Source of the DNA: an uncultured Planctomycetales bacterium
GTDB taxonomy: Bacteria > Omnitrophota > Gorgyraeia > Zapsychrales > JANLHA01
Assembly: GCA_964489065.1 (NCBI GenBank)
Contig: CAZAXH010000007.1
Coordinates: 74,672-138,671, forward strand
Direction of reading: 5' to 3'
Length of the DNA stretch: 64,000 nucleotides
The notes below the pieces were generated by a model. The model was not told the DNA's origin and searched no databases. It saw nothing but the letters and a program-made list of their open reading frames with translations. Position 1 is the first letter of the stretch. Each line of letters opens with the position of its first letter. A program made the translations under genes and the position numbers. Shown piece after piece: positions 1 through 64,000 of the stretch.

Positions 1-119
1 AAAGGATGCGGGGTGCCGAGAGCAACCGCCTGGCCTGCAAACATCGTAAGCCAAAGAAGCAGACTTGTGCCGAGTTTAATGCCCCTCATTTTATATATAA
101 CGACCTTAATATCTTTCAT
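1..119 (-). CDS. hypothetical protein, N-terminal fragment (gene continues beyond window start)
   Basis: ATG at 119 (minus) preceded by GGAGGAT RBS; open to window edge; translation begins MKDIKVVIYKMRGIKLGTSLLLWL... Confidence 0.3.
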   Translation of the reverse strand, partial: MKDIKVVIYKMRGIKLGTSLLLWLTMFAGQAVALGTPHP

Positions 120-356
120 ATCCTCCAGAAGCCCAGTTTCATAACATATTGTTAACAAATACTTTACCTGAATGGAAACGTTTCCCGGGCCTATCCCTTA
201 TACCACAGGGAAAGTGTAACATATTCCAAAGCCAAAGCAAGAGCCGCTATCGGATTCGTCATTATAATAAATAATTCGAAAATCCCTGAGAGATACACCC
301 CCACCCGTCCAATCTCTAGGCAACCATAAGGGGAAGAGGTTAACGTTTCAGGGCTA

Positions 357-848
357 TTAAGGAAAAATTCCAGAATCGGTGGAGGGAGCTTCCGAAGAAA
401 AGTAAGCTTTGACATGCGGCTTTAAAAAATAACTGACGAGCAGCGCCCAACCCAAGATATACTGCAAAAACGACTGAAAGAAATAACCGGGCCACTCGCG
501 CAGAATATCGAAGACCCCCGGATTTAAAAGCATAGATTGCTCCAGAATCGAACGATATTTCCAATTGAAAAACCAAAAAAAACCTGCCAAGGGGATAATG
601 GTCACGGTGGCTCTCCTGGCCCAAGGCCGTGCCATGTACAGGCTGACGCCGGCCGAATAAAACAAAACCGGCATCACCCCGTAAAGAATAAACCCGGCCA
701 AAGACATGGGGCCGGTGATCATGAGGGAACTCAAGCCATAAATACGGAGGGAATCCAGGATGTAGACAAAGATGATGACCGTTAAAAATCCGCCGACCAC
801 GATCATTAAACTGCTGACAAAGGTAACTCCCCAAGGACGTTTTTGCAT
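357..848 (-). CDS. hypothetical polytopic membrane protein
   Basis: ORF 357..866; four hydrophobic segments; start moved to in-frame ATG (MQKRPWGV...). Confidence 0.4.
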   Translation of the reverse strand: MQKRPWGVTFVSSLMIVVGGFLTVIIFVYILDSLRIYGLSSLMITGPMSLAGFILYGVMPVLFYSAGVSLYMARPWARRATVTIIPLAGFFWFFNWKYRSILEQSMLLNPGVFDILREWPGYFFQSFLQYILGWALLVSYFLKPHVKAYFSSEAPSTDSGIFP

Positions 849-920
849 TTTACAGGTACCGCTCAATTCAAATTCACATGAAGGCTTCCGAATGCTCTGT
901 TTTCCAGGCCCGGCTTCATA

Positions 921-1712
921 TCATTTAAAATGATATACAAGTCCGAGCATGGCCGTCCAAAGTCCCGACTCATCCACCAACGGACTCTTTTCGATCCTGC
1001 TCCCGAGTTCCTCAAACTGGACATCGGTGACAAGCACCCAGGAGCCCTTAACAGGAACAGACATCTGAACTCCGGCGATAAGATTAAGGGCGGATCCGCC
1101 TTCATAAGCCGGACGGCCGGGTTTCGTCTCCTCCCCTTTCACTCCATAATAATAATCAACTATATCCTCACTCAGCCAGTTCACCCCCACCCGGGGTTTC
1201 AGAAACCCTCTGTAGAACTGCCGGGAGATGAGCAACTTGATATCCTGCCCCTGATGATGATTAAGAAGGTCTGAAACACCGGCGACCTCCAAGTTCAGAA
1301 AACGGTGTTCCCAAAGACAGCGGATCCCCCCGTCAATACTGCCCTTACGGTCGTCCATCCCTTCTAAAAACGGGCTATCGTCATGGTCATAACCGTTGAA
1401 ACGGGGAACGCCGATTAAGGAGATATCCCCCTGCGGGAAACGCTTGAGCTGATACCCGAGTTTACGCCCGTCCAGGAAAAAGTTCTTGTACCGGGCCACG
1501 ATAATCGGAACCGGGAACACATCGACATCTTTATCAATATACGGAGATTCCGAAAGCCGCACCCCCAGGCCTGCCACCGTAAGATCGAGGTCCTCTTCAT
1601 GGGTCTCCATAAAATCCTTCATGCGGGCAAAAACGGAAGACCCGGCCCAGAGAGACCCAGGCACAGACAAAAGCAAGCAAAGCATTAAATAGCTAATAAC
1701 GAAAACTTTCAT
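921..1712 (-). CDS. MipA/OmpV-family outer-membrane protein (putative)
   Basis: ORF 921..1829 trimmed to ATG at 1712 (MKVFVISYLMLCLLLSVPGSLWA signal peptide); beta-rich, Y/G-rich sequence typical of MltA-interacting OMPs. Confidence 0.45.
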   Translation of the reverse strand: MKVFVISYLMLCLLLSVPGSLWAGSSVFARMKDFMETHEEDLDLTVAGLGVRLSESPYIDKDVDVFPVPIIVARYKNFFLDGRKLGYQLKRFPQGDISLIGVPRFNGYDHDDSPFLEGMDDRKGSIDGGIRCLWEHRFLNLEVAGVSDLLNHHQGQDIKLLISRQFYRGFLKPRVGVNWLSEDIVDYYYGVKGEETKPGRPAYEGGSALNLIAGVQMSVPVKGSWVLVTDVQFEELGSRIEKSPLVDESGLWTAMLGLVYHFK

Positions 1713-1731
1713 TTCGATAACGGCAAAGCCA

Positions 1732-2700
1732 TCACGACTCAACCCGCAGGACAATTTTACCGGAAGCGCCGGACTGCATGATGGCATCATGCGCCAAAGG
1801 GGCCTCCTGAAGCGTAAATTCCCGGCCAATCACCGGGCTTAAACTGCCGTTCTGAAAATACGGGTCCAAAGCCTGAAATACTTTTAAACGCTCTTCAGCA
1901 GAAAGATTCAACAGCGACATCCCGCAAATCGTGGCATCCCGAGACATGGCCTCCCGGGGATTAATCGTGACTTCCCCCCGGCACCCCACGATCACGACAC
2001 GGCTGTTCGGGGCCAGCATCTGAAGATCAGCGGCCAGATTTTTATTGGCCAGCATTTCAATAATAATTTGCACCCCGCGGCCCCGGGTGAAATCAAGGAC
2101 TTCCTGACGATAATGTTCGGAAGTATGGTCGAGAACCAGGTCCGCGCCAAGACTCCGGATCAGAGAGCGCCCCTTGTCACTGCCAGCGGTCGCGATGACT
2201 GTCAATCCAAGGCATTTCGCCATTTGAATCACCGCGGTCCCAACGCCGCCGCTACCTCCGTGGACCATAACTGTTTCTTTGTCAACCGCCTGGGCTTTGG
2301 TGAATAACGCGCGGTAAGCCGTGGCAAAAGGAATCCCGATCGCAGCGCCTTGAGCGAAAGAAAATGCTTCCGGAAGGAAAACCGCCTCGTGGACAGAACA
2401 CACCGTTTCCTCCGCATACGTTCCCAGGTGTGTCCCGCTCACGTACACTTTATCCCCGGCGGCAAAACGGGTCACGCCCTCCCCCACTTCCTCAACCACA
2501 CCAGCACCGTCCATCCCGGGAGTAAAAGGAAGGCTTATGTCAAGAGAATAAAGTCCCTGACGGATATATGTGTCGACAGGATTGACCCCCGCAACTTTAA
2601 TCCGGACCCGAATCTGTCCGGCCTGAGGCCGCCTGGGTTCAACGGTTTGCAAACACATAACATCACTCCCGCCAAAACTTTGAATACGAATGGCTTGCAT
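1732..2700 (-). CDS. qor: NADPH:quinone oxidoreductase / zinc-type alcohol dehydrogenase-like (MDR superfamily)
   Basis: 322 aa; GVNPVD...MVHGGSGGVGTAVIQ Rossmann motif, zeta-crystallin-like architecture. Confidence 0.85.
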   Translation of the reverse strand: MQAIRIQSFGGSDVMCLQTVEPRRPQAGQIRVRIKVAGVNPVDTYIRQGLYSLDISLPFTPGMDGAGVVEEVGEGVTRFAAGDKVYVSGTHLGTYAEETVCSVHEAVFLPEAFSFAQGAAIGIPFATAYRALFTKAQAVDKETVMVHGGSGGVGTAVIQMAKCLGLTVIATAGSDKGRSLIRSLGADLVLDHTSEHYRQEVLDFTRGRGVQIIIEMLANKNLAADLQMLAPNSRVVIVGCRGEVTINPREAMSRDATICGMSLLNLSAEERLKVFQALDPYFQNGSLSPVIGREFTLQEAPLAHDAIMQSGASGKIVLRVES

Positions 2701-2950
2701 AACATCCTTTCATACAAAATCCGCGCCTAAAGCCGCGGCAGGGTTTATCCGAAGAAACATCGCCCCTTTCCCCAAGTCTCCAGCGGCCAACTTTTCCCCT
2801 TCTCAGCCGCGAGCTACAACAATGATTCCCCCCGTTTATAAAAAAATACCGCTCTCTTCGAATATTACAAAATAAAAATACCCTTGTCAAACACTAGCTA
2901 AAAAACTTGCCGGCTCGCATGAAACGGAAAGCAGCCCCGGGGCCGACAAA

Positions 2951-2985
2951 AAAAGAGGCCTGTCTTTTCAGGCCTCTTTTAAAAA
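2951..2985 (-). terminator. intrinsic terminator downstream of csp (bidirectional hairpin)
   Basis: AGAGGCCTG-tctttt-CAGGCCTCT perfect 9-bp stem flanked by A-run on + and T-run on - strand, immediately 3' of csp stop (3002). Confidence 0.55.
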
Positions 2986-3001
2986 TAGAATCATATATTT
3001 T

Positions 3002-3202
3002 TTACAACTTTACGACATTCTTGGCATGTTCTCCTTTAGGGCCGCTCTCAATTTCAAATTCAACATCCTGGCCTTCCTGCAGGGTTTTGTACCCATCCCC
3101 GAGAATAGCGGAATGGTGGACAAAAACATCATCCCCCCCGTCTCTGGATATAAAACCGTACCCCTTTTGATTGTTAAACCACTTAACTTTACCTTGTGCC
3201 AT
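3002..3202 (-). CDS. cspA: cold-shock protein CspA family
   Basis: 66 aa [18 protein letters not shown]...VFVHHSAI: RNP1/RNP2 motifs of the cold-shock domain. Confidence 0.92.
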
Positions 3203-3438
3203 TACTTACCCTCCTTTCTCCTATTCACGCAAGCAAATAATGGCAGAAACCGGCACCTTTCGTACTCCTTGATTTAGGCAAATTAATGAGATGACCTCAA
3301 GAAACGAAGCCTAGAAGGGCACCTAAAAGTAACCACGTTCACGCTATTATTCACTTCAAGTGTAGTATGCCTGATTTGTCAAATATTGTCAAATAAGATG
3401 TATACAAAAATCCAGCCCCAGGGTGGAAAAAGCTGAAA

Positions 3439-3771
3439 TCACGGCTCTGCATCCGCCAGCAACTGCGTTAATTTCTTCTCATAGCGGTCAAAACACGTCC
3501 GAAGGATATCATCCATTGATGCCTCATGTTCAAGGAGTAATTCCAGGCATAAAATAATCAGATCTCCGGTTTCCACCAGGAAATGGCGGTTTCCCGCTGC
3601 CCAAAGCGCCTCGATCTCCGCGGCATGACTGGCCATTAAATCCAACAACCGGCGGCTGTGATCATAGTCGACTTTATGGTTATACATCTTTGATAAACCG
3701 TGAATACCCCGGATACGGCTTACTGCGCCAGGGGTCAACGCATGATCACTCATATTTTTCGTCTCCTTCAA
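3439..3771 (-). CDS. MazG-like nucleotide pyrophosphohydrolase domain protein (putative)
   Basis: 110 aa, all-alpha, EIEALW...E..LxxE pattern; start could be the second Met (3753). Confidence 0.4.
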   Translation of the reverse strand: MKETKNMSDHALTPGAVSRIRGIHGLSKMYNHKVDYDHSRRLLDLMASHAAEIEALWAAGNRHFLVETGDLIILCLELLLEHEASMDDILRTCFDRYEKKLTQLLADAEP

Positions 3772-3911
3772 AAGAATTGAATTCCCACGCCCTCACAGAC
3801 GCGGCACTTATTGTCTCAAGCCCTGCGGGGGCCCATCGTTGTCCAAAAATTTCATTGCTGGCCCCGGCTCTAATCCCCGCCTTAAATAACGGGGGAGAAT
3901 TCCCGCGGGGA

Positions 3912-4271
3912 TTAAAATTGGCCGCTTTTCAATAAAAGGATGGTGCAGGCGTGCTGGGTCATGATGCCCTGCGCCTGTGCCTCGCGTTCTAATGCCTCAT
4001 TTTCAGTGCCGGGGTTAAAAATAATTCTCCTAGGGCAGCTCTTAAGAATATCCGCCTGAATCCGGGCAGAAATCCCGGCGCTCACATACAGCGTAATCGT
4101 ATCCGGGGAATCAGGCACCGCAGCCAGCCGCGGATAAACAGGCACCCCCAGCACGGTCTTGATCCGGGGATGGACCGGATAAACCGCATGTCCGTGTTTT
4201 AACAATAACTCGACCGCCATATAAGCATAGCGGTCCTCTTTATCAGAGGCTCCCAGCACCGCGACACGCAT
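3912..4271 (-). CDS. CoA-binding domain protein (YccU-like)
   Basis: ORF 3912..4301 trimmed to MRVAVLGASDKEDRYAY (typical CoA-binding N-terminus). Confidence 0.55.
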   Translation of the reverse strand: MRVAVLGASDKEDRYAYMAVELLLKHGHAVYPVHPRIKTVLGVPVYPRLAAVPDSPDTITLYVSAGISARIQADILKSCPRRIIFNPGTENEALEREAQAQGIMTQHACTILLLKSGQF

Positions 4272-4275
4272 CCTT

Positions 4276-5124
4276 TCACTCCTTCCTGGAATAAAATTCA
4301 TTTAAAAAAGCATTCAGCCGCTGGATAAAAGTACGGTCAGAAAACCGTCCCAGATAAACATTCGCTCCTGACAAAAGGCACGCTTCATGGCCCGCGTCTA
4401 TCATTTCCGTCTGTTGGCGTATGTCCTCACTGCCCAAGTTTTCCACCCGGTAATAGCTAAACACAAACACCGGGACAGCCTGAAAATCAGGCAGAATACG
4501 CAAGGCGTGGATATAATCCGCCGGCGCGCCCAACCCCGGCAAAAGGACATCCACGATAATCAGATGCGGGTGAAAGGCCAACGCCCTCGTCAATAGTTCA
4601 TAGCCTTGCCGGATAACAGCCACTTCACAGGCTTCCTGCCGGAGAAGCCTGGCCATAATTTCAGTATTATCGCGGTCCTGCCCCCCCAGCAAGACCTTCC
4701 GGCGATAAAGGTGTGACCGGCGCTGATTCACGCTAAGCTCCAAAGCTTCCCCGGGGTTCCGGGTCCGGGAAAGGGCGCTGGATAAAAGCGACAGTAAAAA
4801 ATATTCATCCACCGGTTTATTTACGATATGCTCAACCCCCAGAACTCGAAAACCCTCCTCCCTTTGACGGCGGCTTAACAACAGAACGATAGGGATCACA
4901 GCGAGTTTCTTGGCGTTCTTGATGCGCTTACATAGTTCAAAGGCATTCCCCCCCGCCCAATCTTCGTCAATGAGAAAAATATTGACCGGCTGACCGTTAA
5001 TATACTCAAACCCGGCCTCCCCGGATGGCGCCAGCAATAGCCGATAGCCGACCTGCTCCAATAAAAGGCCGAGCCGCTGAAGAAAGGCCTGGTCATGGCT
5101 GGCAGCAAGAATACAGGGTGTCAC
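4276..5124 (-). CDS. tandem receiver-domain (REC-REC) response-regulator protein
   Basis: Two CheY-like halves (..FLIDEDW.. and ..HLIIVDVLLPGLG..); GTG at 5124 with GGAGGA RBS 8 nt upstream preferred over the ORF-track GTG at 5151. Confidence 0.6.
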   Translation of the reverse strand: MTPCILAASHDQAFLQRLGLLLEQVGYRLLLAPSGEAGFEYINGQPVNIFLIDEDWAGGNAFELCKRIKNAKKLAVIPIVLLLSRRQREEGFRVLGVEHIVNKPVDEYFLLSLLSSALSRTRNPGEALELSVNQRRSHLYRRKVLLGGQDRDNTEIMARLLRQEACEVAVIRQGYELLTRALAFHPHLIIVDVLLPGLGAPADYIHALRILPDFQAVPVFVFSYYRVENLGSEDIRQQTEMIDAGHEACLLSGANVYLGRFSDRTFIQRLNAFLNEFYSRKE

Positions 5125-5282
5125 GAGAAATTCCTCCGCAGGACGGTGCACCCCCTCAAAACTCCGTTCACCGGCCTTAGAGACATTAATGTCCTAGGCG
5201 GACGGGATAAACACAGGACAAAAAAAGTCCTGGCTCACCGCCAGGACTTCAATAGTCATCATATATTCGTTACCGGAAATTT

Positions 5283-5576
5283 TTAACTTTTCCGGGTATT
5301 TTGTTCAATGTGAACCTGGCAAAGAGCCTGCTGGGCCTGCATCTTCAGCTCAAATGCCCGGTTTTGTCCAGAACCATATCCCATAACACCACCGATCATC
5401 GCACCGATGGCCACAATAAGGGCGTCGTAACTTCCCAACAAAGCATCACTCACAGCTCCAAAAATAATGATCCCAAAAAATATGCCGATGAAAAAATGCC
5501 GCATCGTTGTAGCTTTGGCTTGCGAGTATAGCCGTTTGGAATATGTTCTGATCAATTCAAGATCGTATTCCACCAT
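5283..5576 (-). CDS. small hypothetical membrane protein (2 TM, Gly-zipper)
   Basis: 97 aa; FFIGIFFGIIIFGAV / IVAIGAMIGGVMGYGSG. Confidence 0.35.
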   Translation of the reverse strand: MVEYDLELIRTYSKRLYSQAKATTMRHFFIGIFFGIIIFGAVSDALLGSYDALIVAIGAMIGGVMGYGSGQNRAFELKMQAQQALCQVHIEQNTRKS

Positions 5577-5668
5577 ATTGGGCCTCCATTGTATTGGTTA
5601 ATAATCGGAAAGACATACACTAGTTATATACGGAAAGCTCTTAGATGTCAACGTGTAAAGAGACTTTT

Positions 5669-5986
5669 TCAGCTCCCTTCCATGAATAATTTTTTATACC
5701 TCTGCACGTAAACGCACTGCTCCCGGCCGGGCCAAGAATCATGCAAAATGTCCCGTATCGGGAGGCAGCGGAAAAGGCGCCCTCCCCGCGTTTTTCTCAG
5801 CCCAAAACGGTCTTCATAAATACGGCAAAAAAACCGCCCCGGCGATTCCTCCATCAAGTGCTCACAGGGATCCCCGTCCAAGGCGCCACAACAGGCGCCG
5901 CAACGGGCACACAAGGATTCCCACCGCCGCTCCTGTTCTTTTTGAAAAAATATATAACCCGGCTCTTCCTTATGATGATCCGGCAC
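5669..5986 (-). CDS. YkgJ-family Fe-S/zinc cysteine-cluster protein
   Basis: CARCGACCGALDGDPCEHL = CxxCxxCC motif of the YkgJ/UPF0153 family. Confidence 0.6.
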   Translation of the reverse strand: MPDHHKEEPGYIFFQKEQERRWESLCARCGACCGALDGDPCEHLMEESPGRFFCRIYEDRFGLRKTRGGRLFRCLPIRDILHDSWPGREQCVYVQRYKKLFMEGS

Positions 5987-6038
5987 AACACCCTCCTCTA
6001 TTTCCCCCGGCTTGGCAACGCACAGAAACCGTTTCCTC

Positions 6039-8036
6039 TCACGGCGACCCCTGAATCATTTGATTAATATTTCTTTCGATGCGCCTCTCGACAAAGTCCG
6101 GAATCCTTTTCTGAATAAGAGCCTTGACCTGGGAAGGCAGCCACTGGAAATTAACCGCATCCACGGGACCGGATAATTGAAATTCAAAATTATAATTTAA
6201 GGTCTCCGGATTCTTTTCTCTCAACAACTGGGCCAATTCCAAAGACTGTTTTATATAAAACGATTCCATAAGAATCGAAATACGGCTGGACACCATTTTC
6301 TGGGCCGAGAGAGAAAAATTACCCCGGATATGGACCCCGTCGGAATTCAGGCTGAACCGGTCAAAATGGATTCCCGACGGATCCATAACCACGGACAACG
6401 AAAGCGTGTCAAACCGTAAATGTTTCATGGCATGAAACCCGAACGCGGTGGAAAACCACTCCAGGAATCTCACCCGGCTCAAGACACCATCTGTGACAAG
6501 CATTTTTCCCTTCATACTGAACTGATCGCCTAAACGGCTAAAATAGTGGCCCGACACCTGCCCGGATAAAGAAGAAAGCCCCGGCCAATCTTGATGCCAA
6601 TCCTCCAGGCGCAAATTCCGCAAATCCAAAGACAAAAAAGACCGGAGGTCCCCATCCGCTCCTTTATTGACCCACATCCGGCTGGCTATCTCCCCCGAAT
6701 ACAGCCGCCCGGTCAACGACAAATAGCTAACACCATTTAACTGCGGATTCCAAAACATGTCGATACCGGTTAAATGAACCTCCCCGGGCGGACACAATAC
6801 AGTCAGTTCCTCCACCCCCAAACGAAGGCGGCTAAAGACATCCTTAACATGCATTCCGGACAGCCGGAATTCGACCTTAGCGTCCCCGGGAAGGGACCAC
6901 AAAGACCGGACCAACAAGGTGACCGCACCGGACGAAATCCAATGGTCATGCCTGATTTGGCTCTGAATATCCCCCTGTATACTGTGACAGCCCGGGAGGA
7001 CCTTCGCAAGTTTAGGCGATTGCGCCTGAAACGAAACATGGGTCGAGAGTTCCCCCTTGGTCTCAAGGCCGCCGCTGATCTTCACCGGAATACCATTCGC
7101 GTCAAAACGGATATCTTCCACAAGGATCTCGGCCGGAGTAACCCTGACCCTGCCGCGCATATCCAGGATGACCAAATCAGGATCCAACCGCACAGCCGGG
7201 AGAAGCCCCGTCAAGAAAGGACCCTCTTCCGGATCGCGACGACGGGTATCCCAAAGGGCATACCCGGACAACTCCGCCGTATGCCCGTCCCACAGGCCCC
7301 GCCAGCTCCCTTCGCCCCGGGGATGTTTTATGATCAAATCTTTAATACGGTTCTGCCCCGCCCCAAAATCCATGGCTAACTGGAACGTCAGGGCATCCCG
7401 GTACCCCAGAATCCTTCTTACCGGCCCCAGAAAGGAACGGCAGCGTCCTCCGGCGAGACAAAGACGGCCTTTCAATTCCAATTGCCGCTGAGTCTGCCGG
7501 AAAACAGCATTGATGTTCACTCCTCTATCCGGATACTGTTCCTCCTCCGAGGAAACGAGCCGCGCCTCCCGCACCTTTACAGTGAAACACGGGCGGTTCT
7601 GTCCTGACGGAGGGGACAGGACAGAACCGAGGTCGCCCCAAGCCTGAAGGAGCGCCGGATAATTTCCGCGGAAAGATCTCAGGTAAAAAAAATAAAAAGA
7701 TATTTCCCGTTCAAAAAAATATTTCTTAACCGAAAGCCTTAATACAGCCGTGGAAACCCGGGCTAAAACACGTGCAGAAGCCCTTCCTTTTTGCCCAGCC
7801 GTCCGTTGAATAAAAAAATTTTTAACAATCACGCCATTAGGAGGGAGAAAAAACACAGGTCCTGCCTCGAGACGATAATGCGGGAACTGTTCATTCAGAC
7901 TGGTTAAAAGCAAATCTTTTAAAACATTCAGGCGCCACGTCCCTAGCCCCAGAGCGAGGCAAAACGACAGAAGAATAACGGCCCCGCACCCGAGTAAGGG
8001 TTTAATACAATATCGTTTCGAATGGAATGCCATCAA
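6039..8036 (-). CDS. large AsmA-like envelope protein (hypothetical)
   Basis: 665 aa, N-terminal TM anchor then long beta-rich region; family assignment tentative. Confidence 0.35.
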   Translation of the reverse strand: MMAFHSKRYCIKPLLGCGAVILLSFCLALGLGTWRLNVLKDLLLTSLNEQFPHYRLEAGPVFFLPPNGVIVKNFFIQRTAGQKGRASARVLARVSTAVLRLSVKKYFFEREISFYFFYLRSFRGNYPALLQAWGDLGSVLSPPSGQNRPCFTVKVREARLVSSEEEQYPDRGVNINAVFRQTQRQLELKGRLCLAGGRCRSFLGPVRRILGYRDALTFQLAMDFGAGQNRIKDLIIKHPRGEGSWRGLWDGHTAELSGYALWDTRRRDPEEGPFLTGLLPAVRLDPDLVILDMRGRVRVTPAEILVEDIRFDANGIPVKISGGLETKGELSTHVSFQAQSPKLAKVLPGCHSIQGDIQSQIRHDHWISSGAVTLLVRSLWSLPGDAKVEFRLSGMHVKDVFSRLRLGVEELTVLCPPGEVHLTGIDMFWNPQLNGVSYLSLTGRLYSGEIASRMWVNKGADGDLRSFLSLDLRNLRLEDWHQDWPGLSSLSGQVSGHYFSRLGDQFSMKGKMLVTDGVLSRVRFLEWFSTAFGFHAMKHLRFDTLSLSVVMDPSGIHFDRFSLNSDGVHIRGNFSLSAQKMVSSRISILMESFYIKQSLELAQLLREKNPETLNYNFEFQLSGPVDAVNFQWLPSQVKALIQKRIPDFVERRIERNINQMIQGSP

Positions 8037-8559
8037 TCATAAACTCTATTTTGTCTATGCTGTATACAGCCCGGTAGCGCCTGAAGAATGGGGATGTAAA
8101 GTAAAAGTCTTTCGACTTCCTGAATATAAGGCTGAGTTGCTGAGATTGCACGATTTGCTGCTTTATGGCCTCGGCCCCGGCTTCATCTTTTTCCTTCCGG
8201 GCGATATGATAGCTGTTCACCAAGGCAAAAAGCGATTCCGGGACATCATTGGGATACTGTTCCAGAAAGATATGCCAGGCAGATTTTGCCGAACGGGTGT
8301 CCCCGGAGAGAAGGAAATATTCCGCCTTGGCGAATAAAGCGGTCTTATGGTACTTTGAATGCGGCAGCCTTAAAATAGAATTGTAATACGCATAAGCGGC
8401 GTCCCGCCGCCCTGTCTTGGCGGCTTCCACAGCGCTGCTGTACAAATCGCCCCCGGACGCCGCGTCAACATAAGTGCAGGCAAGAGTTGCCATCCCCCCC
8501 AACATCCCCAAAAAAACAATAACGGACATCCGGCATTTTTTAAAAACCTCTCGGCCCAT
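8002..8559 (-). CDS. TPR-like lipoprotein (hypothetical)
   Basis: ORF 8002..8655 trimmed to ATG at 8559 (avoids overlap with REC gene); ...GMATLAC lipobox; helical repeats. Confidence 0.4.
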   Translation of the reverse strand: MGREVFKKCRMSVIVFLGMLGGMATLACTYVDAASGGDLYSSAVEAAKTGRRDAAYAYYNSILRLPHSKYHKTALFAKAEYFLLSGDTRSAKSAWHIFLEQYPNDVPESLFALVNSYHIARKEKDEAGAEAIKQQIVQSQQLSLIFRKSKDFYFTSPFFRRYRAVYSIDKIEFMIDGIPFETILY

Positions 8560-8566
8560 GATAAGA

Positions 8567-8938
8567 TTATTCCCCGAGAATATCGCGGATCCGGGCAAGA
8601 AGCTCGGAAGTCTTAAAAGGCTTTGCGAGCACGTTAAAGAAGGACTCTTCGACATTGGCCCCCAAATGTTCCTCTTCTTTGGACAGGGCGCAGGTTAAAA
8701 ACAGCACCGGGATATCTTCTGTTTTCGGATCGGCTTTGATCAGGCTATACGCTTCGGTCCCGTCCATCTCCGGCATCAGGATATCCATTAGGATAAGATC
8801 CGGATGAACATCCCTGGCCTTTGCAATACTGTCCAGGCCGCTTGTGGCCGTAAGAATTCTATATTGAAATTTTTCTAAAGTATCCGAAATCAATTTCAGG
8901 TCTACCGGATCATCATCAACCACTAAAATCGTCTTCAT
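8567..8938 (-). CDS. single-domain response regulator (CheY-like receiver)
   Basis: ILVVDDD...DLILMDILMPEMDG...VLAKPF. Confidence 0.85.
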   Translation of the reverse strand: MKTILVVDDDPVDLKLISDTLEKFQYRILTATSGLDSIAKARDVHPDLILMDILMPEMDGTEAYSLIKADPKTEDIPVLFLTCALSKEEEHLGANVEESFFNVLAKPFKTSELLARIRDILGE

Positions 8939-9015
8939 AGAGAGCTCCTTATTTTACCAGACGATCCTTCCCGGGGAATCATTCGCGGGACGCCCCCTCG
9001 GCGATAGGTCGCGCT

Positions 9016-9399
9016 TTATTGAGCCGAATTCAGGATCAATTTGATGATATCCCGACGGCTGATTACGCCGATGACCCTGCCGTTTTCAACGATGGGAACC
9101 CGGCGCACATTTGTTTTAATAAAAAACTCGCAAATTTTAACGACACCATCATTGGGGGAAAAAAATTGCACATCCAACGACATATAATCCCCCACGACTT
9201 CCTGGGAGGTGATAACGTCAGAGACTAAAAGACTCAGCAGGTCCTTCTCGGTAATAACCCCGATCAGATTCTCCTCCTTATCAACGACCGGTAACCCACT
9301 GATCTGCTTCTCGACCAATATCCTCATCACCTCAAGCAATGGGGTATCCTGATGCGCCACGACAACATTTTTGACCATAATATTTCTCGCCTGAAGCAT
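9016..9399 (-). CDS. CBS-domain pair protein
   Basis: ORF 9016..9468 trimmed to ATG 9399 with GGGAGG RBS; two CBS motifs (GLPVVD..., RVPIVENGRVIGVISRRD). Confidence 0.8.
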   Translation of the reverse strand: MLQARNIMVKNVVVAHQDTPLLEVMRILVEKQISGLPVVDKEENLIGVITEKDLLSLLVSDVITSQEVVGDYMSLDVQFFSPNDGVVKICEFFIKTNVRRVPIVENGRVIGVISRRDIIKLILNSAQ

Positions 9400-9418
9400 A
9401 CGGCCTCCCTCTTCTGTT

Positions 9419-9784
9419 TTATTCCCCCAAAGCGGATCGGACAGCGGACAGGACACGATCGCTCTCAAAAGGCTTAATGATATAATCGACGGCCCCTGCG
9501 CGGATCGCTTTCATTAAAGCCACCCGCTGATCCACAGCGGTCACCATAATGATCTTGGCTTTCCCGTCAATGGCCAGGATATCATGGATCGCCTCGATGC
9601 CGTCCTTCTCAGGCATCACGATATCCATCGTCAGGAGGTCCGGCTTCAGCTCCCGGAAGACGTCCACAGCTTCTTTGCCGTTATTACATTCCGCAACGAC
9701 ATCATATCCGGCCTGGACAAGAATATCTTTGAGCATGGAACGGATGATAGGCGCGTCGTCAACTATAATAATTTTTTTTGACAT
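9419..9784 (-). CDS. cheY: chemotaxis response regulator CheY
   Basis: 121 aa; IIIVDDAP...DLLTMDIVMP...IIKPF. Confidence 0.85.
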   Translation of the reverse strand: MSKKIIIVDDAPIIRSMLKDILVQAGYDVVAECNNGKEAVDVFRELKPDLLTMDIVMPEKDGIEAIHDILAIDGKAKIIMVTAVDQRVALMKAIRAGAVDYIIKPFESDRVLSAVRSALGE

Positions 9785-9798
9785 AAGGACTCTCTTTG

Positions 9799-10401
9799 TT
9801 ACGTAGTATTAATAATGTAACTTAAAATCTTTTCACTTTCCCCCAGAGGTAGAAGATACATATGGCAATGGATATCGTTTTTAATGACATGAAAGCAGCT
9901 TTCAATCATGAGAATATCGTTCTGTTCTGGGAGGGCACTGACCAGGAATTCCTGAAACACCGTCCCCACATAATCGTTGACGACCACCGGAGGCGTCGGC
10001 TGGATGTCGATACCGAAATCGGACGCAAACACACCGGAGATAGCGCTGGCAAGGATATTCCCGATTTCCTGAACCGCGCTGGCGGCGTAGAGATCGAATT
10101 CCTTCGTTGTGCCCACCTCCCGGCGCAGCATCAAATCAGCCAAAATCATGCTGTCCTGAATCGGGACGTGAAATAAAAATTTAAAGTTAGCCTCCCCGGT
10201 CAGATCTATAAATGCCCCAACGACATTCGCATTTTCCCGGTTGACCTGCTCCGTGACACTGGTAATATCAGCTAAAAAAGCATGCTCCATTTCAATCCGG
10301 GCGCCAGTCTTAATAAGCTTCGAAAAAACCTGCGAGGCTTTATCAATGCTAATTTTGGCAACGAGCTTGATAGCCCGGTTGATTTTAGATTCGTTAGACA
10401 T
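9799..10401 (-). CDS. cheC: CheC-family CheY-P phosphatase
   Basis: Two S/D-x3-E-x2-N-x~22-P motifs (..TEQVNREN..HVP and ..SAVQEIGNIL..QPTPP). Confidence 0.75.
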   Translation of the reverse strand: MSNESKINRAIKLVAKISIDKASQVFSKLIKTGARIEMEHAFLADITSVTEQVNRENANVVGAFIDLTGEANFKFLFHVPIQDSMILADLMLRREVGTTKEFDLYAASAVQEIGNILASAISGVFASDFGIDIQPTPPVVVNDYVGTVFQEFLVSALPEQNDILMIESCFHVIKNDIHCHMYLLPLGESEKILSYIINTT

Positions 10402-10403
10402 AA

Positions 10404-10898
10404 TTATAATTCCTCCACGGCCTCACCGAACTTTTGACACAGGATAATCCCGGTTTCCAAAAGAAAAGTCACCCGGCATCCTTTATCGCCCCCTGTCTTG
10501 GAAGCCATAATTCTAATCCCGAAATTCTTCAGTTGTTCCCTGGCCGCCTTTTCATTGAGTTCACCGATATTAAGCGTGCAATCCTTCAAAATCCTCCCCC
10601 CCCCGAAGATCTTGGCTACAAAATGATGGGAATCAATTCCATAACAGGACGTCAGCTGCCGGATCAATTCCGGAACCGCCGTGTTTGCGTATTTGGCTTT
10701 TTTTTCCTTTGCCTTGGAAGAATTTTCATCCGCGTGAGGCATCATAATATGAACCATCCCTCCCACCTGCCGTGCCGCGGCATACAAGCAGACAGCCACA
10801 CACGAACCCAGCGTGGTTTCAATCACCTGGGGCGACTGGCCCATTTTCATGTCGGCAACACCGACTATAATTTTGTCGAAATCTTGATGGAAAGCCAT
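10404..10898 (-). CDS. cheD: chemoreceptor glutamine deamidase CheD
   Basis: ..TLGSCVAVCLY.. signature of CheD. Confidence 0.85.
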   Translation of the reverse strand: MAFHQDFDKIIVGVADMKMGQSPQVIETTLGSCVAVCLYAAARQVGGMVHIMMPHADENSSKAKEKKAKYANTAVPELIRQLTSCYGIDSHHFVAKIFGGGRILKDCTLNIGELNEKAAREQLKNFGIRIMASKTGGDKGCRVTFLLETGIILCQKFGEAVEEL

Positions 10899-10900
10899 AA

Positions 10901-13651
10901 TTATAATGTCGAACGGATAATGGCATGAATATCAAGTATCAGTGCCACCCGTCCGTCCGCCAAGATCGATGCCCCGGATATCCCCTGGACTTTAGCAAAA
11001 TAACTTGGCAAGGATTTAATAACAATTTCTTCTTTCGCCAACAATTCATCAACGACAACCCCAACCCGGTTAATCCCGTCGGATACAATGACCACATTAT
11101 GGCAATCTTGCTGGGTCCGGTCTGTTCCAGAGATCTGAATAACCTGTTCCAAACTCACTAAACTGAGCGCGTGTTCTCTTAATTTTACGATAGGATTGCC
11201 ATCAATAAAATAAATTTCCGAGGATTTTACTTTTATGATTTCAAGCACTGTTTCAACCGGAAAGGCATACGTATAACCCCCGATTTGAGCCAGCAAAACC
11301 TGGATGATCGCAAGGGTCAAAGGGATCTTGATCAGAAACGTCGTCCCCACCCCCGGCTCGCTCTTGATATCAATCATGCCGTTCAGGGAATGGATCATGG
11401 TTTTTACCAAGTCCATCCCGACCCCGCGGCCGGACAGGTCGGTTACCTTATCGCTAGTGCTGAAGCCCGGCAGGAAAATAATCCCCATTCTTTCCTGCTC
11501 CGTCATGGTTTCAAGTTTGGACTTATTGATCAGCCCCTTTTGAAGGGCCACCTGCACCACTTTGTCCAAATGAATGCCCTGTCCGTCATCCATCACTTCA
11601 ATGCATATACTATTACCGAGGTGAGAGGCACGCAGGGCTATTTGTCCGGCTTCTGGTTTCCCGAGCCGCCGGCGTGTCGTCATATCCTCAATGCCATGAT
11701 CAACGGCATTGCGGATCATATGCGTTAAAGGTTCTCCCAACGTGTCGATAATCTTCTTATCCAATTCCGTTTCCTCACCCTCAATGTGAAGAACGACGTC
11801 TTTCCCCACCTCTTTAGCCATATCACGGATGCTGCGTTTAAACCGGTTAAAAACCCCTTCGATAGGAACCATCCGGGCATTCATGACGCTGTTCTGAATT
11901 TCCGAGGCGATTTTTTCCAAATGATTTGTCGTTTCATCCAGAAAATTAATATTATTAACCGATTCTTTCTCCAGTGTTTTCTCTTTGAATGCCTGCAAAT
12001 ACCCACTCAAGTTCACGATAATCTGCCCCAGGTCCTGTTCCGCCTGCATTCTTTTCTCCGGCGCCTTGGTCTCAGTCATGGTCTTGATCCCCTTCTGAAG
12101 AGCGCCAACGGAAGCGGAAAAATTTTTGATCAGCATCTTTATATTGTCTCTCTCCCTCACCGCCTCCTTCAAGAGATGCCCTACCCGAGAAAATTGCGCG
12201 CGGATCGTCACCAATTCTCCTGAAAGGATCATGAGCTTGTCAATCTTCCGGGCATCTATCTTTAAAATTGAAATGCTCTGGTCCCCGGCTTCTTTCCGGG
12301 CTTGCGCAGGAAGTGGAGCCAGGCTCTCTTCCCGGGCAGAAAGGGCCGCGGTTTCGTCGTTGGCCTGCACAGCAACCCCTTCCGTCAAATCATCCAGGTC
12401 TTCCACTCCTTGACGTTCAATCGCCAAAACTCCAACCCCGTCCAGCGTTAAAATTCTACGGATACTATTTTCATTCTCAACCGAACAGAAGTAGATCCCT
12501 ACTTTGATATCCCCCGCGGTTCCCTCAATCTCAAGGAGTGGAGGCTGAATGGCAATGACAACGCCGCTTTTCCTGAGCCGCTCTTCCATTAAAGCGATCT
12601 TCAGGACTTTTTCCGGGATGACTTTTTCCACCACACAAAATATTTTAAAAAGGTCGTATCCCTGATCCAGGGCAGCGAAAAGACGTTTTTTATCAGCGTC
12701 TTTGAGCCGTTTTAAGACTAACACTTCTTCAATCGGGGTTATGGCCTCATCTTCAGCCCCCCCCGTCCATTCCTCAATACTCATATCATGGCAATCTGGG
12801 ACATTTTGCCGGATGTACACCTGCAGCTTCCCGCTGATTTGCCCGACATCTTCCGGAGGAGGCACATGCCTCTGAACAGCCATAAGGATCATGGAAAGCG
12901 CTTCCGTACTTTTAAGAAACAAATCCTGTGGGAAAGAGGCCGGGTCCCGCCGGTCCTGCCAGGCAAAAACAATAACAAAAATTTTCCTGGCCATATCTTC
13001 CAGGATGGGAGAATTTAAAAGCACGGCAAAACGGAACAATTGCTGCACTATCTTTAAAAGATCATTCCAAACCGGCTTCGCCCCGCCCTCCTCCAACGCT
13101 ATTTTTTTTCGCAGGCGAAGAACAAGCTCTTGACAGGAGTCAAGGATAACTGCATCCGAAAGAAAAATCGGGCCCGAGAGGGAAGAGTCCTTTTGCTCCA
13201 AGGCAGGCGAGTCATGCGCATCCTCCTGGCCCAAAAGCACCCCTTCTAACCGGCCCATAACGGGCTGAAGATCGACGGCCCCGTCTTTCTTCTCTCTTAA
13301 CTCAAGCAATAGCTTGGCTAAACAATCAAATGCAGTGAACAAAACATCAAAAATATCGGCACGAAAATCCAACTCATGGTCGCGAATTTTCTGTAAAACG
13401 GTCTCCAACTTATGGGTCAACCGGACAATTTTATCAACCCCGACAAAAGAGGCCGTGCCTTTAATGGAATGCGCTGCCCGGAAAAGGCTGTTCAGATTTT
13501 CAGGAGAAACGGCCTTGTTTTGTTTTAAGGCCTCTTCGCATTCCAGAAGTTTTTCATTCAGGATACGGAGATTCTCTTCACTCTCAGCAAGGAAATCCGG
13601 GATGAAATCCCTAATTTCCTTCGGTATTTTATCATACTCCCTCTGCCCCAT
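10901..13651 (-). CDS. cheA: chemotaxis histidine kinase CheA (916 aa, extended linker)
   Basis: Hpt (HSIKGTASFVG), dimerisation, HATPase_c (DDGQGI..GRGVGMD) and C-terminal CheW-like domain; ~300 extra residues between Hpt and dimerisation domain. Confidence 0.9.
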   Translation of the reverse strand: MGQREYDKIPKEIRDFIPDFLAESEENLRILNEKLLECEEALKQNKAVSPENLNSLFRAAHSIKGTASFVGVDKIVRLTHKLETVLQKIRDHELDFRADIFDVLFTAFDCLAKLLLELREKKDGAVDLQPVMGRLEGVLLGQEDAHDSPALEQKDSSLSGPIFLSDAVILDSCQELVLRLRKKIALEEGGAKPVWNDLLKIVQQLFRFAVLLNSPILEDMARKIFVIVFAWQDRRDPASFPQDLFLKSTEALSMILMAVQRHVPPPEDVGQISGKLQVYIRQNVPDCHDMSIEEWTGGAEDEAITPIEEVLVLKRLKDADKKRLFAALDQGYDLFKIFCVVEKVIPEKVLKIALMEERLRKSGVVIAIQPPLLEIEGTAGDIKVGIYFCSVENENSIRRILTLDGVGVLAIERQGVEDLDDLTEGVAVQANDETAALSAREESLAPLPAQARKEAGDQSISILKIDARKIDKLMILSGELVTIRAQFSRVGHLLKEAVRERDNIKMLIKNFSASVGALQKGIKTMTETKAPEKRMQAEQDLGQIIVNLSGYLQAFKEKTLEKESVNNINFLDETTNHLEKIASEIQNSVMNARMVPIEGVFNRFKRSIRDMAKEVGKDVVLHIEGEETELDKKIIDTLGEPLTHMIRNAVDHGIEDMTTRRRLGKPEAGQIALRASHLGNSICIEVMDDGQGIHLDKVVQVALQKGLINKSKLETMTEQERMGIIFLPGFSTSDKVTDLSGRGVGMDLVKTMIHSLNGMIDIKSEPGVGTTFLIKIPLTLAIIQVLLAQIGGYTYAFPVETVLEIIKVKSSEIYFIDGNPIVKLREHALSLVSLEQVIQISGTDRTQQDCHNVVIVSDGINRVGVVVDELLAKEEIVIKSLPSYFAKVQGISGASILADGRVALILDIHAIIRSTL

Positions 13652-13675
13652 GGCCTCTCTTTCGCCTCCGCGAGT

Positions 13676-14722
13676 TTACCCCGCCGCCCCTAAAAGCATC
13701 AGGGCGTCCGGGATCAGAGCGACATCCAGTTCCAGGTCCACAACACCCGCCTGATAAGCCGCTTTGGCCATTCCGTAAACAACGCTGCTCACGGCATTCT
13801 GGCCGACGACAAAAGCTCCCCGGGCGTGCATAGCGCCCAGCCCTTTTTTCCCGTCATCCCCCATCCCGGTTAAAACAACTCCGACAGCCCGGGAGCCATA
13901 AAGTTCAGCGACGGATTCAAATAAAACATCACAGCACGGGGTATGAAGGGAAACCTTTTCCGTTTCTTTGTAAAGGCAAATCCGCGTTCTCTGCCCATGC
14001 CGCTCCAACTTCATCTGCCACCCGGCTTTAGCGATATAACAAAAATTACTTTGCAAAATATCCCCGTTTTCCGCTTCTTTGACAGACATCTTTGATTTCT
14101 GGTTCAGGCGTTCCGCAAAACTGGCCGTAAAATTTTCCGGCATGTGCTGCACCCAAACAATCGGTTTCGTGTTTTCCGGGAGAGACGATAAAATGCTCAT
14201 CGCAGCCTGAACCCCTCCGGTGGAAGAACCGACGGCGATAACATCAACCGGTCGTTTTTTCAGCCCCTTTAAGACATCCTGTGCCCCCAAAGCCACGGCA
14301 CTTCCATCCGGAATCCCCTCAGCGGCCCCGGACTGACCGACAATAGCTATAATCTTTTGAACAAGCTCTGCCCTGATCTCCTTAAATTTTTTCTCATGCC
14401 AAGCCGGTTTGGGATAATAATCAACCGCGCCTAGTTCCAAGGCCTGTATCGTTTCGACCGCCCCTTCCCGGGTCAAGGCGCTTAACATCAATACCGGAAG
14501 AGGACATTCTGCCATGACAATCTTTAAAACCTCCAACCCATTCATGACCGGCATTTGATAATCAAGGATCAGGATATCAGGATTCAAGATCTTAACCAGC
14601 TCAACCGTTTGCTGTCCGTCGATAGCGGCCCCCACGACCTTAATCCCGCTATCTCCTTCCAGCAACTGCGTTAATACCCGTCTAAAAAGATTGGAATCGT
14701 CCGCGACGACAACTCGAATCAT
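13676..14722 (-). CDS. cheB: protein-glutamate methylesterase CheB (REC + methylesterase)
   Basis: Start moved from GTG 14743 to ATG 14722 (AGGAGA RBS); REC then CheB_methylest domain (..GSSTGG.., ..GMGDDG..). Confidence 0.9.
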   Translation of the reverse strand: MIRVVVADDSNLFRRVLTQLLEGDSGIKVVGAAIDGQQTVELVKILNPDILILDYQMPVMNGLEVLKIVMAECPLPVLMLSALTREGAVETIQALELGAVDYYPKPAWHEKKFKEIRAELVQKIIAIVGQSGAAEGIPDGSAVALGAQDVLKGLKKRPVDVIAVGSSTGGVQAAMSILSSLPENTKPIVWVQHMPENFTASFAERLNQKSKMSVKEAENGDILQSNFCYIAKAGWQMKLERHGQRTRICLYKETEKVSLHTPCCDVLFESVAELYGSRAVGVVLTGMGDDGKKGLGAMHARGAFVVGQNAVSSVVYGMAKAAYQAGVVDLELDVALIPDALMLLGAAG

Positions 14723-14756
14723 GGCGATTGGTAGTCTCCTCACATTTTAAATTCTT

Positions 14757-15626
14757 CTAAACGACCCGGCGATAGACTCCCATCCCGACAAATTCAAATA
14801 AAGCATCGCGATACGGCAAATTTTCAGCAAGGCTGATGAAAACATAGCCGTAAGGCGACATGTGGTGGTAAATTTTCTTTAAAACGTCCCGTTTACTGAC
14901 GTCATCAAAATAAATCATAGCGTTCCGGAAGAACACGACATCAATCCGGTCGGTCACAAACGGCATCAGCAGATTATGCTGCCGGAACTTGACCTGATGG
15001 ATGATATCGTCCGATATTTTATAACGTTCTTCCTGCCCATGTCCCATGTCCACATGCACCGTCTGGAAATATCTTTTAAGATATATCTCTGGCAGCTCCC
15101 GGATACTACGGGCGGTGTAAACCCCCTGCTGGGCAACCGCCAGGACCTCGCTGTTGATGTCCGAAGCATAGATAGACACTGCCCAAGACGGGTCAGATTT
15201 AAAGAATTCCCGGCACAGCATCGCGATCGTGTACGGCTCTTCTCCTGTCGCGCATGCCGCCGACCAAAGACGCAAGGATTTCTGCCCTGCTTCCAATTTC
15301 CGGTCCCGCAAATCCGGGAGGATATGATTTAATAAAAACTCAAACTGTTTGGGGTGCCGGAAAAAATTCGTTTCATTGGTCGTGATCGCGTTGATAAAAG
15401 TTTCGACCTCCTTCTTATCATGCGATTTCAAAATAGCGATATACTGTTCAAAAGTGGTCAGGCCCAATTGTGCCAACCGTTTCCGAAGACGGGCCACGAC
15501 AAGGGTTTTCTTGGTCTCCCGGAGAAATACCCCCGTCCGTTCATACATAATTTCCCGGATCAGGGCAAACTCATGATCGGTAATTTTTAAAGAAACATCT
15601 ATTTTTTCGCCCAAGGGAGTCCTCAC
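14757..15626 (-). CDS. cheR: chemotaxis protein methyltransferase CheR
   Basis: CheR N-terminal + SAM-binding domain (..TNETNFFR.., ..LRLWSAACATGEEPYTIAM..). Confidence 0.9.
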   Translation of the reverse strand: MRTPLGEKIDVSLKITDHEFALIREIMYERTGVFLRETKKTLVVARLRKRLAQLGLTTFEQYIAILKSHDKKEVETFINAITTNETNFFRHPKQFEFLLNHILPDLRDRKLEAGQKSLRLWSAACATGEEPYTIAMLCREFFKSDPSWAVSIYASDINSEVLAVAQQGVYTARSIRELPEIYLKRYFQTVHVDMGHGQEERYKISDDIIHQVKFRQHNLLMPFVTDRIDVVFFRNAMIYFDDVSKRDVLKKIYHHMSPYGYVFISLAENLPYRDALFEFVGMGVYRRVV

Positions 15627-16045
15627 CGCGCGTGGTTTTGAATATATTTAAATAACGTCCATTTATCACCTTCATCAACGGCCGAAAAACAGGCTCCGAT
15701 GTCAAACAACTCTTCTCCCAGCACTTCCAGCCGGACAACATTAGCCAAAACCGTCAGAGGGTTGAACAAAGGGGCGCTGACTTCCCTGAAAAATTCTGTT
15801 TTGAATTTCTCCCAGCCTGGCAGGGCCAATTCGATTCGCAGCAAAATTCCCACATCGTATTTAACCTTAGATTCGAAAAGGATACCCCCACAACTGATAT
15901 TTTTCAACAAGCCTTCCGTGATATGATCACGCCCGGGGGACAACAGATCTTTAGCGGTGAACGGTGAGCAGTGAATGATATATCGGCGCGGAATCCGGAC
16001 ATATTTTCGATGTCCGGTGACATTGTCCTGCATTTCGTCGCTCAT
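15623..16045 (-). CDS. PilZ-domain (c-di-GMP-binding) protein embedded in che operon
   Basis: Trimmed to ATG 16045 (AGGAG RBS); RKYVRIPRR ... NISCGGILF = RxxxR and D/NxSxxG PilZ motifs. Confidence 0.65.
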   Translation of the reverse strand: MSDEMQDNVTGHRKYVRIPRRYIIHCSPFTAKDLLSPGRDHITEGLLKNISCGGILFESKVKYDVGILLRIELALPGWEKFKTEFFREVSAPLFNPLTVLANVVRLEVLGEELFDIGACFSAVDEGDKWTLFKYIQNHAR

Positions 16046-16080
16046 GAATCTGACTCCTGGTCTGAACTGGCCTCCCCCGG

Positions 16081-16539
16081 TCAAGAGTTGATTGTCCGGG
16101 CGATTTTCTCTAAGGAAAGAAGATATATGATCCTCCGGTCGATTTTGGCGATCCCGAGTGCATACCCTTCCCGGGCCTGCAGCAAATCTGTCGGGACGGA
16201 AATATCCTCAGGAGACACAATATGCAACTTAACGACATTAGAAACCCCAAAACCGAACAAATTCTGCCCAAATTCGGAAATGATTATACGGCCGACTTTC
16301 TCATCAGTGGCATGAAGGAACTTCGCCAGGTTAATAAGAGGCAATATTTTCCCGCGCAAATTTATCGCTCCATCAATGGCCGGCAACGCATCCGGGACAG
16401 GGACAATCATGATATTCGCCGAAATGATCTCTTTGACTTGATCGATGGAAACCCCATAGCACGATTGTGCGACCGAAAATTCGACAACGCGCACATTTTC
16501 AGGAGATACATCAGCGGATTTAATTTTGGGAATTTCCAT
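16081..16539 (-). CDS. cheW: chemotaxis coupling protein CheW
   Basis: Trimmed to MEIPKIK...; CheW-like fold (..VVEFSV..YGVSIDQVKEI..GAINLRGKILPLINL..). Confidence 0.8.
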   Translation of the reverse strand: MEIPKIKSADVSPENVRVVEFSVAQSCYGVSIDQVKEIISANIMIVPVPDALPAIDGAINLRGKILPLINLAKFLHATDEKVGRIIISEFGQNLFGFGVSNVVKLHIVSPEDISVPTDLLQAREGYALGIAKIDRRIIYLLSLEKIARTINS

Positions 16540-16561
16540 AATACACCGTAACAACCATAAG

Positions 16562-17065
16562 TCAGGGTGATGTTTGTGTCTGGGCCATCTCCTGCATGAT
16601 AACAGCATGCATCTTCTGTAAATCCAAGATAGCAATCATGCGGTCTTCCACGCGGGCTACCCCTCGGATATATTCTTTCCCGATTTTCATGGCCAAAAAC
16701 TTGGTCAAGTCGACCTGACGAAGATCCACACGGATATTATCCAGGATTTCATCGATAATCAGTCCGCACTCTTCATGATCAATGAGGGCGATAAGAATCC
16801 TGGATTTCGCATTAAACGGTTTTTGCGGCAACAGAACTGTCTTCCTCAAATCGAAAAGCGGGAGAATTGTGCCACGGCAATTAATAAGACCAAGACAAAA
16901 ATCCGGGACCTGGGGCACCGGGGTAAAAGGGACCACCCGGATCACTTCGGTAATAAGGTTAATATCCACAGCGTACTCTTCTTCCGCCAACTTAAAACAA
17001 ACAAACTGCAAATATTCTCGGGGACTCTGAAGATCTTCTCCGGTATTGTCGTGTCCGTTATTCAT
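16562..17065 (-). CDS. cheW: chemotaxis coupling protein CheW (second copy)
   Basis: ..YLQFVCFKLAEEEYAVDI..GLINCRGTILPLFDLR.. Confidence 0.85.
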   Translation of the reverse strand: MNNGHDNTGEDLQSPREYLQFVCFKLAEEEYAVDINLITEVIRVVPFTPVPQVPDFCLGLINCRGTILPLFDLRKTVLLPQKPFNAKSRILIALIDHEECGLIIDEILDNIRVDLRQVDLTKFLAMKIGKEYIRGVARVEDRMIAILDLQKMHAVIMQEMAQTQTSP

Positions 17066-17098
17066 GGCTTTTCCTCGTTCAAGAATCCCTCGGGGTCC

Positions 17099-17476
17099 TT
17101 ACACAAAAGGAGCGATGACGACTTTCAATTGATCGGACGTAAAAGGTTTAACAATATAACCCTTCAGGTTGGGATGAACACTATAGGCCTGCTTCAACTT
17201 TTCTTCGGTACCGGCCGTCGTCACCATCACAACCGGGATATTCGCCACGGCCGGGACTTTCGCGACCCCCTCAATAAACTCGATCCCGTTCATCTCCGGC
17301 ATATGCCAATCACAGAGAATCAGGCCAACCGTCTTAAAATGACTCCCCAAGACCTGGATGGCCTCATCGCCATTCCCGGCTTCCAGAATTTCATTATTAA
17401 AACCTGCCTGGCGGATTATCTGAATAATGATTTTCCGTTGCACGCCCGAGTCATCCACCACCAGAATCTGCTTCAT
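17099..17476 (-). CDS. cheY: chemotaxis response regulator CheY
   Basis: ILVVDDS...LILCDWHMPEMNG...YIVKPF. Confidence 0.85.
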   Translation of the reverse strand: MKQILVVDDSGVQRKIIIQIIRQAGFNNEILEAGNGDEAIQVLGSHFKTVGLILCDWHMPEMNGIEFIEGVAKVPAVANIPVVMVTTAGTEEKLKQAYSVHPNLKGYIVKPFTSDQLKVVIAPFV

Positions 17477-17490
17477 AAATCCCTCAAATG

Positions 17491-18075
17491 CTATTCATTT
17501 TTAAAAATCGCGGACAGGGTCAAATCAATCGAAAAAACGTTTTTTCCCCAAATAAAAAAACCGAATTCAATGTATTCGGCGTAATCGCTGTTGAATTTAA
17601 CGCCCTCCTGTATTTCGTTGATTTGGGTATCAGGGGCCGTCATGAATATTTCCTGATAACCTTCGCTGACCACCCGGTTGATGAACTGGCCTGTGATCAT
17701 ATTACATAACTCACTGCAAAAATCCGCCAGGGCGCCCTGTTTCAGGACATCTTCACCCGACAACCCGGCCGCACTCATCAATTTTCGCATATAATATTCA
17801 TCCGCATAAAGGATAATGGCGCCGCAAGGCTGATTTTGTGTGATCTGCCGTTCCGACAGAAACAGTCCTATCCAGGAAACAAGGGCTCCCTCCGCAAATC
17901 CTTTATCTTTAGCACGGGCAAGCATGCGGTATTTTTCGTTCCACTTAATATGATTTCTTTTGAGCACAGGCTCCTGGCTGAAACGTTCTTGACAGGTTGT
18001 CGCGACAACACCCTTCACGGCCGCGATCATGGCTTGTTCCTGAACGTTAGGAAGGACTAACTTCAACTGCGGCAT
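17491..18075 (-). CDS. cheX: CheX/CheC-like CheY-P phosphatase (single active-site motif)
   Basis: One D-x3-E-x2-N-x22-P motif (DFCSELCNMITG...MTAP) in C-terminal half; AAGGA RBS. Confidence 0.55.
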   Translation of the reverse strand: MPQLKLVLPNVQEQAMIAAVKGVVATTCQERFSQEPVLKRNHIKWNEKYRMLARAKDKGFAEGALVSWIGLFLSERQITQNQPCGAIILYADEYYMRKLMSAAGLSGEDVLKQGALADFCSELCNMITGQFINRVVSEGYQEIFMTAPDTQINEIQEGVKFNSDYAEYIEFGFFIWGKNVFSIDLTLSAIFKNE

Positions 18076-18345
18076 GGCTTGATTTCCTTAGTTTCAAAAT
18101 TTCTTATTAATGCCTTTAAATTGACCTACAACACAAAAACCACCCCGCGACATAATGAACTGGAACAGGGGTACCCCATGATCATAAATAAATTATTGGA
18201 AAAATAAAAATTATAATATTAAATATCTCCGGCCCGACTTCCAGGGTATTATTTTGCATTGTGTTAATTTGATTGTCAACGATCAACTCATATTTTTTAC
18301 CCCAATCCCCCCATCATATAAATGGGAGCCGGCTTAGAGATCCTC

Positions 18346-18993
18346 TCATACAATCTTGGATAAAACATCGATCCACTGCTCAAAACCTGAACACTGCAGA
18401 CTGTCGAGTTCACAGATATAAGCAGAAGGATTAAGCCGGGCTATACTGCTTCTGATAACATTCAGGTCCACGTTAGCATACGGAAGCAGCCCTGTCTTGG
18501 AAAGGACCACCACTTGGGCCTCCTTAAAAATTTCTGAATATTTGTCCGCGAGGTCCTGGCCTGCCGTGACATTAACCACCACAACTTTGGTGAATTCCCC
18601 GATATCATAATCCGCAGGACAACATAAATTACCGATATTTTCGACAAAAATCAAATCTAACGCCTGCTGCGCGCACAGGGCCAAGAGCGCCTCGTGGATC
18701 TGATGGGCCTGCAGAAATCCGTTCTGTTCAAGCTGGATAAGGCATACCGGGATGCCCAAACTGGATAACCGTTCCGCATCCTGAACTCCGGCCATTTGCC
18801 CCACCACCACCCCGATAGAAATCCGGTCTCTTAACTGCCGGATTGTCTGCTCAATGAAAGATGTTTTTCCGGCCCCTGGGATCCCCATCACATTGAACAT
18901 TTTAATACCCCGGCTATTAAGAACCTGTTTATTCTCCTGCGCCCACAATGTCTGGGGGCCGAGTTCACTATGGATCACTTTGATAAGCGTCAT
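18346..18993 (-). CDS. hypB: HypB/UreG-family nickel-insertion GTPase (HypB-like)
   Basis: Trimmed to ATG 18993 (GGAGG RBS); P-loop GIPGAGKTS, ENIGNLCCPA metal-binding motif. Confidence 0.6.
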   Translation of the reverse strand: MTLIKVIHSELGPQTLWAQENKQVLNSRGIKMFNVMGIPGAGKTSFIEQTIRQLRDRISIGVVVGQMAGVQDAERLSSLGIPVCLIQLEQNGFLQAHQIHEALLALCAQQALDLIFVENIGNLCCPADYDIGEFTKVVVVNVTAGQDLADKYSEIFKEAQVVVLSKTGLLPYANVDLNVIRSSIARLNPSAYICELDSLQCSGFEQWIDVLSKIV

Positions 18994-19070
18994 ACCTGCC
19001 TCCGGGATATTGATCTCAAGCGTTGGCCAGGGGTGAATGGGATCCCCTCCCCCCCCAGCAAGCCTGCTTT

Positions 19071-19781
19071 TCAATAGCCAGCAAAAATTTCCGTCTGGAG
19101 ATTCTCTGAACGGCAGCCCAAATGAAGACAAATATCCTTCATGGCTTTAACCATCATCGGGGGCCCAAATGAAAAAACCACCCGCTCGCACACGTCAGGC
19201 ATCACCTCGGCTACGAGATCTTGCCCAATACAGCCGAAACGGATACCGGATGATTGGGGCCGATGTTCATCAACCGTCAAACAAACCTGCCACCGATGTT
19301 TTTTCGAAAGCTGCAGCAATTCGTCTTTAAAAGCGATTTCGTGTTCATTCCGGTTCCCATACAGCAAACACACATCGACTTGAAAACTTTTAGACGCAAT
19401 ATACTCCAAGATCGAGACTACCGGGGTTATCCCGATCCCTCCAACCAAAAATCCGATTTTTTGATATTCGTCTTTGAACACGCATTGCCCATAAGGTGCC
19501 AGGAAGGGGACGACATCATTATGTTTCAGCTGTTTTAACTTTTCAGAAAACATACTGCCTGATAAACGTTTTGTCACCTCAATATACGAGGCCTGCGGGG
19601 CCGAAGAAAAAGACAAAAACTTGTTAAGCTCCCGGTTATTGAGGTTCTGCAAATCAAAAATGAGTTTCAAAAATTGCCCCGGAGCGAATTCCAGTTTTTT
19701 TTCAAGTTGGAAACGGAAACTCTCGATCGTGTCCGTTCGCTTGATTCTTTCAACAAACGTCCCAGAGATAGGCGTCATCAT
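19071..19781 (-). CDS. FAD/NAD(P)-binding oxidoreductase (ferredoxin-NADP reductase-like, PyrK/hydrogenase-gamma type)
   Basis: FAD_binding_6 + NAD_binding_1 pattern (..RxYS-like.., GGIGITP); start at ATG-ATG 19781/19778. Confidence 0.6.
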   Translation of the reverse strand: MMTPISGTFVERIKRTDTIESFRFQLEKKLEFAPGQFLKLIFDLQNLNNRELNKFLSFSSAPQASYIEVTKRLSGSMFSEKLKQLKHNDVVPFLAPYGQCVFKDEYQKIGFLVGGIGITPVVSILEYIASKSFQVDVCLLYGNRNEHEIAFKDELLQLSKKHRWQVCLTVDEHRPQSSGIRFGCIGQDLVAEVMPDVCERVVFSFGPPMMVKAMKDICLHLGCRSENLQTEIFAGY

Positions 19782-19810
19782 ACGCTTAAAAGGATCCCCC
19801 GCGGTTGCAA

Positions 19811-19969
19811 TCACACAGCATCAAAATAGGATTTTCCGGCCCCGCACTTCGGACAAACCCATGTGTCAGGCAAATCTTCAAAAGGTGTTCCCGGCGGGAT
19901 ATTCTGCTCCGGGTCGCCCAAGGCCGGGTCATATTCATATTCACAAATTGTGCAAACGTATTTTTTCAT
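19811..19969 (-). CDS. rub: rubredoxin (52 aa; below the ORF-track length cutoff)
   Basis: Hand-translated: [52 protein letters not shown]; two CxxC(G) knuckles. Confidence 0.9.
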
Positions 19970-20451
19970 AAGGCCCTCACTTTGTGTTAACTTACCAGAA
20001 TTATAAACGACACACTAGGAATTTCTCTGTTTTTTCCGCGCTACCGCACACCCGCGACAACCCGCCCCCAAAGGATGCTTCACGGCAGGGCACAAAAATA
20101 ACGGCCGTCGATGTCCCCCAAAAAGATAACACCCATGCGACATTATTCCTCAATATTAATCCCGTTTTTTAATGTTGTGGTTCTTATTCAATAAGCATTG
20201 AGTTTAGACAACCCAAGGGAGTGTAAACCCAAAACACGAATTGATCCTGAGCGAGTAAGCCAAACGAGCGAGTCAAAGGATGTTGGTTTAATACCCCACC
20301 GCTTGTTGCGGTTCGTTGAGTCCAGAGCTTGCGCTGGGGTTCAGACCGTTGATTTTCTTTTTTATTATACACGACCTCCTAGAATATTTAAGGGAAATAT
20401 TTAGTATTCATAAGAAAACGAGGTAAAATTTAAAAAGTCGGAGTAAAACGC

Positions 20452-20853
20452 ATGAATACCACGGATACCGGTTTAGATCGGATTAAAATGGCCTTATTCC
20501 TGATTCTCTCTTTTCTTTTAGGCCTGCTCACCTACCAGGTCATCTCCGAAGTTAAATCCGCTTCGGATGACGTGCTCGCCCAGGTTATTTTGAGAAAAAT
20601 TTCTGGGGCCCTCGAGGACTACCACCAAAGTCACGGGATTTATCCGCGCCGTATTGATCAATTGATGATGGAAGAATACCCTTATAAGATAGGAGCTTAC
20701 TTTACGGGCGTTCACCACGGCTTTCGTTATACCTGTGAACTCTCGGAAGATCATTATACAATCTCCGCTCATCCGGACGATGCCCCAGAAGGGGCCGGTA
20801 TCACATACAACATTAAAAACGGCGGAGAATTATTTGCGGTGAATCCTCTTTAA
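20452..20853 (+). CDS. hypothetical N-terminally anchored protein
   Basis: 133 aa; single N-terminal TM (MALFLILSFLLGLLTY) then soluble domain; GGAG RBS. Confidence 0.4.
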   Translation: MNTTDTGLDRIKMALFLILSFLLGLLTYQVISEVKSASDDVLAQVILRKISGALEDYHQSHGIYPRRIDQLMMEEYPYKIGAYFTGVHHGFRYTCELSEDHYTISAHPDDAPEGAGITYNIKNGGELFAVNPL

Positions 20854-20883
20854 AAAAACCCTATTCCCTCGGAGGCCGTCGTT

Positions 20884-21285
20884 ATGAACCAATCCCACAG
20901 GTCACAAAGAAGCGTCTTCAATAAAAATCCCCACGAGAAACGAGTTCTTCAAGTCGTTTTCTTGCTGTCCACTCTTCCCGTCTTCCTTATTATTTTGCTC
21001 TTTTTCGCCCTCTTCAGCGACTTAATCTACAACTATATCCACACCGATCTGTGCCAACACTTCATAGACCGGGTGTTCATGTTGTGCGCGCTGATCCTGC
21101 TGTATTATATAATATTTGCCCGATTAATTTTCCGGCTTGTCCACCGGATGTTCGGCGCTTATGAGAGAATTCTCCGTGAGTTGGACAGCATGCTGACCGG
21201 AGGAGAACGCCACCCCATTCACTTGCGAAAAAACGATTTTGGGCAGGACATATTGGAAAGGATCAATAAGCTTATCCAAAACTGA
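20884..21285 (+). CDS. hypothetical membrane protein
   Basis: 133 aa; two TM segments, C-terminal amphipathic helix. Confidence 0.4.
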   Translation: MNQSHRSQRSVFNKNPHEKRVLQVVFLLSTLPVFLIILLFFALFSDLIYNYIHTDLCQHFIDRVFMLCALILLYYIIFARLIFRLVHRMFGAYERILRELDSMLTGGERHPIHLRKNDFGQDILERINKLIQN

Positions 21286-21346
21286 CCAAAACAGCCTGGC
21301 CGCCCACAACGCCCCTCCTTTTATAAGACGGCACCAAATTCCGGTG

Positions 21347-22651
21347 CTAAAAATTCGCTTTATACTTTATAAAAATTTTGTCTGCCGTCTGACGCTGGGG
21401 CTCCTGAGCGGACGTATCCGCCGGGGATATCTCATTAACAAACTGCCGTTCTGCCCCCACAGATATTTTGTCGCTCACCTTAACTTCCCCCCCGACTTTT
21501 TGCGTTGTCGTCTCTTCGCCTGGGGCCATTTTGGTCTGCTCCACCGCATAAGTCGCGTCAATTTTCTCTGAAATAGATTTCGTGACCCCGATACCCTGGG
21601 TGTCTTTCTCAAGGGTTACGGAAAAATCTTTAACTCCTAATTTCTTCGCCAGCTGAGCGCCTGCCCCGCCCAGCAAAAAATAGTCCATAAAATCCTTGGC
21701 CGTGTCCGTGGTGATACGCCCGTTATTCAAATCAGTGGCTGTCGCCTTCCATCCTTTTCCCGTGGCCAGCATCACCAGCAGCTGCTGCTCAGGTAACGGA
21801 GGGGTTGAAGACAGCATAATTTCGGGCTGCTTTAATGTACCGGCGCATACGAGCTTTATGTTAACCCCCTCGACAACAGCGCGGCCTTTAATATCCAGGG
21901 CGGGATTATCCACCTCCGCCATAAAACGGATAACGCTTTCTTCCAGATGAATCTCCGCAGTCTTCTGGGCCGAAATTGTCCCATCATGAATCAGGACCAT
22001 CCCGCTCACAGACGGGGTCCCGCTCAAAGCAAGGGGAAATTCTAAATCGAAGCTCCAATGGCTGCTATCCATCCGGGCCATCCGGTTAGCCAGCTTCTGA
22101 ACAAAAATTTTCCCGGTCAGCCTCGGGCTGGAGATAGAGCCGGAGCCGACAATATCCACCGGCCCGATATCCCCCTCCAGAGACCGCAAGAAAACATGCT
22201 CCAGGCTTATTGATTCAACATCTCTAAAACTTACATATTTTGAAAAAATATTGAGGTTAAGCAGTCCGCCCGAAATCTCTCCCTGAATCAGGAGAGGGTC
22301 GGAGGATGGCAAAAAAAGTCGCGCCTGCTCTATCCGGGCATTGACTCCATTAAAATTTAAGGCCGTAAAAGAAACCGAAGTGGATTTGATCTTCAAAACA
22401 GAGCCAACAGGCAAATAGGGCAGGTCTTTAATCTCAATATCCGTATAATAGACCTGATCACGCATGGTGCCGGATATCTCTTCAATCACAACATCCCCGT
22501 CGTTAAAAAAATGCTCCAACGACCTTCGGGTGAGGACCTTCGCACCCCAGGTTGTGCCGAAAAGCGCAAACAGCCATCCCACGACGAGTCCTCCCCCAAT
22601 AATAAAGGTCATCCTCCATAAGCGGATACCGCCTTTTAACAACACTAGCAA
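21347..22651 (-). CDS. TamB/AsmA-like envelope protein (DUF490-type C-terminus)
   Basis: N-terminal TM, beta-rich body, C-terminal ...KIFIKYKANF aromatic terminus. Confidence 0.45.
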   Translation of the reverse strand: MLVLLKGGIRLWRMTFIIGGGLVVGWLFALFGTTWGAKVLTRRSLEHFFNDGDVVIEEISGTMRDQVYYTDIEIKDLPYLPVGSVLKIKSTSVSFTALNFNGVNARIEQARLFLPSSDPLLIQGEISGGLLNLNIFSKYVSFRDVESISLEHVFLRSLEGDIGPVDIVGSGSISSPRLTGKIFVQKLANRMARMDSSHWSFDLEFPLALSGTPSVSGMVLIHDGTISAQKTAEIHLEESVIRFMAEVDNPALDIKGRAVVEGVNIKLVCAGTLKQPEIMLSSTPPLPEQQLLVMLATGKGWKATATDLNNGRITTDTAKDFMDYFLLGGAGAQLAKKLGVKDFSVTLEKDTQGIGVTKSISEKIDATYAVEQTKMAPGEETTTQKVGGEVKVSDKISVGAERQFVNEISPADTSAQEPQRQTADKIFIKYKANF

Positions 22652-22733
22652 CCCCCTTCCAAATGGCTATGTCATGGGAAGCATCTTACGATGCGCAGAA
22701 AAACAACGGCGGAAGCCGGAGCGGTGGTTCCTA

Positions 22734-23486
22734 TCAGGAATCAGTTTTCGAGGAACTCCCGATCCGGTTAATCACATTGACAACGTCATCCAGGGAAAAC
22801 GGCTTTTTTAATGAGAAGTTAGCCTCGTCCCCGGTCTTAGAAAGAATATTCGCGAACTTCTCATCCGATGCGGTGAATAAAATGATTTTGGTCTGCGGAG
22901 AAAATTTCCGGCATTCATCATACAGTTCGAATCCGCTCATGCCCGGGAGGATAATATCAACAAAACAGATGTCATAACGTTCCACCCGGAGGGAAGCCAA
23001 CGCTTCCTCGGCATCACGAACAGCGGACACGGAATATTTCGGATCGGCATTCAATTTAAGAAACAGCGTCCGAAACATGACATCGTCATCCACCACCAAA
23101 ATCTTCAGAGGCACATCCAAGGCCGCTTCCACATTCTGGGCAATAATATTTTTGATCTCTTCAATATGAAACGGCTTTTTAAGGCACGTGATAGCGCCTT
23201 CCTTAAGGGCCGCGGACAATCGTTCGTCTTCAGCATAGCCCGTAATAATGATAACGCAGACGTCCGGCTGGATTTTTTTAAGCGCCCGCAGAGTGTCCAA
23301 TCCGTCCATCCCCGGCATTTTCATATCCAGAAACACAATATCAAATTTTTGCCCCCTCGCCACTTCGACAGCCTCTTCCCCGGTCCCGACCCCTACCGCA
23401 TGATGCATTTTAGAAAGAAACCGCACGAGCAGGGACTGGATGGCCTCTTCGTCATCAACAACAAGAATATTAAATTTTTTAGCCAT
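22734..23486 (-). CDS. tandem receiver-domain response regulator (REC-REC)
   Basis: ILVVDDEE..FDIVFLDMKMPGMDG..LKKPF and ILVVDDD..YDICFVDIILPGMSG..LKKPF. Confidence 0.85.
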   Translation of the reverse strand: MAKKFNILVVDDEEAIQSLLVRFLSKMHHAVGVGTGEEAVEVARGQKFDIVFLDMKMPGMDGLDTLRALKKIQPDVCVIIITGYAEDERLSAALKEGAITCLKKPFHIEEIKNIIAQNVEAALDVPLKILVVDDDVMFRTLFLKLNADPKYSVSAVRDAEEALASLRVERYDICFVDIILPGMSGFELYDECRKFSPQTKIILFTASDEKFANILSKTGDEANFSLKKPFSLDDVVNVINRIGSSSKTDS

Positions 23487-23601
23487 GGTTCATGCTCCTA
23501 ACGGCTGGATGCCCCGGGGCAAACCAGCCAAATTGAATAACCCACCTTTTTATTTAGCACACATTTAAGATTCAAGATAGCAAAAAAATTTTTTTATAAT
23601 T

Positions 23602-24444
23602 TTATAAAACCTTACCATCAGCCGCCGCAGAATATCCGGGGCTCGCATAACAGTACAAACACCCGTGGCGGCATACCGATGTGTAGCTGCCGATATCAAC
23701 GCTTTGAGTACAGTGACACTGGGGCCGCTGGCCGAGATCCCTGGCGTTCGAGCACTTTTCTGAAAACAGTTCCTGCAAATATGCGCCATCAATACATCTG
23801 CCGACGGCAACATTTTCAATCCCGTCCAAGCCGCTCTGGCTGCACGCGAAAAGCCCGATGCCGCAAGCGCGGGCAATCTGTCCGAGCCGGGCCGCCGTTT
23901 CCCGTTTCCGCTCTAAAGGCGGGTCATACAGAGGGATTCCGGCCACCCGAGTTCTCATAATGGTCTTACGGTAATGTGTGCAAAACGAAAAAGTGCACCG
24001 GAGGACTCCGATCCGGGCCATTTTCTCCGCGATATACGCGAACCGTCCGGTATTGTCTTTTCGCCCCTCCTCCCAAAAAACCACCGGATCAAAACGCCAG
24101 GTCAGGCACGCCGGGCCAAAACATTCAGCCAACGCCTGCGCCTGGGCCAGCCTTTCCTGAAGGCCAGGGATATTCGGTTCCAATTCCGGGCAGTCATTTA
24201 AAGTAAAATGAAAAAACAAACGGTACTCTTTAAAGACATTTTTGCGTTTTAAAAAATGATGAAAATTTTTTGACCAAAGGACTAAAGAATGGACATGGTC
24301 AGGATGAAGGTTAACGCATTTTCTAAGCCCGCGAGGCGTAACGATCTCGGCCGATCTCATCTGAAGACAATCTATCAGCCAAGGCAAATAAAAAGCGGGG
24401 ATATCAGTCCGGCGGGAAGCGGAAATAACAGTTTTCATGACCAT
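23602..24444 (-). CDS. DUF1848-like protein (Cys-rich C-terminus)
   Basis: N-terminal ISASRRTDIPAFY motif recalled for DUF1848; C-terminal CxC...CxxxC...CLYC cysteines. Confidence 0.45.
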   Translation of the reverse strand: MVMKTVISASRRTDIPAFYLPWLIDCLQMRSAEIVTPRGLRKCVNLHPDHVHSLVLWSKNFHHFLKRKNVFKEYRLFFHFTLNDCPELEPNIPGLQERLAQAQALAECFGPACLTWRFDPVVFWEEGRKDNTGRFAYIAEKMARIGVLRCTFSFCTHYRKTIMRTRVAGIPLYDPPLERKRETAARLGQIARACGIGLFACSQSGLDGIENVAVGRCIDGAYLQELFSEKCSNARDLGQRPQCHCTQSVDIGSYTSVCRHGCLYCYASPGYSAAADGKVL

Positions 24445-24503
24445 TCTTTAAAACAGCCGCAGGGAAGACAAGCTCTTCCCCCCTAAAAAAACGGGTCTCT
24501 TTC

Positions 24504-24809
24504 TTAGATGTCACGGCGGCCAAACGGTTTTCTCAAATCAGACAAATTCCGCTGGTCTTTAAGCCGGTCCTGACGGCTTTGTAAAAGCAACTTTTGCTGC
24601 TCCATGATGATTTTAGCTCTTTCCGACGACCGTTCGGCGATTGGCCGGCCGAGAAAATCTATGGTAGGCCCTTTGGAAGAAGTCTTATAAGCGCCGGCGT
24701 TAAAAAAATAAAGAAAAAGGTACAAAAGCAAGGAAACCACAAGCAAGACCAAAAGATAGGGCAAGAATTCATCAAAAAAATCCGATTCATTATAATTCGG
24801 CATGGTCAT
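24504..24809 (-). CDS. small hypothetical single-TM protein
   Basis: 101 aa; LPYLLVLLVVSLLLYLFLYFF TM then charged coiled-coil tail. Confidence 0.3.
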   Translation of the reverse strand: MTMPNYNESDFFDEFLPYLLVLLVVSLLLYLFLYFFNAGAYKTSSKGPTIDFLGRPIAERSSERAKIIMEQQKLLLQSRQDRLKDQRNLSDLRKPFGRRDI

Positions 24810-24909
24810 GTCCTTTTCTTTAAGAAACTGAATCCCGTTCCGCTCTCAAAAATAAGCCCCGGTATCACATCTTTATTATACCGGTATCCGGCATCCCTGT
24901 CTAATAAGT

Positions 24910-25530
24910 TTATTCCCCCGGAGAAAATTCAGGCCGTTGTTTATGCCGAAGCCTGTCCATCCTCTCCTGGATCTGTTCCCTAATTCCGGGATAATTTGAT
25001 TTCACAAAATCAAGGGCCTTTTGATAAGCCGCGGCGGCTTCTTCCGTCCTCCCCAGATTTTCCAAGGAAAACCCCAAATTTTCGTACGTCACGGCACGCC
25101 GGGGGTCAAGAGATAAGGCCTTAGAAAAAAGGGTAATAGCTTCTGAATAATGCCCAAGCTGCGACAGCAACCACCCTTTATTATGATAAATATTCGGGTA
25201 ATCCGGCTCCACACTGATCCCTTTATCAAAAAACAACAAGGCCTCCTGAATCATGCCTAATTCAGTCAGGCATAAGGCCATATCATTAAAGGCCGCCCCA
25301 TCTTTTGTGTTAACAGAAACAGCCCGGGACAGGGAGATAATCGCCTGCGTGTAATCCTGATCCAGCATTTCCAATTGGGCCCTGAAATAGAACAGCTCCG
25401 CGAGGTTTTCCTGCTTTTCAGCGAGATGCAAAGCCAGATCAGCGATTTTTTCCGCCAACGGCAAATCCTGAAAAGTCAGCGCTTCATCTAATTGTATACG
25501 GTATTCGAGCAGGATATTCTCTGAACTCAT
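24910..25530 (-). CDS. TPR-repeat protein
   Basis: ORF trimmed to ATG 25530 (GAGGA RBS); repeated A..Y..AL..P TPR helices. Confidence 0.6.
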   Translation of the reverse strand: MSSENILLEYRIQLDEALTFQDLPLAEKIADLALHLAEKQENLAELFYFRAQLEMLDQDYTQAIISLSRAVSVNTKDGAAFNDMALCLTELGMIQEALLFFDKGISVEPDYPNIYHNKGWLLSQLGHYSEAITLFSKALSLDPRRAVTYENLGFSLENLGRTEEAAAAYQKALDFVKSNYPGIREQIQERMDRLRHKQRPEFSPGE

Positions 25531-25690
25531 AGCGGCATCATCCTCATAATAGGTCGCGGCCCTTCGACATCCTTTCCTCACGACATTTTTTATTATACCG
25601 GGATAACCGGTTAAAGTACAGAGTAAATCCCGGGCAGAGGAGGAGGCATGAGCGCGAGCGGCCCTCCCCAAGGTGGAAAAGAGGCCCCGG

Positions 25691-26221
25691 TTAAAACGCC
25701 TTCCGCAAACGATTGATCTTACTCTGGACATAATGCGAAAAAAAGCCGGCATAACGCTGCTGCAGGGCGGAATTCTTCCAGTCTTGAGTCGTCACAATTT
25801 TACGGCAATGGGGCGCCCCGCAATGACATTGAAAAGAATACTCGTCAAGATCCGCGTCGGTCATCACATAGTCATAGGTGACCTCCTCCCCCGGCTGGAT
25901 GTCCCGCAGGGCGACGAAAAGCAAATGCCCCTGCATACCGGCGTTAGGATCACAGCTATGGTTAAAATAATCATCATCTTCCAAAGTGCCGTCCTTGCTG
26001 CCTATGATAAAAAAGCCGTCCGCTACCGCGATAATATAGTTTTCGATTCCCGGGAAACTCGTTTCAGACAGTTCCTGCACTTCCTGCGATGAAATAATAT
26101 ATCCGCCCCAAATCGAAATCAGCTCCCCGGCTAAAATTTTCTCAACGGCAAAAACGCCCTTCCGGTCAATCCCGGAACTGCGGACTTCCACTTTTTTCGA
26201 CATATACGAATGATCCAGCAT
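25691..26221 (-). CDS. SET-domain protein (putative protein-lysine methyltransferase)
   Basis: ..GVFA.., NHSCDPN and post-SET CHCGAPHCR motifs. Confidence 0.8.
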   Translation of the reverse strand: MLDHSYMSKKVEVRSSGIDRKGVFAVEKILAGELISIWGGYIISSQEVQELSETSFPGIENYIIAVADGFFIIGSKDGTLEDDDYFNHSCDPNAGMQGHLLFVALRDIQPGEEVTYDYVMTDADLDEYSFQCHCGAPHCRKIVTTQDWKNSALQQRYAGFFSHYVQSKINRLRKAF

Positions 26222-26222
26222 C

Positions 26223-27248
26223 TCACAAACCTTTCTCGATACGGGTTATTTTAACGCCTCTGGCCTTGAGACCTTTCACCAGCGCGGACAGGACCGCCTG
26301 GTCCGCGCATAAATCTTCCAGGAACACCAGGCCCGCCTGAGGAATTTTCTTTTCCAAAAACAACTGTCCCATGACAACGGCCACCGAAGCCGTCATCATC
26401 TGCATGGAGTTCAACGGCCCGGATGGACGGGAAGAACTTTTTAAAACCCAAGAAATCTCTGCCTTCCGGGTACGGGCCCTCACTTCGGCCAACGTATAAT
26501 TCGATTCTTTCCGGGCTTCTAAAATTTTCTTAGACAACAAAAGGTTCTCCCCTTCCAGGGACCCCATCCCTTCCAAAAAAAGAAAAAAATCACGGAACCC
26601 CCGGGGACGCACAACCCGGCAGACCAGCGTCTTGACCTTCACCTGATCCAAAATATTCTCAAAACCGCTCGCGCAATAATAACTCTCGGCTTTAATGCGT
26701 CCGTAATTTTCTTCCCGATAGCCGGCAAAAGGAGGGTACTTCCTTTTGCGTCCGGAGATCATTTGAAAAGATGGGATACGATGTTCGTTGATCAGGTCTT
26801 CAAAACACCAGAGAAAAGGGAAATAATGGTCCCGGTCAGACAAGGAACCGGCTAAAATCTCAACATCCTTGACCTGTCCGGACAAGGTCTTAATTTCCCG
26901 CGCCAGTAAAAAATTAACGATCCCGGGGCAAAGCCCGCATCCCGGCATCACGAGAATTCCTTTCTCAGAAATGGCTTTCCGGTGCCGGAGATAAAATGGC
27001 GGGTCGATATCAGAGATATCCAGAAACGGCACCCGGTATTTCAGGGCTAACTTGAGCCCTTTTTCCCCCAGTTCCCCGGGCAAAGCCCCTACAAGCAAAT
27101 GGCTCCCCTGTAAAGAACGTTCGTCGGCAAGAAAATCGACGCGGCCGATTCCGGGCGTCCTTTCAAAATAAAAGCGCACCGCCTGGCCGATCCGTCCGTC
27201 TCCTAAGACGGAAACATGATATCCTTTTCCCATGCTTAAAGCTGCCAT
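26223..27248 (-). CDS. saccharopine-dehydrogenase-like NAD(P)-binding oxidoreductase
   Basis: N-terminal VLGDGRIG Rossmann motif; family also contains carboxy(nor)spermidine dehydrogenase; adjacent to speE. Confidence 0.45.
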   Translation of the reverse strand: MAALSMGKGYHVSVLGDGRIGQAVRFYFERTPGIGRVDFLADERSLQGSHLLVGALPGELGEKGLKLALKYRVPFLDISDIDPPFYLRHRKAISEKGILVMPGCGLCPGIVNFLLAREIKTLSGQVKDVEILAGSLSDRDHYFPFLWCFEDLINEHRIPSFQMISGRKRKYPPFAGYREENYGRIKAESYYCASGFENILDQVKVKTLVCRVVRPRGFRDFFLFLEGMGSLEGENLLLSKKILEARKESNYTLAEVRARTRKAEISWVLKSSSRPSGPLNSMQMMTASVAVVMGQLFLEKKIPQAGLVFLEDLCADQAVLSALVKGLKARGVKITRIEKGL

Positions 27249-28123
27249 AACCGGGGCATCACCAAGCTCGCGCTGTGGACCTCGGGACTATAATATTTTA
27301 AAGTTTTGGCTTTCCCCCCCAAACGCGCCTTAAGCCGTTGCTCAATAGCCGAAGTCTTGATTTTCTTAAGGTCTGTCTGTTTGGAAGCCGCCATAAAACA
27401 GTATTCTGAACCGCAGCTGTATGACGGCATGCAAAGCCGGACCGGATGAATGCTGGAAAAAAGTTTCCTAAGCTTTTTAGCGCTGTCTTCAACAAAAAGG
27501 TCAAAGTCTAAGAACGGCCCAAGCTGGAACATGGCAATCCCGTCTTTTTTCAAAGCCGCGTACAGTTTCTTATAAAAATCCAGTCCGAATAAAACTTGAC
27601 CGGGCCCGATCGGGTCCGTGCAGTCCACGATAATGACGTCAAAATAGTCTGCATACTGCCCAATAAACTTAATCCCGTCCTCAAAAAAGAGCTTCAGGCG
27701 TTTGTCGGCAAAACTTCCCGCGGAAACAAACGGGAGATACTTTTTAGAAATATCGACGACCCCCTGATCCAAATCAACCATGACAATCTCCTTGACGGGG
27801 TGTTTGCTGATTTCCCTAAGCGTCCCCCCGTCTCCTCCCCCGATAATGAGAATACGCTCCGCCTGACGGTGAGACAAAAGCGGGACGTGCACTATCATCT
27901 CATGATAGATAAACTCATCACATTCCGACAACTGGACTATGCCGTCCAGCGTCATGATCCGCCCGAACCCGAGGCTTCTGAATATATATATGTCCTGAAA
28001 CTGCGTTTTCCCTTTGTAGATCTCCTCTTCAATCCGGAACCCGTCCCTTTTACATCTGCGAATTCCTGGGAAGGTGGTTTCAAAAAACCACTCTTTCGTG
28101 TTGAAAGAAATCAGATTCTCCAT
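27236..28123 (-). CDS. speE: spermidine synthase (polyamine aminopropyltransferase)
   Basis: Trimmed to ATG 28123 (AGGAG RBS); ..ILIIGGGDGGTLREI..VMVDLD..IIVDCTDPIGP.. Confidence 0.8.
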   Translation of the reverse strand: MENLISFNTKEWFFETTFPGIRRCKRDGFRIEEEIYKGKTQFQDIYIFRSLGFGRIMTLDGIVQLSECDEFIYHEMIVHVPLLSHRQAERILIIGGGDGGTLREISKHPVKEIVMVDLDQGVVDISKKYLPFVSAGSFADKRLKLFFEDGIKFIGQYADYFDVIIVDCTDPIGPGQVLFGLDFYKKLYAALKKDGIAMFQLGPFLDFDLFVEDSAKKLRKLFSSIHPVRLCMPSYSCGSEYCFMAASKQTDLKKIKTSAIEQRLKARLGGKAKTLKYYSPEVHSASLVMPRLWQL

Positions 28124-28330
28124 TACCTCTTTCTCCTTCTTGTGTGGTATTATAAATTGTTTCAAAATCAACGCTTCGCGGGAGCCGTCCTCCAGACAGA
28201 CAAGGTCCGCGAAAAAATAATAATATCATAAATTAAAAGATAGACAACTATATTTTAACCCGTTCCTGGAGACTATTCCCAGGCTCATGCGACGCTTGGC
28301 CTCCCCGGGGTGGATTGACCGACACAGATC

Positions 28331-30253
28331 ATGAAAACATCTCACCGTCCGTTGGCAGATTCCGTTGAAATCCTGCATTCTTTCTTTTCGGCGGTTTTCC
28401 TTCCCTTTATTCTGGAAATCCCGGTCATCAGCCTTTTTTTCGGCACACAATCCTTAAAATTTCTCCTCCCGTTTATTTTTATGATTCTTTTGCCGGTTAA
28501 AATCGCCCTGTTTGCCGGGATATACGGCAGCCTGTCTATTCTGGCGTCGCAGCAAGAATATATCTTGACCGGCCCGCTTTTCCGGAGCCAAATCAAAAAA
28601 TTTTGGGGCCCTTATGCAGTCGTGCAATTTTTTCTGTTTCTCTTTCAGTTTGTTTCTTTCCTGGTCCGACCTTCCCTGGATTATACCTACTGGAACATCA
28701 TTCTGGAACCGGTCGCCGTCATGCTCTTTTGCATCTACATCCTCAAACGCAGTCACTTTGCCGGGGAAGCCGGTCCCCTCTTCAAGGTCAGGATTTCTCC
28801 CCGTTCCGCGATGCTGTTGGTGGGGCTCGTAGCCATGCAGATATTTTGTCAATTATTATTGAAACAGGGGAAACCGACGACGCCCCTGCCGGCGCTGGGG
28901 CTCTTGCTGGCCACGAAATATATTCACGCCGTCATGGTCATTTTCTTTAACCTGATTATATTCCAAGAGAGTTCCTACCACGTCCGACACCCTCAACCCC
29001 AAAAAGAACTCTTGCTGATCAACCCTTTAGGAGGAGGATCTATCCTCGAACTCTTAACATCCGTCATCCTGCGGTTTTACCCTCCGGTCTTTGTCGTTCT
29101 CTCGGCCCTGACTCCGGATGATTATACCGTCCGGAGTTTCTCAAGGGTTTTCTGGCGGTCCCGGTATGTCCGTCCAGGGCGGCTGGTGGCCATCACCTGT
29201 TTTACGAGCAACTGTTTTGAAGCGTACAAAATCGCCAAAGAATTCCGGAGGGCCGGATCCACCGTTATCATGGGGGGGCCCCATGTTTCCTTCGTCCCGC
29301 AGGAGGCCATGGAATTCTGCGACAGTGTCGTTGTCGGCGAGGTGGAAGGCATCTGGCCGGAAGTCGTCAGAGACTATGAAAATAACCGCCTTCAAAAAAT
29401 TTATGAAAGCCGCCCCGCGGACGAAACGGTTTACGAAACAATTTATCAAAAACTCCTCAACTCCCCTCCGGAAATCATCTACAACTATCTGGAAGCCAGC
29501 CACGGCTGTAAATTCCGCTGCTCTTTCTGCTGCGTCTCCGCCCTCTGCCAGGGCCGCGTGGGGCACAAAACGGTCGAACAGGTCACCGCCCTGATCAAAA
29601 AACTGCAAACAAAATACAAGATCATTGCTTTTCTTGACAACAACATCTATTCTGACCCGGCGTATGCCAAACAGTTGTTCACGGCCATGAAGCCCCTAAA
29701 AATCAAATGGATGGCCAATTGCAGCATCGATATCGCCGCCAATGAACCCATTTTAAAACTCGCCCGGGAAAGCGGGTGCCAGGCCCTGCTCGTTGGGTAC
29801 GAGATCAGCACCTATTCCTTCGAAAAAAAGCAGGGCGAAAAATTCGCTCTGGCCGAAAAGTATGTGGAATTGACGCGAAAAATCCAAAAGACGGGAATCC
29901 GCGTGGAAGGGCACTTCATTATCGGGTTTGATTCAGACCGGCCGCAAGATATCCTCAAATACTGGCAATGCTGCTTCCGGATTTTCCCCCAATGGACCAG
30001 CCTGTCGGTTCTAACACCCCTGCCGGGCACCAGGCTTTACCGGGACATGCTCTCCGAAGAACGTATCCTCAACCAAAATTGGAGGCACTACTCCTGCTAT
30101 TGGCCGGTGTTCCAGGCCAAACATTTCTCCCACACATTGTTGAGCTGGCTCCACCCGGTCCTCTTTTTTATTTTTCTCTTTACCACCTGCCGGGCGGGAG
30201 TGATCCTTCTTATCGTGCTGATCGCCACGGTTCTGGGAAGCCTGCTTCTCTAA
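28331..30253 (+). CDS. membrane-anchored B12-binding (class B) radical SAM enzyme, paralog 1
   Basis: ~200-aa 6-TM N-terminus; B12-binding region (..VAITCFTSN..IMGGPHVSF..); CKFRCSFC = CxxxCxxC; C-terminal TM. Confidence 0.8.
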   Translation: MKTSHRPLADSVEILHSFFSAVFLPFILEIPVISLFFGTQSLKFLLPFIFMILLPVKIALFAGIYGSLSILASQQEYILTGPLFRSQIKKFWGPYAVVQFFLFLFQFVSFLVRPSLDYTYWNIILEPVAVMLFCIYILKRSHFAGEAGPLFKVRISPRSAMLLVGLVAMQIFCQLLLKQGKPTTPLPALGLLLATKYIHAVMVIFFNLIIFQESSYHVRHPQPQKELLLINPLGGGSILELLTSVILRFYPPVFVVLSALTPDDYTVRSFSRVFWRSRYVRPGRLVAITCFTSNCFEAYKIAKEFRRAGSTVIMGGPHVSFVPQEAMEFCDSVVVGEVEGIWPEVVRDYENNRLQKIYESRPADETVYETIYQKLLNSPPEIIYNYLEASHGCKFRCSFCCVSALCQGRVGHKTVEQVTALIKKLQTKYKIIAFLDNNIYSDPAYAKQLFTAMKPLKIKWMANCSIDIAANEPILKLARESGCQALLVGYEISTYSFEKKQGEKFALAEKYVELTRKIQKTGIRVEGHFIIGFDSDRPQDILKYWQCCFRIFPQWTSLSVLTPLPGTRLYRDMLSEERILNQNWRHYSCYWPVFQAKHFSHTLLSWLHPVLFFIFLFTTCRAGVILLIVLIATVLGSLLL

Positions 30254-30882
30254 CCTGCCAAATGCGGTGACAGAGGCCGCTGTTGCCTTAAGCGGATCCC
30301 TTCATACACGACAGCCGTATTCAGCCCGTACTTGCAGGATAAATAGACCACACAAAAAACCAGTATACTGCGACCGACATCGGGCCAAGGCAATAAATAG
30401 CCGGCCAGGAACAATTTTCGCAGGCAATTATCCGACATGGATATCGCATCCACGAGAGACAGGATCCCGTAACGGCGGGACAACTGCTCGGCTATCTGAA
30501 AAAGACTCATCATCCGGAAATCTTCGGGAGAGAAATGATTTTTGAGCAAGAGAGAAGCCAAAAATACCAGGCGCTGTTTTTGAAGGTATCCGATGTATTG
30601 AAAAGCAATAAACAATCCTACAGCCAACAGAAACGGGAAAGGATTTCGGGTGACCCAAGAGAGGGCCGCAAAAACAATGGCTCCCAGGAAGACCGCATCA
30701 GCGGCCCGGCTCCAGTTTCTGTAAGTCGCGTATGGTTTCGCATGGGTAGCCAGATCGCGCCTAAAGACATCCTGAATTCGGCCGGAGCCAAAAAGATAAT
30801 GAAACCAGCGTCCGGTATAAAAATCGTAACGGATCGATTTCTGCAATGTTTCAAAACTACTGATGGGCTCCAAGGTCACCAC
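30250..30882 (-). CDS. polytopic membrane protein, convergent partner of radical SAM paralog 1
   Basis: 210 aa, GTG start; shares FSPE..L[FY]QI[AG]E..SLVD block with 48505..49143. Confidence 0.45.
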   Translation of the reverse strand: MVTLEPISSFETLQKSIRYDFYTGRWFHYLFGSGRIQDVFRRDLATHAKPYATYRNWSRAADAVFLGAIVFAALSWVTRNPFPFLLAVGLFIAFQYIGYLQKQRLVFLASLLLKNHFSPEDFRMMSLFQIAEQLSRRYGILSLVDAISMSDNCLRKLFLAGYLLPWPDVGRSILVFCVVYLSCKYGLNTAVVYEGIRLRQQRPLSPHLAG

Positions 30883-30951
30883 AAGAACTCCATTTCAAAT
30901 CAGGACTCGGCCCGTTTCCCAAACGGCCGGGCCTTTTTTTCAACCAATCCC

Positions 30952-31863
30952 TTACGGGAATGTGCAACGGTATTCGCTCTTTTCTGTAATTTTCATGGAA
31001 GGTGCAGCCGCCGTTGCCGGAATCTCAACAATCTTCTGGCTATTTTCCGAATGGATCATCATCGTGTCCGGCTCTAATATCCGGATTCCGAATCCCCTGA
31101 TTTTTAGCCCGGCCTTCATGGGATCCGGGCTAAGCTTGGCGGAAGGGTTCCGGCCCCCTGTCTGGCCGGCCGTTTCCAGATCATCCGCCTCCGTGGCATA
31201 ACGGAAAACAATCTTGACGCACTCCTGATCTCCGCATCGCTGTTTACTTTCGATTTTCGTACGAACATAATACACCGCCTTCCCCCCCGTGGGGAGCGGA
31301 TATTCCCTGGCATCAATCCACGCATCCCCCAGACGCACCTCCGTACCGACCAGGCCCCCAACACGGGACTCCCACTCCGCAGCCGCCTTGCTGGAGAGCT
31401 CTTGCACCTTAATCAAATTCATGAATGACTGGACCTTCTCTGCCGGAATTTTTTCCCGGATGTCCATTTCCAGATTCTCGTATCCAGACAAGGAAACAAC
31501 TTTCCCCTGAGCGTCCGCCTCGATGGAAACAACGCTTTCCTGAATCAACTGGGTCAAAGGGTCCCGGACAACATCCCCGTTACGTTTAATCACAACAGAC
31601 ACCGGTTCCGTAACAAATAAATACCCGCCGTCCTTTGTCTTTGTTATTTTTATCTCAGACACAACCGTCCCCTCGCTGATCTGCTGCCCGGCCATCCCCA
31701 TATCCATCGTAACATGGGAATACGCTGTAGCCTGATAATGGACACCCGATGGCGGGTTAAAACGGAAACGGATCTCCCCGGCCTGAACGTCAGCGGCCCG
31801 GGCCGCCAAGGGGCAGAACTGCAAAACCAGCCAAACCCATACCACGCAATGTATTTTCTTCAC
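30952..31863 (-). CDS. secreted hypothetical protein
   Basis: Signal peptide MKKIHCVVWVWLVLQFCPLAARA; no recognisable domain. Confidence 0.4.
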   Translation of the reverse strand: MKKIHCVVWVWLVLQFCPLAARAADVQAGEIRFRFNPPSGVHYQATAYSHVTMDMGMAGQQISEGTVVSEIKITKTKDGGYLFVTEPVSVVIKRNGDVVRDPLTQLIQESVVSIEADAQGKVVSLSGYENLEMDIREKIPAEKVQSFMNLIKVQELSSKAAAEWESRVGGLVGTEVRLGDAWIDAREYPLPTGGKAVYYVRTKIESKQRCGDQECVKIVFRYATEADDLETAGQTGGRNPSAKLSPDPMKAGLKIRGFGIRILEPDTMMIHSENSQKIVEIPATAAAPSMKITEKSEYRCTFP

Positions 31864-31918
31864 AACTCGCCGTCCTCTATTTCTTAAAAACGAATCGCTC
31901 GCTTCCCTGCCGTCCCGC

Positions 31919-32977
31919 CTATAACCACTTTTTGTTCTTAAAATATATGATCATACCCACCGCCATACCGGCCATCAGGCCCAAGACTCCGCCATACCCC
32001 CACCGCCAGCTCAATTCCGGCATATATTTAAAATTCATCCCATACACCCCGGCCACAAACGTCAGCGGGATAAAAATCGCGGAGAACATGGTTAACACCT
32101 TCATAATTTCATTCAGGCGGTTGCTGATACGGGACAGATAAATATCATGCATGCCTGTTATCATATCCCGGAAAGACTCAATCGATTCGATCACCTGGAT
32201 CGTGTGGTCGTAAAGATCGCGGAGATAAACCTGCGTGGAGGCCGTAACCAAAGAAGATTCGTTCCTTTGGAGTCCGCTGATCACTTCCCGCAGCGGCCAA
32301 ACCTGTTTTTTTAAATAAATGATCTCTTTCTTGAACTGATGCATATCCTGCAAAATATCAGGGCCCGATTCATCCAGGATAGCATCCTCCAGGTTTTCCA
32401 AAGCTTCCTCGCGCTTTTCCAGGATCAGGAAATAATTATCAACAATGGCGTCCAGCAGACAATACGCCAAATAGTCGGCGCCCCCTCCCCGGATTCTCCC
32501 CTTGCCTTCCCTGATTCGCGTGCGGATCGAGTCAAACACGTCTCCCGGTTTTTCCTGAAAAGAAATGACATACCCGGGGCCCAAAAGCAGGCTGACCTGT
32601 TCGTCAACGATGTCAGCCGTCCCGCCCTGAAAATAAATCATTTTCAACACGATAAAAATATACTGGTCATACGCCTCCATCTTGGGCCGCTGCCCGCTGT
32701 GCACAATATCTTCGGAGACCAAAGGATGAATTTGAAAATGTTCATTCAGGCTTTGAATAAGGAAGGGATCGATGCCTTCCAGATTAATCCAGGTAATAGA
32801 CGGAGACGCCTTAAACGGAAAGCATTCCTCCACATTCCGGACCTGCTTTTCCTGGCAATGGTGAGGGCTATAATCAATTAAGGTGATCTCGACATCCCGC
32901 GGAACCGCGCCGTTCGCCACAATCGTACCCGGTGGCAACCCGATGTTTTTGGACTTTTTATAAATAGCTCGCCGCAT
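31919..32977 (-). CDS. corA: magnesium/cobalt transporter CorA
   Basis: Two C-terminal TMs with YGMNF (GMN) signature. Confidence 0.85.
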   Translation of the reverse strand: MRRAIYKKSKNIGLPPGTIVANGAVPRDVEITLIDYSPHHCQEKQVRNVEECFPFKASPSITWINLEGIDPFLIQSLNEHFQIHPLVSEDIVHSGQRPKMEAYDQYIFIVLKMIYFQGGTADIVDEQVSLLLGPGYVISFQEKPGDVFDSIRTRIREGKGRIRGGGADYLAYCLLDAIVDNYFLILEKREEALENLEDAILDESGPDILQDMHQFKKEIIYLKKQVWPLREVISGLQRNESSLVTASTQVYLRDLYDHTIQVIESIESFRDMITGMHDIYLSRISNRLNEIMKVLTMFSAIFIPLTFVAGVYGMNFKYMPELSWRWGYGGVLGLMAGMAVGMIIYFKNKKWL

Positions 32978-33022
32978 CTTATCCCTCCTGGGCTACTGCT
33001 GTTCGTGCTGCGGATCGGCCTT

Positions 33023-33643
33023 TTATATCCGCAACAACCTGACGCAATCAAAATACAGCACGCCTCGCCCGACACTCTTCGGTTCCCATTGAAAACTTTT
33101 AACCGGGAAGTCCAGGGTCTTATTCCCGTCCGCTGACTGCGGCTGCCAGTCTGCCCGGGCTTTAAACTGCGAGAACGGGATCACAATCTCCTTCCAGCCG
33201 GTAAAATCATCCTGGATCAAATAACGGTGCAGTTCTCCTCCGGCGTCTTTAATGTCAAAAGCAACGGTCCCGGTCTGATTCCCATACATTTGAAACCCGA
33301 TCGCATTGTACCGGTCCCAGCCAATCTTCTGGAAATCTTTTTCCCAGACGGCGTTTAAAACATCCAGCCCATACCCCCGTGCGCACCACATATACCCCCC
33401 GGCTTCCAGGGCATATTGCATTTTAAGCGCCTGAGTGCCGCAAAATTTTATATCCGAAGACGCTGCCACCTCCAACTGGGAATTATCCGCAGCACCGTAA
33501 TCAACTGTCTTGTGATTAAGCGGCCCCTCAAAACTGTCCAGCATCAAAGAGTTGCCCCCCCCTTTTAAAACCAGCGCACCATAAACCAACGCACTTATGC
33601 CCGCTAAAACAGCCATCACAACGAAAACCCCTTTTCTCTTCAC
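33023..33643 (-). CDS. secreted/anchored carbohydrate-binding-module-like protein (hypothetical)
   Basis: Start revised to GTG 33643 (AAGGAG RBS); N-terminal anchor; beta-sandwich-like W/Y-rich sequence. Confidence 0.35.
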   Translation of the reverse strand: MKRKGVFVVMAVLAGISALVYGALVLKGGGNSLMLDSFEGPLNHKTVDYGAADNSQLEVAASSDIKFCGTQALKMQYALEAGGYMWCARGYGLDVLNAVWEKDFQKIGWDRYNAIGFQMYGNQTGTVAFDIKDAGGELHRYLIQDDFTGWKEIVIPFSQFKARADWQPQSADGNKTLDFPVKSFQWEPKSVGRGVLYFDCVRLLRI

Positions 33644-33784
33644 AGCCTGACTCCTTTCATAAAGCGGGAAGCAGCGAGAATCGTATTCCGCCGCCATCCC
33701 GAATTTCACGGCCTTTACCGTTGAGATTCATAAGTGCGGTCGGGGGCAGCCCCCAGGAGCAGAAACTCCCTCCGCGATCCCTGC

Positions 33785-35890
33785 TTAGTCTAAGGATAAA
33801 GGCATTTTTTTATAAACCTGCAAAGCGTCCTCATAAAACTGGGTGGCGGCCAGGCCGTCCTGACGAAGCCCCCGCAAAAAAAGCTCAAATTTCCTTATAA
33901 CCGTTCTCGTCAAAACCCGCTCTTCGAGAGACAAAACAGTGTCTTCCGAAAAACGGCCCCCCAGCCGCATCAGGGCATCATGCGATTTCTTAAAATTCCG
34001 CTGATCCTCGACATAAAGCCAGGCCAGGTCCATATAGGCATTCGCCAGCTGACACCTCTCGTTCACAGACAGGACAGGGAGTTTTTCCATAATATGAACC
34101 GCCTGTTCATAACTCTGAATGGCCGGCTGGATGCTCCCCCGGATTTTATGCCCCCGGGCAGTCCCGGCCAAAAGACGGGCACGGATGCGCAGTAACTCGT
34201 CAGGATCCTGATTCGAGATAAGCCCAAGCCCCCTCTGATACAGGTCCATGCTCAAGGAAAAACCGCGGCTATCCTGCCATCCCGCCAAAGGGGTGATGTC
34301 GGTCGGAGGGGCGAAAAGGACGGAGGAGATAAATTCTTCCAGCAGGACATCCGCGCTCTCGGCATAATACTCGGCGGCTGTTTTTTTATTTTCAGAGGCA
34401 TGAGCATCGGCCCATTCCACCAGAGCCGTTGTGTAAAGAATCGACAAACGGTACTGCCGAAGGGATGCATACGTATGAACCAGAAAACGAAAATATTCGA
34501 GTTTCTCCGAGACGTCGTCCCCTAACGGCTGTTCCATCCGAAAAGCCAGCAACTGATTAACCCGGGAAATGGGCGGCCAAAGAACCGCCCGCATATCCTC
34601 CCGCGTCACGACAGGGCGGGCAACCGGACCCGGGCTGGGAGGAACCGGGGCGACGACCCCTGTCGTTCCAGACGGCAAAGTCGCCCGGGAAAAACGTTTT
34701 CGGAAAAAATTTTCCGTCATCGCCAGGGCCAATAAAACCAGCAGGCCGGCGAATACATAAAGTGCGACCGGCCTTTTACCCGGCATCAGGGCGGTCGCCA
34801 GATCATCCAAAGCCGTATGAGAAGATTCCCTGGGGACAAGGTGCGCCGAAGGGTCTCCATAGAGGACATAGGTGGCCCAGAAAATCATACCCTCCCCCGC
34901 GGACTCAAGCAGTTTCAACCGGGCCTCCCGGACAGCCGCGCCAACGGATTTCCCCCGGCTGATCTGTAGATAAAACTCCCGGGAAAATTGAGCAGCCACA
35001 TGGTCCGGGACTTCTAACAATGTCCCCAAAAAATGCTTAACCCCCGCATATAAAAAGGCGTTAGCGATACTGCAGAACGCCCGCTCCGTATCGGCAATGA
35101 CCATCTTAGAAGGCGCAACGCCGGCGGACTGACAGGCATTGGCAAAAACCAAAAACGGCAAAGGCGCACCGCCGCGCATCTGAATAATATCGACCGCGCG
35201 CAAAATCCCGTCATCAAGCTTCCATCCGCTTTTCACCGGATCATCATAATTATATTCATTATGTCCGGCCAGATGCAGGACATCATAGTCCCGCACATTC
35301 TTAACGACATAATCCGTGGTAATGCGTTTCAGTTTCGTCGTGACGCGGAACAAACTCTCCTGTTGATCAAGGGCCTGACGGATATTAAACGCTTCGGTCC
35401 TGGCCTCCGGGAGATCCCCCACAGGATCCGCCAGGACCAGCATCTTCAAAGGCAACTCGGCTCTCCGGGGAGGCACGGGGAAAGAAGGATTTTTTGTCCG
35501 CACCGAACGCCCCAGATTGTATTTCAAAGCCAGGAAATTCTTCCCGTCATGCAGGATTTCCCATGGAATCTGGATCAGCGTTTCATCCACAAGAATCATA
35601 ATGTCCTGGATATTCTCCTCCTCTAAACGGATTTTCACCCCGTCACTTAAAAGCTGATCGAAAAGCGCCCTCCCCACCTTTTGCAATTCCACGGCGAGGC
35701 CGGAGGCCAATGTCCCCGCTTCATTACTCCGGTTCATCAAACGGACGGCATCGCCGCATAACCGCTCCACCATTATTTTATTGAGCGGGATTTCATCAAA
35801 ATGGCGCATCGTGGAACTGCTCTCGTAAAGGCTGACCGTCAGAGAGGTCCGCGTCAGGATGACTTCTAAAATATGCGTAACGTTGATCAT
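33785..35890 (-). CDS. CHAT-domain (caspase-like) protease with C-terminal TM and TPR-like helical region
   Basis: ..VLHLAGHNEY.. and ..LVFANACQSA.. = His/Cys dyad of the CHAT domain; ATGA start overlap with anti-sigma gene. Confidence 0.6.
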   Translation of the reverse strand: MINVTHILEVILTRTSLTVSLYESSSTMRHFDEIPLNKIMVERLCGDAVRLMNRSNEAGTLASGLAVELQKVGRALFDQLLSDGVKIRLEEENIQDIMILVDETLIQIPWEILHDGKNFLALKYNLGRSVRTKNPSFPVPPRRAELPLKMLVLADPVGDLPEARTEAFNIRQALDQQESLFRVTTKLKRITTDYVVKNVRDYDVLHLAGHNEYNYDDPVKSGWKLDDGILRAVDIIQMRGGAPLPFLVFANACQSAGVAPSKMVIADTERAFCSIANAFLYAGVKHFLGTLLEVPDHVAAQFSREFYLQISRGKSVGAAVREARLKLLESAGEGMIFWATYVLYGDPSAHLVPRESSHTALDDLATALMPGKRPVALYVFAGLLVLLALAMTENFFRKRFSRATLPSGTTGVVAPVPPSPGPVARPVVTREDMRAVLWPPISRVNQLLAFRMEQPLGDDVSEKLEYFRFLVHTYASLRQYRLSILYTTALVEWADAHASENKKTAAEYYAESADVLLEEFISSVLFAPPTDITPLAGWQDSRGFSLSMDLYQRGLGLISNQDPDELLRIRARLLAGTARGHKIRGSIQPAIQSYEQAVHIMEKLPVLSVNERCQLANAYMDLAWLYVEDQRNFKKSHDALMRLGGRFSEDTVLSLEERVLTRTVIRKFELFLRGLRQDGLAATQFYEDALQVYKKMPLSLD

Positions 35891-36564
35891 GAAGAGCTTT
35901 CCAGCCAGAGATCAATCCCGGCTCGCGGCAAGGTGTTTTCTGCAATGATAATTTTATATTTCCCGGGGGTCATCCCTTCAAACATGACGCTCTCTCCCGC
36001 GCAATCCTTATCCTCCAATTCCCCCTCCTCATCCCAAAGAGTCACCCGGAAACGTTTCGACGCAGGCCAAGCCTGGCCCGGATTCAGGGTAACCCCCAAT
36101 GTTGAACGGTTATGCTCCCCGGCTGAAAGTTCTCCCCTCACTAAAAGGTCCCCAAATTTTTTTTGAAATACGGATGTGTGGCTCGCGCCCTTCCCTCCGG
36201 CCCTCAAAACATGTCCCGGGACGATCTGCGGACCGACCAGAATCTGGCCGGTTGTTTTCACCATCCGCAACACACCACGGGCGACAACCGCAACGACAAA
36301 AAGGACTCCGGGCCGGAGGCCCTGATGAACAAGGGTTTGGGCCGTTCGGGAAAGGCCCTCCGGGAGGGGAACAAACCCCTCCTTGTCCTGGAGCCGTTGA
36401 ATATCCATGACGGCACGCACATCTTCACGCAGACGGGTATCCCCGGCCATCAAGTTTTCCATCCTGTCCTTCTCTGCGGGTGACAGAAGACCCTGGGCAT
36501 AAGCGGCGATCCATTCATCGCCCACCCTGGCCCTTCTGTCGAAAGACTTATCTCTCACGGACAC
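35887..36564 (-). CDS. anti-sigma factor (membrane-spanning), cognate to upstream ECF sigma
   Basis: N-terminal anti-sigma-like helix (..WIAAYAQGLLSPAEKDRMENLMAGD..), central TM (VLFVVAVVARGVL), periplasmic tail. Confidence 0.5.
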   Translation of the reverse strand: MSVRDKSFDRRARVGDEWIAAYAQGLLSPAEKDRMENLMAGDTRLREDVRAVMDIQRLQDKEGFVPLPEGLSRTAQTLVHQGLRPGVLFVVAVVARGVLRMVKTTGQILVGPQIVPGHVLRAGGKGASHTSVFQKKFGDLLVRGELSAGEHNRSTLGVTLNPGQAWPASKRFRVTLWDEEGELEDKDCAGESVMFEGMTPGKYKIIIAENTLPRAGIDLWLESSS

Positions 36565-36586
36565 ATCCCTTCCTTCTCCTCCCCGG

Positions 36587-37192
36587 TCAATACATCAGGC
36601 TCTTGTCTTCGGCCATCCGTTTCATTTTTTTCAAAAGCCTCTGTTTACGGACGTAAAAACACGGCACGGAAATACCCAGCAAGCCGGCGATCTCCCTGGG
36701 TTTCATATTATCAGAAAAAAACATACGGTATAAATTGCGTTCCTCCTCACTCAAATCCGCCAAAAGAAGTTGCGCCGCCTCTTTTGAAAAAAAGCAGTCC
36801 CACCTCCGCCTGAAAACTTCTGCCGAAAGGGCGTCCAGAATTTCGGCGTTTTTAATCGGTTCAATCCGGTGGCTATACAGACCAGAAAAACGGCGGTGAC
36901 GGGTTCGCAGGAAATCGATGGTCTTCCGGATCACAACCGTCCTGAGATAATGGCGCAAGTGACAGCCGTTGCGTCCTTCATAAGCCCTGAGAATCGCATA
37001 ATCATTTTCCAGCAGGCAGAGGAAAAAATCATGATACAAATCCGAGAAGACTTCCGAAGAATCCTGATAAGCAAACCGGCGGAACGTCCGGAGGATGGAG
37101 TCGTAAATGAGGGGCGAAAACTGTTCGATAAAAATATCCCAACTTTGTTTGTCCCCCGAAAGACATTTCTTTAAAAGAGTATGATCGTCCAT
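36587..37192 (-). CDS. ECF (sigma-70 family) RNA polymerase sigma factor
   Basis: Region 2 (..FFLCLLEN..) and region 4 HTH (..REIAGLLGISVPCFYVRKQRLLKKM..). Confidence 0.85.
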   Translation of the reverse strand: MDDHTLLKKCLSGDKQSWDIFIEQFSPLIYDSILRTFRRFAYQDSSEVFSDLYHDFFLCLLENDYAILRAYEGRNGCHLRHYLRTVVIRKTIDFLRTRHRRFSGLYSHRIEPIKNAEILDALSAEVFRRRWDCFFSKEAAQLLLADLSEEERNLYRMFFSDNMKPREIAGLLGISVPCFYVRKQRLLKKMKRMAEDKSLMY

Positions 37193-37201
37193 CGGACCGG
37201 A

Positions 37202-38020
37202 TTACTTTTTCAAGGCTTCGTCCATTTCACGCAAATCATAAAATGTTTGCACATGATGTTCAGCCTGCATAAGCATATAATCAAGAACCAAATCATGACG
37301 GCCCGCGTAAACAGACACGCACGGCTCCTCCACCTCGTTCTGCGTTAACGGGTCATATTGACACGCAACATATCCTTCGGCTTCCAGGCAGGCGGTATCT
37401 TGCTCTTCCCCGTCTGGCGAGGCAACCTGAATATCGTCATAATAATAAATGCCGTTCCAATAGTTAAAGAATTCAATTTTATCCACCCGGGAAAGGTCAA
37501 AATCTTTGGGGAGCTGGCTGAATAAAATCATCAATTGGGTCCACTCTCCCGGTAAGGCTTTGTCAAGAGTCCAAATCCCGATCCCCTGTTCATGGTACAA
37601 ACCGTGATCAAAAAACTTTACCATCACTGTGTGGGCCCCGGGATGCATGGGTTCGGACCATATCCAGAATGTAAGACGGTCAAAACAAGCCGGGATAAAG
37701 TTCACATTATACGTCTGCGTCATGGACGCCACGCCGGTCCCTGATTGCAGAGCTTCTGCATCGGGGATGGCGACCCGCCAGGAATACTGACCGGAATGAA
37801 CCGGGTGCCCCTCCTGGGTCAAGGCCGCAGATGCCTCCCCAAAAGCCCAGCCATATTCCGGGATATCGGTATCAGAAGAGGTTTGGGGAGGAGTCCCGTT
37901 GGCTGGCTCGAAATCCTGGTACATCATCGAGGCCAAGGCATGCGACTGAATACACCCAACAATAATCAGGGGCAGCAAGACTGGGAAGACCCTATTTTTG
38001 TTAACACAAATTTGGAACAT
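37202..38020 (-). CDS. secreted hypothetical protein (first gene of ECF operon)
   Basis: N-terminal signal/anchor; W/Y-rich; no domain recognised. Confidence 0.35.
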   Translation of the reverse strand: MFQICVNKNRVFPVLLPLIIVGCIQSHALASMMYQDFEPANGTPPQTSSDTDIPEYGWAFGEASAALTQEGHPVHSGQYSWRVAIPDAEALQSGTGVASMTQTYNVNFIPACFDRLTFWIWSEPMHPGAHTVMVKFFDHGLYHEQGIGIWTLDKALPGEWTQLMILFSQLPKDFDLSRVDKIEFFNYWNGIYYYDDIQVASPDGEEQDTACLEAEGYVACQYDPLTQNEVEEPCVSVYAGRHDLVLDYMLMQAEHHVQTFYDLREMDEALKK

Positions 38021-38156
38021 TTTAAAAAATATTTTTATGATTATATAAAAATTCTTTTATTAAGTCTAAATTATAGAAATAGTTTAAACTATAAATTTCA
38101 ATTCCGGAAGCAATTTATTTAAAAACGGGATATAATTTACCAAACGGCAGAACCAT

Positions 38157-39785
38157 TTAAAACCCTGGTTTAAATTCGTAAATAACCGCATTCCTCCCTT
38201 TATATCGCGGTGTCAAACGACCATAAGCGGAGAAGGATGCCGTTACAAAGGCCTCCACCTCTTTGCTATAATGAAGGAAAATCAGCCATGTCCTTTTATC
38301 GGGGTTGAGAAACAACGGACCCATAAAACGCAACAGGCTGCCGTTTTCGTCCATACGCTCAAATAAAAAGCATTCATGAGCCGCATATAAAGAAACAGGA
38401 ACATACGCCGACTCGTTGTCCCATCGCACATCCTGGCCCAACCGCCAAACAGGCGTCTGACGTAAAATACCAGGGTTATTTGTTTGCTGCCCCTCTCCGG
38501 CTCCTAAAGAGCCCACAAAATATTTCAAATAATACATGTATATCTGCAAACCATATTCGGAAAGGACAATTTGATCCCCCGGCTCATACAAAGACAGCAG
38601 GGTTCTTACCGCCCCTCGGTTGTCTTCCTTGACAGCAGGACGGTAGAAAAGGCTCAACGATTGCCATAAAGGATAAGCCACAACCAGCATCGTCAGGAGC
38701 ACGGCCGCCAGCGTTTTTCTTTTTCCGGTTTTTTCCGCCGCCGCCGCAATTCCCGCCGCCAGCATCATATACAAAGCCGGAGCGAGGAAAAGCAACGACC
38801 GCGGGAAGGACGGATACATCCGCCAACCGACAGCAGCCATAAACAACAAAAACGGCACCATCAAAAGCAACCCTTTTGATGTATGCTTTTGATAAACGGA
38901 AAGCCCTCCCCACAGAGCAAACACGGCGACCCAAGGCCCGGGCATCATCCCCAAAGTCTGCGAGAAGAAAACCTGTCCCAGGGAGCTGGCCAACCCTATC
39001 CAACCCGGGATCCCGTGAACGTGCGGGAAATGCATAATTCTATCACCCGTAAAAGACTGCGACCCCAAAGTAGGAATGACATAATATTGCACAAGCCGCA
39101 AAACACTGCCGAGCCACCAGAGGGCCATAACCCCAAAACTGAACAACCCCGCCCGGTCTTTTCTTTTAAATAACCGGCATCCGGCCAGGATAGCCGCCGG
39201 AATCCAGATAAAAAGCGCCGAATACGACAACCAGGGCGCCAGCATCCCCACCCAGCCGAACAGATAAATCGGATCTTTCCGGTAGCCGTGATCACCAAGA
39301 AAAGCAAAAACCGCATAAATCATCAAAGCGGTCAGGACATCACTGGCATACGTATTGACTTCCGCGGAAAAAAGAATTAAAAACGGAGAAAACACGAAAA
39401 AATTTAAAGCCAGAAGCGCCCCGGCCCGGTTCAAATAGCGGGAAGCGACGGCGTAAAACAGCGGAACAGAAACGCACCCCGCCGCAAGTGGCCATAAGCG
39501 CGCGCTCCATTCAGCATCCCCGAAAAAAGTCAGCGAGGCTTTAAGGACGATATTAAATAATGCCGGCTTAATAGGCACCGTCGGGTGAGCAAAACCACCG
39601 CTTAAAAAAGCACGAAACGGCACATGCAACGCCGGGAGGGTCACATTAATTTCATCAAGCCACAAGGGCGGATTCCGAAAGAAATACGCCAACCGCAGGC
39701 CGACCCCGGCCATCATTAATACCAGTGCCCCACAACGCCTTGTAATATGATTTTGGGAATCCCTCTGCAAAGGTTTAATATCCAT
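38157..39785 (-). CDS. ArnT/PMT-like (GT-C, family 39/83) integral-membrane glycosyltransferase
   Basis: 10+ TM helices; N-terminal ..RLAYFFRNPPLWLDE.. motif typical of GT39/ArnT; start 39785 uncertain (ORF extends to 39938). Confidence 0.5.
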   Translation of the reverse strand: MDIKPLQRDSQNHITRRCGALVLMMAGVGLRLAYFFRNPPLWLDEINVTLPALHVPFRAFLSGGFAHPTVPIKPALFNIVLKASLTFFGDAEWSARLWPLAAGCVSVPLFYAVASRYLNRAGALLALNFFVFSPFLILFSAEVNTYASDVLTALMIYAVFAFLGDHGYRKDPIYLFGWVGMLAPWLSYSALFIWIPAAILAGCRLFKRKDRAGLFSFGVMALWWLGSVLRLVQYYVIPTLGSQSFTGDRIMHFPHVHGIPGWIGLASSLGQVFFSQTLGMMPGPWVAVFALWGGLSVYQKHTSKGLLLMVPFLLFMAAVGWRMYPSFPRSLLFLAPALYMMLAAGIAAAAEKTGKRKTLAAVLLTMLVVAYPLWQSLSLFYRPAVKEDNRGAVRTLLSLYEPGDQIVLSEYGLQIYMYYLKYFVGSLGAGEGQQTNNPGILRQTPVWRLGQDVRWDNESAYVPVSLYAAHECFLFERMDENGSLLRFMGPLFLNPDKRTWLIFLHYSKEVEAFVTASFSAYGRLTPRYKGRNAVIYEFKPGF

Positions 39786-39906
39786 ATCCGGACCGTCAAG
39801 AGACAAAAACGGAAAACGCAGGTTCAGCGCCCTGAACTTCGGGAAGGAAAAAATTAAGAAGAAAAAAGACATCCATTTATTCCAAAATTCCAGCCGAAGA
39901 GAATCA

Positions 39907-41673
39907 TTATTTCTTAATAAGATTTTTAAGAAGCGCACAAAGTTCGTCGTATTTAAACGGTTTCACCAGAACCCCTTTAAACCCGTATTCTTGATAACGC
40001 GCCATGACCGGGTCATTCGAATAACCGCTGAAAGCCACGGCTTTAACCTGGGGATCGAGTTTCAGCAGGGTCTGCAGGGTATCTTTGCCTCCCATCCCGC
40101 CCCGGATTGTCAAATCAAGGATAACGACGTCAAAATCCGCCTTCTGACCCCTGGCCTCTTGGTATCGCCGAAGCGCCTCTTCTCCATTACAGACCAATTC
40201 AACTTCATATCCGATATTTTTAAGAATCCTCCCCAAGACCTCTCTCAAAGACTCTTCGTCATCCATGAGCAAAATTCTCCCAGAGTGCATATAGAGCGGG
40301 ACTTCCGCCGGAGATGGCTCAGGAGGAGAAAAGCCGGCCGCGGGGATATAGAGATAAAATGTCGTGCCTCTGCCGACGGCTGAATCCACGGTGATATAAC
40401 CGTCGTGACGTTCTATGATTGAAAAAACGGTAGCCAAACCCAGTCCGTTACCGGATTTCTTCGTTGTAAAATACGGATCAAAAATTTTTGGAAGAAGTTC
40501 TTCCGGTATCCCTTCTCCTGTATCCGCAAAGGAGATCCGGATATATTGTCCTTTCTCTAACGGGAGCACCCCTCTCCGGTCGATAATCAGATTCTTCGCC
40601 TCAATCGTAAGTTGGCCGCCCTGAGGCATGGCCTGCTTGGCATTGAGCACGATATTCTGGATAACCTGGTTAAATTGTCCCTTGTCAACTTCAACCGACC
40701 AAAGATCGTCAGGCAAAAGAAATGTCACAAGCACATTCGAGCCATGCAAAACAAAAGTGGCAGACTCTTTAATCAGTTCGCCGACCGATGCCAGTTTCTT
40801 AACCGGAGTCCCTCCCTTGGAAAAAGTTAAAAGCTGCTGCGTCAGGCCCTGGGCACGCAAAGCCTGGGTTTCAATTTCACCCAACAGGGTATGAGTTTCG
40901 TCCGGCGAAACCATGGACATCTTCAGGAGCGTCAAATTCCCCAAGACAGCCGTCAGGACGTTATTAAAATCATGAGCAATCCCGCCGGCTAGGGTTCCCA
41001 GAGACTCGAGTTTTCTCTTTTTAAAAATTTCGTCCTCCATTTTCCGTTTTTCGGTGATATCCCGGAACACCAAGACCGCGCCGATAATGTTACTGTCAAA
41101 ATCCCGGATCGCCGCGATACTGTCAGTAATAAAATATTCCTTCCCGTCCCGGGAGGAAAGCAATCCCAGGGAAATCTCAACCAGTCCCCCATGACTCAAG
41201 ACACTGTTCATCAAGCCTATCTTCCGCTGCTTGGTCTTGGGATCTACAAGGACAAAAATCTCATCAAATGTTTTCCCCACCGCGTCCTGCTGCGGCCAGC
41301 CGGTGAGAGTTTCCGCGACGTTGTTGATCAGGGTAACCCGCTGGTGCCGGTCGATGGTGATAACACCATCCCCGATAGAACGCAGGGTGACAGAAAGCCG
41401 TTCTTTCTCCGCCGCGATGGATTTTTCAACCCGTTTTCTTTCCTCAATTTCCGCCCGAAGACGGTTATTAATTTCCGAAATCTCCTGCGAGCTGAGTTCA
41501 AAAGCCCTTTCCGTCAATTTACGGTCCGCCTCGAACCCTTCATAAGCGTCATCCACGGCCCTTAAGAAACCTGCCCATTCCGACGGGATAGTGTAGTCGT
41601 GGCCCATGTATTTTTTAAGCTGTCGTGCAAGCAGTTTGTTCATTCTTTCCCTCTCATGGACGGACATCCTCAT
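39907..41673 (-). CDS. hybrid sensor histidine kinase (PAS-PAS-HisKA-HATPase-REC)
   Basis: ..HDFNNVLTAVLGN.. H-box, ..DTGEGI..GNGLGLA.. G-boxes, C-terminal receiver (..VVILDLTIRGGMGG..VLVKPF). Confidence 0.85.
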   Translation of the reverse strand: MRMSVHERERMNKLLARQLKKYMGHDYTIPSEWAGFLRAVDDAYEGFEADRKLTERAFELSSQEISEINNRLRAEIEERKRVEKSIAAEKERLSVTLRSIGDGVITIDRHQRVTLINNVAETLTGWPQQDAVGKTFDEIFVLVDPKTKQRKIGLMNSVLSHGGLVEISLGLLSSRDGKEYFITDSIAAIRDFDSNIIGAVLVFRDITEKRKMEDEIFKKRKLESLGTLAGGIAHDFNNVLTAVLGNLTLLKMSMVSPDETHTLLGEIETQALRAQGLTQQLLTFSKGGTPVKKLASVGELIKESATFVLHGSNVLVTFLLPDDLWSVEVDKGQFNQVIQNIVLNAKQAMPQGGQLTIEAKNLIIDRRGVLPLEKGQYIRISFADTGEGIPEELLPKIFDPYFTTKKSGNGLGLATVFSIIERHDGYITVDSAVGRGTTFYLYIPAAGFSPPEPSPAEVPLYMHSGRILLMDDEESLREVLGRILKNIGYEVELVCNGEEALRRYQEARGQKADFDVVILDLTIRGGMGGKDTLQTLLKLDPQVKAVAFSGYSNDPVMARYQEYGFKGVLVKPFKYDELCALLKNLIKK

Positions 41674-42817
41674 AAAACGTTGTGATCGTCATCGTTTGAT
41701 TGTGCAATTCGCAACACTTTTCAGTTGAAATCCCGGGACAAATCTCGCCGTAAGAATAAAAACCGGTTAAAAACGCCTGGGAGCCAAGTTTCTCCTGGAC
41801 CGCTTCTATTTCTTCCTCAACCCGTTGTTTCAAAACGAGTTTCCGGCCTACACAGCTGATCAAAACGGCCAGTTCTGCGGGGGCCAAAGAAGACGTTTCC
41901 GTGCACATTTCCGCCGCCCCGGATGCACCATCAACCAACCTTTCCAGATTCGCTTTCATAAGCTGGGCGTAACTCCCCTGTGGGATGTCTCCGGCAAAGG
42001 TCATACTGCCGATGGTTTCATCTACAGATAAAATCGTGCGGACCAGGCGCTGGTCATTGTTTTCGATCCTGACGCTTAAAGGGAATAACAAACCCGTGGC
42101 CGGAAGGCCCTGCGCATGCGGTCCCAAATATTTCTTATATAACTCCAGGGCAGAACACCCATCTAATTCGTAAAGGACATTACCCTTGGAATTCGTGACA
42201 AGCCGTTCCGGGCCAAAACTGTCCCACCCCCCCATAGACCCGTATCCAATCTTTATGGCCTCCCCATAAAAACCTACGGCCGCAACCAGGTCTTTCTCGG
42301 CATATCCATCAAACAAAATAAGCGTTTCTTCAAACAAATCCTGGTCTCCGGCCAGGCCTCCGGTCACCACAACTGGCGCCGGGAGGACATTGGAGAAAGC
42401 CTTTGCCAGTTCCGTCCCATTAACATTGAGCCCTTCAGACAAAAGAAAAACGTGTTTTAAACGGTCTTTTTTAAATCTACCAGCCAGCTGTTCTCCAACC
42501 GTACGGCTCCCTTCGGGGGTCATTTTGATCTTTTCGACCTGCAAAACCGTTTTTTCAAAAAAAACAGCAGTCAAAATAAGCGCGTCGTCATAAACCTGGG
42601 TTCCCATGATTTGTCCGGCCGTTGAACACCCCAAAAGATGGGCGTGGGGATACAATTTCCGGACATTCTGAATCACCTTCGGATCTTTCAGAAACGGCCG
42701 TTCCCCGAACAACAAAACCAACTGGGCTTTATCCGACAATTCTTTATCAGATCGGGACTGCCATCCTGAGGCTGGTCTCCAACAATCCTGTTCAATCTTC
42801 ACCACACCCTCCTTCAT
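41654..42817 (-). CDS. FIST-domain sensor protein
   Basis: FIST_N/FIST_C architecture; overlaps HK gene by 20 nt; alternative GTG start at 42802 has AAGGAGG RBS. Confidence 0.65.
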   Translation of the reverse strand: MKEGVVKIEQDCWRPASGWQSRSDKELSDKAQLVLLFGERPFLKDPKVIQNVRKLYPHAHLLGCSTAGQIMGTQVYDDALILTAVFFEKTVLQVEKIKMTPEGSRTVGEQLAGRFKKDRLKHVFLLSEGLNVNGTELAKAFSNVLPAPVVVTGGLAGDQDLFEETLILFDGYAEKDLVAAVGFYGEAIKIGYGSMGGWDSFGPERLVTNSKGNVLYELDGCSALELYKKYLGPHAQGLPATGLLFPLSVRIENNDQRLVRTILSVDETIGSMTFAGDIPQGSYAQLMKANLERLVDGASGAAEMCTETSSLAPAELAVLISCVGRKLVLKQRVEEEIEAVQEKLGSQAFLTGFYSYGEICPGISTEKCCELHNQTMTITTFYEDVRP

Positions 42818-43085
42818 TAAGTTTATGACAGTTTGAAATATTCTAACACAGCAAGAAACTTTTTGCACCAGAAGGTCTTTAAAATACCGGGATCTTTTTT
42901 ATCCTATGCGTCTCCCGGATTTTAACAGAAACCACTCTCTCTCCCTCGCCAAATCAGGCCCAAAATCTTCGCCGGTATTCCGTTGCTTCCCTCTTCAAAA
43001 AATAATATAATGTTTTGCATGATTTTTCCCCCCTTCTTTGTATAAACCAGGGCCGGGGATCCGGTCCAAAGCCAGGAGTTTTATT

Positions 43086-44720
43086 ATGCGCGTCATGTTC
43101 GTCGCGATCGCTTACGAACAACTCGGCATCAGCATGCTTTCTGCCCTAGCAAAACAACGCGGCCATGACGTGCAGCTTGCCTTCAGCGTGGCGCTCTTTA
43201 ATGACCGGCTGCATACCTCCTGGCACCCAATCCCCCGTTTTTTTGACGATACCCGCGATGTCCTAAAGGATGTCGAACGTTTTAAACCTGATGTCCTGGC
43301 CTTTTCCCCGCTATCCGGGTCCTACCGCTGGTGTCTTCAGGTCGCCCAGAACGCAAAAATTTTATTCCCGGGGATGAAAACGTTATTTGGGGGCGTCCAC
43401 GCGTCGGCCGTGCCGGACCGCGTCATCACCCGCCCGGAGGTGGATTATATCTGCGTGGGGGAAGGGGATGTGGCCTTTCTGAAAACCCTTTCAGCTATTA
43501 AAAAAAACGACACAGCCTCTCCTCTGCCCAACACCCGCTACAAAACACCCGATGGACGCATCATTCAGGGCCCTCAAATTGGATTTATACCCAATCTCGA
43601 CAGCCTCCCTTTCTTCGACAAATCGTTGTGGGAAGATTATTTCAATATGTCTGATTATTACATCACCATGGCGTCCCGAGGGTGTCCGCTACGGTGCACG
43701 TTCTGCTTTAACAGCTTTTTCGCCAACCTCCCTAAACAAAATAGTGGGAAATACGTTCGATACCGCTCCCCGGCCCATATGCTGGCCGAACTGCGTTGGG
43801 CCAAGAAACGGTATCGAACTAGAATGATCGGATTTTTCGATGATGTCTTCACGTTGGACAAAAAGTGGCTCAAGGTATTTCTCGACGGGTATAAAAAGGA
43901 CATTCACACGCCGTTTCAAATTTTCACCCACGTGAACCATATGGACGCAGAAACAGTACAGTGGCTGGCCGAAGCGGGCTGTGACGCCGCGGAAATCGGG
44001 ATGGAAACATTAGATGAAGAATACAAAAGCAAGTACCTGAACCGGCATGAATCCAAGGAAACGACTGCGGACGTGATCCGCTTAACCCGCAAACATCATA
44101 TCCGTTCCAGGATGGATCATATGCTGGGCCTCCCCGGAGAGCCGCCGGAGGCCCAGGAAACAGCCCGTCAGTTTTATATTGAAAATCCTCCTTCGAGGAT
44201 CAACTCCTACTGGGTTAATTATTTCCCCGGTACGGAACTGCAAAAAACCGCGATCCAATTCGGAATCATCACGGAAGCCGATGCCGAAGCTATCAACGAA
44301 GGATTTTCCCTGGACCTTGACTCCTATAACCGAAGCCACAAACTTTTTACCCAGGAACAACTGCGACACTGCCGGACATATCAGATCATTTTCAAACTTA
44401 TCCCTTTCTTACCCGAAGGGCTTCTCCGTCGGCTCAAACCGAGGATATTCAAGGCCCTGCCGGCATTTATCAGTGAAGGGCTGGCATTCATGACCGACCT
44501 AATCGGCGGGATTGCCACCGGCGAGGCGGAATTCCTGATTTACACAAAATATGTCCTCTTTCATATATACCGCACGCTTTGGGGAAAACTGGGACTTCGC
44601 AAACCCCGCAGGATGCGATGGCTCACCCCAGACCCGAGAGTGGTGTGCGTCCACACGGCAGAGGAGGGTGGGCAAGAAGGCAGTTGTGATTGCCAACGGG
44701 ATTTTCCGGGAACATCATGA
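43086..44720 (+). CDS. B12-binding (class B) radical SAM enzyme, soluble
   Basis: Trimmed to ATG 43086 (AGGAG RBS); B12-binding N-domain; CPLRCTFC = CxxxCxxC. Confidence 0.8.
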   Translation: MRVMFVAIAYEQLGISMLSALAKQRGHDVQLAFSVALFNDRLHTSWHPIPRFFDDTRDVLKDVERFKPDVLAFSPLSGSYRWCLQVAQNAKILFPGMKTLFGGVHASAVPDRVITRPEVDYICVGEGDVAFLKTLSAIKKNDTASPLPNTRYKTPDGRIIQGPQIGFIPNLDSLPFFDKSLWEDYFNMSDYYITMASRGCPLRCTFCFNSFFANLPKQNSGKYVRYRSPAHMLAELRWAKKRYRTRMIGFFDDVFTLDKKWLKVFLDGYKKDIHTPFQIFTHVNHMDAETVQWLAEAGCDAAEIGMETLDEEYKSKYLNRHESKETTADVIRLTRKHHIRSRMDHMLGLPGEPPEAQETARQFYIENPPSRINSYWVNYFPGTELQKTAIQFGIITEADAEAINEGFSLDLDSYNRSHKLFTQEQLRHCRTYQIIFKLIPFLPEGLLRRLKPRIFKALPAFISEGLAFMTDLIGGIATGEAEFLIYTKYVLFHIYRTLWGKLGLRKPRRMRWLTPDPRVVCVHTAEEGGQEGSCDCQRDFPGTS

Positions 44721-44826
44721 TGGATAGATGAGGCCATTAAAAATGTGCCCTGCCCATAGAATGAAAAGCGGGACGCAGCAACCCGTTCCCTCCTCGCCGT
44801 TAGAGAAGCCGGGCACACGAAGAAAA

Positions 44827-45633
44827 TCAGCCGCCATATTCAGAAATCGCGGAAAACAGGGCATCATACGTAAGCGACCCGATAAAAGAGGTGGCTCCCG
44901 CCGCCAAGCATTGAGTCCGGATTTTCTCCATCTGCGACTCTTTAATTTTCTGTTTTTGGGGGTCTTCCGGCTGATTCGCGTAGACTAATATCGTCAAATT
45001 CTTCAAAAGCGGGTAACTGCGCAATGTCTGAACAGTCTTATGCGCGGGGATATCCGGACGCAGGGCATCAACAAAAAGAATGTCCGGTGGCGCTTTTAAC
45101 ACTTCATTGAGCAACTCTTCTTGTTGCCCCACTGTTTTAATCTCAATTTGGGAGTCCGGAGCCTGAATCAATTTAAGCAAATCCTGAATGAACTGGCTCT
45201 GCTCGACCTGAATCATAATCCGGCGGCTGATTCCCTGCGCCTTAACCGCTTCAATTGTTTTTTGGAGGCTAGTGCGCTTCAATATCCGCTCGACCGTATC
45301 CAGCAAAGTCTGTCCATCGAACGGTTTGGCCAAAAAATCAGATGCCCCCAGTTCTCTAAAAGTCTGCTCGTGATTTGCGTAAGCGCTAAACACCACGATA
45401 GGCGTATTGGCATTTTTTTTCGAGTCCCTCAATTTCTTAAAAAAATTGTAGCCGTCCAGACCGGGCATGACAATGTCTGTAAAAATAATATCGATATCCT
45501 GCACTAGGGCAATATCAAACCCGTCCTGGCCGTCAAAAGCAATGAAGGGCATATAATCCGCCCGTTCCAGCTTCCGGCTCATAAACTGCACCACATCCCT
45601 CTCATCATCCACCACCAAAATCTTTTTTTTCAT
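44827..45633 (-). CDS. response regulator with receiver plus degenerate second domain
   Basis: ILVVDDE..DIIFTDIVMPGLDG..LAKPF; GGAGGGAGG RBS. Confidence 0.8.
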   Translation of the reverse strand: MKKKILVVDDERDVVQFMSRKLERADYMPFIAFDGQDGFDIALVQDIDIIFTDIVMPGLDGYNFFKKLRDSKKNANTPIVVFSAYANHEQTFRELGASDFLAKPFDGQTLLDTVERILKRTSLQKTIEAVKAQGISRRIMIQVEQSQFIQDLLKLIQAPDSQIEIKTVGQQEELLNEVLKAPPDILFVDALRPDIPAHKTVQTLRSYPLLKNLTILVYANQPEDPQKQKIKESQMEKIRTQCLAAGATSFIGSLTYDALFSAISEYGG

Positions 45634-45852
45634 ACTCCCGCCCTCCCTCCAAATATAAACGCCTAATCCCTTAAATAGCAGGATTAGGCGTCAGTTTCCG
45701 CGCGATGTTGTGATTCGGTAGCCAGGCTATCCTAACTATTATAGGATCCTTCAGCTTTGCGTCCCCATCTTACGATGGGTTTGCCTTTTCGTCATTTTAT
45801 CTTAAAAAACCATTATAATTCATTTAAAATATAAAATAATTTTCTCCAAAAA

Positions 45853-45890
45853 ACAAGGGCCGATCCCAAACCCGAAACGGCCCTTGCTCC
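45853..45890 (-). terminator. intrinsic terminator after lipoprotein gene
   Basis: CAAGGGCCG-15 nt loop-CGGCCCTTG followed by TTTTTTGG on minus strand. Confidence 0.45.
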
Positions 45891-45906
45891 AACTTTCAAA
45901 TCTCAA

Positions 45907-46353
45907 TTACCGTCTCACGCGGCCGAGTTTCCCCTGAATGTCTCCGTAAATGTCTTCCAAAAGGCGGGTGTCATACCCCAAAATCCAACCCCTATCATCC
46001 AGCCAGTTCGACTCGCATTTGACCTGAACAGTATCCCAGTCCGGAGTCCCTTTGACCTTAACGACGACCCGGGAACGGTAACGGTCAACAACCTGCTGCC
46101 CGGAAAAATAGGAATATTTCCAGGAAGAACGGATATAGCCCGCATCCCGTTCCAGGACTTCCAAATCATATTTCTGGCTCAACGTATCAACCAAGACTTC
46201 CCATATTTTATCGTTTCCCAACCCTTCTCTGATTTCAACCGTCTTCCATATCCCGGGTTCATCCTGCGTCCGCATAAACGTCTTCGGCGCTGTCGTACAT
46301 CCAACTAAAAGCAGGGCGAAGACTAATCCCACACCGATGTGCCATTTTTTCAT
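45907..46353 (-). CDS. hypothetical lipoprotein
   Basis: MKKWHIGVGLVFALLLVGC lipobox signal. Confidence 0.5.
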   Translation of the reverse strand: MKKWHIGVGLVFALLLVGCTTAPKTFMRTQDEPGIWKTVEIREGLGNDKIWEVLVDTLSQKYDLEVLERDAGYIRSSWKYSYFSGQQVVDRYRSRVVVKVKGTPDWDTVQVKCESNWLDDRGWILGYDTRLLEDIYGDIQGKLGRVRR

Positions 46354-46525
46354 GCTCTTCTCCTTTGTTTTTCGACTCTGATTTTACCGGGACAGTGAAC
46401 TTCCCCACAATTTTTTATTAACTATAAATGTTTACTATAAATGACATTACCAAATTTGTCAATATACCCGCCCGTAACCCCACCGTCAAAACTTTGCCAA
46501 TTCTCCAATTGCCTCCACGAATTTA

Positions 46526-48478
46526 ATGAAGTATAGTATCCCTATGGAAAAACACCAGCCGGTTATTTTATCAAAAACCTTCGACATCCTTCATTCCGCC
46601 CTTCTTTGCATTGTGCTGGCGTGCGTACTCAACTCTCTTTACGTGGACCCCCCTGGTTTTATCCGGGCGGTGCCTTTTTTACAGATCTTTTATGTCTTAG
46701 GATTAATCAGTCTTAAAATATATTTATTAAGCGGGATTTACGGAAACCTGGTTGCCTTGGCTTCCCAGGAAGAACCGGCTATTGACAGGAAATCCTTTTT
46801 CGGAGACTCCCGGAAATACTGGAAGCTTTATTTAACATGTGTGGGCCTGCATTTTATGGCCAATATCCTTTTGGCTGTCACGTTCGACCATTTTAACGTG
46901 AGCCGGAAATTCGAAAATTTTTTCTTTGATTTCCCGTTGCTTTACTTTTTGGGGTTTTTTATCATACAGGATAAATATTCAAAAATCACCCGATTGCGGC
47001 ATTCAAAAATTAAAATCGGACCCCTGCAAGCTTGCGGCGTGGTCCTCTTGTTCATCCTCAACGCCGTCATCATCAATTTAAACCATATCCTGCCCCTGAA
47101 AAACAGTTGGCTATCTAATGAGCTGATATTTCTTTATACCTATATTCTTTTTTTTACATTTGTTTATTTTACCACCCTTATCTTAAGCGCTTATCCGGAA
47201 ATCGAGCAGTTCTACGATAAGCCCCGTGAAATATATCTTGTAAACCCGGTATCCGGAGGCATTATTCTCGGTTCCTTCTTTTTCCGGTTTTATCCGCCGG
47301 TATTCGTGACTTTAAAGGCCCTGACCCCTCCGGGTTATTGTTTTCGGGAGTTCAATAAAGTCACCTGGAAAAAAAGGTTTTTTAAAAGCGGGAAACTCGT
47401 TGCGATCACGTGCTTCACGTCCAACAGTTATGAGGCCTACAAAATCGCCAAAGAATTCCGGAGGTGCGGCTCAACAGTTGTTATGGGAGGCCCCCATGTC
47501 ACTCACCTTCCGGATGAAGCCCTGCAATTCTGCGACGCGGTGGTGATCGGGGAGGCAGAAAACGCCTGGGGGGATATCGTCCGTGACTATGAACAAGGCG
47601 CGTTAAAACGCGTTTACGAGGAAGCCCCGTCCGATGATTACTATCAAGAAGTCCACACCGCGCTCCTGAACTCTCCCCCCGATATCATCGAAAACTTTCT
47701 TGAAACAACACGGGGATGCAAATATCACTGCCATTTCTGTTCTATCCCTCGCCTCGCCAAAGGGCATCTCCGCAACAAGCCTATGGAGCAGATCGTAGAG
47801 TTGATAAAAAAAATCAACCCGCCCAAAGGGCACTTCCTGCTCTTTATCGATAACAACATTATTTCCGACCGCGAATATGCTAAAAAACTTTTTGAAGCCA
47901 TAATCCCGTTGAAAATAACCTGGTGCAGTCAGTGCTCCATTGATATTGCTAAAGATGACGAGTTGCTGGCCTTGGCCCGGGAAAGCGGCTGTGCCCAGTT
48001 ATTGGTCGGCTATGAAATCACCGGTTATGCCGATGATAAAAGCAAAAAGGGCAAGATGGCTTTGGCGGATCAATACATCGCACTCACCCGAAAGGTGAAA
48101 CGGTTGGGGATATCCGTTAAAGCCCATTTCATTATAGGCTTTGATTCAGACACCTACACGACCTTATGGGATTTGTGGCGTTTCTGTTTTCAGCTTATGC
48201 CCTATGTCACGGTCGTTTCCGTGTTAACGCCTTTACCGGGGTCACAGTTGTTTCACAGCATGCTGAAAGAAAACCGGATCGCGAATTATAACTGGCGTTA
48301 TTACGGCCTGAACAATCTTGTTTTCAAGCATCCCAAATTCCAGCACACCCCGTTTCAGCTCATGTTCCCGGTGCTGTTTACCCTCTACCTCGCGACCACA
48401 TGCTCTTTCGGACTGTTCGTCACAGCCATCATCCTTCTGGATGCTTACTTTTTCGATCTCCGGCATTTTCTCTTCTAG
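46526..48478 (+). CDS. membrane-anchored B12-binding (class B) radical SAM enzyme, paralog 2
   Basis: Collinear homology with 28331..30253 (..LSGIYGNLVALASQEE.., ..VAITCFTSNSYEAYKIAKEFRR.., CKYHCHFC). Confidence 0.8.
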   Translation: MKYSIPMEKHQPVILSKTFDILHSALLCIVLACVLNSLYVDPPGFIRAVPFLQIFYVLGLISLKIYLLSGIYGNLVALASQEEPAIDRKSFFGDSRKYWKLYLTCVGLHFMANILLAVTFDHFNVSRKFENFFFDFPLLYFLGFFIIQDKYSKITRLRHSKIKIGPLQACGVVLLFILNAVIINLNHILPLKNSWLSNELIFLYTYILFFTFVYFTTLILSAYPEIEQFYDKPREIYLVNPVSGGIILGSFFFRFYPPVFVTLKALTPPGYCFREFNKVTWKKRFFKSGKLVAITCFTSNSYEAYKIAKEFRRCGSTVVMGGPHVTHLPDEALQFCDAVVIGEAENAWGDIVRDYEQGALKRVYEEAPSDDYYQEVHTALLNSPPDIIENFLETTRGCKYHCHFCSIPRLAKGHLRNKPMEQIVELIKKINPPKGHFLLFIDNNIISDREYAKKLFEAIIPLKITWCSQCSIDIAKDDELLALARESGCAQLLVGYEITGYADDKSKKGKMALADQYIALTRKVKRLGISVKAHFIIGFDSDTYTTLWDLWRFCFQLMPYVTVVSVLTPLPGSQLFHSMLKENRIANYNWRYYGLNNLVFKHPKFQHTPFQLMFPVLFTLYLATTCSFGLFVTAIILLDAYFFDLRHFLF

Positions 48479-48504
48479 GCATCCCGGCGCGGTTATACGG
48501 TTCC

Positions 48505-49143
48505 CTAACGAAAGTTCCGATAAAAAAACGGCTGATTCACGATAAACGAAACCCCGAAAAAAAGCGCGAAGAAGGCAACCTGCCTTAAAATGAAAATATT
48601 TATACTGGTAATGTAAGCGACCAGAAAAAAAGAAAACACAAGAGTAAACCGGTAAATTCTATCCAAGTGGTACATCGTGTCAACGAGAGAAGGAATTTTA
48701 TGCCTTTCACTATATATCTCCCCGATCTGATACAACGTGGTCTTGGCAAGGATTTCCGGGGAAAAATCCCGTTCAATAAAATATAGGCTGATATCGGCAA
48801 TGTGGCTCTTCTTGACTGTTAACGTCCTAAAGAAAAGAAACAAACCGGCCAACGCCGGCACGGCAAGGGCATAGCTCTTCATCTCGAAAGCCAAAGAACA
48901 TAAAGCACCCATGCCGATGCCAAGGCACCACAGCAGCATTTCACACCGCCGTATGGCCCGATAGGCGGATTGGATGCCCGGCAGGCCGTCGCTCCTCACT
49001 TTAAACGACGGCTGCAGAATCAGGAATAAAAACCACCGACTGACGTATTTGTCAACCAAAATCGTGCTTCTTAACCCTTCCCTTGTGCAAAGGGGTATCA
49101 TCATGTTCCGGTATCCGTGTGCGTAAATTGCCTGTTGCGGCAT
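48505..49143 (-). CDS. polytopic membrane protein, convergent partner of radical SAM paralog 2
   Basis: 212 aa; homologous block with 30250..30882 (FSPEILAKTTLYQIGEIYSERHKIPSLVD). Confidence 0.45.
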   Translation of the reverse strand: MPQQAIYAHGYRNMMIPLCTREGLRSTILVDKYVSRWFLFLILQPSFKVRSDGLPGIQSAYRAIRRCEMLLWCLGIGMGALCSLAFEMKSYALAVPALAGLFLFFRTLTVKKSHIADISLYFIERDFSPEILAKTTLYQIGEIYSERHKIPSLVDTMYHLDRIYRFTLVFSFFLVAYITSINIFILRQVAFFALFFGVSFIVNQPFFYRNFR

Positions 49144-49452
49144 AAGGAATATTCTTTAAAAACCGGGATTTATTATAAAACAATCCTTCATAAACCGCCA
49201 TCCTATTCTATTTAATTAAAGGCCATGTCCCATCTTAACTTTTTTCATCAGCAAATATCTTTTGGCAAGCCCCGACACAGTCCGCAAGCATTTTTTATCC
49301 TTTGCTCTCCCGGCCGCTGATGACCCGCGTTGCTGAGGTGGGCCGTGTCGGCGTCTCGAACTTTTTAAAAAGACTGGAAAAATTTATTTAATATGATTAT
49401 AATGGAAAATATTTAATTTCTTAAACTGCGGTTAACCGTCAATTATCCCATT

Positions 49453-51630
49453 ATGGATTCCAGAATTATCTCTGTATTCAGCAATAAAGGCGGGGTGGGA
49501 AAAACTTTTTTTGCCGTTAATCTGGCGACCTCACTGGCCGTTTCCGGGAGAAGGGTTCTTCTTTTGGATTTTGATATCCAGGCCAGTGACGACATGCCGC
49601 GCATGTTAGGCATTTCCCCCCGGCAGTCTCTTGTTCAGCTTTTTAAAGAGTGCCCGGACCCCGAGGCTCTCACCGTTAATGCCATCAGGAAATTCGTCAC
49701 GTCACATTCGTCCGGGCTTGATTTTCTGCCGGCGATTCTCTCGACCCAGGAAATCAGCACCCTCGCAGCCCAAGACCTCAAACCATTCTTTAAAACGGCT
49801 TCTCAACTTTATGATTACGTCATTATTGATCTGGGCCAGTCGTTCAACGAAACCATGCTCGGGGTTTTGGATCATTCCAGTTTAATCCTGCTTCTGGCCA
49901 CCCCGGATATTTTAGCCGTCTACCAGCTCCGCTGGTGCATCAAAATTCTTGAAGACATGCACTTCCCGCTCCAAATGGTGAAACTGGTCCTGAACCGCTC
50001 TGAAAGCCAAGGCGGTGTCGCCTGGCAGGAAGTCAGAGATGCGGTGGATATCGATATTATCGGGCGCATTCCTTCCGACGGAATCGGCGTGGGCAAGGCG
50101 CTGGAACATGGGGTTCCTTCAGTGATGGACAGCCCTAAAAGCCCGGTGGCCGATTCATTCCGGAAAATCATCAATGAATTAAAGAAATCAGACTTATATC
50201 TCCAAATCAAGGAAACCGAACGAAGCCACATTCCCACGGATAAATTTGAAGAGCCAAAAGAATTTTGGGAGCAAATCAGCAGCGAGAATAAACCGGATGA
50301 GGCGAAAAGCCAGGAAACCGCCGCGCTGAAGGAGTTGTTAGCCCTGAAACGCAGGATCCAGAACCGGTTGGTCTCCAGATTAAACCTGGAATCACTGACG
50401 CCGGAGCATTTCACCGACCCGGTCAAAGCCCAGGAACTCAAGGAAATGGGAAGAAAAATCGTCAGCTCCCTCCTGCTGGAAGAAACCGGAGCGTTCATTT
50501 CATCCCACGAAGAACGGGCAAAAATCGTAAATGATATCGTGAATGAAACATTCGGGCTCGGTGTCCTGGAAGTCGTCATGGAAGACCCGGCTGTATCCGA
50601 CATCATGGTCAACAGTTGCAATGAAATTTACATTGAAAAAGAAGGGCAATTGGTTCTCACAGATCACAGGTTCGTGTCAGACCAGCAGCTGCGGGCCATC
50701 ATTAACCGGATCATCGCCCCTTTGGGGCGCCGTATCGACGAATCCAACCCCATGGTGGACGCCCGTCTCCCGGACGGGTCCCGCTTTAACGCGATTATCC
50801 CGCCTCTGTGTTTAACCGGGGCGGCCGTTACGATCAGAAAATTCGGCGCCGAAAAGCTCTCTGTTGATGACATCGTGGAAAAATTCCAAAGCTTGTCCGT
50901 CCCGATCCGCGACTTTCTCTACGCGTGCGTTCTGGGACGCATGAATGTCATCATTTCCGGCGGAACAGGCTCGGGGAAAACGACCCTATTGAACGTCCTA
51001 TCCGAATTCATTCCGGATGGAGAACGCATCATTACCATTGAGGACGCGGCCGAATTGCAGCTTAAAAAAGAGCACTGGTGCCGCCTGGAATCCAGGCCAG
51101 CCAACGTGGAAGGCGTCGGAGAAGTGACTCTGCGGGATCTGTTCGTCAACACCCTGCGTATGCGCCCGGATCGGATCGTCATCGGGGAATGCCGCGGGCC
51201 GGAAGTCCTGGACATGCTGCAGGCCATGAACACCGGGCACGACGGTTCCATGACCACCCTGCACGCCAACTCCACACGGGACGTTTTGATCCGGATGAGT
51301 TCCATGATCCTGCTCAGCGGGATTGAGCTCCCCATGCGGGCTATTAACGAAATGATGTCGTCCGCCATCAACGTTATCGTCCACATGGCCCGGTTTACGG
51401 ACGGGTCCAGGAAAATTACTGGCGTCACGGAAATCGCGGGAATCGATTCCGAGCATGAGCTTGTGCTCAAGGACGTCTTTCGGTTCCGGCAGACCGGGCG
51501 GGACCCCTCCGGCAAGGTGCTGGGTGTTTATGAAAACTGCAATTATATCCCCAAATGCGCGGAAGAAATCATCACCAAAGGGATTAAACTGGATAAAAAT
51601 ATTTTTTTGGCTACACCCGGGACGGCATAA
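49453..51630 (+). CDS. fusion ATPase: ParA/MinD (CpaE/TadZ-like) domain + CpaF/TadA (VirB11-family) secretion ATPase
   Basis: N-terminal deviant Walker A SNKGGVGKT; C-terminal GGTGSGKTT, Asp/His boxes (..IVIGECRGPE.., ..GHDGSMTTLHANS..). Confidence 0.8.
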   Translation: MDSRIISVFSNKGGVGKTFFAVNLATSLAVSGRRVLLLDFDIQASDDMPRMLGISPRQSLVQLFKECPDPEALTVNAIRKFVTSHSSGLDFLPAILSTQEISTLAAQDLKPFFKTASQLYDYVIIDLGQSFNETMLGVLDHSSLILLLATPDILAVYQLRWCIKILEDMHFPLQMVKLVLNRSESQGGVAWQEVRDAVDIDIIGRIPSDGIGVGKALEHGVPSVMDSPKSPVADSFRKIINELKKSDLYLQIKETERSHIPTDKFEEPKEFWEQISSENKPDEAKSQETAALKELLALKRRIQNRLVSRLNLESLTPEHFTDPVKAQELKEMGRKIVSSLLLEETGAFISSHEERAKIVNDIVNETFGLGVLEVVMEDPAVSDIMVNSCNEIYIEKEGQLVLTDHRFVSDQQLRAIINRIIAPLGRRIDESNPMVDARLPDGSRFNAIIPPLCLTGAAVTIRKFGAEKLSVDDIVEKFQSLSVPIRDFLYACVLGRMNVIISGGTGSGKTTLLNVLSEFIPDGERIITIEDAAELQLKKEHWCRLESRPANVEGVGEVTLRDLFVNTLRMRPDRIVIGECRGPEVLDMLQAMNTGHDGSMTTLHANSTRDVLIRMSSMILLSGIELPMRAINEMMSSAINVIVHMARFTDGSRKITGVTEIAGIDSEHELVLKDVFRFRQTGRDPSGKVLGVYENCNYIPKCAEEIITKGIKLDKNIFLATPGTA

Positions 51631-51645
51631 AACAGGTTCCATATT

Positions 51646-53835
51646 ATGAGCGCAAAGACCATTACATTTTTCAGCAACAAAGGCGGGGAGGGGAAAACCT
51701 TTATCGCGGCGAACACGGCCACGGCGCTGGCTTTATCGAAACACAAAGTTTTACTGCTGGAATTAAACTTCCAGTCCGCTCATGATATTGACAAGATGCT
51801 TCACCTCCCCTGCCGTTACGGCCTGGTCAACATCATCAATCAGGTCGAAACGACGGACAATCCGGAACTGATCCGCAAAGTGGTTATCAACCACTCCAGC
51901 GGGCTGGATTTCTTGCCGACAATATTAAATACGTCTCAGATTTCCCATTTCTCTCCCGCTCAAATCAGAGCTTTTTTCAAGATCACCCGCGGCATGTACG
52001 ACTTCATTATTGTTGACGCGCCCCGCGCTTTCAGTGAAGCGCTTTTAACGGTTCTGCAAAACTCCAATCTTATTATTCTGGTTTCAACGCCCGATGACCT
52101 CGCCATTCATAAACTCCAAAGAAGCTTGGGGATGTTGAAACGGATGCAATTGCCCAACGACATGATTAAACTCGTCGTGAACCGGGCCTCCAGCCGCAGC
52201 GCCATGGATGACGAGGCCATCCAGAAACAGCTGGAAGTACCCATCCTGGCCCGCGTCCCTTCCGACGGAAAAACCGTTGGCCTGGCCTTGAACCGCGGAG
52301 TGCCTTGTGTGATGGACAGCCCTCACAGCGAAGTGAGCCAGGCCATAAAAAAACTAGCCGATGAGCTGAAACGGGATGACATCTTTGCTGAAGTGCTGGG
52401 GGGGCCGGCCCATGTTGACATGTCCCAGCATGTGAAACCCACCGAGAATCTGTGGGAAAAGCTGGGCGGTTCGCAATCCGGGCCGGACGTGACGCAAACG
52501 ATTGAAATCGACCAGGAAGATGAAGAGACCAAGTTAAAAAAAGAAATTCACGAAAAACTCATCCAGGTCATGAACATGGACCATCTGAGTCCGGAGGCCT
52601 TGCAGGATAAACAGCAAACCCAGGAACTCCGCAAAAAAGCTAACACGGTCGTTAACGAACTTTTAAAAGAAGCCCGCCCGGAAATGATACAAAAAGAGGA
52701 AGAACGAAAACGCCTGGCGCTGGTCATTGTCAGCGAGGCGTTTGGTTTGGGGGCCCTGGAAGAATTCCTGGAGGACAGCGAGATTTCCGATATTATGGTG
52801 AACGGCCAGCGGCAAACATTTATCGAAAAGAAAGGGAAACTGACCCGCACAGACGCGAAGTTCGTTTCCGAAATGCAAATGCGTTCGATTATTGACCGCA
52901 TTATTGCCCCGTTAGGCCGCCGCATTGATGAATCCACCCCCATGGTGGACGCGCGCCTCCCGGACGGCTCCCGCTTTAACGCGATCATCCCCCCCCTCTC
53001 TTTGACCGGGCCGGTGATTACGATCCGGAAATTCGGGCGGGAGCGGCCCACAGTGGATGACCTTCTGAATAAATTCCACAGCATCAACGAAGATATGCGC
53101 AATTTCCTGGAAGCGTGCGTTAAAGGACGGAAGAATATTATCGTTTCCGGAGGAACCGGGTCGGGGAAAACAACGCTTCTCAACATCATCTCCACCTTTA
53201 TCCCCGACAAAGAACGCATTGTCACCATTGAAGACGCTGCGGAACTCCGGATCAACAAACGCCACTGGCTCCGGCTGGAATCCCGCCCGGCCAACATTGA
53301 AGGGAAAGGCCGTGTGCCCATCCGGACTCTTTTTATGAACAGCCTGCACATGCGCCCCGACCGTATTATCGTCGGGGAGTGCCGCGGGCCGGAAATTCTG
53401 GACATGCTCCAGGCCATGAACACCGGGCATGACGGGTCCATGACCACCCTGCACGCGAACTCCACAAAAGACGTGCTCGTGCGCATGAGTTCCATGATCC
53501 TCCTGGCCGGCGTGGACCTCCCCATGCGGGCGATCAACGAAATGATCTCCACCGCACTGGACGTCATTGTCCATGTCAACCGTTTCGCGGACGGTACCCG
53601 GAAAGTCGTGGAAATCACCGAAGTCACAGGCCTGAACGAAGAACACTATTTGGAACTCAAGGACATTTTCCTCTTTAACCAGCAGGGGACCGACGCGAAC
53701 GGAACGATCCTGGGAGATTACGAAGCGACCGGCTACGTGCCGCGGTGTTATGAAGAATTTAAAGTCATGGGGATTGACCTGGATCCCGGCATCTTCAAAC
53801 CCAAATCAAAACCTTCCCCCCCGCCCCCCGTGTGA
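51646..53835 (+). CDS. fusion ATPase paralog: ParA/MinD-like + CpaF/TadA-like
   Basis: Same architecture as 49453..51630 (SNKGGEGKT ... GGTGSGKTT ... GHDGSMTTLHANS); 16-nt intergenic gap. Confidence 0.8.
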   Translation: MSAKTITFFSNKGGEGKTFIAANTATALALSKHKVLLLELNFQSAHDIDKMLHLPCRYGLVNIINQVETTDNPELIRKVVINHSSGLDFLPTILNTSQISHFSPAQIRAFFKITRGMYDFIIVDAPRAFSEALLTVLQNSNLIILVSTPDDLAIHKLQRSLGMLKRMQLPNDMIKLVVNRASSRSAMDDEAIQKQLEVPILARVPSDGKTVGLALNRGVPCVMDSPHSEVSQAIKKLADELKRDDIFAEVLGGPAHVDMSQHVKPTENLWEKLGGSQSGPDVTQTIEIDQEDEETKLKKEIHEKLIQVMNMDHLSPEALQDKQQTQELRKKANTVVNELLKEARPEMIQKEEERKRLALVIVSEAFGLGALEEFLEDSEISDIMVNGQRQTFIEKKGKLTRTDAKFVSEMQMRSIIDRIIAPLGRRIDESTPMVDARLPDGSRFNAIIPPLSLTGPVITIRKFGRERPTVDDLLNKFHSINEDMRNFLEACVKGRKNIIVSGGTGSGKTTLLNIISTFIPDKERIVTIEDAAELRINKRHWLRLESRPANIEGKGRVPIRTLFMNSLHMRPDRIIVGECRGPEILDMLQAMNTGHDGSMTTLHANSTKDVLVRMSSMILLAGVDLPMRAINEMISTALDVIVHVNRFADGTRKVVEITEVTGLNEEHYLELKDIFLFNQQGTDANGTILGDYEATGYVPRCYEEFKVMGIDLDPGIFKPKSKPSPPPPV

Positions 53836-53877
53836 ATCCTCGAACCCAATTCTCAAGGATGAACGCGACCCATAAAC

Positions 53878-54723
53878 TCATTTTTTACCGGGTTGAAATT
53901 TCCGGATAAGATTTCCTTCAAAACGCCAGTGCCATGGCTCATAAGCAATGCCATGGGTAGAAGATTTCGGATAAGACAGGACAAAACCAAACTGCCGGGC
54001 GTTTTTCAAAAGCCAGCGATATTCCTCCAAGGCTTCAAACTCGGCGGGGTCGTCTTTCCCATTAATCCCATCCCGGCTGATAAAATCAACCGCCTGAAAT
54101 TCAGGCGCGCCGTGTTCGCTATACCCGGGTAAAGCCACAAATTGAGCGGTCTCCCGGATCGAGTATCCGTGATTCCGCAAATAAAAAACAAACAGATATA
54201 ACTGATACGCGCTTGACCGGTATCCGGACTCAATCAGCAGGCGCTTCCCGATATCCTTTTCCATCTTATCCATCATCGCTGAATACTGCTGATAAACACG
54301 GGGAGGCAGAAACTGCGGCAAAAGCTCTCTTTCCTCCTTATCCGTACCTTCCTTCTTATGGTCCCGAACCTTGACCTTCTGGCCGGTGATCCGGACCATA
54401 TCTTCCTCTCCGGTCGAAATCCCCCGAAAGGGGATTTTCACATCAAGGTCCCGGGCGTTGAGCTTTTCGAATTGTTTTAAAAAAGACTTTTGATCCGCGC
54501 TTAAAGGAGCATAAAGTTCCTCAAAGGTCAATTTAGCCCGGGTTCTCATCCTGTCCCTCTGGATAATAACCGGCTCTAGGTCTGCGATCAGCCGCTTGAC
54601 TTTCTGAATATCAGGGTCAGAAAGCTTATCAAGATTAAGCTCTGCGCACACGGGGAAAGACAGCAGGGACAAAAAACAAAATAAAGGCCCAAAAAACAAA
54701 ACATAAATTCGGCGCATCTTCAT
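53878..54723 (-). CDS. D-alanyl-D-alanine carboxypeptidase, peptidase M15 (VanY-like), secreted
   Basis: Signal peptide; SxHxxGxAxD (SEHGAPEFQAVD) and EPWHWRF zinc-ligand motifs. Confidence 0.8.
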   Translation of the reverse strand: MKMRRIYVLFFGPLFCFLSLLSFPVCAELNLDKLSDPDIQKVKRLIADLEPVIIQRDRMRTRAKLTFEELYAPLSADQKSFLKQFEKLNARDLDVKIPFRGISTGEEDMVRITGQKVKVRDHKKEGTDKEERELLPQFLPPRVYQQYSAMMDKMEKDIGKRLLIESGYRSSAYQLYLFVFYLRNHGYSIRETAQFVALPGYSEHGAPEFQAVDFISRDGINGKDDPAEFEALEEYRWLLKNARQFGFVLSYPKSSTHGIAYEPWHWRFEGNLIRKFQPGKK

Positions 54724-54773
54724 AACGGCGCCCTCCTCTCAGACATTCTCTTGAATATCCCCCACGCCCATCA

Positions 54774-55808
54774 TCAAGATCCTGTGCCGTTGTTCCATAA
54801 AACCGGCTTACTCTCAATTATCATCCGCCAGCAACGGTGAACACAGCGGTTCCGGTAATCCTCCGGGATCGTCTTGGGAGTCAATTCTTTCAAATCTTTC
54901 ACGGGAAGGTCGTCTAAGCGGGGAGTAAACCGCTGATGATTCGTGGAAAAAAAAAGCACAGCCCCCGGGGCCAGGACCCGAATAACCTTTTCCAGCAGGG
55001 CGGGGTGTTCGCGGTTAATATCAAAAGCCTGCCCGTGACGGCGGTCCCGAAAAAATGAAGGTGGATCTACAAAAGCGAGCGAAAAACGCCGGCCGGAACG
55101 GATGACTTTATCGAGGTACGCCCCCACATCGGATTGAACCAAAGAGTGCTGGGAGCCCCAAAGGCCGTTCAACTCAAAATTGTCCCGAGCCCATTTCAGA
55201 TAAGTGGCGGAGCGGTCCACGGTAACCGTGCTTTTCGCCCCGCCCAGGGCTGCCGCGCAGCTGAAAGTCCCGGTATAGCCGTACAGGTTCAGGAAATCCT
55301 TCCCGGCGGCGCATGCCCTTATAATCATACGGGTGTCCCGGTGATCGGGAAAAAGCCCGGTATCCAGGAAACCGTCCAAGTCCACTAGAAAGCGGAGGTC
55401 TCTTTCCTGCACCTGAATATGCGCTCCGTCCCGGCCCGTTTTACGGTAGCGCGGCTGTCCGTCCTCCCCGCCGGTACGGCGGCGCTTCAGGTGCACATTT
55501 TCAGAAGGAACCCCCAAAACCGCGGCCACAGCCGCGGCCATTTGAGGAAGCCATCGCGGCCCGGTCTGCCAGCGCACATATTCCCCCACGACCAGGTGGC
55601 CGGCGTACCAGTCGACCACCGCCCGCACCTCCGGGATATCCCAATCGTAAAGCCGGAAACATTCAATATTCTGCCGGGCAAAGCGCTTTCGCATATGCTG
55701 ATAGCGTTTCAGCACACGATTGGACAAAATTTCGGCGTGATGCCGGGTCTTTTCCGGCGTCACCGAGTTAGGCTGTGATTTCATAGGACAATTTCTATCT
55801 TGAGGCAT
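54774..55808 (-). CDS. class I SAM-dependent RNA methyltransferase (RlmI/RlmK-like)
   Basis: ..NLYGYTGTFSCAAALGGA.. SAM-binding and ..FVDPPSF.. DPPxF catalytic motif. Confidence 0.5.
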   Translation of the reverse strand: MPQDRNCPMKSQPNSVTPEKTRHHAEILSNRVLKRYQHMRKRFARQNIECFRLYDWDIPEVRAVVDWYAGHLVVGEYVRWQTGPRWLPQMAAAVAAVLGVPSENVHLKRRRTGGEDGQPRYRKTGRDGAHIQVQERDLRFLVDLDGFLDTGLFPDHRDTRMIIRACAAGKDFLNLYGYTGTFSCAAALGGAKSTVTVDRSATYLKWARDNFELNGLWGSQHSLVQSDVGAYLDKVIRSGRRFSLAFVDPPSFFRDRRHGQAFDINREHPALLEKVIRVLAPGAVLFFSTNHQRFTPRLDDLPVKDLKELTPKTIPEDYRNRCVHRCWRMIIESKPVLWNNGTGS

Positions 55809-55878
55809 CAGGTCCCCTCTCAGGAAAAAAATATTCTGCCAGCCGACGGCATACTAACCTTTCAACGCACGGATGCTC

Positions 55879-56532
55879 TCACGTTGCCTTAGGCCCGTCA
55901 TCCAGCCGGGTCACTTTAAATTTCACTTTACCGCCGTCCGGGCACGTAATCCCGGTCTTACAATTGGGATCTTTTTCAAAACTAAATTTCGCGCCGAAAT
56001 TCATTTCAAATAAAACCGGAAACAATAAATGATACGCCGCGCCGCACATCCCCTCGGGCGTCCGCAAGCCTTTAACCTCCCATTTATCCCCGACTTGATA
56101 ACCGTACGAACACGTATTATCGCTATACTCCACTTCGATGAGCATCTTTTTAGGATTCGGGCCCTTGGGCTTCTCCTTTTGCGGCTCCACGACAACCCGG
56201 CCGTTTTCATCGAGCACCTCGACCTTAAAAGCCATCTTCCCGCCATCCGGGCAGGTCGTGCACAAAGATGCGGTGTTTTCCATAAACGGGAACCGGCCGC
56301 CGAAAGTGAGGGCGTGCATACAGGGGAACGCCGCATGCGCGATGGCCAGGCAGAAATGCTCCGGCGCGTGAGTAAAGTCATCCAGGATAAACTCATCCCC
56401 CACTTTATAATGGTGATAACAAAATCCATCGTCATTTTTCAAGACTGTAAATTTTAGTTTCGGGAAACAGGTCCTGGCCAGTTTCACATCCTTTTCTTTT
56501 TGCTCACAGGACATCTTGTGTTCACACATCAT
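55879..56532 (-). CDS. tandem-duplicated Cys-rich small-domain protein (TIGR04076-like)
   Basis: AGGGAGG RBS; two ~95-aa repeats each with C..Y.[HG]Y.VGD[EK][FW] and C-x2-5-CPDGGK motifs. Confidence 0.45.
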   Translation of the reverse strand: MMCEHKMSCEQKEKDVKLARTCFPKLKFTVLKNDDGFCYHHYKVGDEFILDDFTHAPEHFCLAIAHAAFPCMHALTFGGRFPFMENTASLCTTCPDGGKMAFKVEVLDENGRVVVEPQKEKPKGPNPKKMLIEVEYSDNTCSYGYQVGDKWEVKGLRTPEGMCGAAYHLLFPVLFEMNFGAKFSFEKDPNCKTGITCPDGGKVKFKVTRLDDGPKAT

Positions 56533-56616
56533 AACCTCCCTTGTTAACATCTCACGTCATGGTTGCAGACAGCGCGCTGACTTTGTGTTATAAAAATTCC
56601 AAGAAAGAACCCTAAT

Positions 56617-57105
56617 ATGGTATCATTAATTATCAACGAAAACAAAAATTATCGCAACGGGAATTGTAGCCGGGCCATGAAAAATTTCTTTATGTCTCCT
56701 TTCCAAAAGACTGACTTCGCTGAATATTTCAAAAAAGCCGATGAAAAAGGGAAATTCCTTCAGGCCTGGAAAAAACACGGGCTGGCCGTCCTAGAATCAC
56801 TCCAGATGAACCATAACCCGAATATCTGCTTAGATGGGGTTCACGAATACTACGCTCAACAAGCCCGGCCCCGGGATGCCGCCCAAATGATGGACCGAAT
56901 ATCAAATTTCCTCGAAGCCCGGATTAAATCATCCGCGTTATCCGTTCATTTTGAACTCTCCGCTGACGGGCCAAGTCTGTGCATTATCTGTCAGCGCCAG
57001 CACCGGACATGGAATGAAGGAGAAAGTTTACGGATTATCCGGGTTGAAGCCCATGATTTTCGGGGCTGTGTCAGCAGTAACGACTGGGTCGCGCATCTGG
57101 AATAA
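56617..57105 (+). CDS. hypothetical protein
   Basis: 162 aa ORF, no recognisable motif; start may be internal Met (MKNFF...). Confidence 0.3.
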   Translation: MVSLIINENKNYRNGNCSRAMKNFFMSPFQKTDFAEYFKKADEKGKFLQAWKKHGLAVLESLQMNHNPNICLDGVHEYYAQQARPRDAAQMMDRISNFLEARIKSSALSVHFELSADGPSLCIICQRQHRTWNEGESLRIIRVEAHDFRGCVSSNDWVAHLE

Positions 57106-57543
57106 ATTCTCCCGCCGGATCGGGCGTCTCTTCTCTCAAAATCACGTAATCCGTTATATCTGAAACAGTATTATCTATTGTGAAAGATTTAAAAACGATT
57201 TTTGTATAATATCCATAAATTTTATTTAAAAATTTCAACATGTTGTAACATTTAAACATTGCTGTCCCATTTAGCTCAGGAAACTGTTTGTAGCCTTAAT
57301 CGTAGCTAAAGAATGGATTTGTTTGCTACAGGGGGGAGAATTTACACGGTCAATTTCTTGTATAAAAAATGCATAGGCTGTTCAGATTACAATTTTATGT
57401 CTTCAACATGTCTAAAATTTCTTAACTCTTTATGCTTGAAAGAAATTGAACATTTCAGGCAACGCCAATTTAGATGCGCAGGATATTTTAATAATTATTT
57501 TATAAGGTTAAATTATTAAAAATTAAATATTTCTCTTTAAATT

Positions 57544-57559
57544 TGGCATATTTTTTGCT
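57544..57559 (+). promoter_or_regulatory. sigma-54 (-24/-12) promoter for PEP-CTERM gene
   Basis: TGGCAT-atttt-TTGCT: exact match to TGGCAC-N5-TTGCW spacing, ~70 nt upstream of ATG 57628 inside a 520-bp AT-rich spacer. Confidence 0.55.
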
Positions 57560-57627
57560 TATTTTTATTTTAAAGAATAAATTTAATAGCCCAGATAATC
57601 TTAAAAACCCCAGAGGAGTTTCAGGAG

Positions 57628-58479
57628 ATGAAAAACTTAATAAAAACATTAGCAGTAACGGCATCAATCTTTTTGCTAGCCGCCCTTCCGGCTCAGGCAA
57701 GCGTGATCACAATCCCCAACAGCGCCTTAGTTTCTTCGACGCAATACTATACCGATATCATCGGCGGCGGAATAGGGGACGCGCTCATTATGACCGGCGG
57801 TGGAAATGCTGCCAACGTTGGATATTCCCGTAACGACGACGGCTTTAGCGGCCCGATCGATTTCGGGTATGGCCTTTCTTTTTTTGGCACAACATACACG
57901 CAATTCTACGCTAACAATAACGGCAACATCAGCTTCGGAAATGGCATTTCGGCCTACACTCCAGACGGCCCCCAGGGCGCCACACAGCCGATCATTTCAC
58001 CCTTTTTTGCGGATGTTGATACCCGCAACCTTGCCAGCGGTTTAATGTATTTAAGAAACGATACCCCCAACCAAACCATTATCACCTGGGATCAGGTCGG
58101 ATATTACGGTTCACACGCCGACCTTCTCAACAGCTTCCAACTCGTTGTCCGCGGTCCAGGCTACGACATCCCTTACGGCGAAGGAACCATCGGCTTTTTC
58201 TACAAAACAATGCAATGGGAAACCGGTGATGCCAGCGGCGGATCAAACGGGTTTGGCGGCTATCCGGCAGCCGTTGGTTTCGGCGACGGGTTAAATAACG
58301 GGGAAATTCTTGAAGGGTCCTTACAGAACGGCATTTCAGCGATCGTGAGCAACCACTATATCTGGTTTGACCAAAACCTGCAGCCAATTGTTAACCCGGT
58401 CCCGGAACCGGTCTCATTATTTTTATTCGGCAGCGGTTTATTAGGCGCAGGATTCATCAGACGCAAGATCAACGCGTGA
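57628..58479 (+). CDS. PEP-CTERM-sorted secreted protein with NIDO (nidogen-like) domain
   Basis: Signal peptide; NIDO-like ..FYANNNGNISFG..PFFADVDTR..; C-terminal VPEPVSLFLFGSGLLGAGFIRRK (PEP + TM + basic tail); GGAG RBS. Confidence 0.75.
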   Translation: MKNLIKTLAVTASIFLLAALPAQASVITIPNSALVSSTQYYTDIIGGGIGDALIMTGGGNAANVGYSRNDDGFSGPIDFGYGLSFFGTTYTQFYANNNGNISFGNGISAYTPDGPQGATQPIISPFFADVDTRNLASGLMYLRNDTPNQTIITWDQVGYYGSHADLLNSFQLVVRGPGYDIPYGEGTIGFFYKTMQWETGDASGGSNGFGGYPAAVGFGDGLNNGEILEGSLQNGISAIVSNHYIWFDQNLQPIVNPVPEPVSLFLFGSGLLGAGFIRRKINA

Positions 58480-58505
58480 CATTGATTTCTTATAATACCG
58501 TCTTT

Positions 58506-58546
58506 AACCCCTCTGCGATTATATAATGGCAGAGGGGTTTTCTTTT
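58506..58546 (+). terminator. intrinsic terminator after PEP-CTERM gene
   Basis: AACCCCTCTGC-12 nt loop-GCAGAGGGGTT followed by TTCTTTT. Confidence 0.6.
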
Positions 58547-58574
58547 AGGACTAGAAGGAGGGAAATGCCCAGGA

Positions 58575-59999
58575 CTAAGGGACGAGCAACCCCTTTGTCA
58601 ACCGACTCACTAATACTGGCAGGATAAACGGCAAAGAGCCGGGTGAGGGATAATCCCTAAGGATACGGAATACCCGCTTGGGGTTTAAATAAAATCTCCG
58701 GTGGGCCTGGCGTTGACAGGAAAATAAAATTTCATCCGGGACATCGGACAGATTGCAGTGAATAGTCGCATATTCCATATCATCATAGCGAATCCCCGAA
58801 AGTTTCTCCGGGGTGGCACGCAGAACACGGCGATAGACATCGGTGTTGGGGAATGGGGTTACGGTAAAAAAAGATGTTGTATGCAGAGACGAATGGCAGA
58901 CGACATCAATTGTCTGTCGGATTTCGGATTCTGTTTCGGTGGGGAAACCCATCATGGAATAACCATTGCAGAAGACCCCATACGATACAGCAAGTTCAAC
59001 ATTTTTAAGAAACTTTTCAATATCCAAGTTCTTCCCGATCAGTTTTTGAATCCGCGGAGAACCACTCTCCAGGGAAAAACTACAGAAATAAAGCCCCGCC
59101 TCCACCAATGCGCACAATTCCTCTTCCGTTAATATATCAGTACGAACACCGTTGGGAAAAGAAAGCTTAAGACGAATATTTTTCCTCTTTAATAAATCAC
59201 AAAACTCAAATACCCGGTTATGGTTCAGATTAAAAATGTCATCCAAGAATTCCACGTCATTGATGTCATACATCTTTTGTAGATACTCTATTTCTTCGAT
59301 AATCCGGCCCGCGGAATGGAAACGGAACTTTTGCCCGAAAATACGATGACAGTAAATACAATTATACGGGCACCCCCGGCTACTGAACAAAGAGGCATAC
59401 CGGTTTTTAATGATGGAAGAAAACGATTGATGTTTCCAATAGGCGGGGAGATGAATCAAATCATAAGCCGGGAAAGGAATCGAATCCAAATCTTCTATAT
59501 AAAGCCGTCCTCCGGGGTTAGACACGATTTCTCCCTGGCTGTCCCGCCAAAATACACCCGGAATAGATGATAAATTCCCGTCACCGTCAAAACGGGCCTG
59601 GATGATCTCCTCAAAAGCCCTTTCCCCCTCACCGGGCACAGCCGCGTGGGCCACTGTTTTATGCAACGCCTTTTCCTCAAAAGAGGTCACATAACCCCCT
59701 CCCAGCAGTATCAAGGAACGGGGCAGGGCGGCATGAAGCAACCGCGTGAGATCAGGGAGATTATGGGCAGTCGGGATCATGGCGCTCAAGCCCACAACAT
59801 CAGGGTTACAATCAGCGATGGTCTTAACTAACCGCTGATTGGTGGAATTATCTAGCAACTGATCAATAATCCGCACGCTGGCTTGAAACTTGCTTCGAAG
59901 ATAGGCCCCCAGGTACATAATCCCCAACGGAGGGGAGATGGACTGGGGAACCTGGGCCCGGCGCCCGACATTAACCAAAACTATCTGTAACTTCTTCAT
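58575..59999 (-). CDS. B12-binding (class B) radical SAM enzyme
   Basis: B12-binding N-domain (..VVGLSAMIPTAHN..LGGGYVT..); CPYNCIYC = CxxxCxxC. Confidence 0.8.
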   Translation of the reverse strand: MKKLQIVLVNVGRRAQVPQSISPPLGIMYLGAYLRSKFQASVRIIDQLLDNSTNQRLVKTIADCNPDVVGLSAMIPTAHNLPDLTRLLHAALPRSLILLGGGYVTSFEEKALHKTVAHAAVPGEGERAFEEIIQARFDGDGNLSSIPGVFWRDSQGEIVSNPGGRLYIEDLDSIPFPAYDLIHLPAYWKHQSFSSIIKNRYASLFSSRGCPYNCIYCHRIFGQKFRFHSAGRIIEEIEYLQKMYDINDVEFLDDIFNLNHNRVFEFCDLLKRKNIRLKLSFPNGVRTDILTEEELCALVEAGLYFCSFSLESGSPRIQKLIGKNLDIEKFLKNVELAVSYGVFCNGYSMMGFPTETESEIRQTIDVVCHSSLHTTSFFTVTPFPNTDVYRRVLRATPEKLSGIRYDDMEYATIHCNLSDVPDEILFSCQRQAHRRFYLNPKRVFRILRDYPSPGSLPFILPVLVSRLTKGLLVP

Positions 60000-60027
60000 C
60001 CCGATATAAGCCGCCTCATACCCCGTT

Positions 60028-60435
60028 TTACTTTGTTACCCAGGAACCATCCCCATTTTGAATTTTGACTCCGGGCTGAGCCCGGTCGCGCTGTTCCTGC
60101 GCAAAAACCCTCTCGATCGTGGCTAAGGCGCCGAGCAATCCATTCTGCTGGGCAATCGTCGTATAAATGATTGTGCGATCATGGTTTTCATCCACGACAA
60201 GCTTAAGGACATCTTGTCTCTCGCTAAAAGGCTCCACATACCCGCGGTTGTTCTCTCCCACCAGCCCCGCCTTCTTCAAACTGACAAGTTCCTCATAGCG
60301 GCTCCGCCGGCCATCCAAAGCCGCCTGCACCTCAGGTGTCATCTCTTTGATCGCATATTCTGCCGCCACAGCCGATGACACCCCCACCATCCCGGTAAAA
60401 AATACCGCTAATAGTAGCATCATAGAATATTTCAT
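60028..60435 (-). CDS. YdbL-like periplasmic protein (DUF1318)
   Basis: Trimmed to ATG 60435 (AGGAGG RBS); signal peptide; follows YnbE-like lipoprotein. Confidence 0.45.
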   Translation of the reverse strand: MKYSMMLLLAVFFTGMVGVSSAVAAEYAIKEMTPEVQAALDGRRSRYEELVSLKKAGLVGENNRGYVEPFSERQDVLKLVVDENHDRTIIYTTIAQQNGLLGALATIERVFAQEQRDRAQPGVKIQNGDGSWVTK

Positions 60436-60477
60436 TGTCCCCTCCTGTTTTCCAGACACAAATTACCCCGGCACAAT

Positions 60478-60699
60478 TTAACTTTTAACCGGCAGCTTTT
60501 CTTTAGGCTGTTCTCCGCTCACATAATCTTCAATCGAGGTGGCGGTATTCTGCAAACCTCTGATGTCAATCGTCACGTGAGCGTTTATGGTGATCGGCCG
60601 TTCCGGGTCCCCGACGGCTTTGACAGTGCAGCCTGACAACAAGAGCAAGCTGGCGACAATCCATAAGAGCCTACTCCGGCTCTTTCGCAATTGAATCAT
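60478..60699 (-). CDS. YnbE-like small lipoprotein
   Basis: 73 aa; LLLLSGC lipobox; GAGGAGG RBS. Confidence 0.5.
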   Translation of the reverse strand: MIQLRKSRSRLLWIVASLLLLSGCTVKAVGDPERPITINAHVTIDIRGLQNTATSIEDYVSGEQPKEKLPVKS

Positions 60700-60706
60700 A
60701 TCCTCC

Positions 60707-61753
60707 TCACTTTCCGGGAATGGACTGCAGGAAAATTCGCAATCCTTCGCCGAGTTCGGTGTCCAAATTGACCGTGATTCGCGTGTCTGCCAGGTTGATG
60801 TGCTGGCTCTGTAAATTTATGATCATCCGTAAGGACTGGCTATTGGTCCGTTCAACCTGCATCCTCCCCTCGCTAAAATCCAAATATCCTCCGCTCTTGA
60901 TCAAATCTTCAAGCCTGTTCAAATTTATCCCCGGAGGAAGCGATGATAGCAAGGGGCTTAAAAGGACCGCCTTGAGAGAACCCTCCCTCTTGATCTCAAA
61001 AGAACTGTTCAAAGAACGGATCTTATTCCTGACCCCATCAACAGTCATCTCGCCGTCCAACAACCCCCTCACCTGGGAAAAGACAACCGGGTTAACGGCT
61101 TCTAGCTGTTTGAGATCAACATGGGCGAGCTTAATGCGCAAAGAATAAGCCGAAGCGTATCGGTAATCCAGGGTTATTTTCCCGGCCACGGACCCGCCGT
61201 AAAGCGTCGCTGAAAACGGCTCAAAAACAACCTGCCCCGGATAAATAAAAATCCGGCTTTTCATATCCTGAAGTTCATAAGGGCCGACTTCCAACCGGGC
61301 GCCGGTCATAAGACCCCTGGTATAATCAATAATTGTTTCATGATACAGGAACTTCAGGTCCATGTTGCTCAAACGTCCTGCCGAAGCCAGGATGCTCGCC
61401 CCCAGAATATTCATCCTCATGATTTTGTCTGCTCCCAAAAGAACGGTCAGCCCCTGGATCTCGGCCTGACGGCATCCAATATGATATTCCTCCCCAGACA
61501 ACTTAAAAACCATATCCAAATTATTCAAGACCACGTCCTCCGGGAAACGGTAAATCTTCTCGTCGATTGACAGCCGGATAATCTTAAATTGACATCCCGG
61601 ATACCGGTAAGGCAGCCAGACATTCAGGACAGCCGGACCCAATCGCTCTAAAATCAGCGGCGTTTTAAATAGAAGGACTCCTGTTACCAAGATCAGCAAA
61701 AAGACAACAAGAAATAGTTTTAGTGTTTTTCTAAGCGGCCCTGGTATTGACAT
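60707..61753 (-). CDS. YdbH/AsmA-like membrane-anchored protein (short form)
   Basis: N-terminal TM; positional ydbH-ynbE-ydbL arrangement; 348 aa is much shorter than E. coli YdbH. Confidence 0.35.
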   Translation of the reverse strand: MSIPGPLRKTLKLFLVVFLLILVTGVLLFKTPLILERLGPAVLNVWLPYRYPGCQFKIIRLSIDEKIYRFPEDVVLNNLDMVFKLSGEEYHIGCRQAEIQGLTVLLGADKIMRMNILGASILASAGRLSNMDLKFLYHETIIDYTRGLMTGARLEVGPYELQDMKSRIFIYPGQVVFEPFSATLYGGSVAGKITLDYRYASAYSLRIKLAHVDLKQLEAVNPVVFSQVRGLLDGEMTVDGVRNKIRSLNSSFEIKREGSLKAVLLSPLLSSLPPGINLNRLEDLIKSGGYLDFSEGRMQVERTNSQSLRMIINLQSQHINLADTRITVNLDTELGEGLRIFLQSIPGK

Positions 61754-61939
61754 AATTTCTCCTGACCTTATAAAATGACTTTAAAAACGGTTAATTATAA
61801 CACAACCCTGTTCTCCTGGGCTGTCTTTAAACGGAGATTTTTATTATAATTTTTCCCCAAAAGATATTGTCTTTTATAACTCTATATGATTTAATAAGTT
61901 AATTAATTTATCCATTAACAGCCTACAGGAGGGGCGGCC

Positions 61940-62983
61940 ATGAAATTTAAAATCTTTCTACTTACCAGCGTTCTCTTATTATTCATTCCCGTTTCGGCCG
62001 CCTTTTCCGCTGACGCCGGGGAACCCGGAATCCTCAAGCAAATCATAGCCGATACCGGAGAAAAAATCAGAGGCATCTTCGAAGCGATCCCTAAAATCAC
62101 AAATCATATCATCACATCCCTGGGACGGGATAACCCTGATACGAAATTCGAAATCGCCCAGGAAACATATTACATGCGCTATGAAGAGCCGGACCTCATG
62201 GAGAATGTCGGTATGATGTACGGACTTCATATGGCTGTTTCTTACCGGATCGAGAATCCGGTCCGGTTAAACACCATCAAACAAAACTTCGGAGACGGAC
62301 GGACGTACACGAAGCTTCGGTTGGAAGGCCGGTGGGCCCGAGGAGAGGTGGATTATGACTCTTATTCTACCGGGTCCATTGACGGAATCACGGATGAATC
62401 CACGGAAATCAGAGGCTTGATTTGTTATGAAATTCTCTTTTCGGACCGGACAACGCTCATGCCTTATTCCGGATTCGGGTACCGTTCTTTAACCGACGAC
62501 AACCGGGGGCGTTATTCATCAACCGGGAACTGGGGTTACCTGAGAGAATCCAAGTATTTCTACATCCCCTTCGGGATAGAACTCAGCCATAACCTGAAAG
62601 AACGATGGGTTCTGAGGTTGAAAGGGGAATATGATCTATTTTTGGAAGGGAAACAGGAAAGCCACATGGAAGACGGTGGGGCGACCATGCTCTCCGCGAG
62701 CGACGGGAAATACTATGTTCTGGACACGCTGAAAAACACCCAGGACATGGGTGTGGGCATGCGGGGCTCCATCCGACTGGAAAAAGAGTCAAACCGGTTT
62801 GATTTTTTTATTGAGCCCTACGCGCGCTATTGGCACATTAAGGAGTCGGATCACGTTCAATTAAGCTCCGAGGGAGGCACCGTCCTGTGGTATCTCGACT
62901 CCGGGCTCACGATTCCCTACACAGCCTGGGAACCGGACAATAACACGCTTGAATACGGGCTCCTGATCGGCCTGAACTTTTAA
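61940..62983 (+). CDS. putative outer-membrane beta-barrel protein
   Basis: Signal peptide ...IPVSAAFSA; alternating amphipathic strands; C-terminal ...LIGLNF; GGAGGGG RBS. Confidence 0.45.
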   Translation: MKFKIFLLTSVLLLFIPVSAAFSADAGEPGILKQIIADTGEKIRGIFEAIPKITNHIITSLGRDNPDTKFEIAQETYYMRYEEPDLMENVGMMYGLHMAVSYRIENPVRLNTIKQNFGDGRTYTKLRLEGRWARGEVDYDSYSTGSIDGITDESTEIRGLICYEILFSDRTTLMPYSGFGYRSLTDDNRGRYSSTGNWGYLRESKYFYIPFGIELSHNLKERWVLRLKGEYDLFLEGKQESHMEDGGATMLSASDGKYYVLDTLKNTQDMGVGMRGSIRLEKESNRFDFFIEPYARYWHIKESDHVQLSSEGGTVLWYLDSGLTIPYTAWEPDNNTLEYGLLIGLNF

Positions 62984-63016
62984 AGAATTTCCAGACTGTC
63001 CGGGGAATGAAAGATC

Positions 63017-64000
63017 ATGCGTCACGCCACGTGTTCGGTTTTTATCGCGCGAAAATATTTTGTCAAGCTATTCTGGGTTTTCTTGGGTGTCATCATAATC
63101 CTGCAGCTCTATCCCGTCAAAACCTGCACGTTAACATCCTCTCCCCACCCCTCCCGAAGTTATGAAGAAAGCCTCCGCAGAATCCAGGCGCTGGAAGATG
63201 CTGATTCTCCAGACGTCATTCCAAACGGACGCCTCATATTTTTAGACCAGGGCCGGACAGCACCTCATGTCATTGTATTTTTCCACGGTTTTACCAACAG
63301 CCCCCATCAGTTCCAAACCCTGGGGGAAGAATTCTATAAGCGCGGGTATAATGTCCTGATTCCGCGTATCCCTCATCACGGCTTCCGGGACCGCATGGGA
63401 AAAGAACTCGCCTTTCTTACGGCCGAAGAACTAAAAACGACCTGCGAAGAAGCTGTGGATATCGCCCAGGGACTGGGAACTCATGTCACGGTCGCCGGCC
63501 TCTCTATGGGCGGGGTCATGGCTGGTTGGGCCGCGCAATTCCGTGATGATGTCGACCTGGCGGTTTTGATCGCCCCTAATTTCGGGACCTTTCGCATCCC
63601 CGCCTGGTTTGCAAAACACACGATCAATTTCCTGGCCCTCTGGCCAAACCGTTTTATCTGGTGGGACCGCCGGCTGAAAACGGCCGTCCCCGGTCCGGAA
63701 TCCGCATATTACGGATTCTCATCTAAGGCACTCGGGCAAATCCGGAGGTTAGGATGGGTTGTCCAGGCCCAAGGGCAACTCTCCCCCCCCAAGGCCAGAT
63801 CCGTCCTCCTGATAACGAACGCTCACGATAAAGCCGTTAATAAAAAAAGCATCGCGATTGTCCAGGACAACTGGAAAAGACATCGACCCCGCGCAATCCG
63901 CTTCTATGAATTCCCCGAAGACCTTAAACTCAACCATGATTTGATCGACCCCCAGCAACCCGGCCAAAGGATTCAGCTCATCTATCCCCGGATTCTCAGC
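63017..64000 (+). CDS. alpha/beta-hydrolase fold protein (esterase/lipase-like), 3'-truncated by window end
   Basis: Not in ORF track (no stop); hand-translated open frame; N-terminal TM; HGF oxyanion motif; GLSMGG nucleophile elbow. Confidence 0.55.
   Translation, partial: MRHATCSVFIARKYFVKLFWVFLGVIIILQLYPVKTCTLTSSPHPSRSYEESLRRIQALEDADSPDVIPNGRLIFLDQGRTAPHVIVFFHGFTNSPHQFQTLGEEFYKRGYNVLIPRIPHHGFRDRMGKELAFLTAEELKTTCEEAVDIAQGLGTHVTVAGLSMGGVMAGWAAQFRDDVDLAVLIAPNFGTFRIPAWFAKHTINFLALWPNRFIWWDRRLKTAVPGPESAYYGFSSKALGQIRRLGWVVQAQGQLSPPKARSVLLITNAHDKAVNKKSIAIVQDNWKRHRPRAIRFYEFPEDLKLNHDLIDPQQPGQRIQLIYPRILS

Follow-up and report, generated by a model that had tools for sequence, protein, structure and literature searches.

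A chemotaxis-type operon with an embedded single-domain PilZ gene in a Candidatus Omnitrophota genome

Introduction

What might a small PilZ protein do inside a chemotaxis-type operon that lacks a chemoreceptor gene? This question is raised by 13 co-directional minus-strand genes at positions 8567-18075 of a 64-kb stretch of DNA (the window) from a Candidatus Omnitrophota MAG. A first-pass annotation had described them as a chemosensory-type operon linked to c-di-GMP. Based on the analyses presented here, we predict, with a probability of roughly 60%, that this is a complete chemotaxis-type phosphorelay operon whose receptors are encoded elsewhere and whose PilZ protein, when bound to c-di-GMP, docks on the receptor or adaptation layer.

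Results

ORF calls, Pfam matches and motifs bore out the gene order (CheX, CheY, CheW, CheW, PilZ, CheR, CheB, CheA, CheD, CheC, CheY, CBS pair, REC) and the strand given in the first-pass annotation. Domain matches and catalytic motifs also confirmed that the locus is a genuine chemotaxis-type signalling operon. Its genes are as follows.

17491..18075, minus strand: CheX-type CheY-P phosphatase, 194 aa (PF13690, 31.2 bits; cut-off 27)
17099..17476, minus strand: CheY1, single-domain receiver, 125 aa (PF00072, E 4e-22)
16562..17065, minus strand: CheW1 coupling protein, 167 aa (PF01584, E 2.5e-32)
16081..16539, minus strand: CheW2 coupling protein, 152 aa (PF01584)
15623..16045, minus strand: single-domain PilZ protein, 140 aa (PF07238, 21.8 bits; RxxxR, NxSxxG), a predicted c-di-GMP receptor
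14757..15626, minus strand: CheR methyltransferase, 285-289 aa (CheR_N and CheR, E 6e-53)
13676..14743, minus strand: CheB methylesterase with N-terminal receiver, 348-355 aa (Response_reg and CheB_methylest, E 1e-56)
10901..13651, minus strand: CheA kinase, 916 aa (Hpt, H-kinase_dim, HATPase_c and CheW domains)
10404..10898, minus strand: CheD receptor deamidase, 164 aa (PF03975, E 7e-24)
9799..10401, minus strand: CheC-type phosphatase, 200 aa (PF04509)
9419..9784, minus strand: CheY2 receiver, 121 aa (PF00072, E 2.5e-29)
9016..9399, minus strand: CBS-pair protein, about 127 aa (two CBS stretches, E 4e-32)
8567..8938, minus strand: REC3, stand-alone receiver, 123 aa (PF00072, E 9e-23)

CheX has an N-terminal extension of about 70 aa and a single D-x3-E-x2-N-x22-P site (residues 118-148). 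CheC retains the second active site only, as a single motif at residues 108-138, and its score against the CheC_Thtogales model (62.6 bits) is under that model's cut-off. The Ser/His/Asp residues of CheB are present, as are the Cys and His of CheD in GSCVAV and HIMMP motifs. CheA consists of a P1 Hpt domain with the phosphorylation motif HSIKG, a long linker/P2, a P3 into which a coiled coil of about 90 aa is inserted, and then P4 and P5. Among NCBIfam models it scores highest against CheA_Halo (389 bits) and E. coli CheA (336 bits). An acidic pocket, Thr and Lys are found in all three receivers (CheY1, CheY2 and REC3). CheY2, best matched in NCBIfam by an archaeal CheY (121 bits), is the most conserved receiver of the cluster, being 64-95% identical in relatives and always located after CheC.

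The cluster is kept in 13 species-level Omnitrophota genomes, and the CheX-CheY1 pair recurs at related loci L010 and L013. CheW2 (start at 16539) corresponds in many relatives to a CheV-like protein that is about 310 aa long and joins CheW and REC (CheW and Response_reg at L006:8992-9930, L013:1912-2835 and L015:9072-10004). The CBS gene, which starts at about 9399, is found at that position only in the window's clade. REC3 lies 77 nt after it with a TPR gene close behind, and an AOX gene separates the CBS gene and REC3 in L005 and L018. The two CheW genes and the co-occurrence of CheC and CheX had been highlighted earlier and are indeed present, but they are not special: CheC, CheX and CheD occurring together, a pair of CheW genes, and che clusters that lack an mcp have all been described before. 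Desulfuromonas che clusters, for example, possess cheC, cheD and cheX but no mcp (PMC8235581).

The following features flank the 13 genes.

18251..18279, minus strand: sigma-70-like promoter (TTGACA, about 17-18 nt, TGC-AATAAT-like extended -10; consensus scan)
8002..8559, minus strand: TPR protein with a lipoprotein-like signal peptide (weak TPR and weak BamD/YbgF-like matches)
6039..8036, minus strand: 665-aa protein with an N-terminal membrane anchor and no family match
5224..5250, minus strand: intrinsic-terminator-like hairpin (11-bp stem, 6 GC pairs, then a T-run)

The co-directional gene run does not stop at the CBS pair and receiver, where the operon had been supposed to end. Beyond REC3 it continues through the TPR lipoprotein-like gene, the 665-aa gene and two small ORFs. 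The only strong terminator on the minus strand is the hairpin at 5250-5224, the first one downstream of this run. The TPR gene is syntenic in L004, L005 and L018, and its product probably serves the envelope rather than a Che function. The 665-aa protein had no Pfam or NCBIfam match and is AsmA/TamB-like by appearance only; it is syntenic in L004 (60% identity) and L005 (29%). The promoter is located about 180 nt upstream of cheX, where no sigma-28 or sigma-54 consensus was found, and its block AAAAATATGAGTTG..GTTGACAATCAAATTA..TGCAATAATAC varies hardly at all among five genomes of the window's clade.

A sigma-70-like rather than sigma-28 promoter is consistent with an alternative, non-flagellar chemosensory pathway, as the first-pass annotation had suspected; its target would be type IV pili, a secretion-type ATPase or some other cellular function, with c-di-GMP as a co-input. 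We consider this possible but doubtful. Neither flagellar nor pilus structural genes lie in the 64-kb window, and no flagellar gene was seen in any flank examined, although flanks of at most 10 kb are too short to prove flagella absent. The extra receivers, the CBS protein and the co-directional envelope genes downstream also favor such a pathway, as do two MinD-T2SSE fusion ATPases at 49-54 kb of the window. Pilus genes upstream of the che cluster in relatives likewise favor it: L015 and L040 encode, a few kb away, a fusion of an MshEN-PilB-like ATPase with a receiver, and L012 has pilM-pilN. However, these pilus genes are separated from the che genes by several kb and were seen in only three of about 27 loci. 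Further, CheA has one Hpt domain and no receiver, unlike the ChpA/Tfp type, and swimming-motility systems are where CheC, CheX and CheD are typically found.

The receptors of related clusters also argue against a non-flagellar pathway. In orthologous Omnitrophota clusters, one to three 34H-class MCP genes directly follow PilZ, and 34H receptors are the cognate receptors of flagellar F8 systems (PMC9321776; PMC11253619). Compared with Tsr, one heptad is symmetrically deleted in these MCPs, whose arms measure 121 and 118 aa and whose tails end in E-x-LRIG instead of an aromatic pentapeptide. The reported lack of a chemoreceptor held for the 64-kb window, in which tblastn and Pfam searches found no MCP gene anywhere, but it is a local state only. 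The window's clade has no MCP gene directly after PilZ; the complete genome OY759724, a member of this clade with the same MCP-less operon, encodes an orphan 34H-like MCP 1.3 Mb from its che operon. Active CheR, CheB and CheD imply receptor substrates, and the receptors of the window's operon are probably encoded elsewhere in the genome.

The PilZ gene is positioned between cheW and cheR as first annotated, but its junctions required correction. Its start is almost certainly the ATG at 16045, because all orthologues start there and a GGAG lies upstream; therefore, a 35-nt gap rather than a 4-nt overlap separates it from cheW2. On the cheR side there is either a 4-nt overlap (GTG start of cheR) or an 8-nt gap (TTG start). 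The PF07238 score of 21.8 bits is 0.7 below the gathering cut-off of 22.5; most close homologues have precomputed PF07238 matches. Both motifs, RKYVR (RxxxR) and NISCGG (NxSxxG), proved intact on alignment, with R13, R17, S51 and G54 invariant across 12 homologues, while some distant family members have DxGxxG in place of D/NxSxxG. The AF2 model (pLDDT 77) adopts a canonical PilZ fold; each of its 47 highest-ranking Foldseek matches is a PilZ domain, mostly from structures in complex with c-di-GMP. From these motifs and this fold, the protein is predicted to bind c-di-GMP. It belongs to a single-domain subfamily with an LPGWEKFKTEF (PGWEKFK) insertion. Two assignments were rejected: a YcgR-like protein, since the second (PilZN) domain of YcgR and MotI is absent, and a MapZ-like one, since the PDB profile search returned no MapZ chain at E 10 and MapZ ranked 15th in Foldseek.

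Relatives of PilZ were followed through 13 genome loci, 16 metagenome loci and 6 contig look-ups, and every locus with enough flanking DNA was a che cluster. They occur in Omnitrophota, Nitrospirota and other MAGs, usually between CheW/CheV and MCP genes. An MCP gene starts 1-120 nt after PilZ in about 18 of about 27 distinct loci, a CheW/CheV gene is directly upstream in most Omnitrophota loci, and the PilZ-MCP pair is kept at 27-35% identity in a Nitrospirota MAG and other MAGs. In the window's clade and in L016, PilZ is retained without a neighboring MCP gene; thus, a specific PilZ-MCP pairing is not obligatory. The recurrence of PilZ at this place in che clusters across many genomes speaks for a genuine functional link between c-di-GMP and the pathway, a proposal of the first-pass annotation that the intact motifs and PilZ fold also support.

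These data bear on whether PilZ is a mere passenger that contributes nothing to the pathway, or a degenerate structural adaptor that does not bind c-di-GMP. The marginally sub-threshold Pfam score would fit this, as would the Gly that replaces the motif Ser in some distant relatives. Nevertheless, we regard it as very improbable: the motif residues are invariant within the Omnitrophota clade, the junctions to the flanking che genes are tight, and the position is conserved over at least three phylum-level labels, down to 27% identity.

Discussion

The structural comparisons raise the question of whether PilZ acts on a motor instead. The nearest Foldseek structures are the PilZ domain of B. subtilis MotI/DgrA and then YcgR, and MotI is also the best PDB profile match. 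PilZ could accordingly be a c-di-GMP-dependent brake or clutch on a flagellar stator/rotor (cf. YcgR, MotI, MotL) or on a pilus ATPase, co-expressed with the che genes and possibly parked on the array, as has been proposed for FtgA. Stand-alone PilZ brakes are known (MotL, as cited in PMC11522434), and FtgA of Actinoplanes, a che-cluster accessory, can bind CheA/CheW and then stop the motor. However, the structural likeness is shared by the PilZ fold at large, with TM about 0.5-0.6 against every PilZ structure, the PilZN domain is missing, and the conserved neighbors in about 27 loci are MCP and CheW/CheV genes, never motor genes. A brake therefore seems unlikely.

Most likely, PilZ passes the c-di-GMP signal on to the receptor array or to the adaptation system. 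In the pathway that we propose, 34-heptad transmembrane chemoreceptors encoded elsewhere would assemble with CheW1, CheW2 and CheA. CheA would transfer phosphate to CheY2, and probably to CheY1 and REC3 as well; the extra receivers may be alternative outputs or phosphate sinks. Dephosphorylation would be performed by CheX and CheC, and receptor adaptation by CheR methylation, CheB demethylation and CheD deamidation. The 140-aa PilZ would bind c-di-GMP via its canonical motifs and dock on the receptor/adaptation layer, where MCP, CheW2/CheV and CheR are candidate partners, each compatible with gene adjacency. In this way, kinase output or adaptation would be reset according to the cellular level of c-di-GMP. 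The binding of c-di-GMP, the protein on which PilZ docks, the direction of its effect and the motility organelle under control are what we infer here rather than observe.

Similar arrangements are known. MapZ (PA4608) of Pseudomonas aeruginosa, which acts with CheR1, ties c-di-GMP to chemoreceptor methylation; like the window's PilZ it is a single-domain protein with a C-terminal helix, and the window's PilZ gene directly abuts cheR. In contrast to the MapZ cluster, which is proteobacterial, the window's family has the PGWEKFK insertion and MCP and CheW/CheV genes as its most conserved neighbors. Its sequence relationship to MapZ is undetectable, and MapZ matches the model no better than other PilZ domains do. 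In Tlp1 and Aer of Azospirillum and Cbp1 of Azorhizobium, a c-di-GMP-sensing PilZ module is physically tied to the chemoreceptor, and in most relatives of the window's cluster the PilZ gene is immediately upstream of MCP genes. Here, however, PilZ is a separate polypeptide rather than a C-terminal domain, and is kept even without an adjacent MCP. PlzC of Vibrio cholerae is YcgR-like, not a single-domain PilZ protein. It tunes chemotaxis via CheX, the CheY-P phosphatase (PMC12799141). A CheX gene also heads the window's operon, but it is three genes from PilZ and is missing from several PilZ-bearing clusters.

In gene content the locus shares the CheA-CheW-CheR-CheB core and CheD with F8 systems, and the receptors of its orthologous clusters are of the 34H class; CheC, CheX, the second CheW/CheV, PilZ and CBS are additional genes, and the E-x-LRIG tails of the MCPs are a difference. 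The CheC-CheD-CheX set is that of Thermotoga/Bacillus-type (F1) systems, and the best models for CheA and CheY2 are archaeal (F1-like). Desulfuromonas has the same accessory set in an mcp-less cluster (PMC8235581). The window's cluster differs from both in its 34H rather than 44H receptors, its single-site CheC and its embedded PilZ.

In conclusion, the locus is a variant on a known theme, and its interesting element is the PilZ protein. This small protein is the one unusual part of the operon, and it is conserved in operons of this type across several uncultured phyla. If our reading is correct, it would represent a stand-alone counterpart of MapZ-CheR1 or of the PilZ-MCP fusion receptors.

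Gene content and organization of the operon

ORF calling and Pfam searches showed 13 consecutive ORFs on the minus strand, from position 18075 to 8567. The first-pass annotation had read 13 Che-like genes here in the same order, and this was borne out by both the Pfam assignments and the active-site residues.

Genes of the operon, in order from position 18075
First gene, minus strand: CheX (PF13690, 31 bits)
Second gene, minus strand: CheY1, a receiver (Pfam)
Third and fourth genes, minus strand: CheW1 and CheW2, two CheW proteins (Pfam)
Fifth gene, minus strand: PilZ (PF07238, 21.8 bits against a cut-off of 22.5)
Sixth gene, minus strand: CheR, with CheR_N and CheR domains (Pfam, E = 6e-53)
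Seventh gene, minus strand: CheB, with receiver and methylesterase domains (Pfam, E = 1e-56)
Eighth gene, 10901-13651, minus strand: CheA, 916 aa, with Hpt, dimerization, ATPase and CheW-like domains (Pfam)
Ninth, tenth and eleventh genes, minus strand: CheD, CheC and CheY2 (Pfam)
Twelfth and thirteenth genes, minus strand: a CBS pair and REC3, a third receiver (Pfam)

The core of a Che pathway is therefore present, since a CheA with these four kinds of domain is accompanied by CheW; CheA also carries the phosphorylation motif HSIKG. The adaptation pair of CheR and CheB is present with its catalytic residues (GSSTGG, QHMP and GMGDDG). By sequence reading, the Ser, His and Asp motifs of CheB and the Cys and His motifs of CheD are in place, as are the acidic pocket, Thr and Lys in each of the three receivers. 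The phosphatase active site D/S-x3-E-x2-N-x22-P occurs twice in class I CheC proteins and once in CheX. The CheX of the window has one D-x3-E-x2-N-x22-P site and its CheC keeps only the second of two, placing both with the CheC/CheX/FliY phosphatases. CheW2 (152 aa) consists of a CheW domain alone and so is not a CheV, which is a CheW-receiver fusion; its counterparts in three related loci (L006, L013 and L015) are CheW-REC proteins with CheV architecture. In CheA, a ~340-residue region separates P1 from P3, and a ~90-residue coiled-coil insertion (residues ~523-615) lies within or after the P3 dimerization domain.

The junctions are short, as the first-pass annotation had it. Successive genes from CheX to PilZ are 14, 33, 22 and 35 nt apart, and PilZ and cheR either overlap by 4 nt or are separated by 8 nt. 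The next gaps, between cheR and the CBS gene, measure 13-34, 24, 2, 2, 14 and ~19 nt. The CBS gene starts at ~9399 and is separated from REC3 by 77 nt. The 4-nt overlap of PilZ with cheW2 did not hold up. PilZ almost certainly starts at the ATG at 16045, the start common to all orthologues, with GGAG upstream; the overlap is thus an artefact of the longest-ORF rule, and the genes lie 35 nt apart. Nor does the same-strand run end at the CBS and receiver genes, where the operon had been proposed to end. It continues past REC3 through genes for a TPR lipoprotein-like protein and a 665-aa membrane-anchored protein and two small ORFs, and stops at the sole strong terminator of that strand (5250-5224). 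Neither the 665-aa protein nor the two small ORFs matched a family. REC3 is tightly followed by the TPR gene and then the 665-aa gene, and in two relatives an AOX gene lies between REC3 and the CBS gene; REC3 may be part of that envelope unit, or a phosphate sink.

A σ70-like promoter with an extended -10 element was found at 18279-18251 (minus strand) and is near-invariant in five genomes of the clade. It lies inside a near-invariant block of ~55 nt (window 18200-18300, minus strand), homologous in the relatives L003, L004, L005 and L018, with the pattern AAAAATATGAGTTG-N4-GTTGACAATCAAATTA..TGCAATAATAC.CTGGA, after which comes a leader of ~180 nt. Because this block is far more conserved than the intergenic DNA around it, its sequence suggests that it also holds a binding site for an additional regulator. 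No σ28 or σ54 consensus was found upstream of cheX, and no Rfam family in the ~180-nt leader.

Further along the window, on the minus strand, a row of three genes (33785-37192) encodes a CHAT-domain protein of 701 aa, a 225-aa protein without annotation and a σ70 region 4 (ECF-like) protein. Four B12-binding radical SAM proteins are encoded within 32 kb (28331-30253, 43038-44720 and 46526-48478 on the plus strand; 58575-59999 on the minus strand).

The embedded PilZ protein

Both PilZ motifs are present, RxxxR as RKYVR (residues 13-17) and [D/N]xSxxG as NISCGG (residues 49-54). The possibility that they might prove degenerate on alignment can be set aside: R13, K14, R17, S51 and G54 are invariant in 12 close homologues. 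In an alignment of 30 sequences R13 never varies and R17 hardly does, and some distant relatives have Gly in place of the motif Ser (S51). The protein falls short of the PF07238 gathering threshold by less than one bit; precomputed PF07238 matches exist for nine of the 11 other homologues. An AF2 model built on 30 homologues (pLDDT 77), which replaced one built on 12 sequences (pLDDT 66, weak fold matches), agrees with the canonical PilZ fold of a six-stranded β-barrel and a helix after it, showing a β-barrel with a single C-terminal helix. When it was compared to the PDB with Foldseek, all of the top 47 matches were PilZ domains, the best being Bacillus subtilis MotI/DgrA (E = 8e-6, TM 0.60), followed by Escherichia coli YcgR. 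A sequence profile search of the PDB returned MotI alone, marginally (E = 0.065).

Orthology to MapZ, the CheR1-binding PilZ protein, was considered and rejected. MapZ ranked 15th in the Foldseek list (TM 0.52, 15% identity), no MapZ chain appeared in the PDB profile search at E up to 10, and the modelled protein has a single C-terminal helix. Members of the MapZ group are recognized by their place in the MapZ cluster together with CheR1-contact residues on α1/α2, a combination that the window's PilZ lacks. The motility brakes YcgR and MotI differ in another way: in these two-domain proteins a PilZ domain is joined to PilZN or to another PilZ-like domain, whereas the window's PilZ has one domain in 140 aa. 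From its motifs, the AF2/Foldseek results and the PDB profile search, the protein is, by sequence and predicted structure, a canonical single-domain PilZ that stands outside the MapZ cluster and is without the second domain of YcgR/MotI.

The subfamily is marked by an insertion, [LIV]PGW[ED][KRQ][FY]K.EF, between two barrel strands (residues 75-86). A full HMMER search of 1.84 billion representatives yielded 755 family members with E up to 1e-3, 183 of them with E up to 1e-10. Among the best 150 members listed of the 755, almost all have a length of 125-150 aa. Close homologues are few (12 clusters). With each species represented by one genome, a scan gave 13 loci, 12 of them labelled Candidatus Omnitrophota or Omnitrophus and one an uncultured Planctomycetales MAG. 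The nearest locus, JAGOJP010000052, has a 99% identical PilZ and other proteins 89-99% identical. The complete 3.36-Mb chromosome OY759724 has the gene order of the window at 57-84% identity. Within the window's clade the neighbourhood is syntenic, with rubredoxin, FNR-like and CobW-like genes upstream and the REC3, TPR and 665-aa genes downstream.

Genomic context of the PilZ gene

We mapped che genes and chemoreceptor (MCP) genes around every PilZ relative fetched; the metagenome scan used 26 sequences. All PilZ loci with enough flanking DNA turned out to be che clusters. An MCP gene lies immediately downstream of PilZ in ~18 of ~27 distinct loci, and a CheW2 or CheV-like gene immediately upstream in most Omnitrophota loci; the arrangement is kept in members just 27-35% identical to the window's PilZ. 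A Nitrospirota MAG (L019) has the order MCP-HDOD-PilZ-MCP-ParA-CheW, locus L023 is similar, and L021 (GCA_964617105) reads CheR-CheA-CheB-PilZ-MCP-CheW. In L019 (5628-7563) the genes after the PilZ-MCP pair encode a ParA-like ATPase and a protein of 372 aa that carries CheW at its C terminus; these two resemble the array-positioning pair ParC/ParP.

Of the candidate partners, the MCP is the most widely conserved neighbour of PilZ, CheW2/CheV the most consistent one in Omnitrophota, and CheR the neighbour in the window's clade. The best-supported reading is that PilZ would work with the receptor and adaptation layer, the main evidence being a position conserved across phylum-level distances. 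Alternatively, PilZ could slow a motor or a pilus as a brake comparable to YcgR, MotI or MotL; it might then be kept at the array, much as FtgA is in Actinoplanes (PMC11522434). This is less likely, because the protein is single-domain and motor genes never adjoin it.

The first-pass proposal that the pathway is linked to c-di-GMP is well supported by the PilZ motifs, the modelled fold and the conserved position, with c-di-GMP binding predicted. A second cyclic-dinucleotide-related element of the window is a c-di-GMP-I-GGC variant riboswitch at 45713-45794 on the minus strand (Rfam RF03167, scoring 62.7 bits where the gathering threshold is 59). The aptamer lies just upstream of a minus-strand gene (44827-45633) whose 268-aa product has a receiver domain at its N terminus.

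Location and class of the chemoreceptors

The window holds no MCP gene, as judged by tblastn with eight MCPs and Pfam searches of all larger ORFs. The first-pass annotation was thus correct for these 64 kb of the contig, but the absence is no special trait of the pathway. More distant Omnitrophota have the order [CheX-CheY1]-CheW1-CheW2 or CheV-PilZ-MCP(1-3)-[CheW]-CheR-CheB-CheA-CheD-CheC-CheY2, in which the MCP genes begin 1-120 nt past the PilZ stop codon; Pfam confirmed the MCPsignal, HAMP, 4HB and CheW-REC domains of these loci. The PilZ-cheR interval is without an MCP in the window's clade and, independently, in L016 and L017. A profile search with these receptors found one of the same type in OY759724, P0293, a 390-aa HAMP-MCP. 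Its gene, at 1.36 Mb, lies 1.3 Mb from the MCP-less che operon of that chromosome and is divergently paired with a gene for a PAS-GAF-GGDEF diguanylate cyclase (L026:7897-11173).

We rejected the idea of a receptor-less pathway in view of the MCPs in related clusters and the orphan MCP of a clade member whose genome is complete. It is very unlikely because of this orphan and because CheR, CheB and CheD are apparently active, judging from their residues; the absent MCP is a matter of gene location. The weight that had been placed on the accessory set was likewise not justified. MCP-less che clusters with cheC, cheD and cheX are known in Desulfuromonas (PMC8235581), and the operon's gene content alone is therefore ordinary.

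Compared to E. coli Tsr (36H), the Omnitrophota MCPs have one 7-residue deletion per arm, roughly symmetric about the hairpin tip, and their arm lengths of 121 and 118 residues correspond to the 34H class. The choice between the F1 and F8 system classes was approached through receptor class alone, since in the literature 34H receptors are paired with flagellar systems of class F8 (PMC9321776; PMC11253619). Cognate 34H chemoreceptors, a mark of F8, were found both as the MCPs of orthologous clusters and as the orphan MCP of OY759724. The L019 and L021 receptors are without the E-x-LRIG tail of Omnitrophota 34H receptors, and from their sequences look like members of a different heptad class.

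In the Omnitrophota 34H receptors (L008, L010, L011, L012, L014 and L015; alignment A3 of relatives' MCPs) a flexible stretch of 40-60 aa near the C terminus precedes a conserved terminal acidic-x-L-[RSA]-[IFL]-[GA], for example EEKLRIG. An aromatic pentapeptide of the NWETF type tethers CheR and CheB. The Omnitrophota ending differs from it and may be a new tether motif. In three loci (L007:1761-2288, L008:10679-11194 and L011:5269-5805) PilZ and MCP are separated by a gene whose product is small (171-178 aa), secreted and Cache-like; that of L011 matches dCache_2/sCache_2. This protein may bind ligands in the periplasm as a separate partner of the receptor.

Output and proposed mechanism

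In systems of the Tfp (Pil-Chp) class the kinase resembles ChpA, with several Hpt domains plus a receiver, and pilGHIJ genes are its neighbours. The window's CheA has one Hpt stretch and no receiver, and the operon has no pil genes, so it does not belong to that class. The 34H receptor class, the single-Hpt CheA without a receiver and the presence of CheC, CheX and CheD suggest a swimming-type control. Two observations point the other way and would fit the non-flagellar output that the first-pass annotation considered. No flagellar genes were found in the 64-kb window or in any flank examined (up to 10 kb). Type IV pilus genes lie a few kb upstream of the che cluster in three relatives: pilM-pilN in L012, and in L015 (3885-6590) and L040 (1-2589) a gene for a ~900-aa protein in which c-di-GMP-binding MshEN and a T2SSE (PilB-like) ATPase are joined to a receiver at the C terminus, with a gene for a PAS histidine kinase after it. 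Two tandem plus-strand genes of the window (49453-51630 and 51646-53835) encode ~725-aa proteins in which a MinD/ParA-type P-loop is fused to a T2SSE (PilB/GspE-like) ATPase domain. Literature searches returned nothing decisive on Omnitrophota motility; in one groundwater study, Omnitrophica bins are reported to lack pathways for chemotaxis as well as for flagella (PMC5383146), a finding not applicable to the window's lineage.

Taken together, a conventional phosphorelay to which PilZ adds a c-di-GMP input is the reading with the best support. Receptors encoded elsewhere would couple through CheW1/CheW2 to CheA, which would signal to CheY2 and CheY1, with CheX and CheC acting as phosphatases and CheR, CheB and CheD providing adaptation. 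Through PilZ, intracellular c-di-GMP would enter as a further signal at the receptor, the coupling protein or the methyltransferase, the partner being inferred. A bolder combination seems improbable to us: that the PGW-type PilZ, named for its PGWEKFK insertion, is a stoichiometric and previously unrecognized array component of several uncultured phyla, Omnitrophota and Nitrospirota among them, that c-di-GMP acts directly and allosterically on the coupling of receptor to kinase by way of CheW2/CheV or the MCP tip, and that the Omnitrophota array steers a type IV pilus or PilB-like ATPase and not a flagellum.

The link between PilZ proteins and chemotaxis has been described in three forms, MapZ-CheR1, PlzC-CheX and PilZ-MCP fusions, and coupling of c-di-GMP to chemotaxis is known from these few proteobacterial cases. 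No account of a che-operon-embedded, stand-alone PilZ subfamily was found in the literature searched. The PGW-type subfamily is a new version of this known theme of c-di-GMP acting on chemotaxis. The analysis also removes a false lead, as the missing receptor reflects gene location and is no evidence for a receptor-less pathway. PilZ with its neighbouring MCP, CheW/CheV and CheR would form a compact, testable module for second-messenger retuning of a receptor array, and a stand-alone PilZ fixed in the che operons of Omnitrophota, Nitrospirota and others would show that the coupling is older and more widespread.

Follow-up and report, generated by a model that had tools for sequence, protein, structure and literature searches.

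In the window, the whole stretch of 64,000 nucleotides that was analyzed, a two-gene module occurs twice; it is found almost only in the phylum Omnitrophota, whose widespread, uncultured bacteria are very small and possibly depend on a host. In each copy an integral-membrane protein with a B12-type domain and a radical-SAM barrel (A1 or A2) stands tail to tail with a small helical membrane protein (B1 or B2). A1 and A2 are a new architectural variant of the class-B-type radical-SAM enzymes, and B1 and B2 belong to a new protein family. The pairing of enzyme and partner is conserved and is not due to chance, and the pair duplicates and co-diverges as a unit. The features discussed below are as follows.

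28331 to 30253, plus strand: enzyme A1, 640 amino acids, integral-membrane B12-domain/radical-SAM protein (open reading frame, Pfam, AlphaFold2)
28331 to 28996, plus strand: six-helix membrane domain of A1, residues 1-222 (AlphaFold2, hydropathy)
28514 to 28528, plus strand: conserved motif (A/S)GIYG..E..S.EE of A1 (conserved columns)
28997 to 30124, plus strand: cytoplasmic core of A1, Rossmann-like B12-type domain and radical-SAM barrel
29273 to 29284, plus strand: GGPH of A1, in the B12-type domain
29507 to 29530, plus strand: CxxxCxxC of A1, in the radical-SAM barrel
30125 to 30250, plus strand: C-terminal hydrophobic two-helix hairpin of A1, residues 599-640 (hydropathy, AlphaFold2)
30250 to 30882, minus strand: partner B1, 210 amino acids, helical membrane protein of the new family (open reading frame, AlphaFold2)
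30448 to 30534, minus strand: conserved block FSPE..L(F/Y)QI(A/G)E..SLVD of B1, residues 117-145
46526 to 48478, plus strand: enzyme A2, 650 amino acids, A1 paralog sharing its architecture
46730 to 46744, plus strand: SGIYG of A2
47486 to 47497, plus strand: GGPH of A2
47717 to 47740, plus strand: CxxxCxxC of A2
48505 to 49143, minus strand: partner B2, 212 amino acids, paralog of B1
48679 to 48765, minus strand: conserved block FSPE..L(F/Y)QI(A/G)E..SLVD of B2, residues 127-155

All four open reading frames were found where the earlier note places them. Pairwise alignment confirmed that A1 and A2 are paralogs over their full length with a shared architecture (41% identity, E 4e-163), the hydrophobic N-terminal third included, as the earlier note had proposed for the region from the transmembrane domain through the CxxxCxxC motif. 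Each protein consists of six N-terminal membrane helices, the B12-domain/radical-SAM core, and a C-terminal two-helix hairpin. The AlphaFold2 model of full-length A1 (pLDDT 91.6, pTM 0.88) places the N-terminal helices at residues 7-36, 39-73, 81-112, 119-141, 157-179, and 185-213. The six helices were thus correctly read in the earlier note, but the single C-terminal helix that it described is instead a predicted hairpin of two (residues 601-619 and 621-639). A protein identical to A1 is present on a 138,747-nt contig (P0001). The PADLOC search made for a defense-system reading yielded a weak generic radical-SAM match and nothing more, and that reading was set aside.

Near-invariant residues of the six-helix domain in the homolog alignment are G63, G66, S73, K141, Y142, Y197, and F203 (A1 numbering), the conserved KY pair lying at residues 141-142. 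The positive-inside count predicts an N-in topology, which would place G63, G66, and S73 of helix 2 and K141 and Y142 of helix 4 at cytoplasmic helix ends adjoining the core; Y197 and F203 lie inside helix 6. About six residues separate helix 6 from the first strand of the core in the model, and this spacing, together with the high pLDDT and pTM, argues for an enzyme that is rigid and apposed to the membrane rather than loosely tethered to it. No recurrent Pfam family was found for the six-helix domain among 20 members, and a PDB sequence search returned no relative. An alignment of the domain had no matches in an index of 5.8 billion proteins, its own family included, an outcome probably due to saturation of the candidate list by hydrophobic words; the whole-protein Foldseek search with A1 was dominated by the core. 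The idea that the partner is a diverged copy of the six-helix domain was rejected (hhalign probability, 0.8%).

The B12-binding/radical-SAM core that had been recognized from the letters of the window was recovered by Pfam, with both domains above cutoff and confined to the C-terminal two thirds of A1 and A2. The Radical_SAM family (PF04055) scored 41.1 bits for A1 and 54.4 bits for A2 against a cutoff of 29.5, whereas B12-binding (PF02310) passed marginally, at 34.3 and 33.0 bits against 32.1, a margin of 1 to 2 bits. Membership in the radical-SAM superfamily is indicated by the CxxxCxxC motif (C393/C397/C400 in A1, invariant in 112 homologs; C398/C402/C405 in A2), the PF04055 score above the gathering threshold, and a partial TIM-barrel fold, for which Foldseek gave a probability of 1.00 to many radical-SAM structures with the A1 model. 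The N-terminal Rossmann-like B12-binding domain that marks class B is present, on the marginal PF02310 match and the fold matches, as a predicted beta-alpha domain at residues 226-360. In the homolog alignment this domain is strongly conserved, as is its GGPH motif, and G315, G316, and H318 are invariant. The possibility that the Rossmann domain carries an auxiliary Fe-S cluster, as in MiaB or RimO, was considered and rejected: the only near-invariant cysteines there are C290 and C330, which are lost in the nearest relatives, and C483 is part of the common "SGC" barrel motif.

The order of domains in A1 and A2, in which a Rossmann-like B12-type domain precedes a CxxxCxxC barrel, is that of TsrM, MgmA, CysS, and the BchE, HpnJ, HpnR, and PhpK families. 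Foldseek matched the A1 core to AprD4, MgmA, TsrM, and CysS and also to MiaB and RimO, with E values of 1e-12 to 1e-8 for the class B folds. The best match in both structure and sequence was AprD4, a radical-SAM 1,2-diol dehydratase (PDB 6fd2; Foldseek E 3.8e-13, target-normalized TM-score 0.68, hmmsearch E 9.7e-10), although it is soluble, belongs to an aminoglycoside pathway, and is only 16% identical to A1. The NCBIfam class B matches were partial (50 to 85 bits), and none of the HpnJ, BchE, PhpK, HpnR, MgmA, TIGR04072, AprD4, and Tes models came near its cutoff. The best score was that of HpnJ, at 71 to 85 bits against 577.6, and the AprD4 model gave 28 to 33 bits against 500. In A1 and A2, unlike these families, six additional membrane helices stand at the N terminus and two at the C terminus, and a partner gene is an obligatory neighbor. 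In the literature searched, no such six-plus-two-helix architecture is described for the known class B families, and full-text searches returned no description of A1/A2 or of the partner, in line with the suggestion that class B enzymes do not usually have this architecture. The closest functional analogy is offered by radical chemistry on membrane lipids, as performed by Tes, the GDGT ring synthases and methylases, HpnP/HpnR, and the B12 radical-SAM protein of the ladderane cluster. Models of such lipid enzymes matched weakly and far below cutoff (TIGR04072, 46 to 63 bits; HpnR, 29 to 36 bits; Tes, 16 bits against a cutoff of 450), the review that was searched makes no mention of transmembrane anchoring of lipid-modifying radical-SAM enzymes, and the module described here, unlike those enzymes, has no linkage to lipid genes.

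B1 and B2 were rightly taken to be paralogous membrane proteins of about 210 amino acids (28% identity, E 3e-11), and both contain the block that had been noticed in them, in the form FSPE..L(F/Y)QI(A/G)E..SLVD. Their fold requires a correction, since hydropathy and the confident all-helical AlphaFold2 model of B1 (pLDDT 94.1) suggest a long central helical hairpin and a second, less hydrophobic C-terminal pair. The invariant polar residues Q, E, S, and D of the block fall in a short stretch predicted to be cytoplasmic, where T..Q and S..D stand at helix starts in the manner of capping boxes, an arrangement suggestive of a structural role. The family has 253 representatives among 1.84 billion proteins, nearly all of them stand-alone and about 200 amino acids long. 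No relative was found in Pfam, NCBIfam, PADLOC, or the PDB, and there was no fold match; the possibility raised beforehand, that the membrane domain or the partner might belong to a well-characterized or generic family, is thus answered by the lack of a match to any described family.

That the two families should co-occur in other genomes had been named as a point on which the proposed partnership could fail, and they do co-occur. At each of the 16 enzyme-seeded copies whose 3' flank could be read (the two in the window and L001, L002, L016 to L020, L023, L096 to L098, and L100 to L102), a convergent, abutting partner gene was present, and the enzyme was present at 14 of 15 partner-seeded loci. 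The 3' ends of A1 and B1 overlap by 4 nt, as previously reported, in the sequence CTAA, which holds TAA on the plus strand and TAG on the minus strand, and 26 nt separate the stop of A2 from the 3' end of B2. Across loci the 3' ends lie between -46 and +42 nt apart, with overlaps in 15 of the 27 junctions measured. About 30 independent loci show this arrangement, the paralogs in them being only 38 to 45% identical and the flanking genes varying from locus to locus. The identities of enzyme and partner co-vary (r = 0.95; Mantel test, 0 of 5,000 permutations), also among pairs with less than 55% enzyme identity (r = 0.56), and nearest neighbors of the two proteins agree in 13 of 19 cases. A functional partnership within a convergent module, as first suggested by its two copies in the window, is strongly supported by these loci, their varied neighborhoods, and the co-divergence. 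Four modules occur on one 3.36-Mb chromosome, and named matches come nearly all from "Candidatus Omnitrophota." Receiver-domain genes often adjoin the module; beyond these, no third gene was consistent across ten annotated neighborhoods. Promoter and terminator scans at the junctions gave nothing interpretable.

The partner accompanies only enzymes that have the six-helix domain. Relatives at L024 to L028 are 36 to 39% identical to the core and have the same C-terminal hydrophobic hairpin, a tail retained at L024 to L026, but no six-helix domain precedes their core, and a partner gene was found at none of four of their loci.

Our best explanation, which we regard as about equally apt to be right or wrong, is that the cassette encodes a two-subunit, membrane-embedded radical-SAM enzyme specific to Omnitrophota that acts on a membrane-resident substrate. 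The large protein would be anchored by its six N-terminal and two C-terminal helices, and the small protein would be a dedicated noncatalytic partner, probably docking on both the core and the six-helix domain by means of conserved elements predicted to be cytoplasmic, namely, an N-terminal D..RWF motif and the helix-loop-helix TLYQIGE...SLVD. Jointly they may perform radical chemistry on a membrane substrate such as a lipid, an isoprenoid or quinone, or a lipid-linked glycan, most likely methylation with cobalamin, C-C bond formation, or a rearrangement, and the several paralogous pairs per genome may differ in specificity. The physical complex, the binding of cobalamin, the type of reaction, and the class of substrate are what we infer here; the hypothesis of the earlier note, in which a lipid or glycan is methylated or undergoes C-C coupling, is neither supported nor contradicted. 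Several observations speak against our explanation. The two genes converge and hence are not cotranscribed, an uncommon arrangement for the subunits of a single enzyme; the annotated neighborhoods show no consistent linkage of the module to lipid, isoprenoid, or glycan genes; L014 is an orphan partner-like gene; and at L018, which has a tandem enzyme pair, one copy has no partner of its own. The best structural match to AprD4 and the 1- to 2-bit margin of the B12-binding score count on the same side.

It is unlikely, in our estimation, that the partner is instead the substrate, with each enzyme modifying (for example, C-methylating) a residue in the invariant block of its cognate partner, so that paralog expansion would be an expansion of enzyme-substrate pairs. 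This reading agrees with the one-to-one duplication and co-divergence of enzyme and partner, the block offers invariant polar residues in a short cytoplasmic stretch, the second-best structural match, MgmA, methylates a protein glutamine, and the NCBIfam matches include protein- and RiPP-modifying class B enzymes, all far below cutoff. However, the partner is a membrane protein of 200 amino acids with a very confidently predicted fold and no disordered or leader-like part, and the resemblance of its invariant residues to capping boxes suggests a structural role. Whereas RiPP precursors are short and normally codirectional with their maturases, the partner is folded, 200 to 210 amino acids long, and encoded on the opposite strand, and its restriction to six-helix enzymes fits contact with the membrane domain better than recognition by the core. 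The fuller version, a membrane-embedded protein-modifying radical-SAM system multiplied within one phylum as enzyme-substrate pairs, with expression possibly coupled through the 3' overlap, we consider quite unlikely. A regulatory meaning of the overlap, with antagonistic expression through convergent transcription or 3' antisense RNA (excludon-like) and the small protein as a regulator or inhibitor, appears very unlikely. All of the roughly 30 pairs are convergent and more than half overlap, which leaves no space for independent terminators, and the frequent receiver-domain genes would also fit. Yet gaps of 17 to 33 nt at 9 of the first 21 junctions and overlaps ranging from 4 to 46 nt indicate no conserved RNA element of fixed form, genome compaction could by itself produce tight convergent packing, and an inhibitor would leave the restriction to six-helix enzymes unexplained. 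Synteny inherited without any functional link is hardly credible. Close genomes do share the whole neighborhood (the window with L001, L016, L017, L003, L004, and L097), but paralogs below 45% identity in entirely different neighborhoods still have the partner beside them, oriented alike, the distances of the two genes co-vary, and practically no members of the partner family occur away from the module; the pairing counts and co-variation effectively refute it.

A further alternative concerns only the chemistry and is compatible with two subunits. TsrM, MgmA, and CysS are true cobalamin enzymes, whereas in MiaB and RimO the homologous N-terminal domain serves other purposes. In the published structure of AprD4 the Rossmann-like domain reportedly does not bind cobalamin, and since AprD4 is the best structural match, B12 dependence and methyl transfer are not secured. 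It is possible, but on balance doubtful, that A1 and A2 have a cobalamin-free Rossmann-like domain and carry out nonmethylating radical chemistry like that of AprD4 (dehydration, rearrangement, or C-C coupling). The ranking of AprD4 by fold (E 4e-13) and sequence (E 1e-9), the B12-binding score barely over threshold, and the matches to MiaB and RimO agree with this. It is weakened by the conservation of GGPH and of the whole Rossmann domain, with its invariant G315, G316, and H318, by nearly equal matches to TsrM, MgmA, and CysS, and by a cysteine conservation that falls short of the three residues an auxiliary cluster would need, C290 and C330 not being kept in the nearest relatives.

Class-B-type radical-SAM enzymes have been known as soluble or peripheral proteins. 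An eight-helix integral-membrane form with an obligatory novel partner would, if borne out, widen the settings and the manner in which this chemistry is known to be used. As the module is multicopy and nearly phylum specific in Omnitrophota, it is a candidate for a lineage-specific modification of the envelope or of membrane proteins, and as it consists of only two genes, it could be tested by heterologous coexpression. The partner-less relative at L026 adjoins the same polyamine/SET gene block as A1.

Two genes for membrane B12-domain/radical-SAM enzymes (A1 and A2) are each met tail to tail by a gene for a small membrane protein, the partner (B1 and B2). All four reading frames lie where the earlier note had placed them:

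28331..30253, plus strand: enzyme A1, ORF of 640 aa
30250..30882, minus strand: partner B1, ORF of 210 aa
46526..48478, plus strand: enzyme A2, ORF of 650 aa
48505..49143, minus strand: partner B2, ORF of 212 aa

The paralogy claimed for both pairs held, as A1 and A2 align over their whole length with 41% identity (E 4e-163) and B1 and B2 share 28% identity (E 3e-11). The reported 4-nt overlap of the A1 and B1 3' ends is present, with the stop codons interleaved within CTAA, and A2 and B2 are separated by 26 nt. Within B2, a sigma-70-like site at 48683..48656 on the minus strand (TTGACA, 16 nt, TAGAAT; 11/12, a near-consensus match only) is directed toward the 3' end of A2.

Full-length homologs of A1 number more than 250, at ~640 aa each, and those that are named belong almost without exception to Candidatus Omnitrophota. 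A search of 1.84 billion representative proteins with the partner profile gave only 253 matches, nearly all of them stand-alone proteins of ~200 aa. The partner-seeded set comprised 13 loci from species-representative genomes (labelled Omnitrophota in twelve cases and Planctomycetales in one) and 2 distant partner representatives; this genome count is a lower bound, the DNA pattern of the genome scan covering only part of the partner family. The membrane enzyme lies convergent and immediately downstream of the partner in 12 of the 13 loci, including L012, where the enzyme gene is frameshifted, and the thirteenth, L014, holds an orphan, motif-degenerate partner. The two distant representatives are likewise paired (14/15 in total). 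When the enzyme was used as the seed (the two window copies, L001, L002, L016-L020, L023, L096-L098, and L100-L102), a partner was present in 16/16 copies with a readable 3' flank, the sole exception being the upstream enzyme of a tandem set in L018. Every pair is tail to tail, with 3' ends −46 to +42 nt apart and an overlap at 15 of 27 measured junctions; the module flanks vary between loci. The complete 3.36-Mb chromosome OY759724.1 carries four dispersed modules and an orphan partner.

Pairwise identities of the enzymes and of the partners are strongly correlated (r = 0.95; none of 5,000 Mantel permutations was as high), with r = 0.56 below 55% enzyme identity and concordant nearest neighbors in 13/19. 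The correlation indicates that the two genes have long been copied and retained together, as one unit. The enzyme is paired in the genome with a small membrane protein that is dedicated to it and co-evolves with it, and the pairing recurs across genomes, as the proposed functional partnership would have it; with recurrent tail-to-tail pairing, varied flanks, and co-divergence, a functional two-protein module is very probable.

Several loci depart from the simple arrangement. In L012 (5782..7750) the enzyme gene is broken across three or four frames and is either a pseudogene or an assembly error. L018 (1..3804) has an enzyme-enzyme-partner tandem, and L006 (2..3074) has a second enzyme gene divergent from the partner. 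In L014 (3333..5693, OY759724.1) no enzyme gene adjoins the orphan, which encodes 230 aa with SLVD degraded to SIIQ and stands divergent to the gene of a PMT_2-type membrane glycosyltransferase; a PMT_2 gene also occurs in the window (38157..39938).

In both A1 and A2, Pfam matches to Radical_SAM and B12-binding are confined to the C-terminal two thirds, and the first ~225 residues have no Pfam match. An AlphaFold2 model of A1 built from 112 homologs was confident throughout (pLDDT 91.6, pTM 0.88) and has the following parts:

Residues 7-36, 39-73, 81-112, 119-141, 157-179, 185-213: six long N-terminal helices
After helix 6: linker of about six residues
Residues 226-360: beta-alpha Rossmann-like domain
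Residues ~385-575: radical-SAM barrel
Residues 601-619, 621-639: C-terminal helical hairpin

The six N-terminal helices and the core described earlier are borne out, but the single C-terminal transmembrane segment is replaced by a hairpin in the model. A1 is an integral membrane protein, a radical-SAM enzyme whose Rossmann domain is of class B type and which sits rigidly against the cytoplasmic face of the membrane; an N-in topology with a cytoplasmic core is consistent with hydropathy and the Lys/Arg distribution. Invariant columns of the family include C393, C397, C400, GGPH (G315, G316, H318), and many barrel residues. Conserved positions in the membrane domain are G63, G66, S73, K141, Y142, Y197, and F203; if the topology is N-in, G63 through Y142, which end helices 2 and 4, would lie at the cytoplasmic side beside the core.

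Motif, Pfam, and fold all place A1 and A2 in the radical-SAM superfamily, and their domain layout is that of class B enzymes. Against each curated equivalog family tested, both score below the cutoff, with only partial matches in NCBIfam, the top one being HpnJ (71-85 bits versus a cutoff of 577.6). The structural matches to the core were led by AprD4 (E 3.8e-13), MgmA, TsrM, CysS, and MiaB, of which only AprD4 (1e-9) and MgmA (1e-7) were also matched by sequence.

Neither B1 nor B2 has a Pfam match. The B1 model, built from 140 homologs, is very confident (pLDDT 94.1, pTM 0.87) and all-helical:

B1 residues 45-78, 81-116: long hairpin with a hydrophobic middle
Next: short conserved helix carrying TLYQIGE (SLFQIAE in B1)
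Next: loop, then a helix with the invariant S-L-V-D at its start
Two further helices: strongly hydrophobic in B2 (model and hydropathy)

In an alignment of 16 sequences the invariant residues (B2 numbering) are D31, R36, W37, F38, L41, F127, L137, Q139, E142, S152, L153, V154, and D155.

Outside the family, the nearest relatives (L024-L028, at 36-39% identity) have the C-terminal hydrophobic hairpin but not the six-helix domain, and in the four whose flanks are long enough no partner gene is present. The partner is therefore tied to the six-helix domain, and mainly for this reason contact through the membrane domain is favored over recognition by the core alone. Remoter relatives (30-33% identity to the core) form a large family of soluble, ~450-aa B12-domain radical-SAM proteins (L029-L095, metagenome contigs), which form tandem arrays with two to five paralogs each on contigs from soil, peat, and sediment and likewise match no curated family above its cutoff. 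Two more soluble B12-domain/radical-SAM genes in the window (43038..44720, plus strand; 58575..59999, minus strand) bring its tally to four in 64 kb; their products are only distant kin of A1 and A2 (core HMM, 18 and 37 bits) and fall under every NCBIfam cutoff.

We hypothesize that enzyme and partner assemble as a complex acting on a substrate resident in the membrane, and that the chemistry may be cobalamin-dependent methylation or another radical C-H functionalization. Taken whole, as a two-protein module whose substrate lies in the membrane and whose partner is non-catalytic, this reading has about even chances. The main rival, that the partner is itself the substrate of its enzyme, would fit the one-to-one co-duplication, the invariance of polar residues in the partner, and the similarity of the enzyme to MgmA. 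However, this is made unlikely by the size and rigid fold of the partner, by invariant residues that resemble capping boxes, by the convergence of the two genes, and by the partner's dependence on the six-helix domain. Independently of these readings, an enzyme that makes no use of cobalamin is a minority prospect of some weight, given that AprD4 is the top match and that the B12-binding scores are marginal. That the conserved 3' overlap is regulatory, in an excludon-like manner, is quite improbable.

Proposed earlier as a check, HMM searching placed neither the transmembrane domain nor the partner in a described family. The membrane domain had no described relatives in Pfam or by PDB sequence, nor did the partner in Pfam, NCBIfam, PDB, or PADLOC. 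A full-text literature search found neither a class B radical-SAM enzyme described as transmembrane nor any account of the module in Omnitrophota; for this phylum, published papers report only lipid-related radical-SAM homologs (Mss, Hbs) or many radical-SAM domains. In public databases these proteins carry no more specific name than "radical SAM protein" or "hypothetical protein." From the failed curated cutoffs, the lack of described relatives, and the lack of a published description, we therefore rate the enzyme as a new architecture within class-B-type radical-SAM enzymes and the partner as a new family.

Some neighboring genes recur. Divergent from A1 is a block of spermidine synthase, saccharopine-dehydrogenase-like, and SET-domain genes (25691..28171, minus strand), which is likewise divergent from the A1 ortholog in L001 (3418..5857). 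In L026 (5926..8801) this block, with GreA and SpeD-like (S-adenosylmethionine decarboxylase) genes as read by eye, adjoins a partner-less, tail-only relative of the enzyme; its presence beside both enzyme types may reflect ancestral synteny or be a functional hint. Receiver-domain (response regulator) genes repeatedly adjoin the module, as at 44827..45633 (minus strand) in the window. In L096 and L100 the receiver (about 4550..4920; 121 or 124 aa) immediately precedes the enzyme and shares its strand, and in L098 and L102 a receiver protein (about 7570..8360; 261 aa) immediately precedes the partner and shares the partner's strand. Beyond B2, two tandem paralogs of ~725 aa (49453..51630 and 51646..53835, plus strand) each combine a ParA/MinD-type ATPase with a secretion ATPase of the T2SSE (CpaF/TadA) type in one fused protein, and the same fusion follows an A2-type module in L097. 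Beyond B1, an unassigned 303-aa ORF, CorA, and a CBM_11 protein precede a block (33785..38020, minus strand) in which a CHAT-domain protein (701 aa) is followed by three small ones, of which one matches sigma-70 region 4; the CHAT block is also kept after the A1-type module in L001.

Follow-up and report, generated by a model that had tools for sequence, protein, structure and literature searches.

The window, by which we mean the whole 64-kb stretch of DNA analysed here, carries four radical SAM genes with a B12-binding-type domain, interspersed with a GT-C glycosyltransferase, a tandem TIGR04076 protein, a PEP-CTERM protein, a VanY peptidase and a SAM methyltransferase. Domain searches confirmed every gene in this inventory (Table 1), and the locus raises the question of whether they constitute one modification pathway borne on a genomic island, as a sequence-only reading had proposed. 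We think it probable that the region is instead an ordinary, vertically inherited stretch of Omnitrophota chromosome, holding three unrelated class-B-type radical SAM lineages rather than one pathway, and that what truly distinguishes it is a membrane module of two genes, carried in two copies.

Table 1 Features of the analysed region, in window coordinates
Feature	Coordinates	Strand	Basis
rSAM1, module copy 1, 640 aa	28331..30253	+	Pfam, TM segments, paralogy
Partner copy 1, 210-aa helical membrane protein, tail-to-tail with rSAM1	30250..30882	-	Partner HMM
Secreted protein, 303 aa, just upstream of partner copy 1, same strand	30952..31863	-	
PMT_2 GT-C glycosyltransferase	38157..39938	-	PMT_2 28.4 bits versus cutoff 26.1
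rSAM2, soluble class B-type radical SAM, 544 aa	43086..44720	+	Pfam
Lipoprotein gene, 148 aa, divergent from rSAM3	45907..46353	-	
rSAM3, module copy 2, 650 aa	46526..48478	+	Pfam, AF2 model, Foldseek
Partner copy 2, 212-aa 4-TM protein, tail-to-tail with rSAM3	48505..49143	-	Alignments, AF2
Two tandem ParA/MinD-CpaF (T2SSE) fusion ATPases, divergent from partner copy 2	49453..53835	+	Pfam
VanY	53878-54723		
SAM methyltransferase	54774-55808		PF10672
Tandem TIGR04076	55879-56550		
NIDO + PEP-CTERM	57628-58479		
rSAM4, soluble class B-type radical SAM, 474 aa, third lineage	58575..59999	-	Pfam

Domains, lineages and chromosomal setting of the radical SAM genes

All four enzymes combine a CxxxCxxC motif (GCKFRCSFC in rSAM1; GCPLRCTFC, GCKYHCHFC and GCPYNCIYC in the others) with a Radical_SAM domain (PF04055, 41–86 bits versus a gathering cutoff of 29.5), which places them in the radical SAM superfamily. 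Each also has an N-terminal B12-binding domain (PF02310) above the gathering score, the mark of class B, with the match running over the full length in rSAM2 and rSAM4 and being marginal in rSAM1 and rSAM3 (34.3 and 33.0 bits versus a cutoff of 32.1), where it covers model positions 54–120 only, the C-terminal half. B12-binding and Radical_SAM scores were 55.5 and 75.5 bits for rSAM2, both full-length, and 64.5 and 86.3 bits for rSAM4. Against NCBIfam models for HpnJ, HpnR, BchE, ApyD, PhpK/Sden_1168, KedN5, BzaD, the MCR Gln methylase, AprD4, ladderane (TIGR04072) and RiPP (TIGR03975) enzymes, every match fell at 16–141 bits, below cutoffs of 251–775; the best scores were 70.8, 99.4, 85.0 and 141.1 bits for rSAM1 to rSAM4, with HpnJ the top match for the first three. 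Judged by these models, none of the four is assignable to a characterised class B subfamily, as the sequence-only reading had held. Because no equivalog cutoff was reached, the enzymes do not each resolve into a well-characterised subfamily, the outcome on which that reading had said it would fall.

The four represent three unrelated lineages. rSAM1 and rSAM3 are paralogous, sharing 41% identity over their full length; a search with rSAM3 detected neither rSAM2 nor rSAM4 at E<1e-5, and rSAM2 and rSAM4 share 20% identity. rSAM2 is a dispensable singleton of a separate lineage: its open reading frame begins at a TTG at 43038, with the ATG at 43086 being the start kept in relatives, and the gene is 85% identical in L004 and reduced in the closest relative, L003 (93% identical), to an internal-deletion remnant that has lost ~1.3 kb amid conserved surroundings. 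Three rSAM2 paralogs stand in tandem in L008. The rSAM4 family crosses phyla, with homologs at 52–59% identity whose named sources are Thermodesulfobacteriota, Spirochaetes, Hydrogenedentes and Phycisphaerae, and is elsewhere coupled to glycosylation genes, its relatives being flanked by GT-C and GT2 genes and sometimes overlapping the former. Because these relatives adjoin GT-C genes, the proposed link between B12-type radical SAM enzymes and the envelope holds some truth at the family level. The GT-C of the window bears no similarity to those beside rSAM4 relatives, sits in a minus-strand run with FIST and hybrid histidine kinase genes, is kept in L003 where rSAM2 is lost, and is linked to none of the radical SAM genes. 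The SAM methyltransferase matches only generic families (PF10672, PF03602), which include rRNA methyltransferases.

The island was not confirmed. GC content is flat (0.44–0.54) over the whole window, no tRNA was found in its 64 kb, no integrase or transposase was found among the genes scanned against Pfam, and gene order is common to relatives: the block is syntenic in L022/L004, and its right-hand part (~35.9–57.1 kb) also in L003; rSAM2 alone varies. A chemotaxis operon lies within the flanking 1–24 kb. Density of class-B-like radical SAM genes is modestly above chance, at P(≥3 extra) = 0.024 given ~0.61 extra genes per 32 kb, a post hoc estimate from a biased background, 1.15 Mb of Omnitrophota sequence surrounding relatives. 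Part of the excess comes down to the module being duplicated.

The long-form enzyme and its convergent partner

The two-gene membrane module is undescribed. We define its long form as a ~630–650-aa enzyme with an N-terminal multi-TM domain, tail-to-tail with a ~200-aa 4-TM protein bearing the motifs RWF and TLYQ..E....SLVD, and the window holds two such copies (28331-30882 and 46526-49143), scoring 879 and 966 bits with the enzyme HMM and 186 (copy 1) and 210 bits with the partner HMM. The sequence-only reading had passed over this duplication of enzyme and partner. In rSAM1, a multi-TM N-terminal domain is followed by a Rossmann/B12-like domain, the radical SAM core and C-terminal TM helices; in rSAM3, six N-terminal TM helices precede the Rossmann domain (235–366), the core (C398/C402/C405) and two C-terminal TM helices. 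Six N-terminal TM helices and a C-terminal TM hairpin are common to both enzymes. An AF2 model of rSAM3 (pLDDT 82.9, pTM 0.83) gives the Rossmann domain five strands, and the three cysteines are invariant across the family. The rSAM1 orthologs reach 93% identity in L026, 81% in L022 and 58–59% in L075; rSAM3 has >1855 homologs, from Omnitrophota/Omnitrophica where sources give names. With 348+ relatives in GTDB species genomes, and with chromosome OY759724.1 carrying at least 5 copies, the module is found almost only in this uncultured phylum. Across the family loci surveyed, no separate gene encodes the N-terminal TM domain.

Partner copy 1 belongs to no Pfam or NCBIfam family, and the two copies share 28% identity (E = 3e-11). 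The copy 2 model (AF2 pLDDT 84.4) has no fold match in the PDB (best E = 4), and its family comprises 253 cluster representatives among 1.84e9 proteins, with the 150 matches listed being mostly ~200 aa. A conserved loop, TLYQIGEIYS..Y.IPSLVD.IY.LD, contains the invariant residues L137, Q139, E142, S152 and V154 and is predicted to face the cytoplasm. The rSAM1 and partner stop codons overlap by 4 nt (CTAA), and a gap of 26 nt separates rSAM3 from its partner.

Several observations bind enzyme to partner. The two are adjacent in 51 of 62 long-form arrays, convergent in every one of those 51 and overlapping in coding sequence by 4–53 nt in 27 of them; ~15% of long-form genes stand without a partner beside them. 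Short forms without the TM domain never have one (Fisher p = 3.9e-11). Enzyme and partner co-diverge (Pearson 0.86, Mantel p = 0.001), orthologs of each window enzyme carry the orthologous partner, tandem arrays of 2–3 enzymes have a single partner in common, and two proteins in one genome (L057) fuse partner (3–202) to enzyme (214–839). Subunits of a single complex are seldom encoded in strict convergence, and the arrangement could reflect antisense or mutually exclusive regulation.

Over ~75 loci, no gene but the ~200-aa partner recurs widely next to members of the rSAM1/rSAM3 family. Neither an envelope gene nor a lipid-synthesis gene recurs with the module across these loci, and none has a conserved ORF of 25–79 aa within 1.5 kb, which together with the far-subthreshold TIGR03975 score sets the module apart from RiPP or peptide-modification systems. 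Among the other neighbours, the 148-aa lipoprotein is confined to the close lineage (83% identity in L001, 98% in L003, absent from L002), and the 303-aa secreted protein (74% identity in L022) reappears at 31% identity in L032, where it again adjoins a partner gene, this time that of another paralogous module, and forms a five-locus cluster. The two ParA/MinD-CpaF fusion ATPases share 52% identity and may have a connection with the family; the recurrence of such ATPases nearby in several lineages hints at a different functional context.

Most likely, the module performs radical chemistry on a candidate substrate resident in the membrane. Together with the eight TM helices of the enzyme, the partner would form one complex of ~12 TM helices, with the catalytic domain and the conserved partner loop in the cytoplasm, a placement we infer because of the charge distribution, the even number of TM helices and the fusion, in which the C-terminus of the partner runs into the N-terminus of the enzyme. 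SAM would undergo reductive cleavage at the [4Fe-4S] cluster, and the resulting 5'-deoxyadenosyl radical would attack an unactivated C–H in a substrate that moves sideways out of the membrane into the active site, most likely a polyprenyl-linked intermediate or a lipid tail. That genomes carry several paralogs, and that the enzymes of a tandem array have one partner between them, suggests that positions or substrates differ.

Alternative readings of the region and the module

That the four B12-type radical SAM genes act with the GT-C, VanY, PEP-CTERM, TIGR04076 and methyltransferase genes in one envelope-modification pathway on an island is, in our judgement, very improbable, and the comparative data largely refute it. 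The density excess speaks for such a pathway, as do the synteny of the whole block in the 81%-identity relative, the GT-C genes beside rSAM4 relatives in other phyla and the location of rSAM2-family genes 3 kb from another module in L008; the excess (P ~0.02) and the L008 arrangement leave room for a loose functional neighbourhood. The enzymes, however, stem from three unrelated lineages, and rSAM1, rSAM2 and rSAM3 are each a lone plus-strand gene amid minus-strand genes, making three of the four opposite-strand, single-gene units. Comparative synteny, put forward earlier as a check, also counts against the pathway: rSAM2 is deleted in the closest relative, and the rSAM1 and rSAM3 blocks lie ~54 kb apart in a genome of ~60% identity. 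No envelope gene accompanies the module from locus to locus, the window GT-C is unrelated to those near rSAM4 relatives, and the compositional or mobility signature of an island is missing.

For the module itself, the partner could be the enzyme's protein substrate, modified at a residue of its invariant cytoplasmic loop in the way that methyl-coenzyme M reductase is modified by MgmA and Mmp10; tandem enzymes would then install several marks. The glutamine C-methylase MgmA ranks third among the structural matches, and the invariant glutamine and other invariant loop residues, the single partner common to arrays of 2–3 enzymes and the tight co-divergence all suit such a role; we nevertheless regard it as unlikely, since the perfect correlation of partner presence with the enzyme's own TM domain points more naturally to intramembrane assembly, a stable N-terminal substrate–enzyme fusion would be unusual, and a modified partner has no evident purpose. 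A role alongside Tad-type secretion or pilus machinery strikes us as quite unlikely; here Flp-like pilins embedded in the membrane, or some other Tad substrate, could be modified by the module prior to export, with the ParA-CpaF ATPases as components of the same system. ParA/MinD-CpaF fusions do lie ~4 kb or less from members of the family in the lineage of the window, L013 and L018 and in the short-form loci L063, L069 and L074, where the ATPase is tail-to-tail with the radical SAM gene and, in L069, followed by secretin and RcpC genes. The association is seen at only ~10% of loci; moreover, no TadB/C, secretin or pilin gene adjoins the window ATPases, and the modules lack a conserved flanking small ORF. 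Strict convergence with frequent 3' coding overlaps, high copy number and diversification inside one phylum would also fit a regulatory or conflict system (toxin/immunity or defence) in which antisense overlap sets the product ratio. This we consider highly improbable: PADLOC, which recognises the module as no known anti-phage defence system, matched the partner to nothing and gave only weak, generic radical SAM matches (24–41 bits, PDC-M51A); the genes show synteny and vertical inheritance outside any mobile-element context, and the fusions argue for joint action rather than antagonism.

Relation to known radical SAM systems

In both sequence and structure, the soluble part of all four enzymes is matched best by AprD4, a radical SAM 1,2-diol dehydratase (PDB 6FD2; Foldseek E = 3e-11 with rSAM3; PDB sequence searches, 2.8e-11 with the rSAM1/rSAM3-family profile and, by phmmer, 1.5e-20 with rSAM4 and 6.7e-9 with rSAM2). 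AprD4 likewise places a Rossmann-like N-terminal domain before the radical SAM barrel, but it is soluble, acts on an aminoglycoside, shares 16–18% identity and has neither TM domains nor a membrane partner. Because AprD4 binds no cobalamin despite its Rossmann domain (PMC12931638) and the PF02310 match is marginal and partial, cobalamin dependence of the rSAM1/rSAM3 family is doubtful; no cobalamin riboswitch was found in the window. The family's Rossmann domain may hold cobalamin for methyl transfer or, like that of AprD4, go without the cofactor.

Among the further best Foldseek matches of rSAM3, MgmA/QCMT (9CCB), TsrM (6WTE), CysS (9N1B) and TokK (7KDY) have the same two-domain architecture (E = 7e-10 to 2e-6). 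These class B methyltransferases share 13–18% identity, are all soluble and act on peptides, proteins or small molecules, and the rSAM1/rSAM3 B12 domain matches only half of the Pfam model. The methylthiotransferases MiaB, RimO and MtaB also join a Rossmann-like N-terminal domain to a radical SAM core (Foldseek E = 4e-6 to 2e-3, with weak NCBIfam matches); their substrates are RNA or a ribosomal protein, whereas the rSAM1/rSAM3 family has no TRAM domain and lacks the three-Cys auxiliary cluster motif in its N-terminal domain, where only C336 is conserved.

Conceptually nearest are HpnJ, HpnP and HpnR (hopanoids), GrsA/B and Hgm (GDGT rings and methylation) and the ladderane radical SAM enzymes (TIGR04072), which direct class B chemistry at unactivated membrane-lipid carbons. 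The window proteins are not members of these families (70–129 bits versus a cutoff of 578 for HpnJ; 46–95 versus 360 for TIGR04072), and none of the named lipid-modifying enzymes is known to be polytopic. TM-helix predictions for Tes, an archaeal lipid radical SAM enzyme, are inconsistent (PMC8941075), and Omnitrophota genomes are reported to encode homologs of the lipid-modifying radical SAM enzymes Mss and Hbs, together with ElbD (PMC11868695; 10.1101/2023.10.20.563219). The module described here differs from the lipid-modifying class B enzymes, which have no such companion, in its dedicated membrane partner.

The membrane radical SAM enzymes and their partner

Two of the four B12-type radical SAM genes of the window (rSAM1–rSAM4), rSAM1 and rSAM3, are paralogs that share 41% identity over their full length. 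Unlike ordinary class B enzymes, both devote ~230 N-terminal residues to multiple transmembrane (TM) helices and have a hydrophobic C-terminus. Each is followed by a gene for a small membrane protein, the partner, and the two partner copies are also paralogous (28% identity, E = 3e-11). Stop codons overlap (CTAA) in copy 1, and a 26-nt gap lies between rSAM3 and its partner in copy 2.

Coordinates, strands and assignments of features in the window
Feature	Position	Strand	Description
Block upstream of rSAM1	23602-28171	-	DUF1848, TPR protein, SET-domain protein, saccharopine-dehydrogenase-like protein, spermidine synthase
rSAM1	28331-30253	+	640 aa; ORF listing, Pfam PF02310 and PF04055
Partner copy 1	30250-30882	opposite to rSAM1	~210-aa membrane protein
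Secreted protein	30952-31863	-	303 aa; weak DUF6263 match (E = 0.056)
CHAT run, in transcription order	33785-38020	-	Secreted 272-aa protein, ECF-type sigma factor, 225-aa protein without known family, 701-aa CHAT-domain protein
PMT_2 GT-C	38157-39938		
rSAM2	43086-44720	+	544 aa; PF02310 and PF04055
Response regulator	44827-45633		Double receiver
c-di-GMP-I-GGC aptamer	45713-45794	-	RF03167; score 62.7 bits (gathering cutoff 59), E = 2e-12
rSAM3	46526-48478	+	650 aa; PF02310 and PF04055
Partner copy 2	48505-49143	opposite to rSAM3	~210-aa membrane protein
ParA/MinD-CpaF fusion ATPase	49453-51630	+	52% identical to the next
ParA/MinD-CpaF fusion ATPase	51646-53835	+	
VanY	53878-54723		
SAM methyltransferase	54774-55808		PF10672
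TIGR04076 protein	55879-56550		Two repeats
PEP-CTERM protein	57628-58479		NIDO and PEP-CTERM
rSAM4	58575-59999	-	474 aa; PF02310 and PF04055
AsmA-like and DUF1318 genes	60028-61753	-	Directly upstream of rSAM4; 29-nt gap

Scanning GTDB with a single genome for each species recovered at least 348 relatives of the rSAM1/3 family, from which 77 distinct loci were kept; in the database the family numbers >1,800 homologs. Nearly all record titles of the 77 loci name Omnitrophota or Omnitrophica, the exceptions being a dozen MAGs titled 'uncultured Planctomycetales/Planctomycetia' and one Elusimicrobia. Genomes carry several copies, at least five in the complete chromosome OY759724.1 (~60% identity). 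Using HMMs built for enzyme and partner and searched against all ORFs of the kept loci, we found the partner directly downstream in 51 of 62 arrays of long-form enzymes, those with the N-terminal TM domain. All 51 pairs are tail-to-tail, and 27 overlap in coding sequence by 4–53 nt; a single partner serves two or three tandem enzymes in loci L002/L014, L029, L047 and L050. None of the 17 complete short-form relatives (~440–470 aa), which lack the TM domain, has a partner (Fisher p = 3.9e-11), and no split gene for this domain lies beside them: it is never separately encoded.

Enzyme and partner also diverge together. Over 49 pairs their identities are correlated (Pearson 0.86, Mantel p = 0.001), as they are among pairs below 50% identity (Spearman 0.71). 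Because orthologs of each window module copy carry an orthologous partner and the identities co-vary, we conclude that enzyme and partner are duplicated together and evolve as one unit. Locus L057 (MAG JAIORP010000096.1) encodes two natural partner–enzyme fusions, at 2541-5084 and 8001-10598, of 847 and 865 aa; the former joins a partner (residues 3–202) to a complete enzyme (214–839), and the latter is arranged alike (partner 2–200, enzyme 232–862). These fusions would be useful constructs for structural work. No other neighbour of the module recurs widely across the examined loci. The existence of the module and the enzyme–partner linkage are strongly supported, the partner being obligatory, co-evolving and occasionally fused.

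Structure prediction for rSAM3 (AF2 on a 30-sequence alignment; pLDDT 82.9, pTM 0.83) yielded six N-terminal TM helices, a five-stranded Rossmann domain (235–366), a radical SAM barrel and a C-terminal helical hairpin (607–643). Across the enzyme family the cluster cysteines C398, C402 and C405 are conserved, together with C336, a GGPH motif (H324), and T624 and G629 of the C-terminal TM helix. The enzyme is an integral membrane protein with a Rossmann domain and a radical SAM core whose cluster motif is intact. In Foldseek searches of the PDB only the soluble part was matched, by AprD4 (E = 3e-11), MgmA, TsrM, CysS, TokK and then MiaB/RimO, and a profile search of PDB sequences retrieved AprD4 and MgmA only.

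The partner is modelled as all-helical with four TM segments (pLDDT 84.4) and has a conserved loop, TLYQIGEIYS..Y.IPSLVD.IY.LD. Foldseek found no match to it in the PDB (best E = 4), and neither partner nor N-terminal TM domain contains a known domain in Pfam (E<=10) or NCBIfam. In a set of 1.84 billion proteins clustered at 50% identity, the partner family is small and compact, with 253 cluster representatives; the 150 representatives listed are mostly ~200 aa. The radical SAM domain and the partner loop probably face the cytoplasm, because the partner termini are positively charged, TM counts are even and fusion joins the partner C-terminus to the enzyme N-terminus.

Several observations concern genes around the family. 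The 303-aa secreted protein, whose gene lies just upstream of that for partner copy 1, has a 31%-identical homolog in L032, placed likewise next to another paralogous module. In OY759724.1, a third long-form paralog, without a partner, adjoins the tandem TIGR04076 gene (L037 9059-11905, compared with window 55879-57105); where this paralog stands there, the window instead carries an unrelated ORF of 162 aa along with the PEP-CTERM gene and rSAM4. The tandem ParA/MinD-CpaF ATPases of the window have no TadB/C, secretin or pilin gene alongside. Such a fusion lies within ~4 kb of family members in several independent lineages (L013, L018, L063, L069, L074), tail-to-tail with the radical SAM gene in the short-form loci L063, L069 and L074; in L069 (11192-16034) the ATPase is followed by secretin and RcpC, a Tad operon.

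Gene content and the single-pathway question

The sequence-only reading placed four B12-binding radical SAM genes among a GT-C glycosyltransferase and tandem TIGR04076, PEP-CTERM, VanY and SAM methyltransferase genes; ORF listing and Pfam scans bore out the four at their positions, each with a CxxxCxxC motif, and all of the interspersed genes were found. The region also encodes CorA, a CBM11 protein, a double-receiver response regulator, DUF1318 and AsmA-like proteins, a FIST protein with a hybrid histidine kinase and the two ParA/MinD-CpaF fusion ATPases. The first 24 kb of the window includes a chemotaxis operon and is free of radical SAM genes.

That reading further treated 28331-59999 as an island devoted to one modification pathway, and here the comparisons disagree with it. 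The island hypothesis was rejected on the flat GC (0.44–0.54 along the entire window, with no step at the region borders), the absence of tRNA from the window and synteny with relatives. No mobility gene was found among the genes scanned against Pfam, and the best protein matches bear Candidatus Omnitrophota/Omnitrophica names. Gene order from ~24 kb to 57 kb is common to a relative of ~81% identity, JAKQKX010000065.1 (loci L022 and L004), and its right half also to one of ~93% (L003). In OY759724.1 the rSAM1 ortholog (L075) lies ~54 kb from the rSAM3 ortholog (L005).

This separation counts against a single pathway, as do the three lineages into which rSAM1–rSAM4 fall, the rSAM2 deletion in L003 and the strand pattern, in which rSAM1, rSAM2 and rSAM3 each stand as a lone plus-strand gene amid minus-strand genes. 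rSAM2 and rSAM4 share 20% identity, and an rSAM3 query detects neither at E<1e-5. Local density is only modestly above that around relatives: a background of ~0.61 extra class-B-like genes per 32 kb gives P(>=3) = 0.024. This value was obtained post hoc on a biased sample, and a module duplication accounts for some of the excess. The overall interpretation stands only in part. The enzymes are indeed unassignable to a characterised class B subfamily, rSAM1–rSAM4 reaching no NCBIfam equivalog cutoff (best scores 71–141 bits vs cutoffs of 251–775), but the island and pathway framing is not supported. As a caution, a local pile-up of B12-type radical SAM genes in superfamily-rich genomes calls for comparative synteny before it is taken for a single pathway.

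Other arrangements in the window are conserved. The block upstream of rSAM1 is still attached to its ortholog in L075 at 58–59% identity, and the CHAT run, after which come the CBM11 protein and CorA, is kept down to the same 60%-identity relative. The c-di-GMP aptamer, ~80 nt upstream of the response-regulator gene and just past a terminator-like hairpin that comes after a lipoprotein gene, is the sole Rfam match in the whole window; for the radical SAM genes neither a cobalamin riboswitch nor another controlling RNA was found. Counts from promoter and terminator scans did not differ from those in shuffled sequence.

The rSAM2 and rSAM4 lineages

rSAM2 is a soluble class B-type enzyme. Its ORF opens at TTG 43038, and the start conserved in relatives is ATG 43086. 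An 85% ortholog is present in L004, L008 has three tandem rSAM2 paralogs 3 kb from another module, and a Spirochaete enzyme 30% identical to rSAM2 adjoins an rSAM4-family gene. In L003 an internal deletion of ~1.3 kb (window 43219-44524) leaves a 44-codon stub and the 3' end (L003 7863-7997 and flanks, equivalent to window 43086-44720), with both flanking genes intact. We read this as recent gene loss, an assembly artefact being less likely; rSAM2 is dispensable in this sister lineage. A metagenome scan returned three 85% relatives and one 25% match only, and therefore no added context for rSAM2.

The rSAM4 family is well conserved, with 52–59% identical homologs whose sources name Thermodesulfobacteriota, Spirochaetes, Hydrogenedentes and Phycisphaerae. 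Relatives stand beside GT-C genes (PMT, PMT_2, Dpy19, YfhO) in four of seven contexts examined (L082, L089, L090 and L091, from Thermodesulfobacteriota, Phycisphaerae and two metagenome contigs); L090 has the rSAM–PMT_2 pair twice, the first overlapping by 17 nt, and in L091 the overlap is 20 nt. GT2 or GDSL (lipase) genes are often near as well, a setting that hints at the modification of glycans or polyprenyl sugars by these enzymes in the organisms concerned. No GT-C, GT2 or GDSL gene adjoins rSAM4 in the window or in the Omnitrophota relative L081, and the window GT-C shows no similarity to the GT-Cs beside rSAM4 relatives.

The rSAM4-family–GT-C combination looks like an uncharacterised pairing that merits separate study. 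Separately, the AsmA-like and DUF1318 genes upstream of rSAM4 resemble E. coli ydbH-ynbE-ydbL in arrangement; their linkage to rSAM4 is not seen at the 75%-identity ortholog locus L081.

Possible chemistry and relation to known systems

Enzyme and partner may form a complex of ~12 TM helices. Its substrate would reside in the membrane, arrive laterally and undergo SAM-derived radical chemistry; a lipid tail or polyprenyl-linked intermediate is the most plausible candidate, and the paralogs would differ in position or substrate. A more specific proposal, which we consider rather unlikely, is that the pair constitutes a new intramembrane radical enzyme that tailors the hydrocarbon tails of lipids within the membrane by methylation, cross-linking or another modification, each paralog acting at a different position. 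In that case Omnitrophota would produce a family of modified lipids as yet unassigned, with the module genes as candidate markers for orphan lipid modifications known from bacteria in anoxic sediments and sludge. Cobalamin use by rSAM1 and rSAM3 is uncertain: the PF02310 match is marginal and partial in both, and AprD4, the closest relative with a solved structure, is one of the radical SAM enzymes that have a Rossmann-like domain yet bind no cobalamin (PMC12931638).

Other readings of the module are less likely. In one, the partner would itself be the protein substrate of the enzyme; tandem enzymes with a single partner favour this, and the fusions count against it. A RiPP reading was rejected, the precursor search having found no conserved small ORF beside modules. 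The module could alternatively be linked to Tad-type machinery. Finally, enzyme and partner could form a conflict or regulatory system. Since conserved pairs of prokaryotic genes usually run in the same direction or diverge, strict convergence with frequent overlap may have a regulatory significance; a defence system was rejected, PADLOC giving generic matches only. Interest in the region rests on the duplicated enzyme–partner module, for which a membrane-resident substrate and any cobalamin cofactor are putative.

As far as we know, radical SAM enzymes are regarded as either soluble or peripheral. Full-text literature searches found no description of the rSAM1/3 family or of a polytopic membrane radical SAM enzyme, and on that basis we consider the module a new, two-component and membrane-integral form of radical SAM enzyme. 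Because current annotations read only 'B12-binding radical SAM', 'YgiQ' or hypothetical, a clean bioinformatic definition is useful, and the family, whose phylum is known almost only through metagenome-assembled genomes, offers a tangible target for cryo-EM, lipidomics and expression in a heterologous host.

Among known systems, the soluble core of the module enzymes is a distant relative (13–18% identity) of AprD4 and class B methyltransferases. In function, the class B enzymes that modify lipids (HpnJ/P/R, GrsA/B, Hgm and the ladderane enzyme) would come closest; by NCBIfam models the module enzymes fall outside the HpnJ, HpnR and ladderane families, and HpnP, GrsA/B and Hgm are not among the matches. 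For the lipid enzyme Tes, TM-helix predictions are inconsistent (PMC8941075). The family adds a different architecture, in which a class-B-type radical SAM enzyme is embedded in a membrane domain of eight helices and has an obligatory partner of four.
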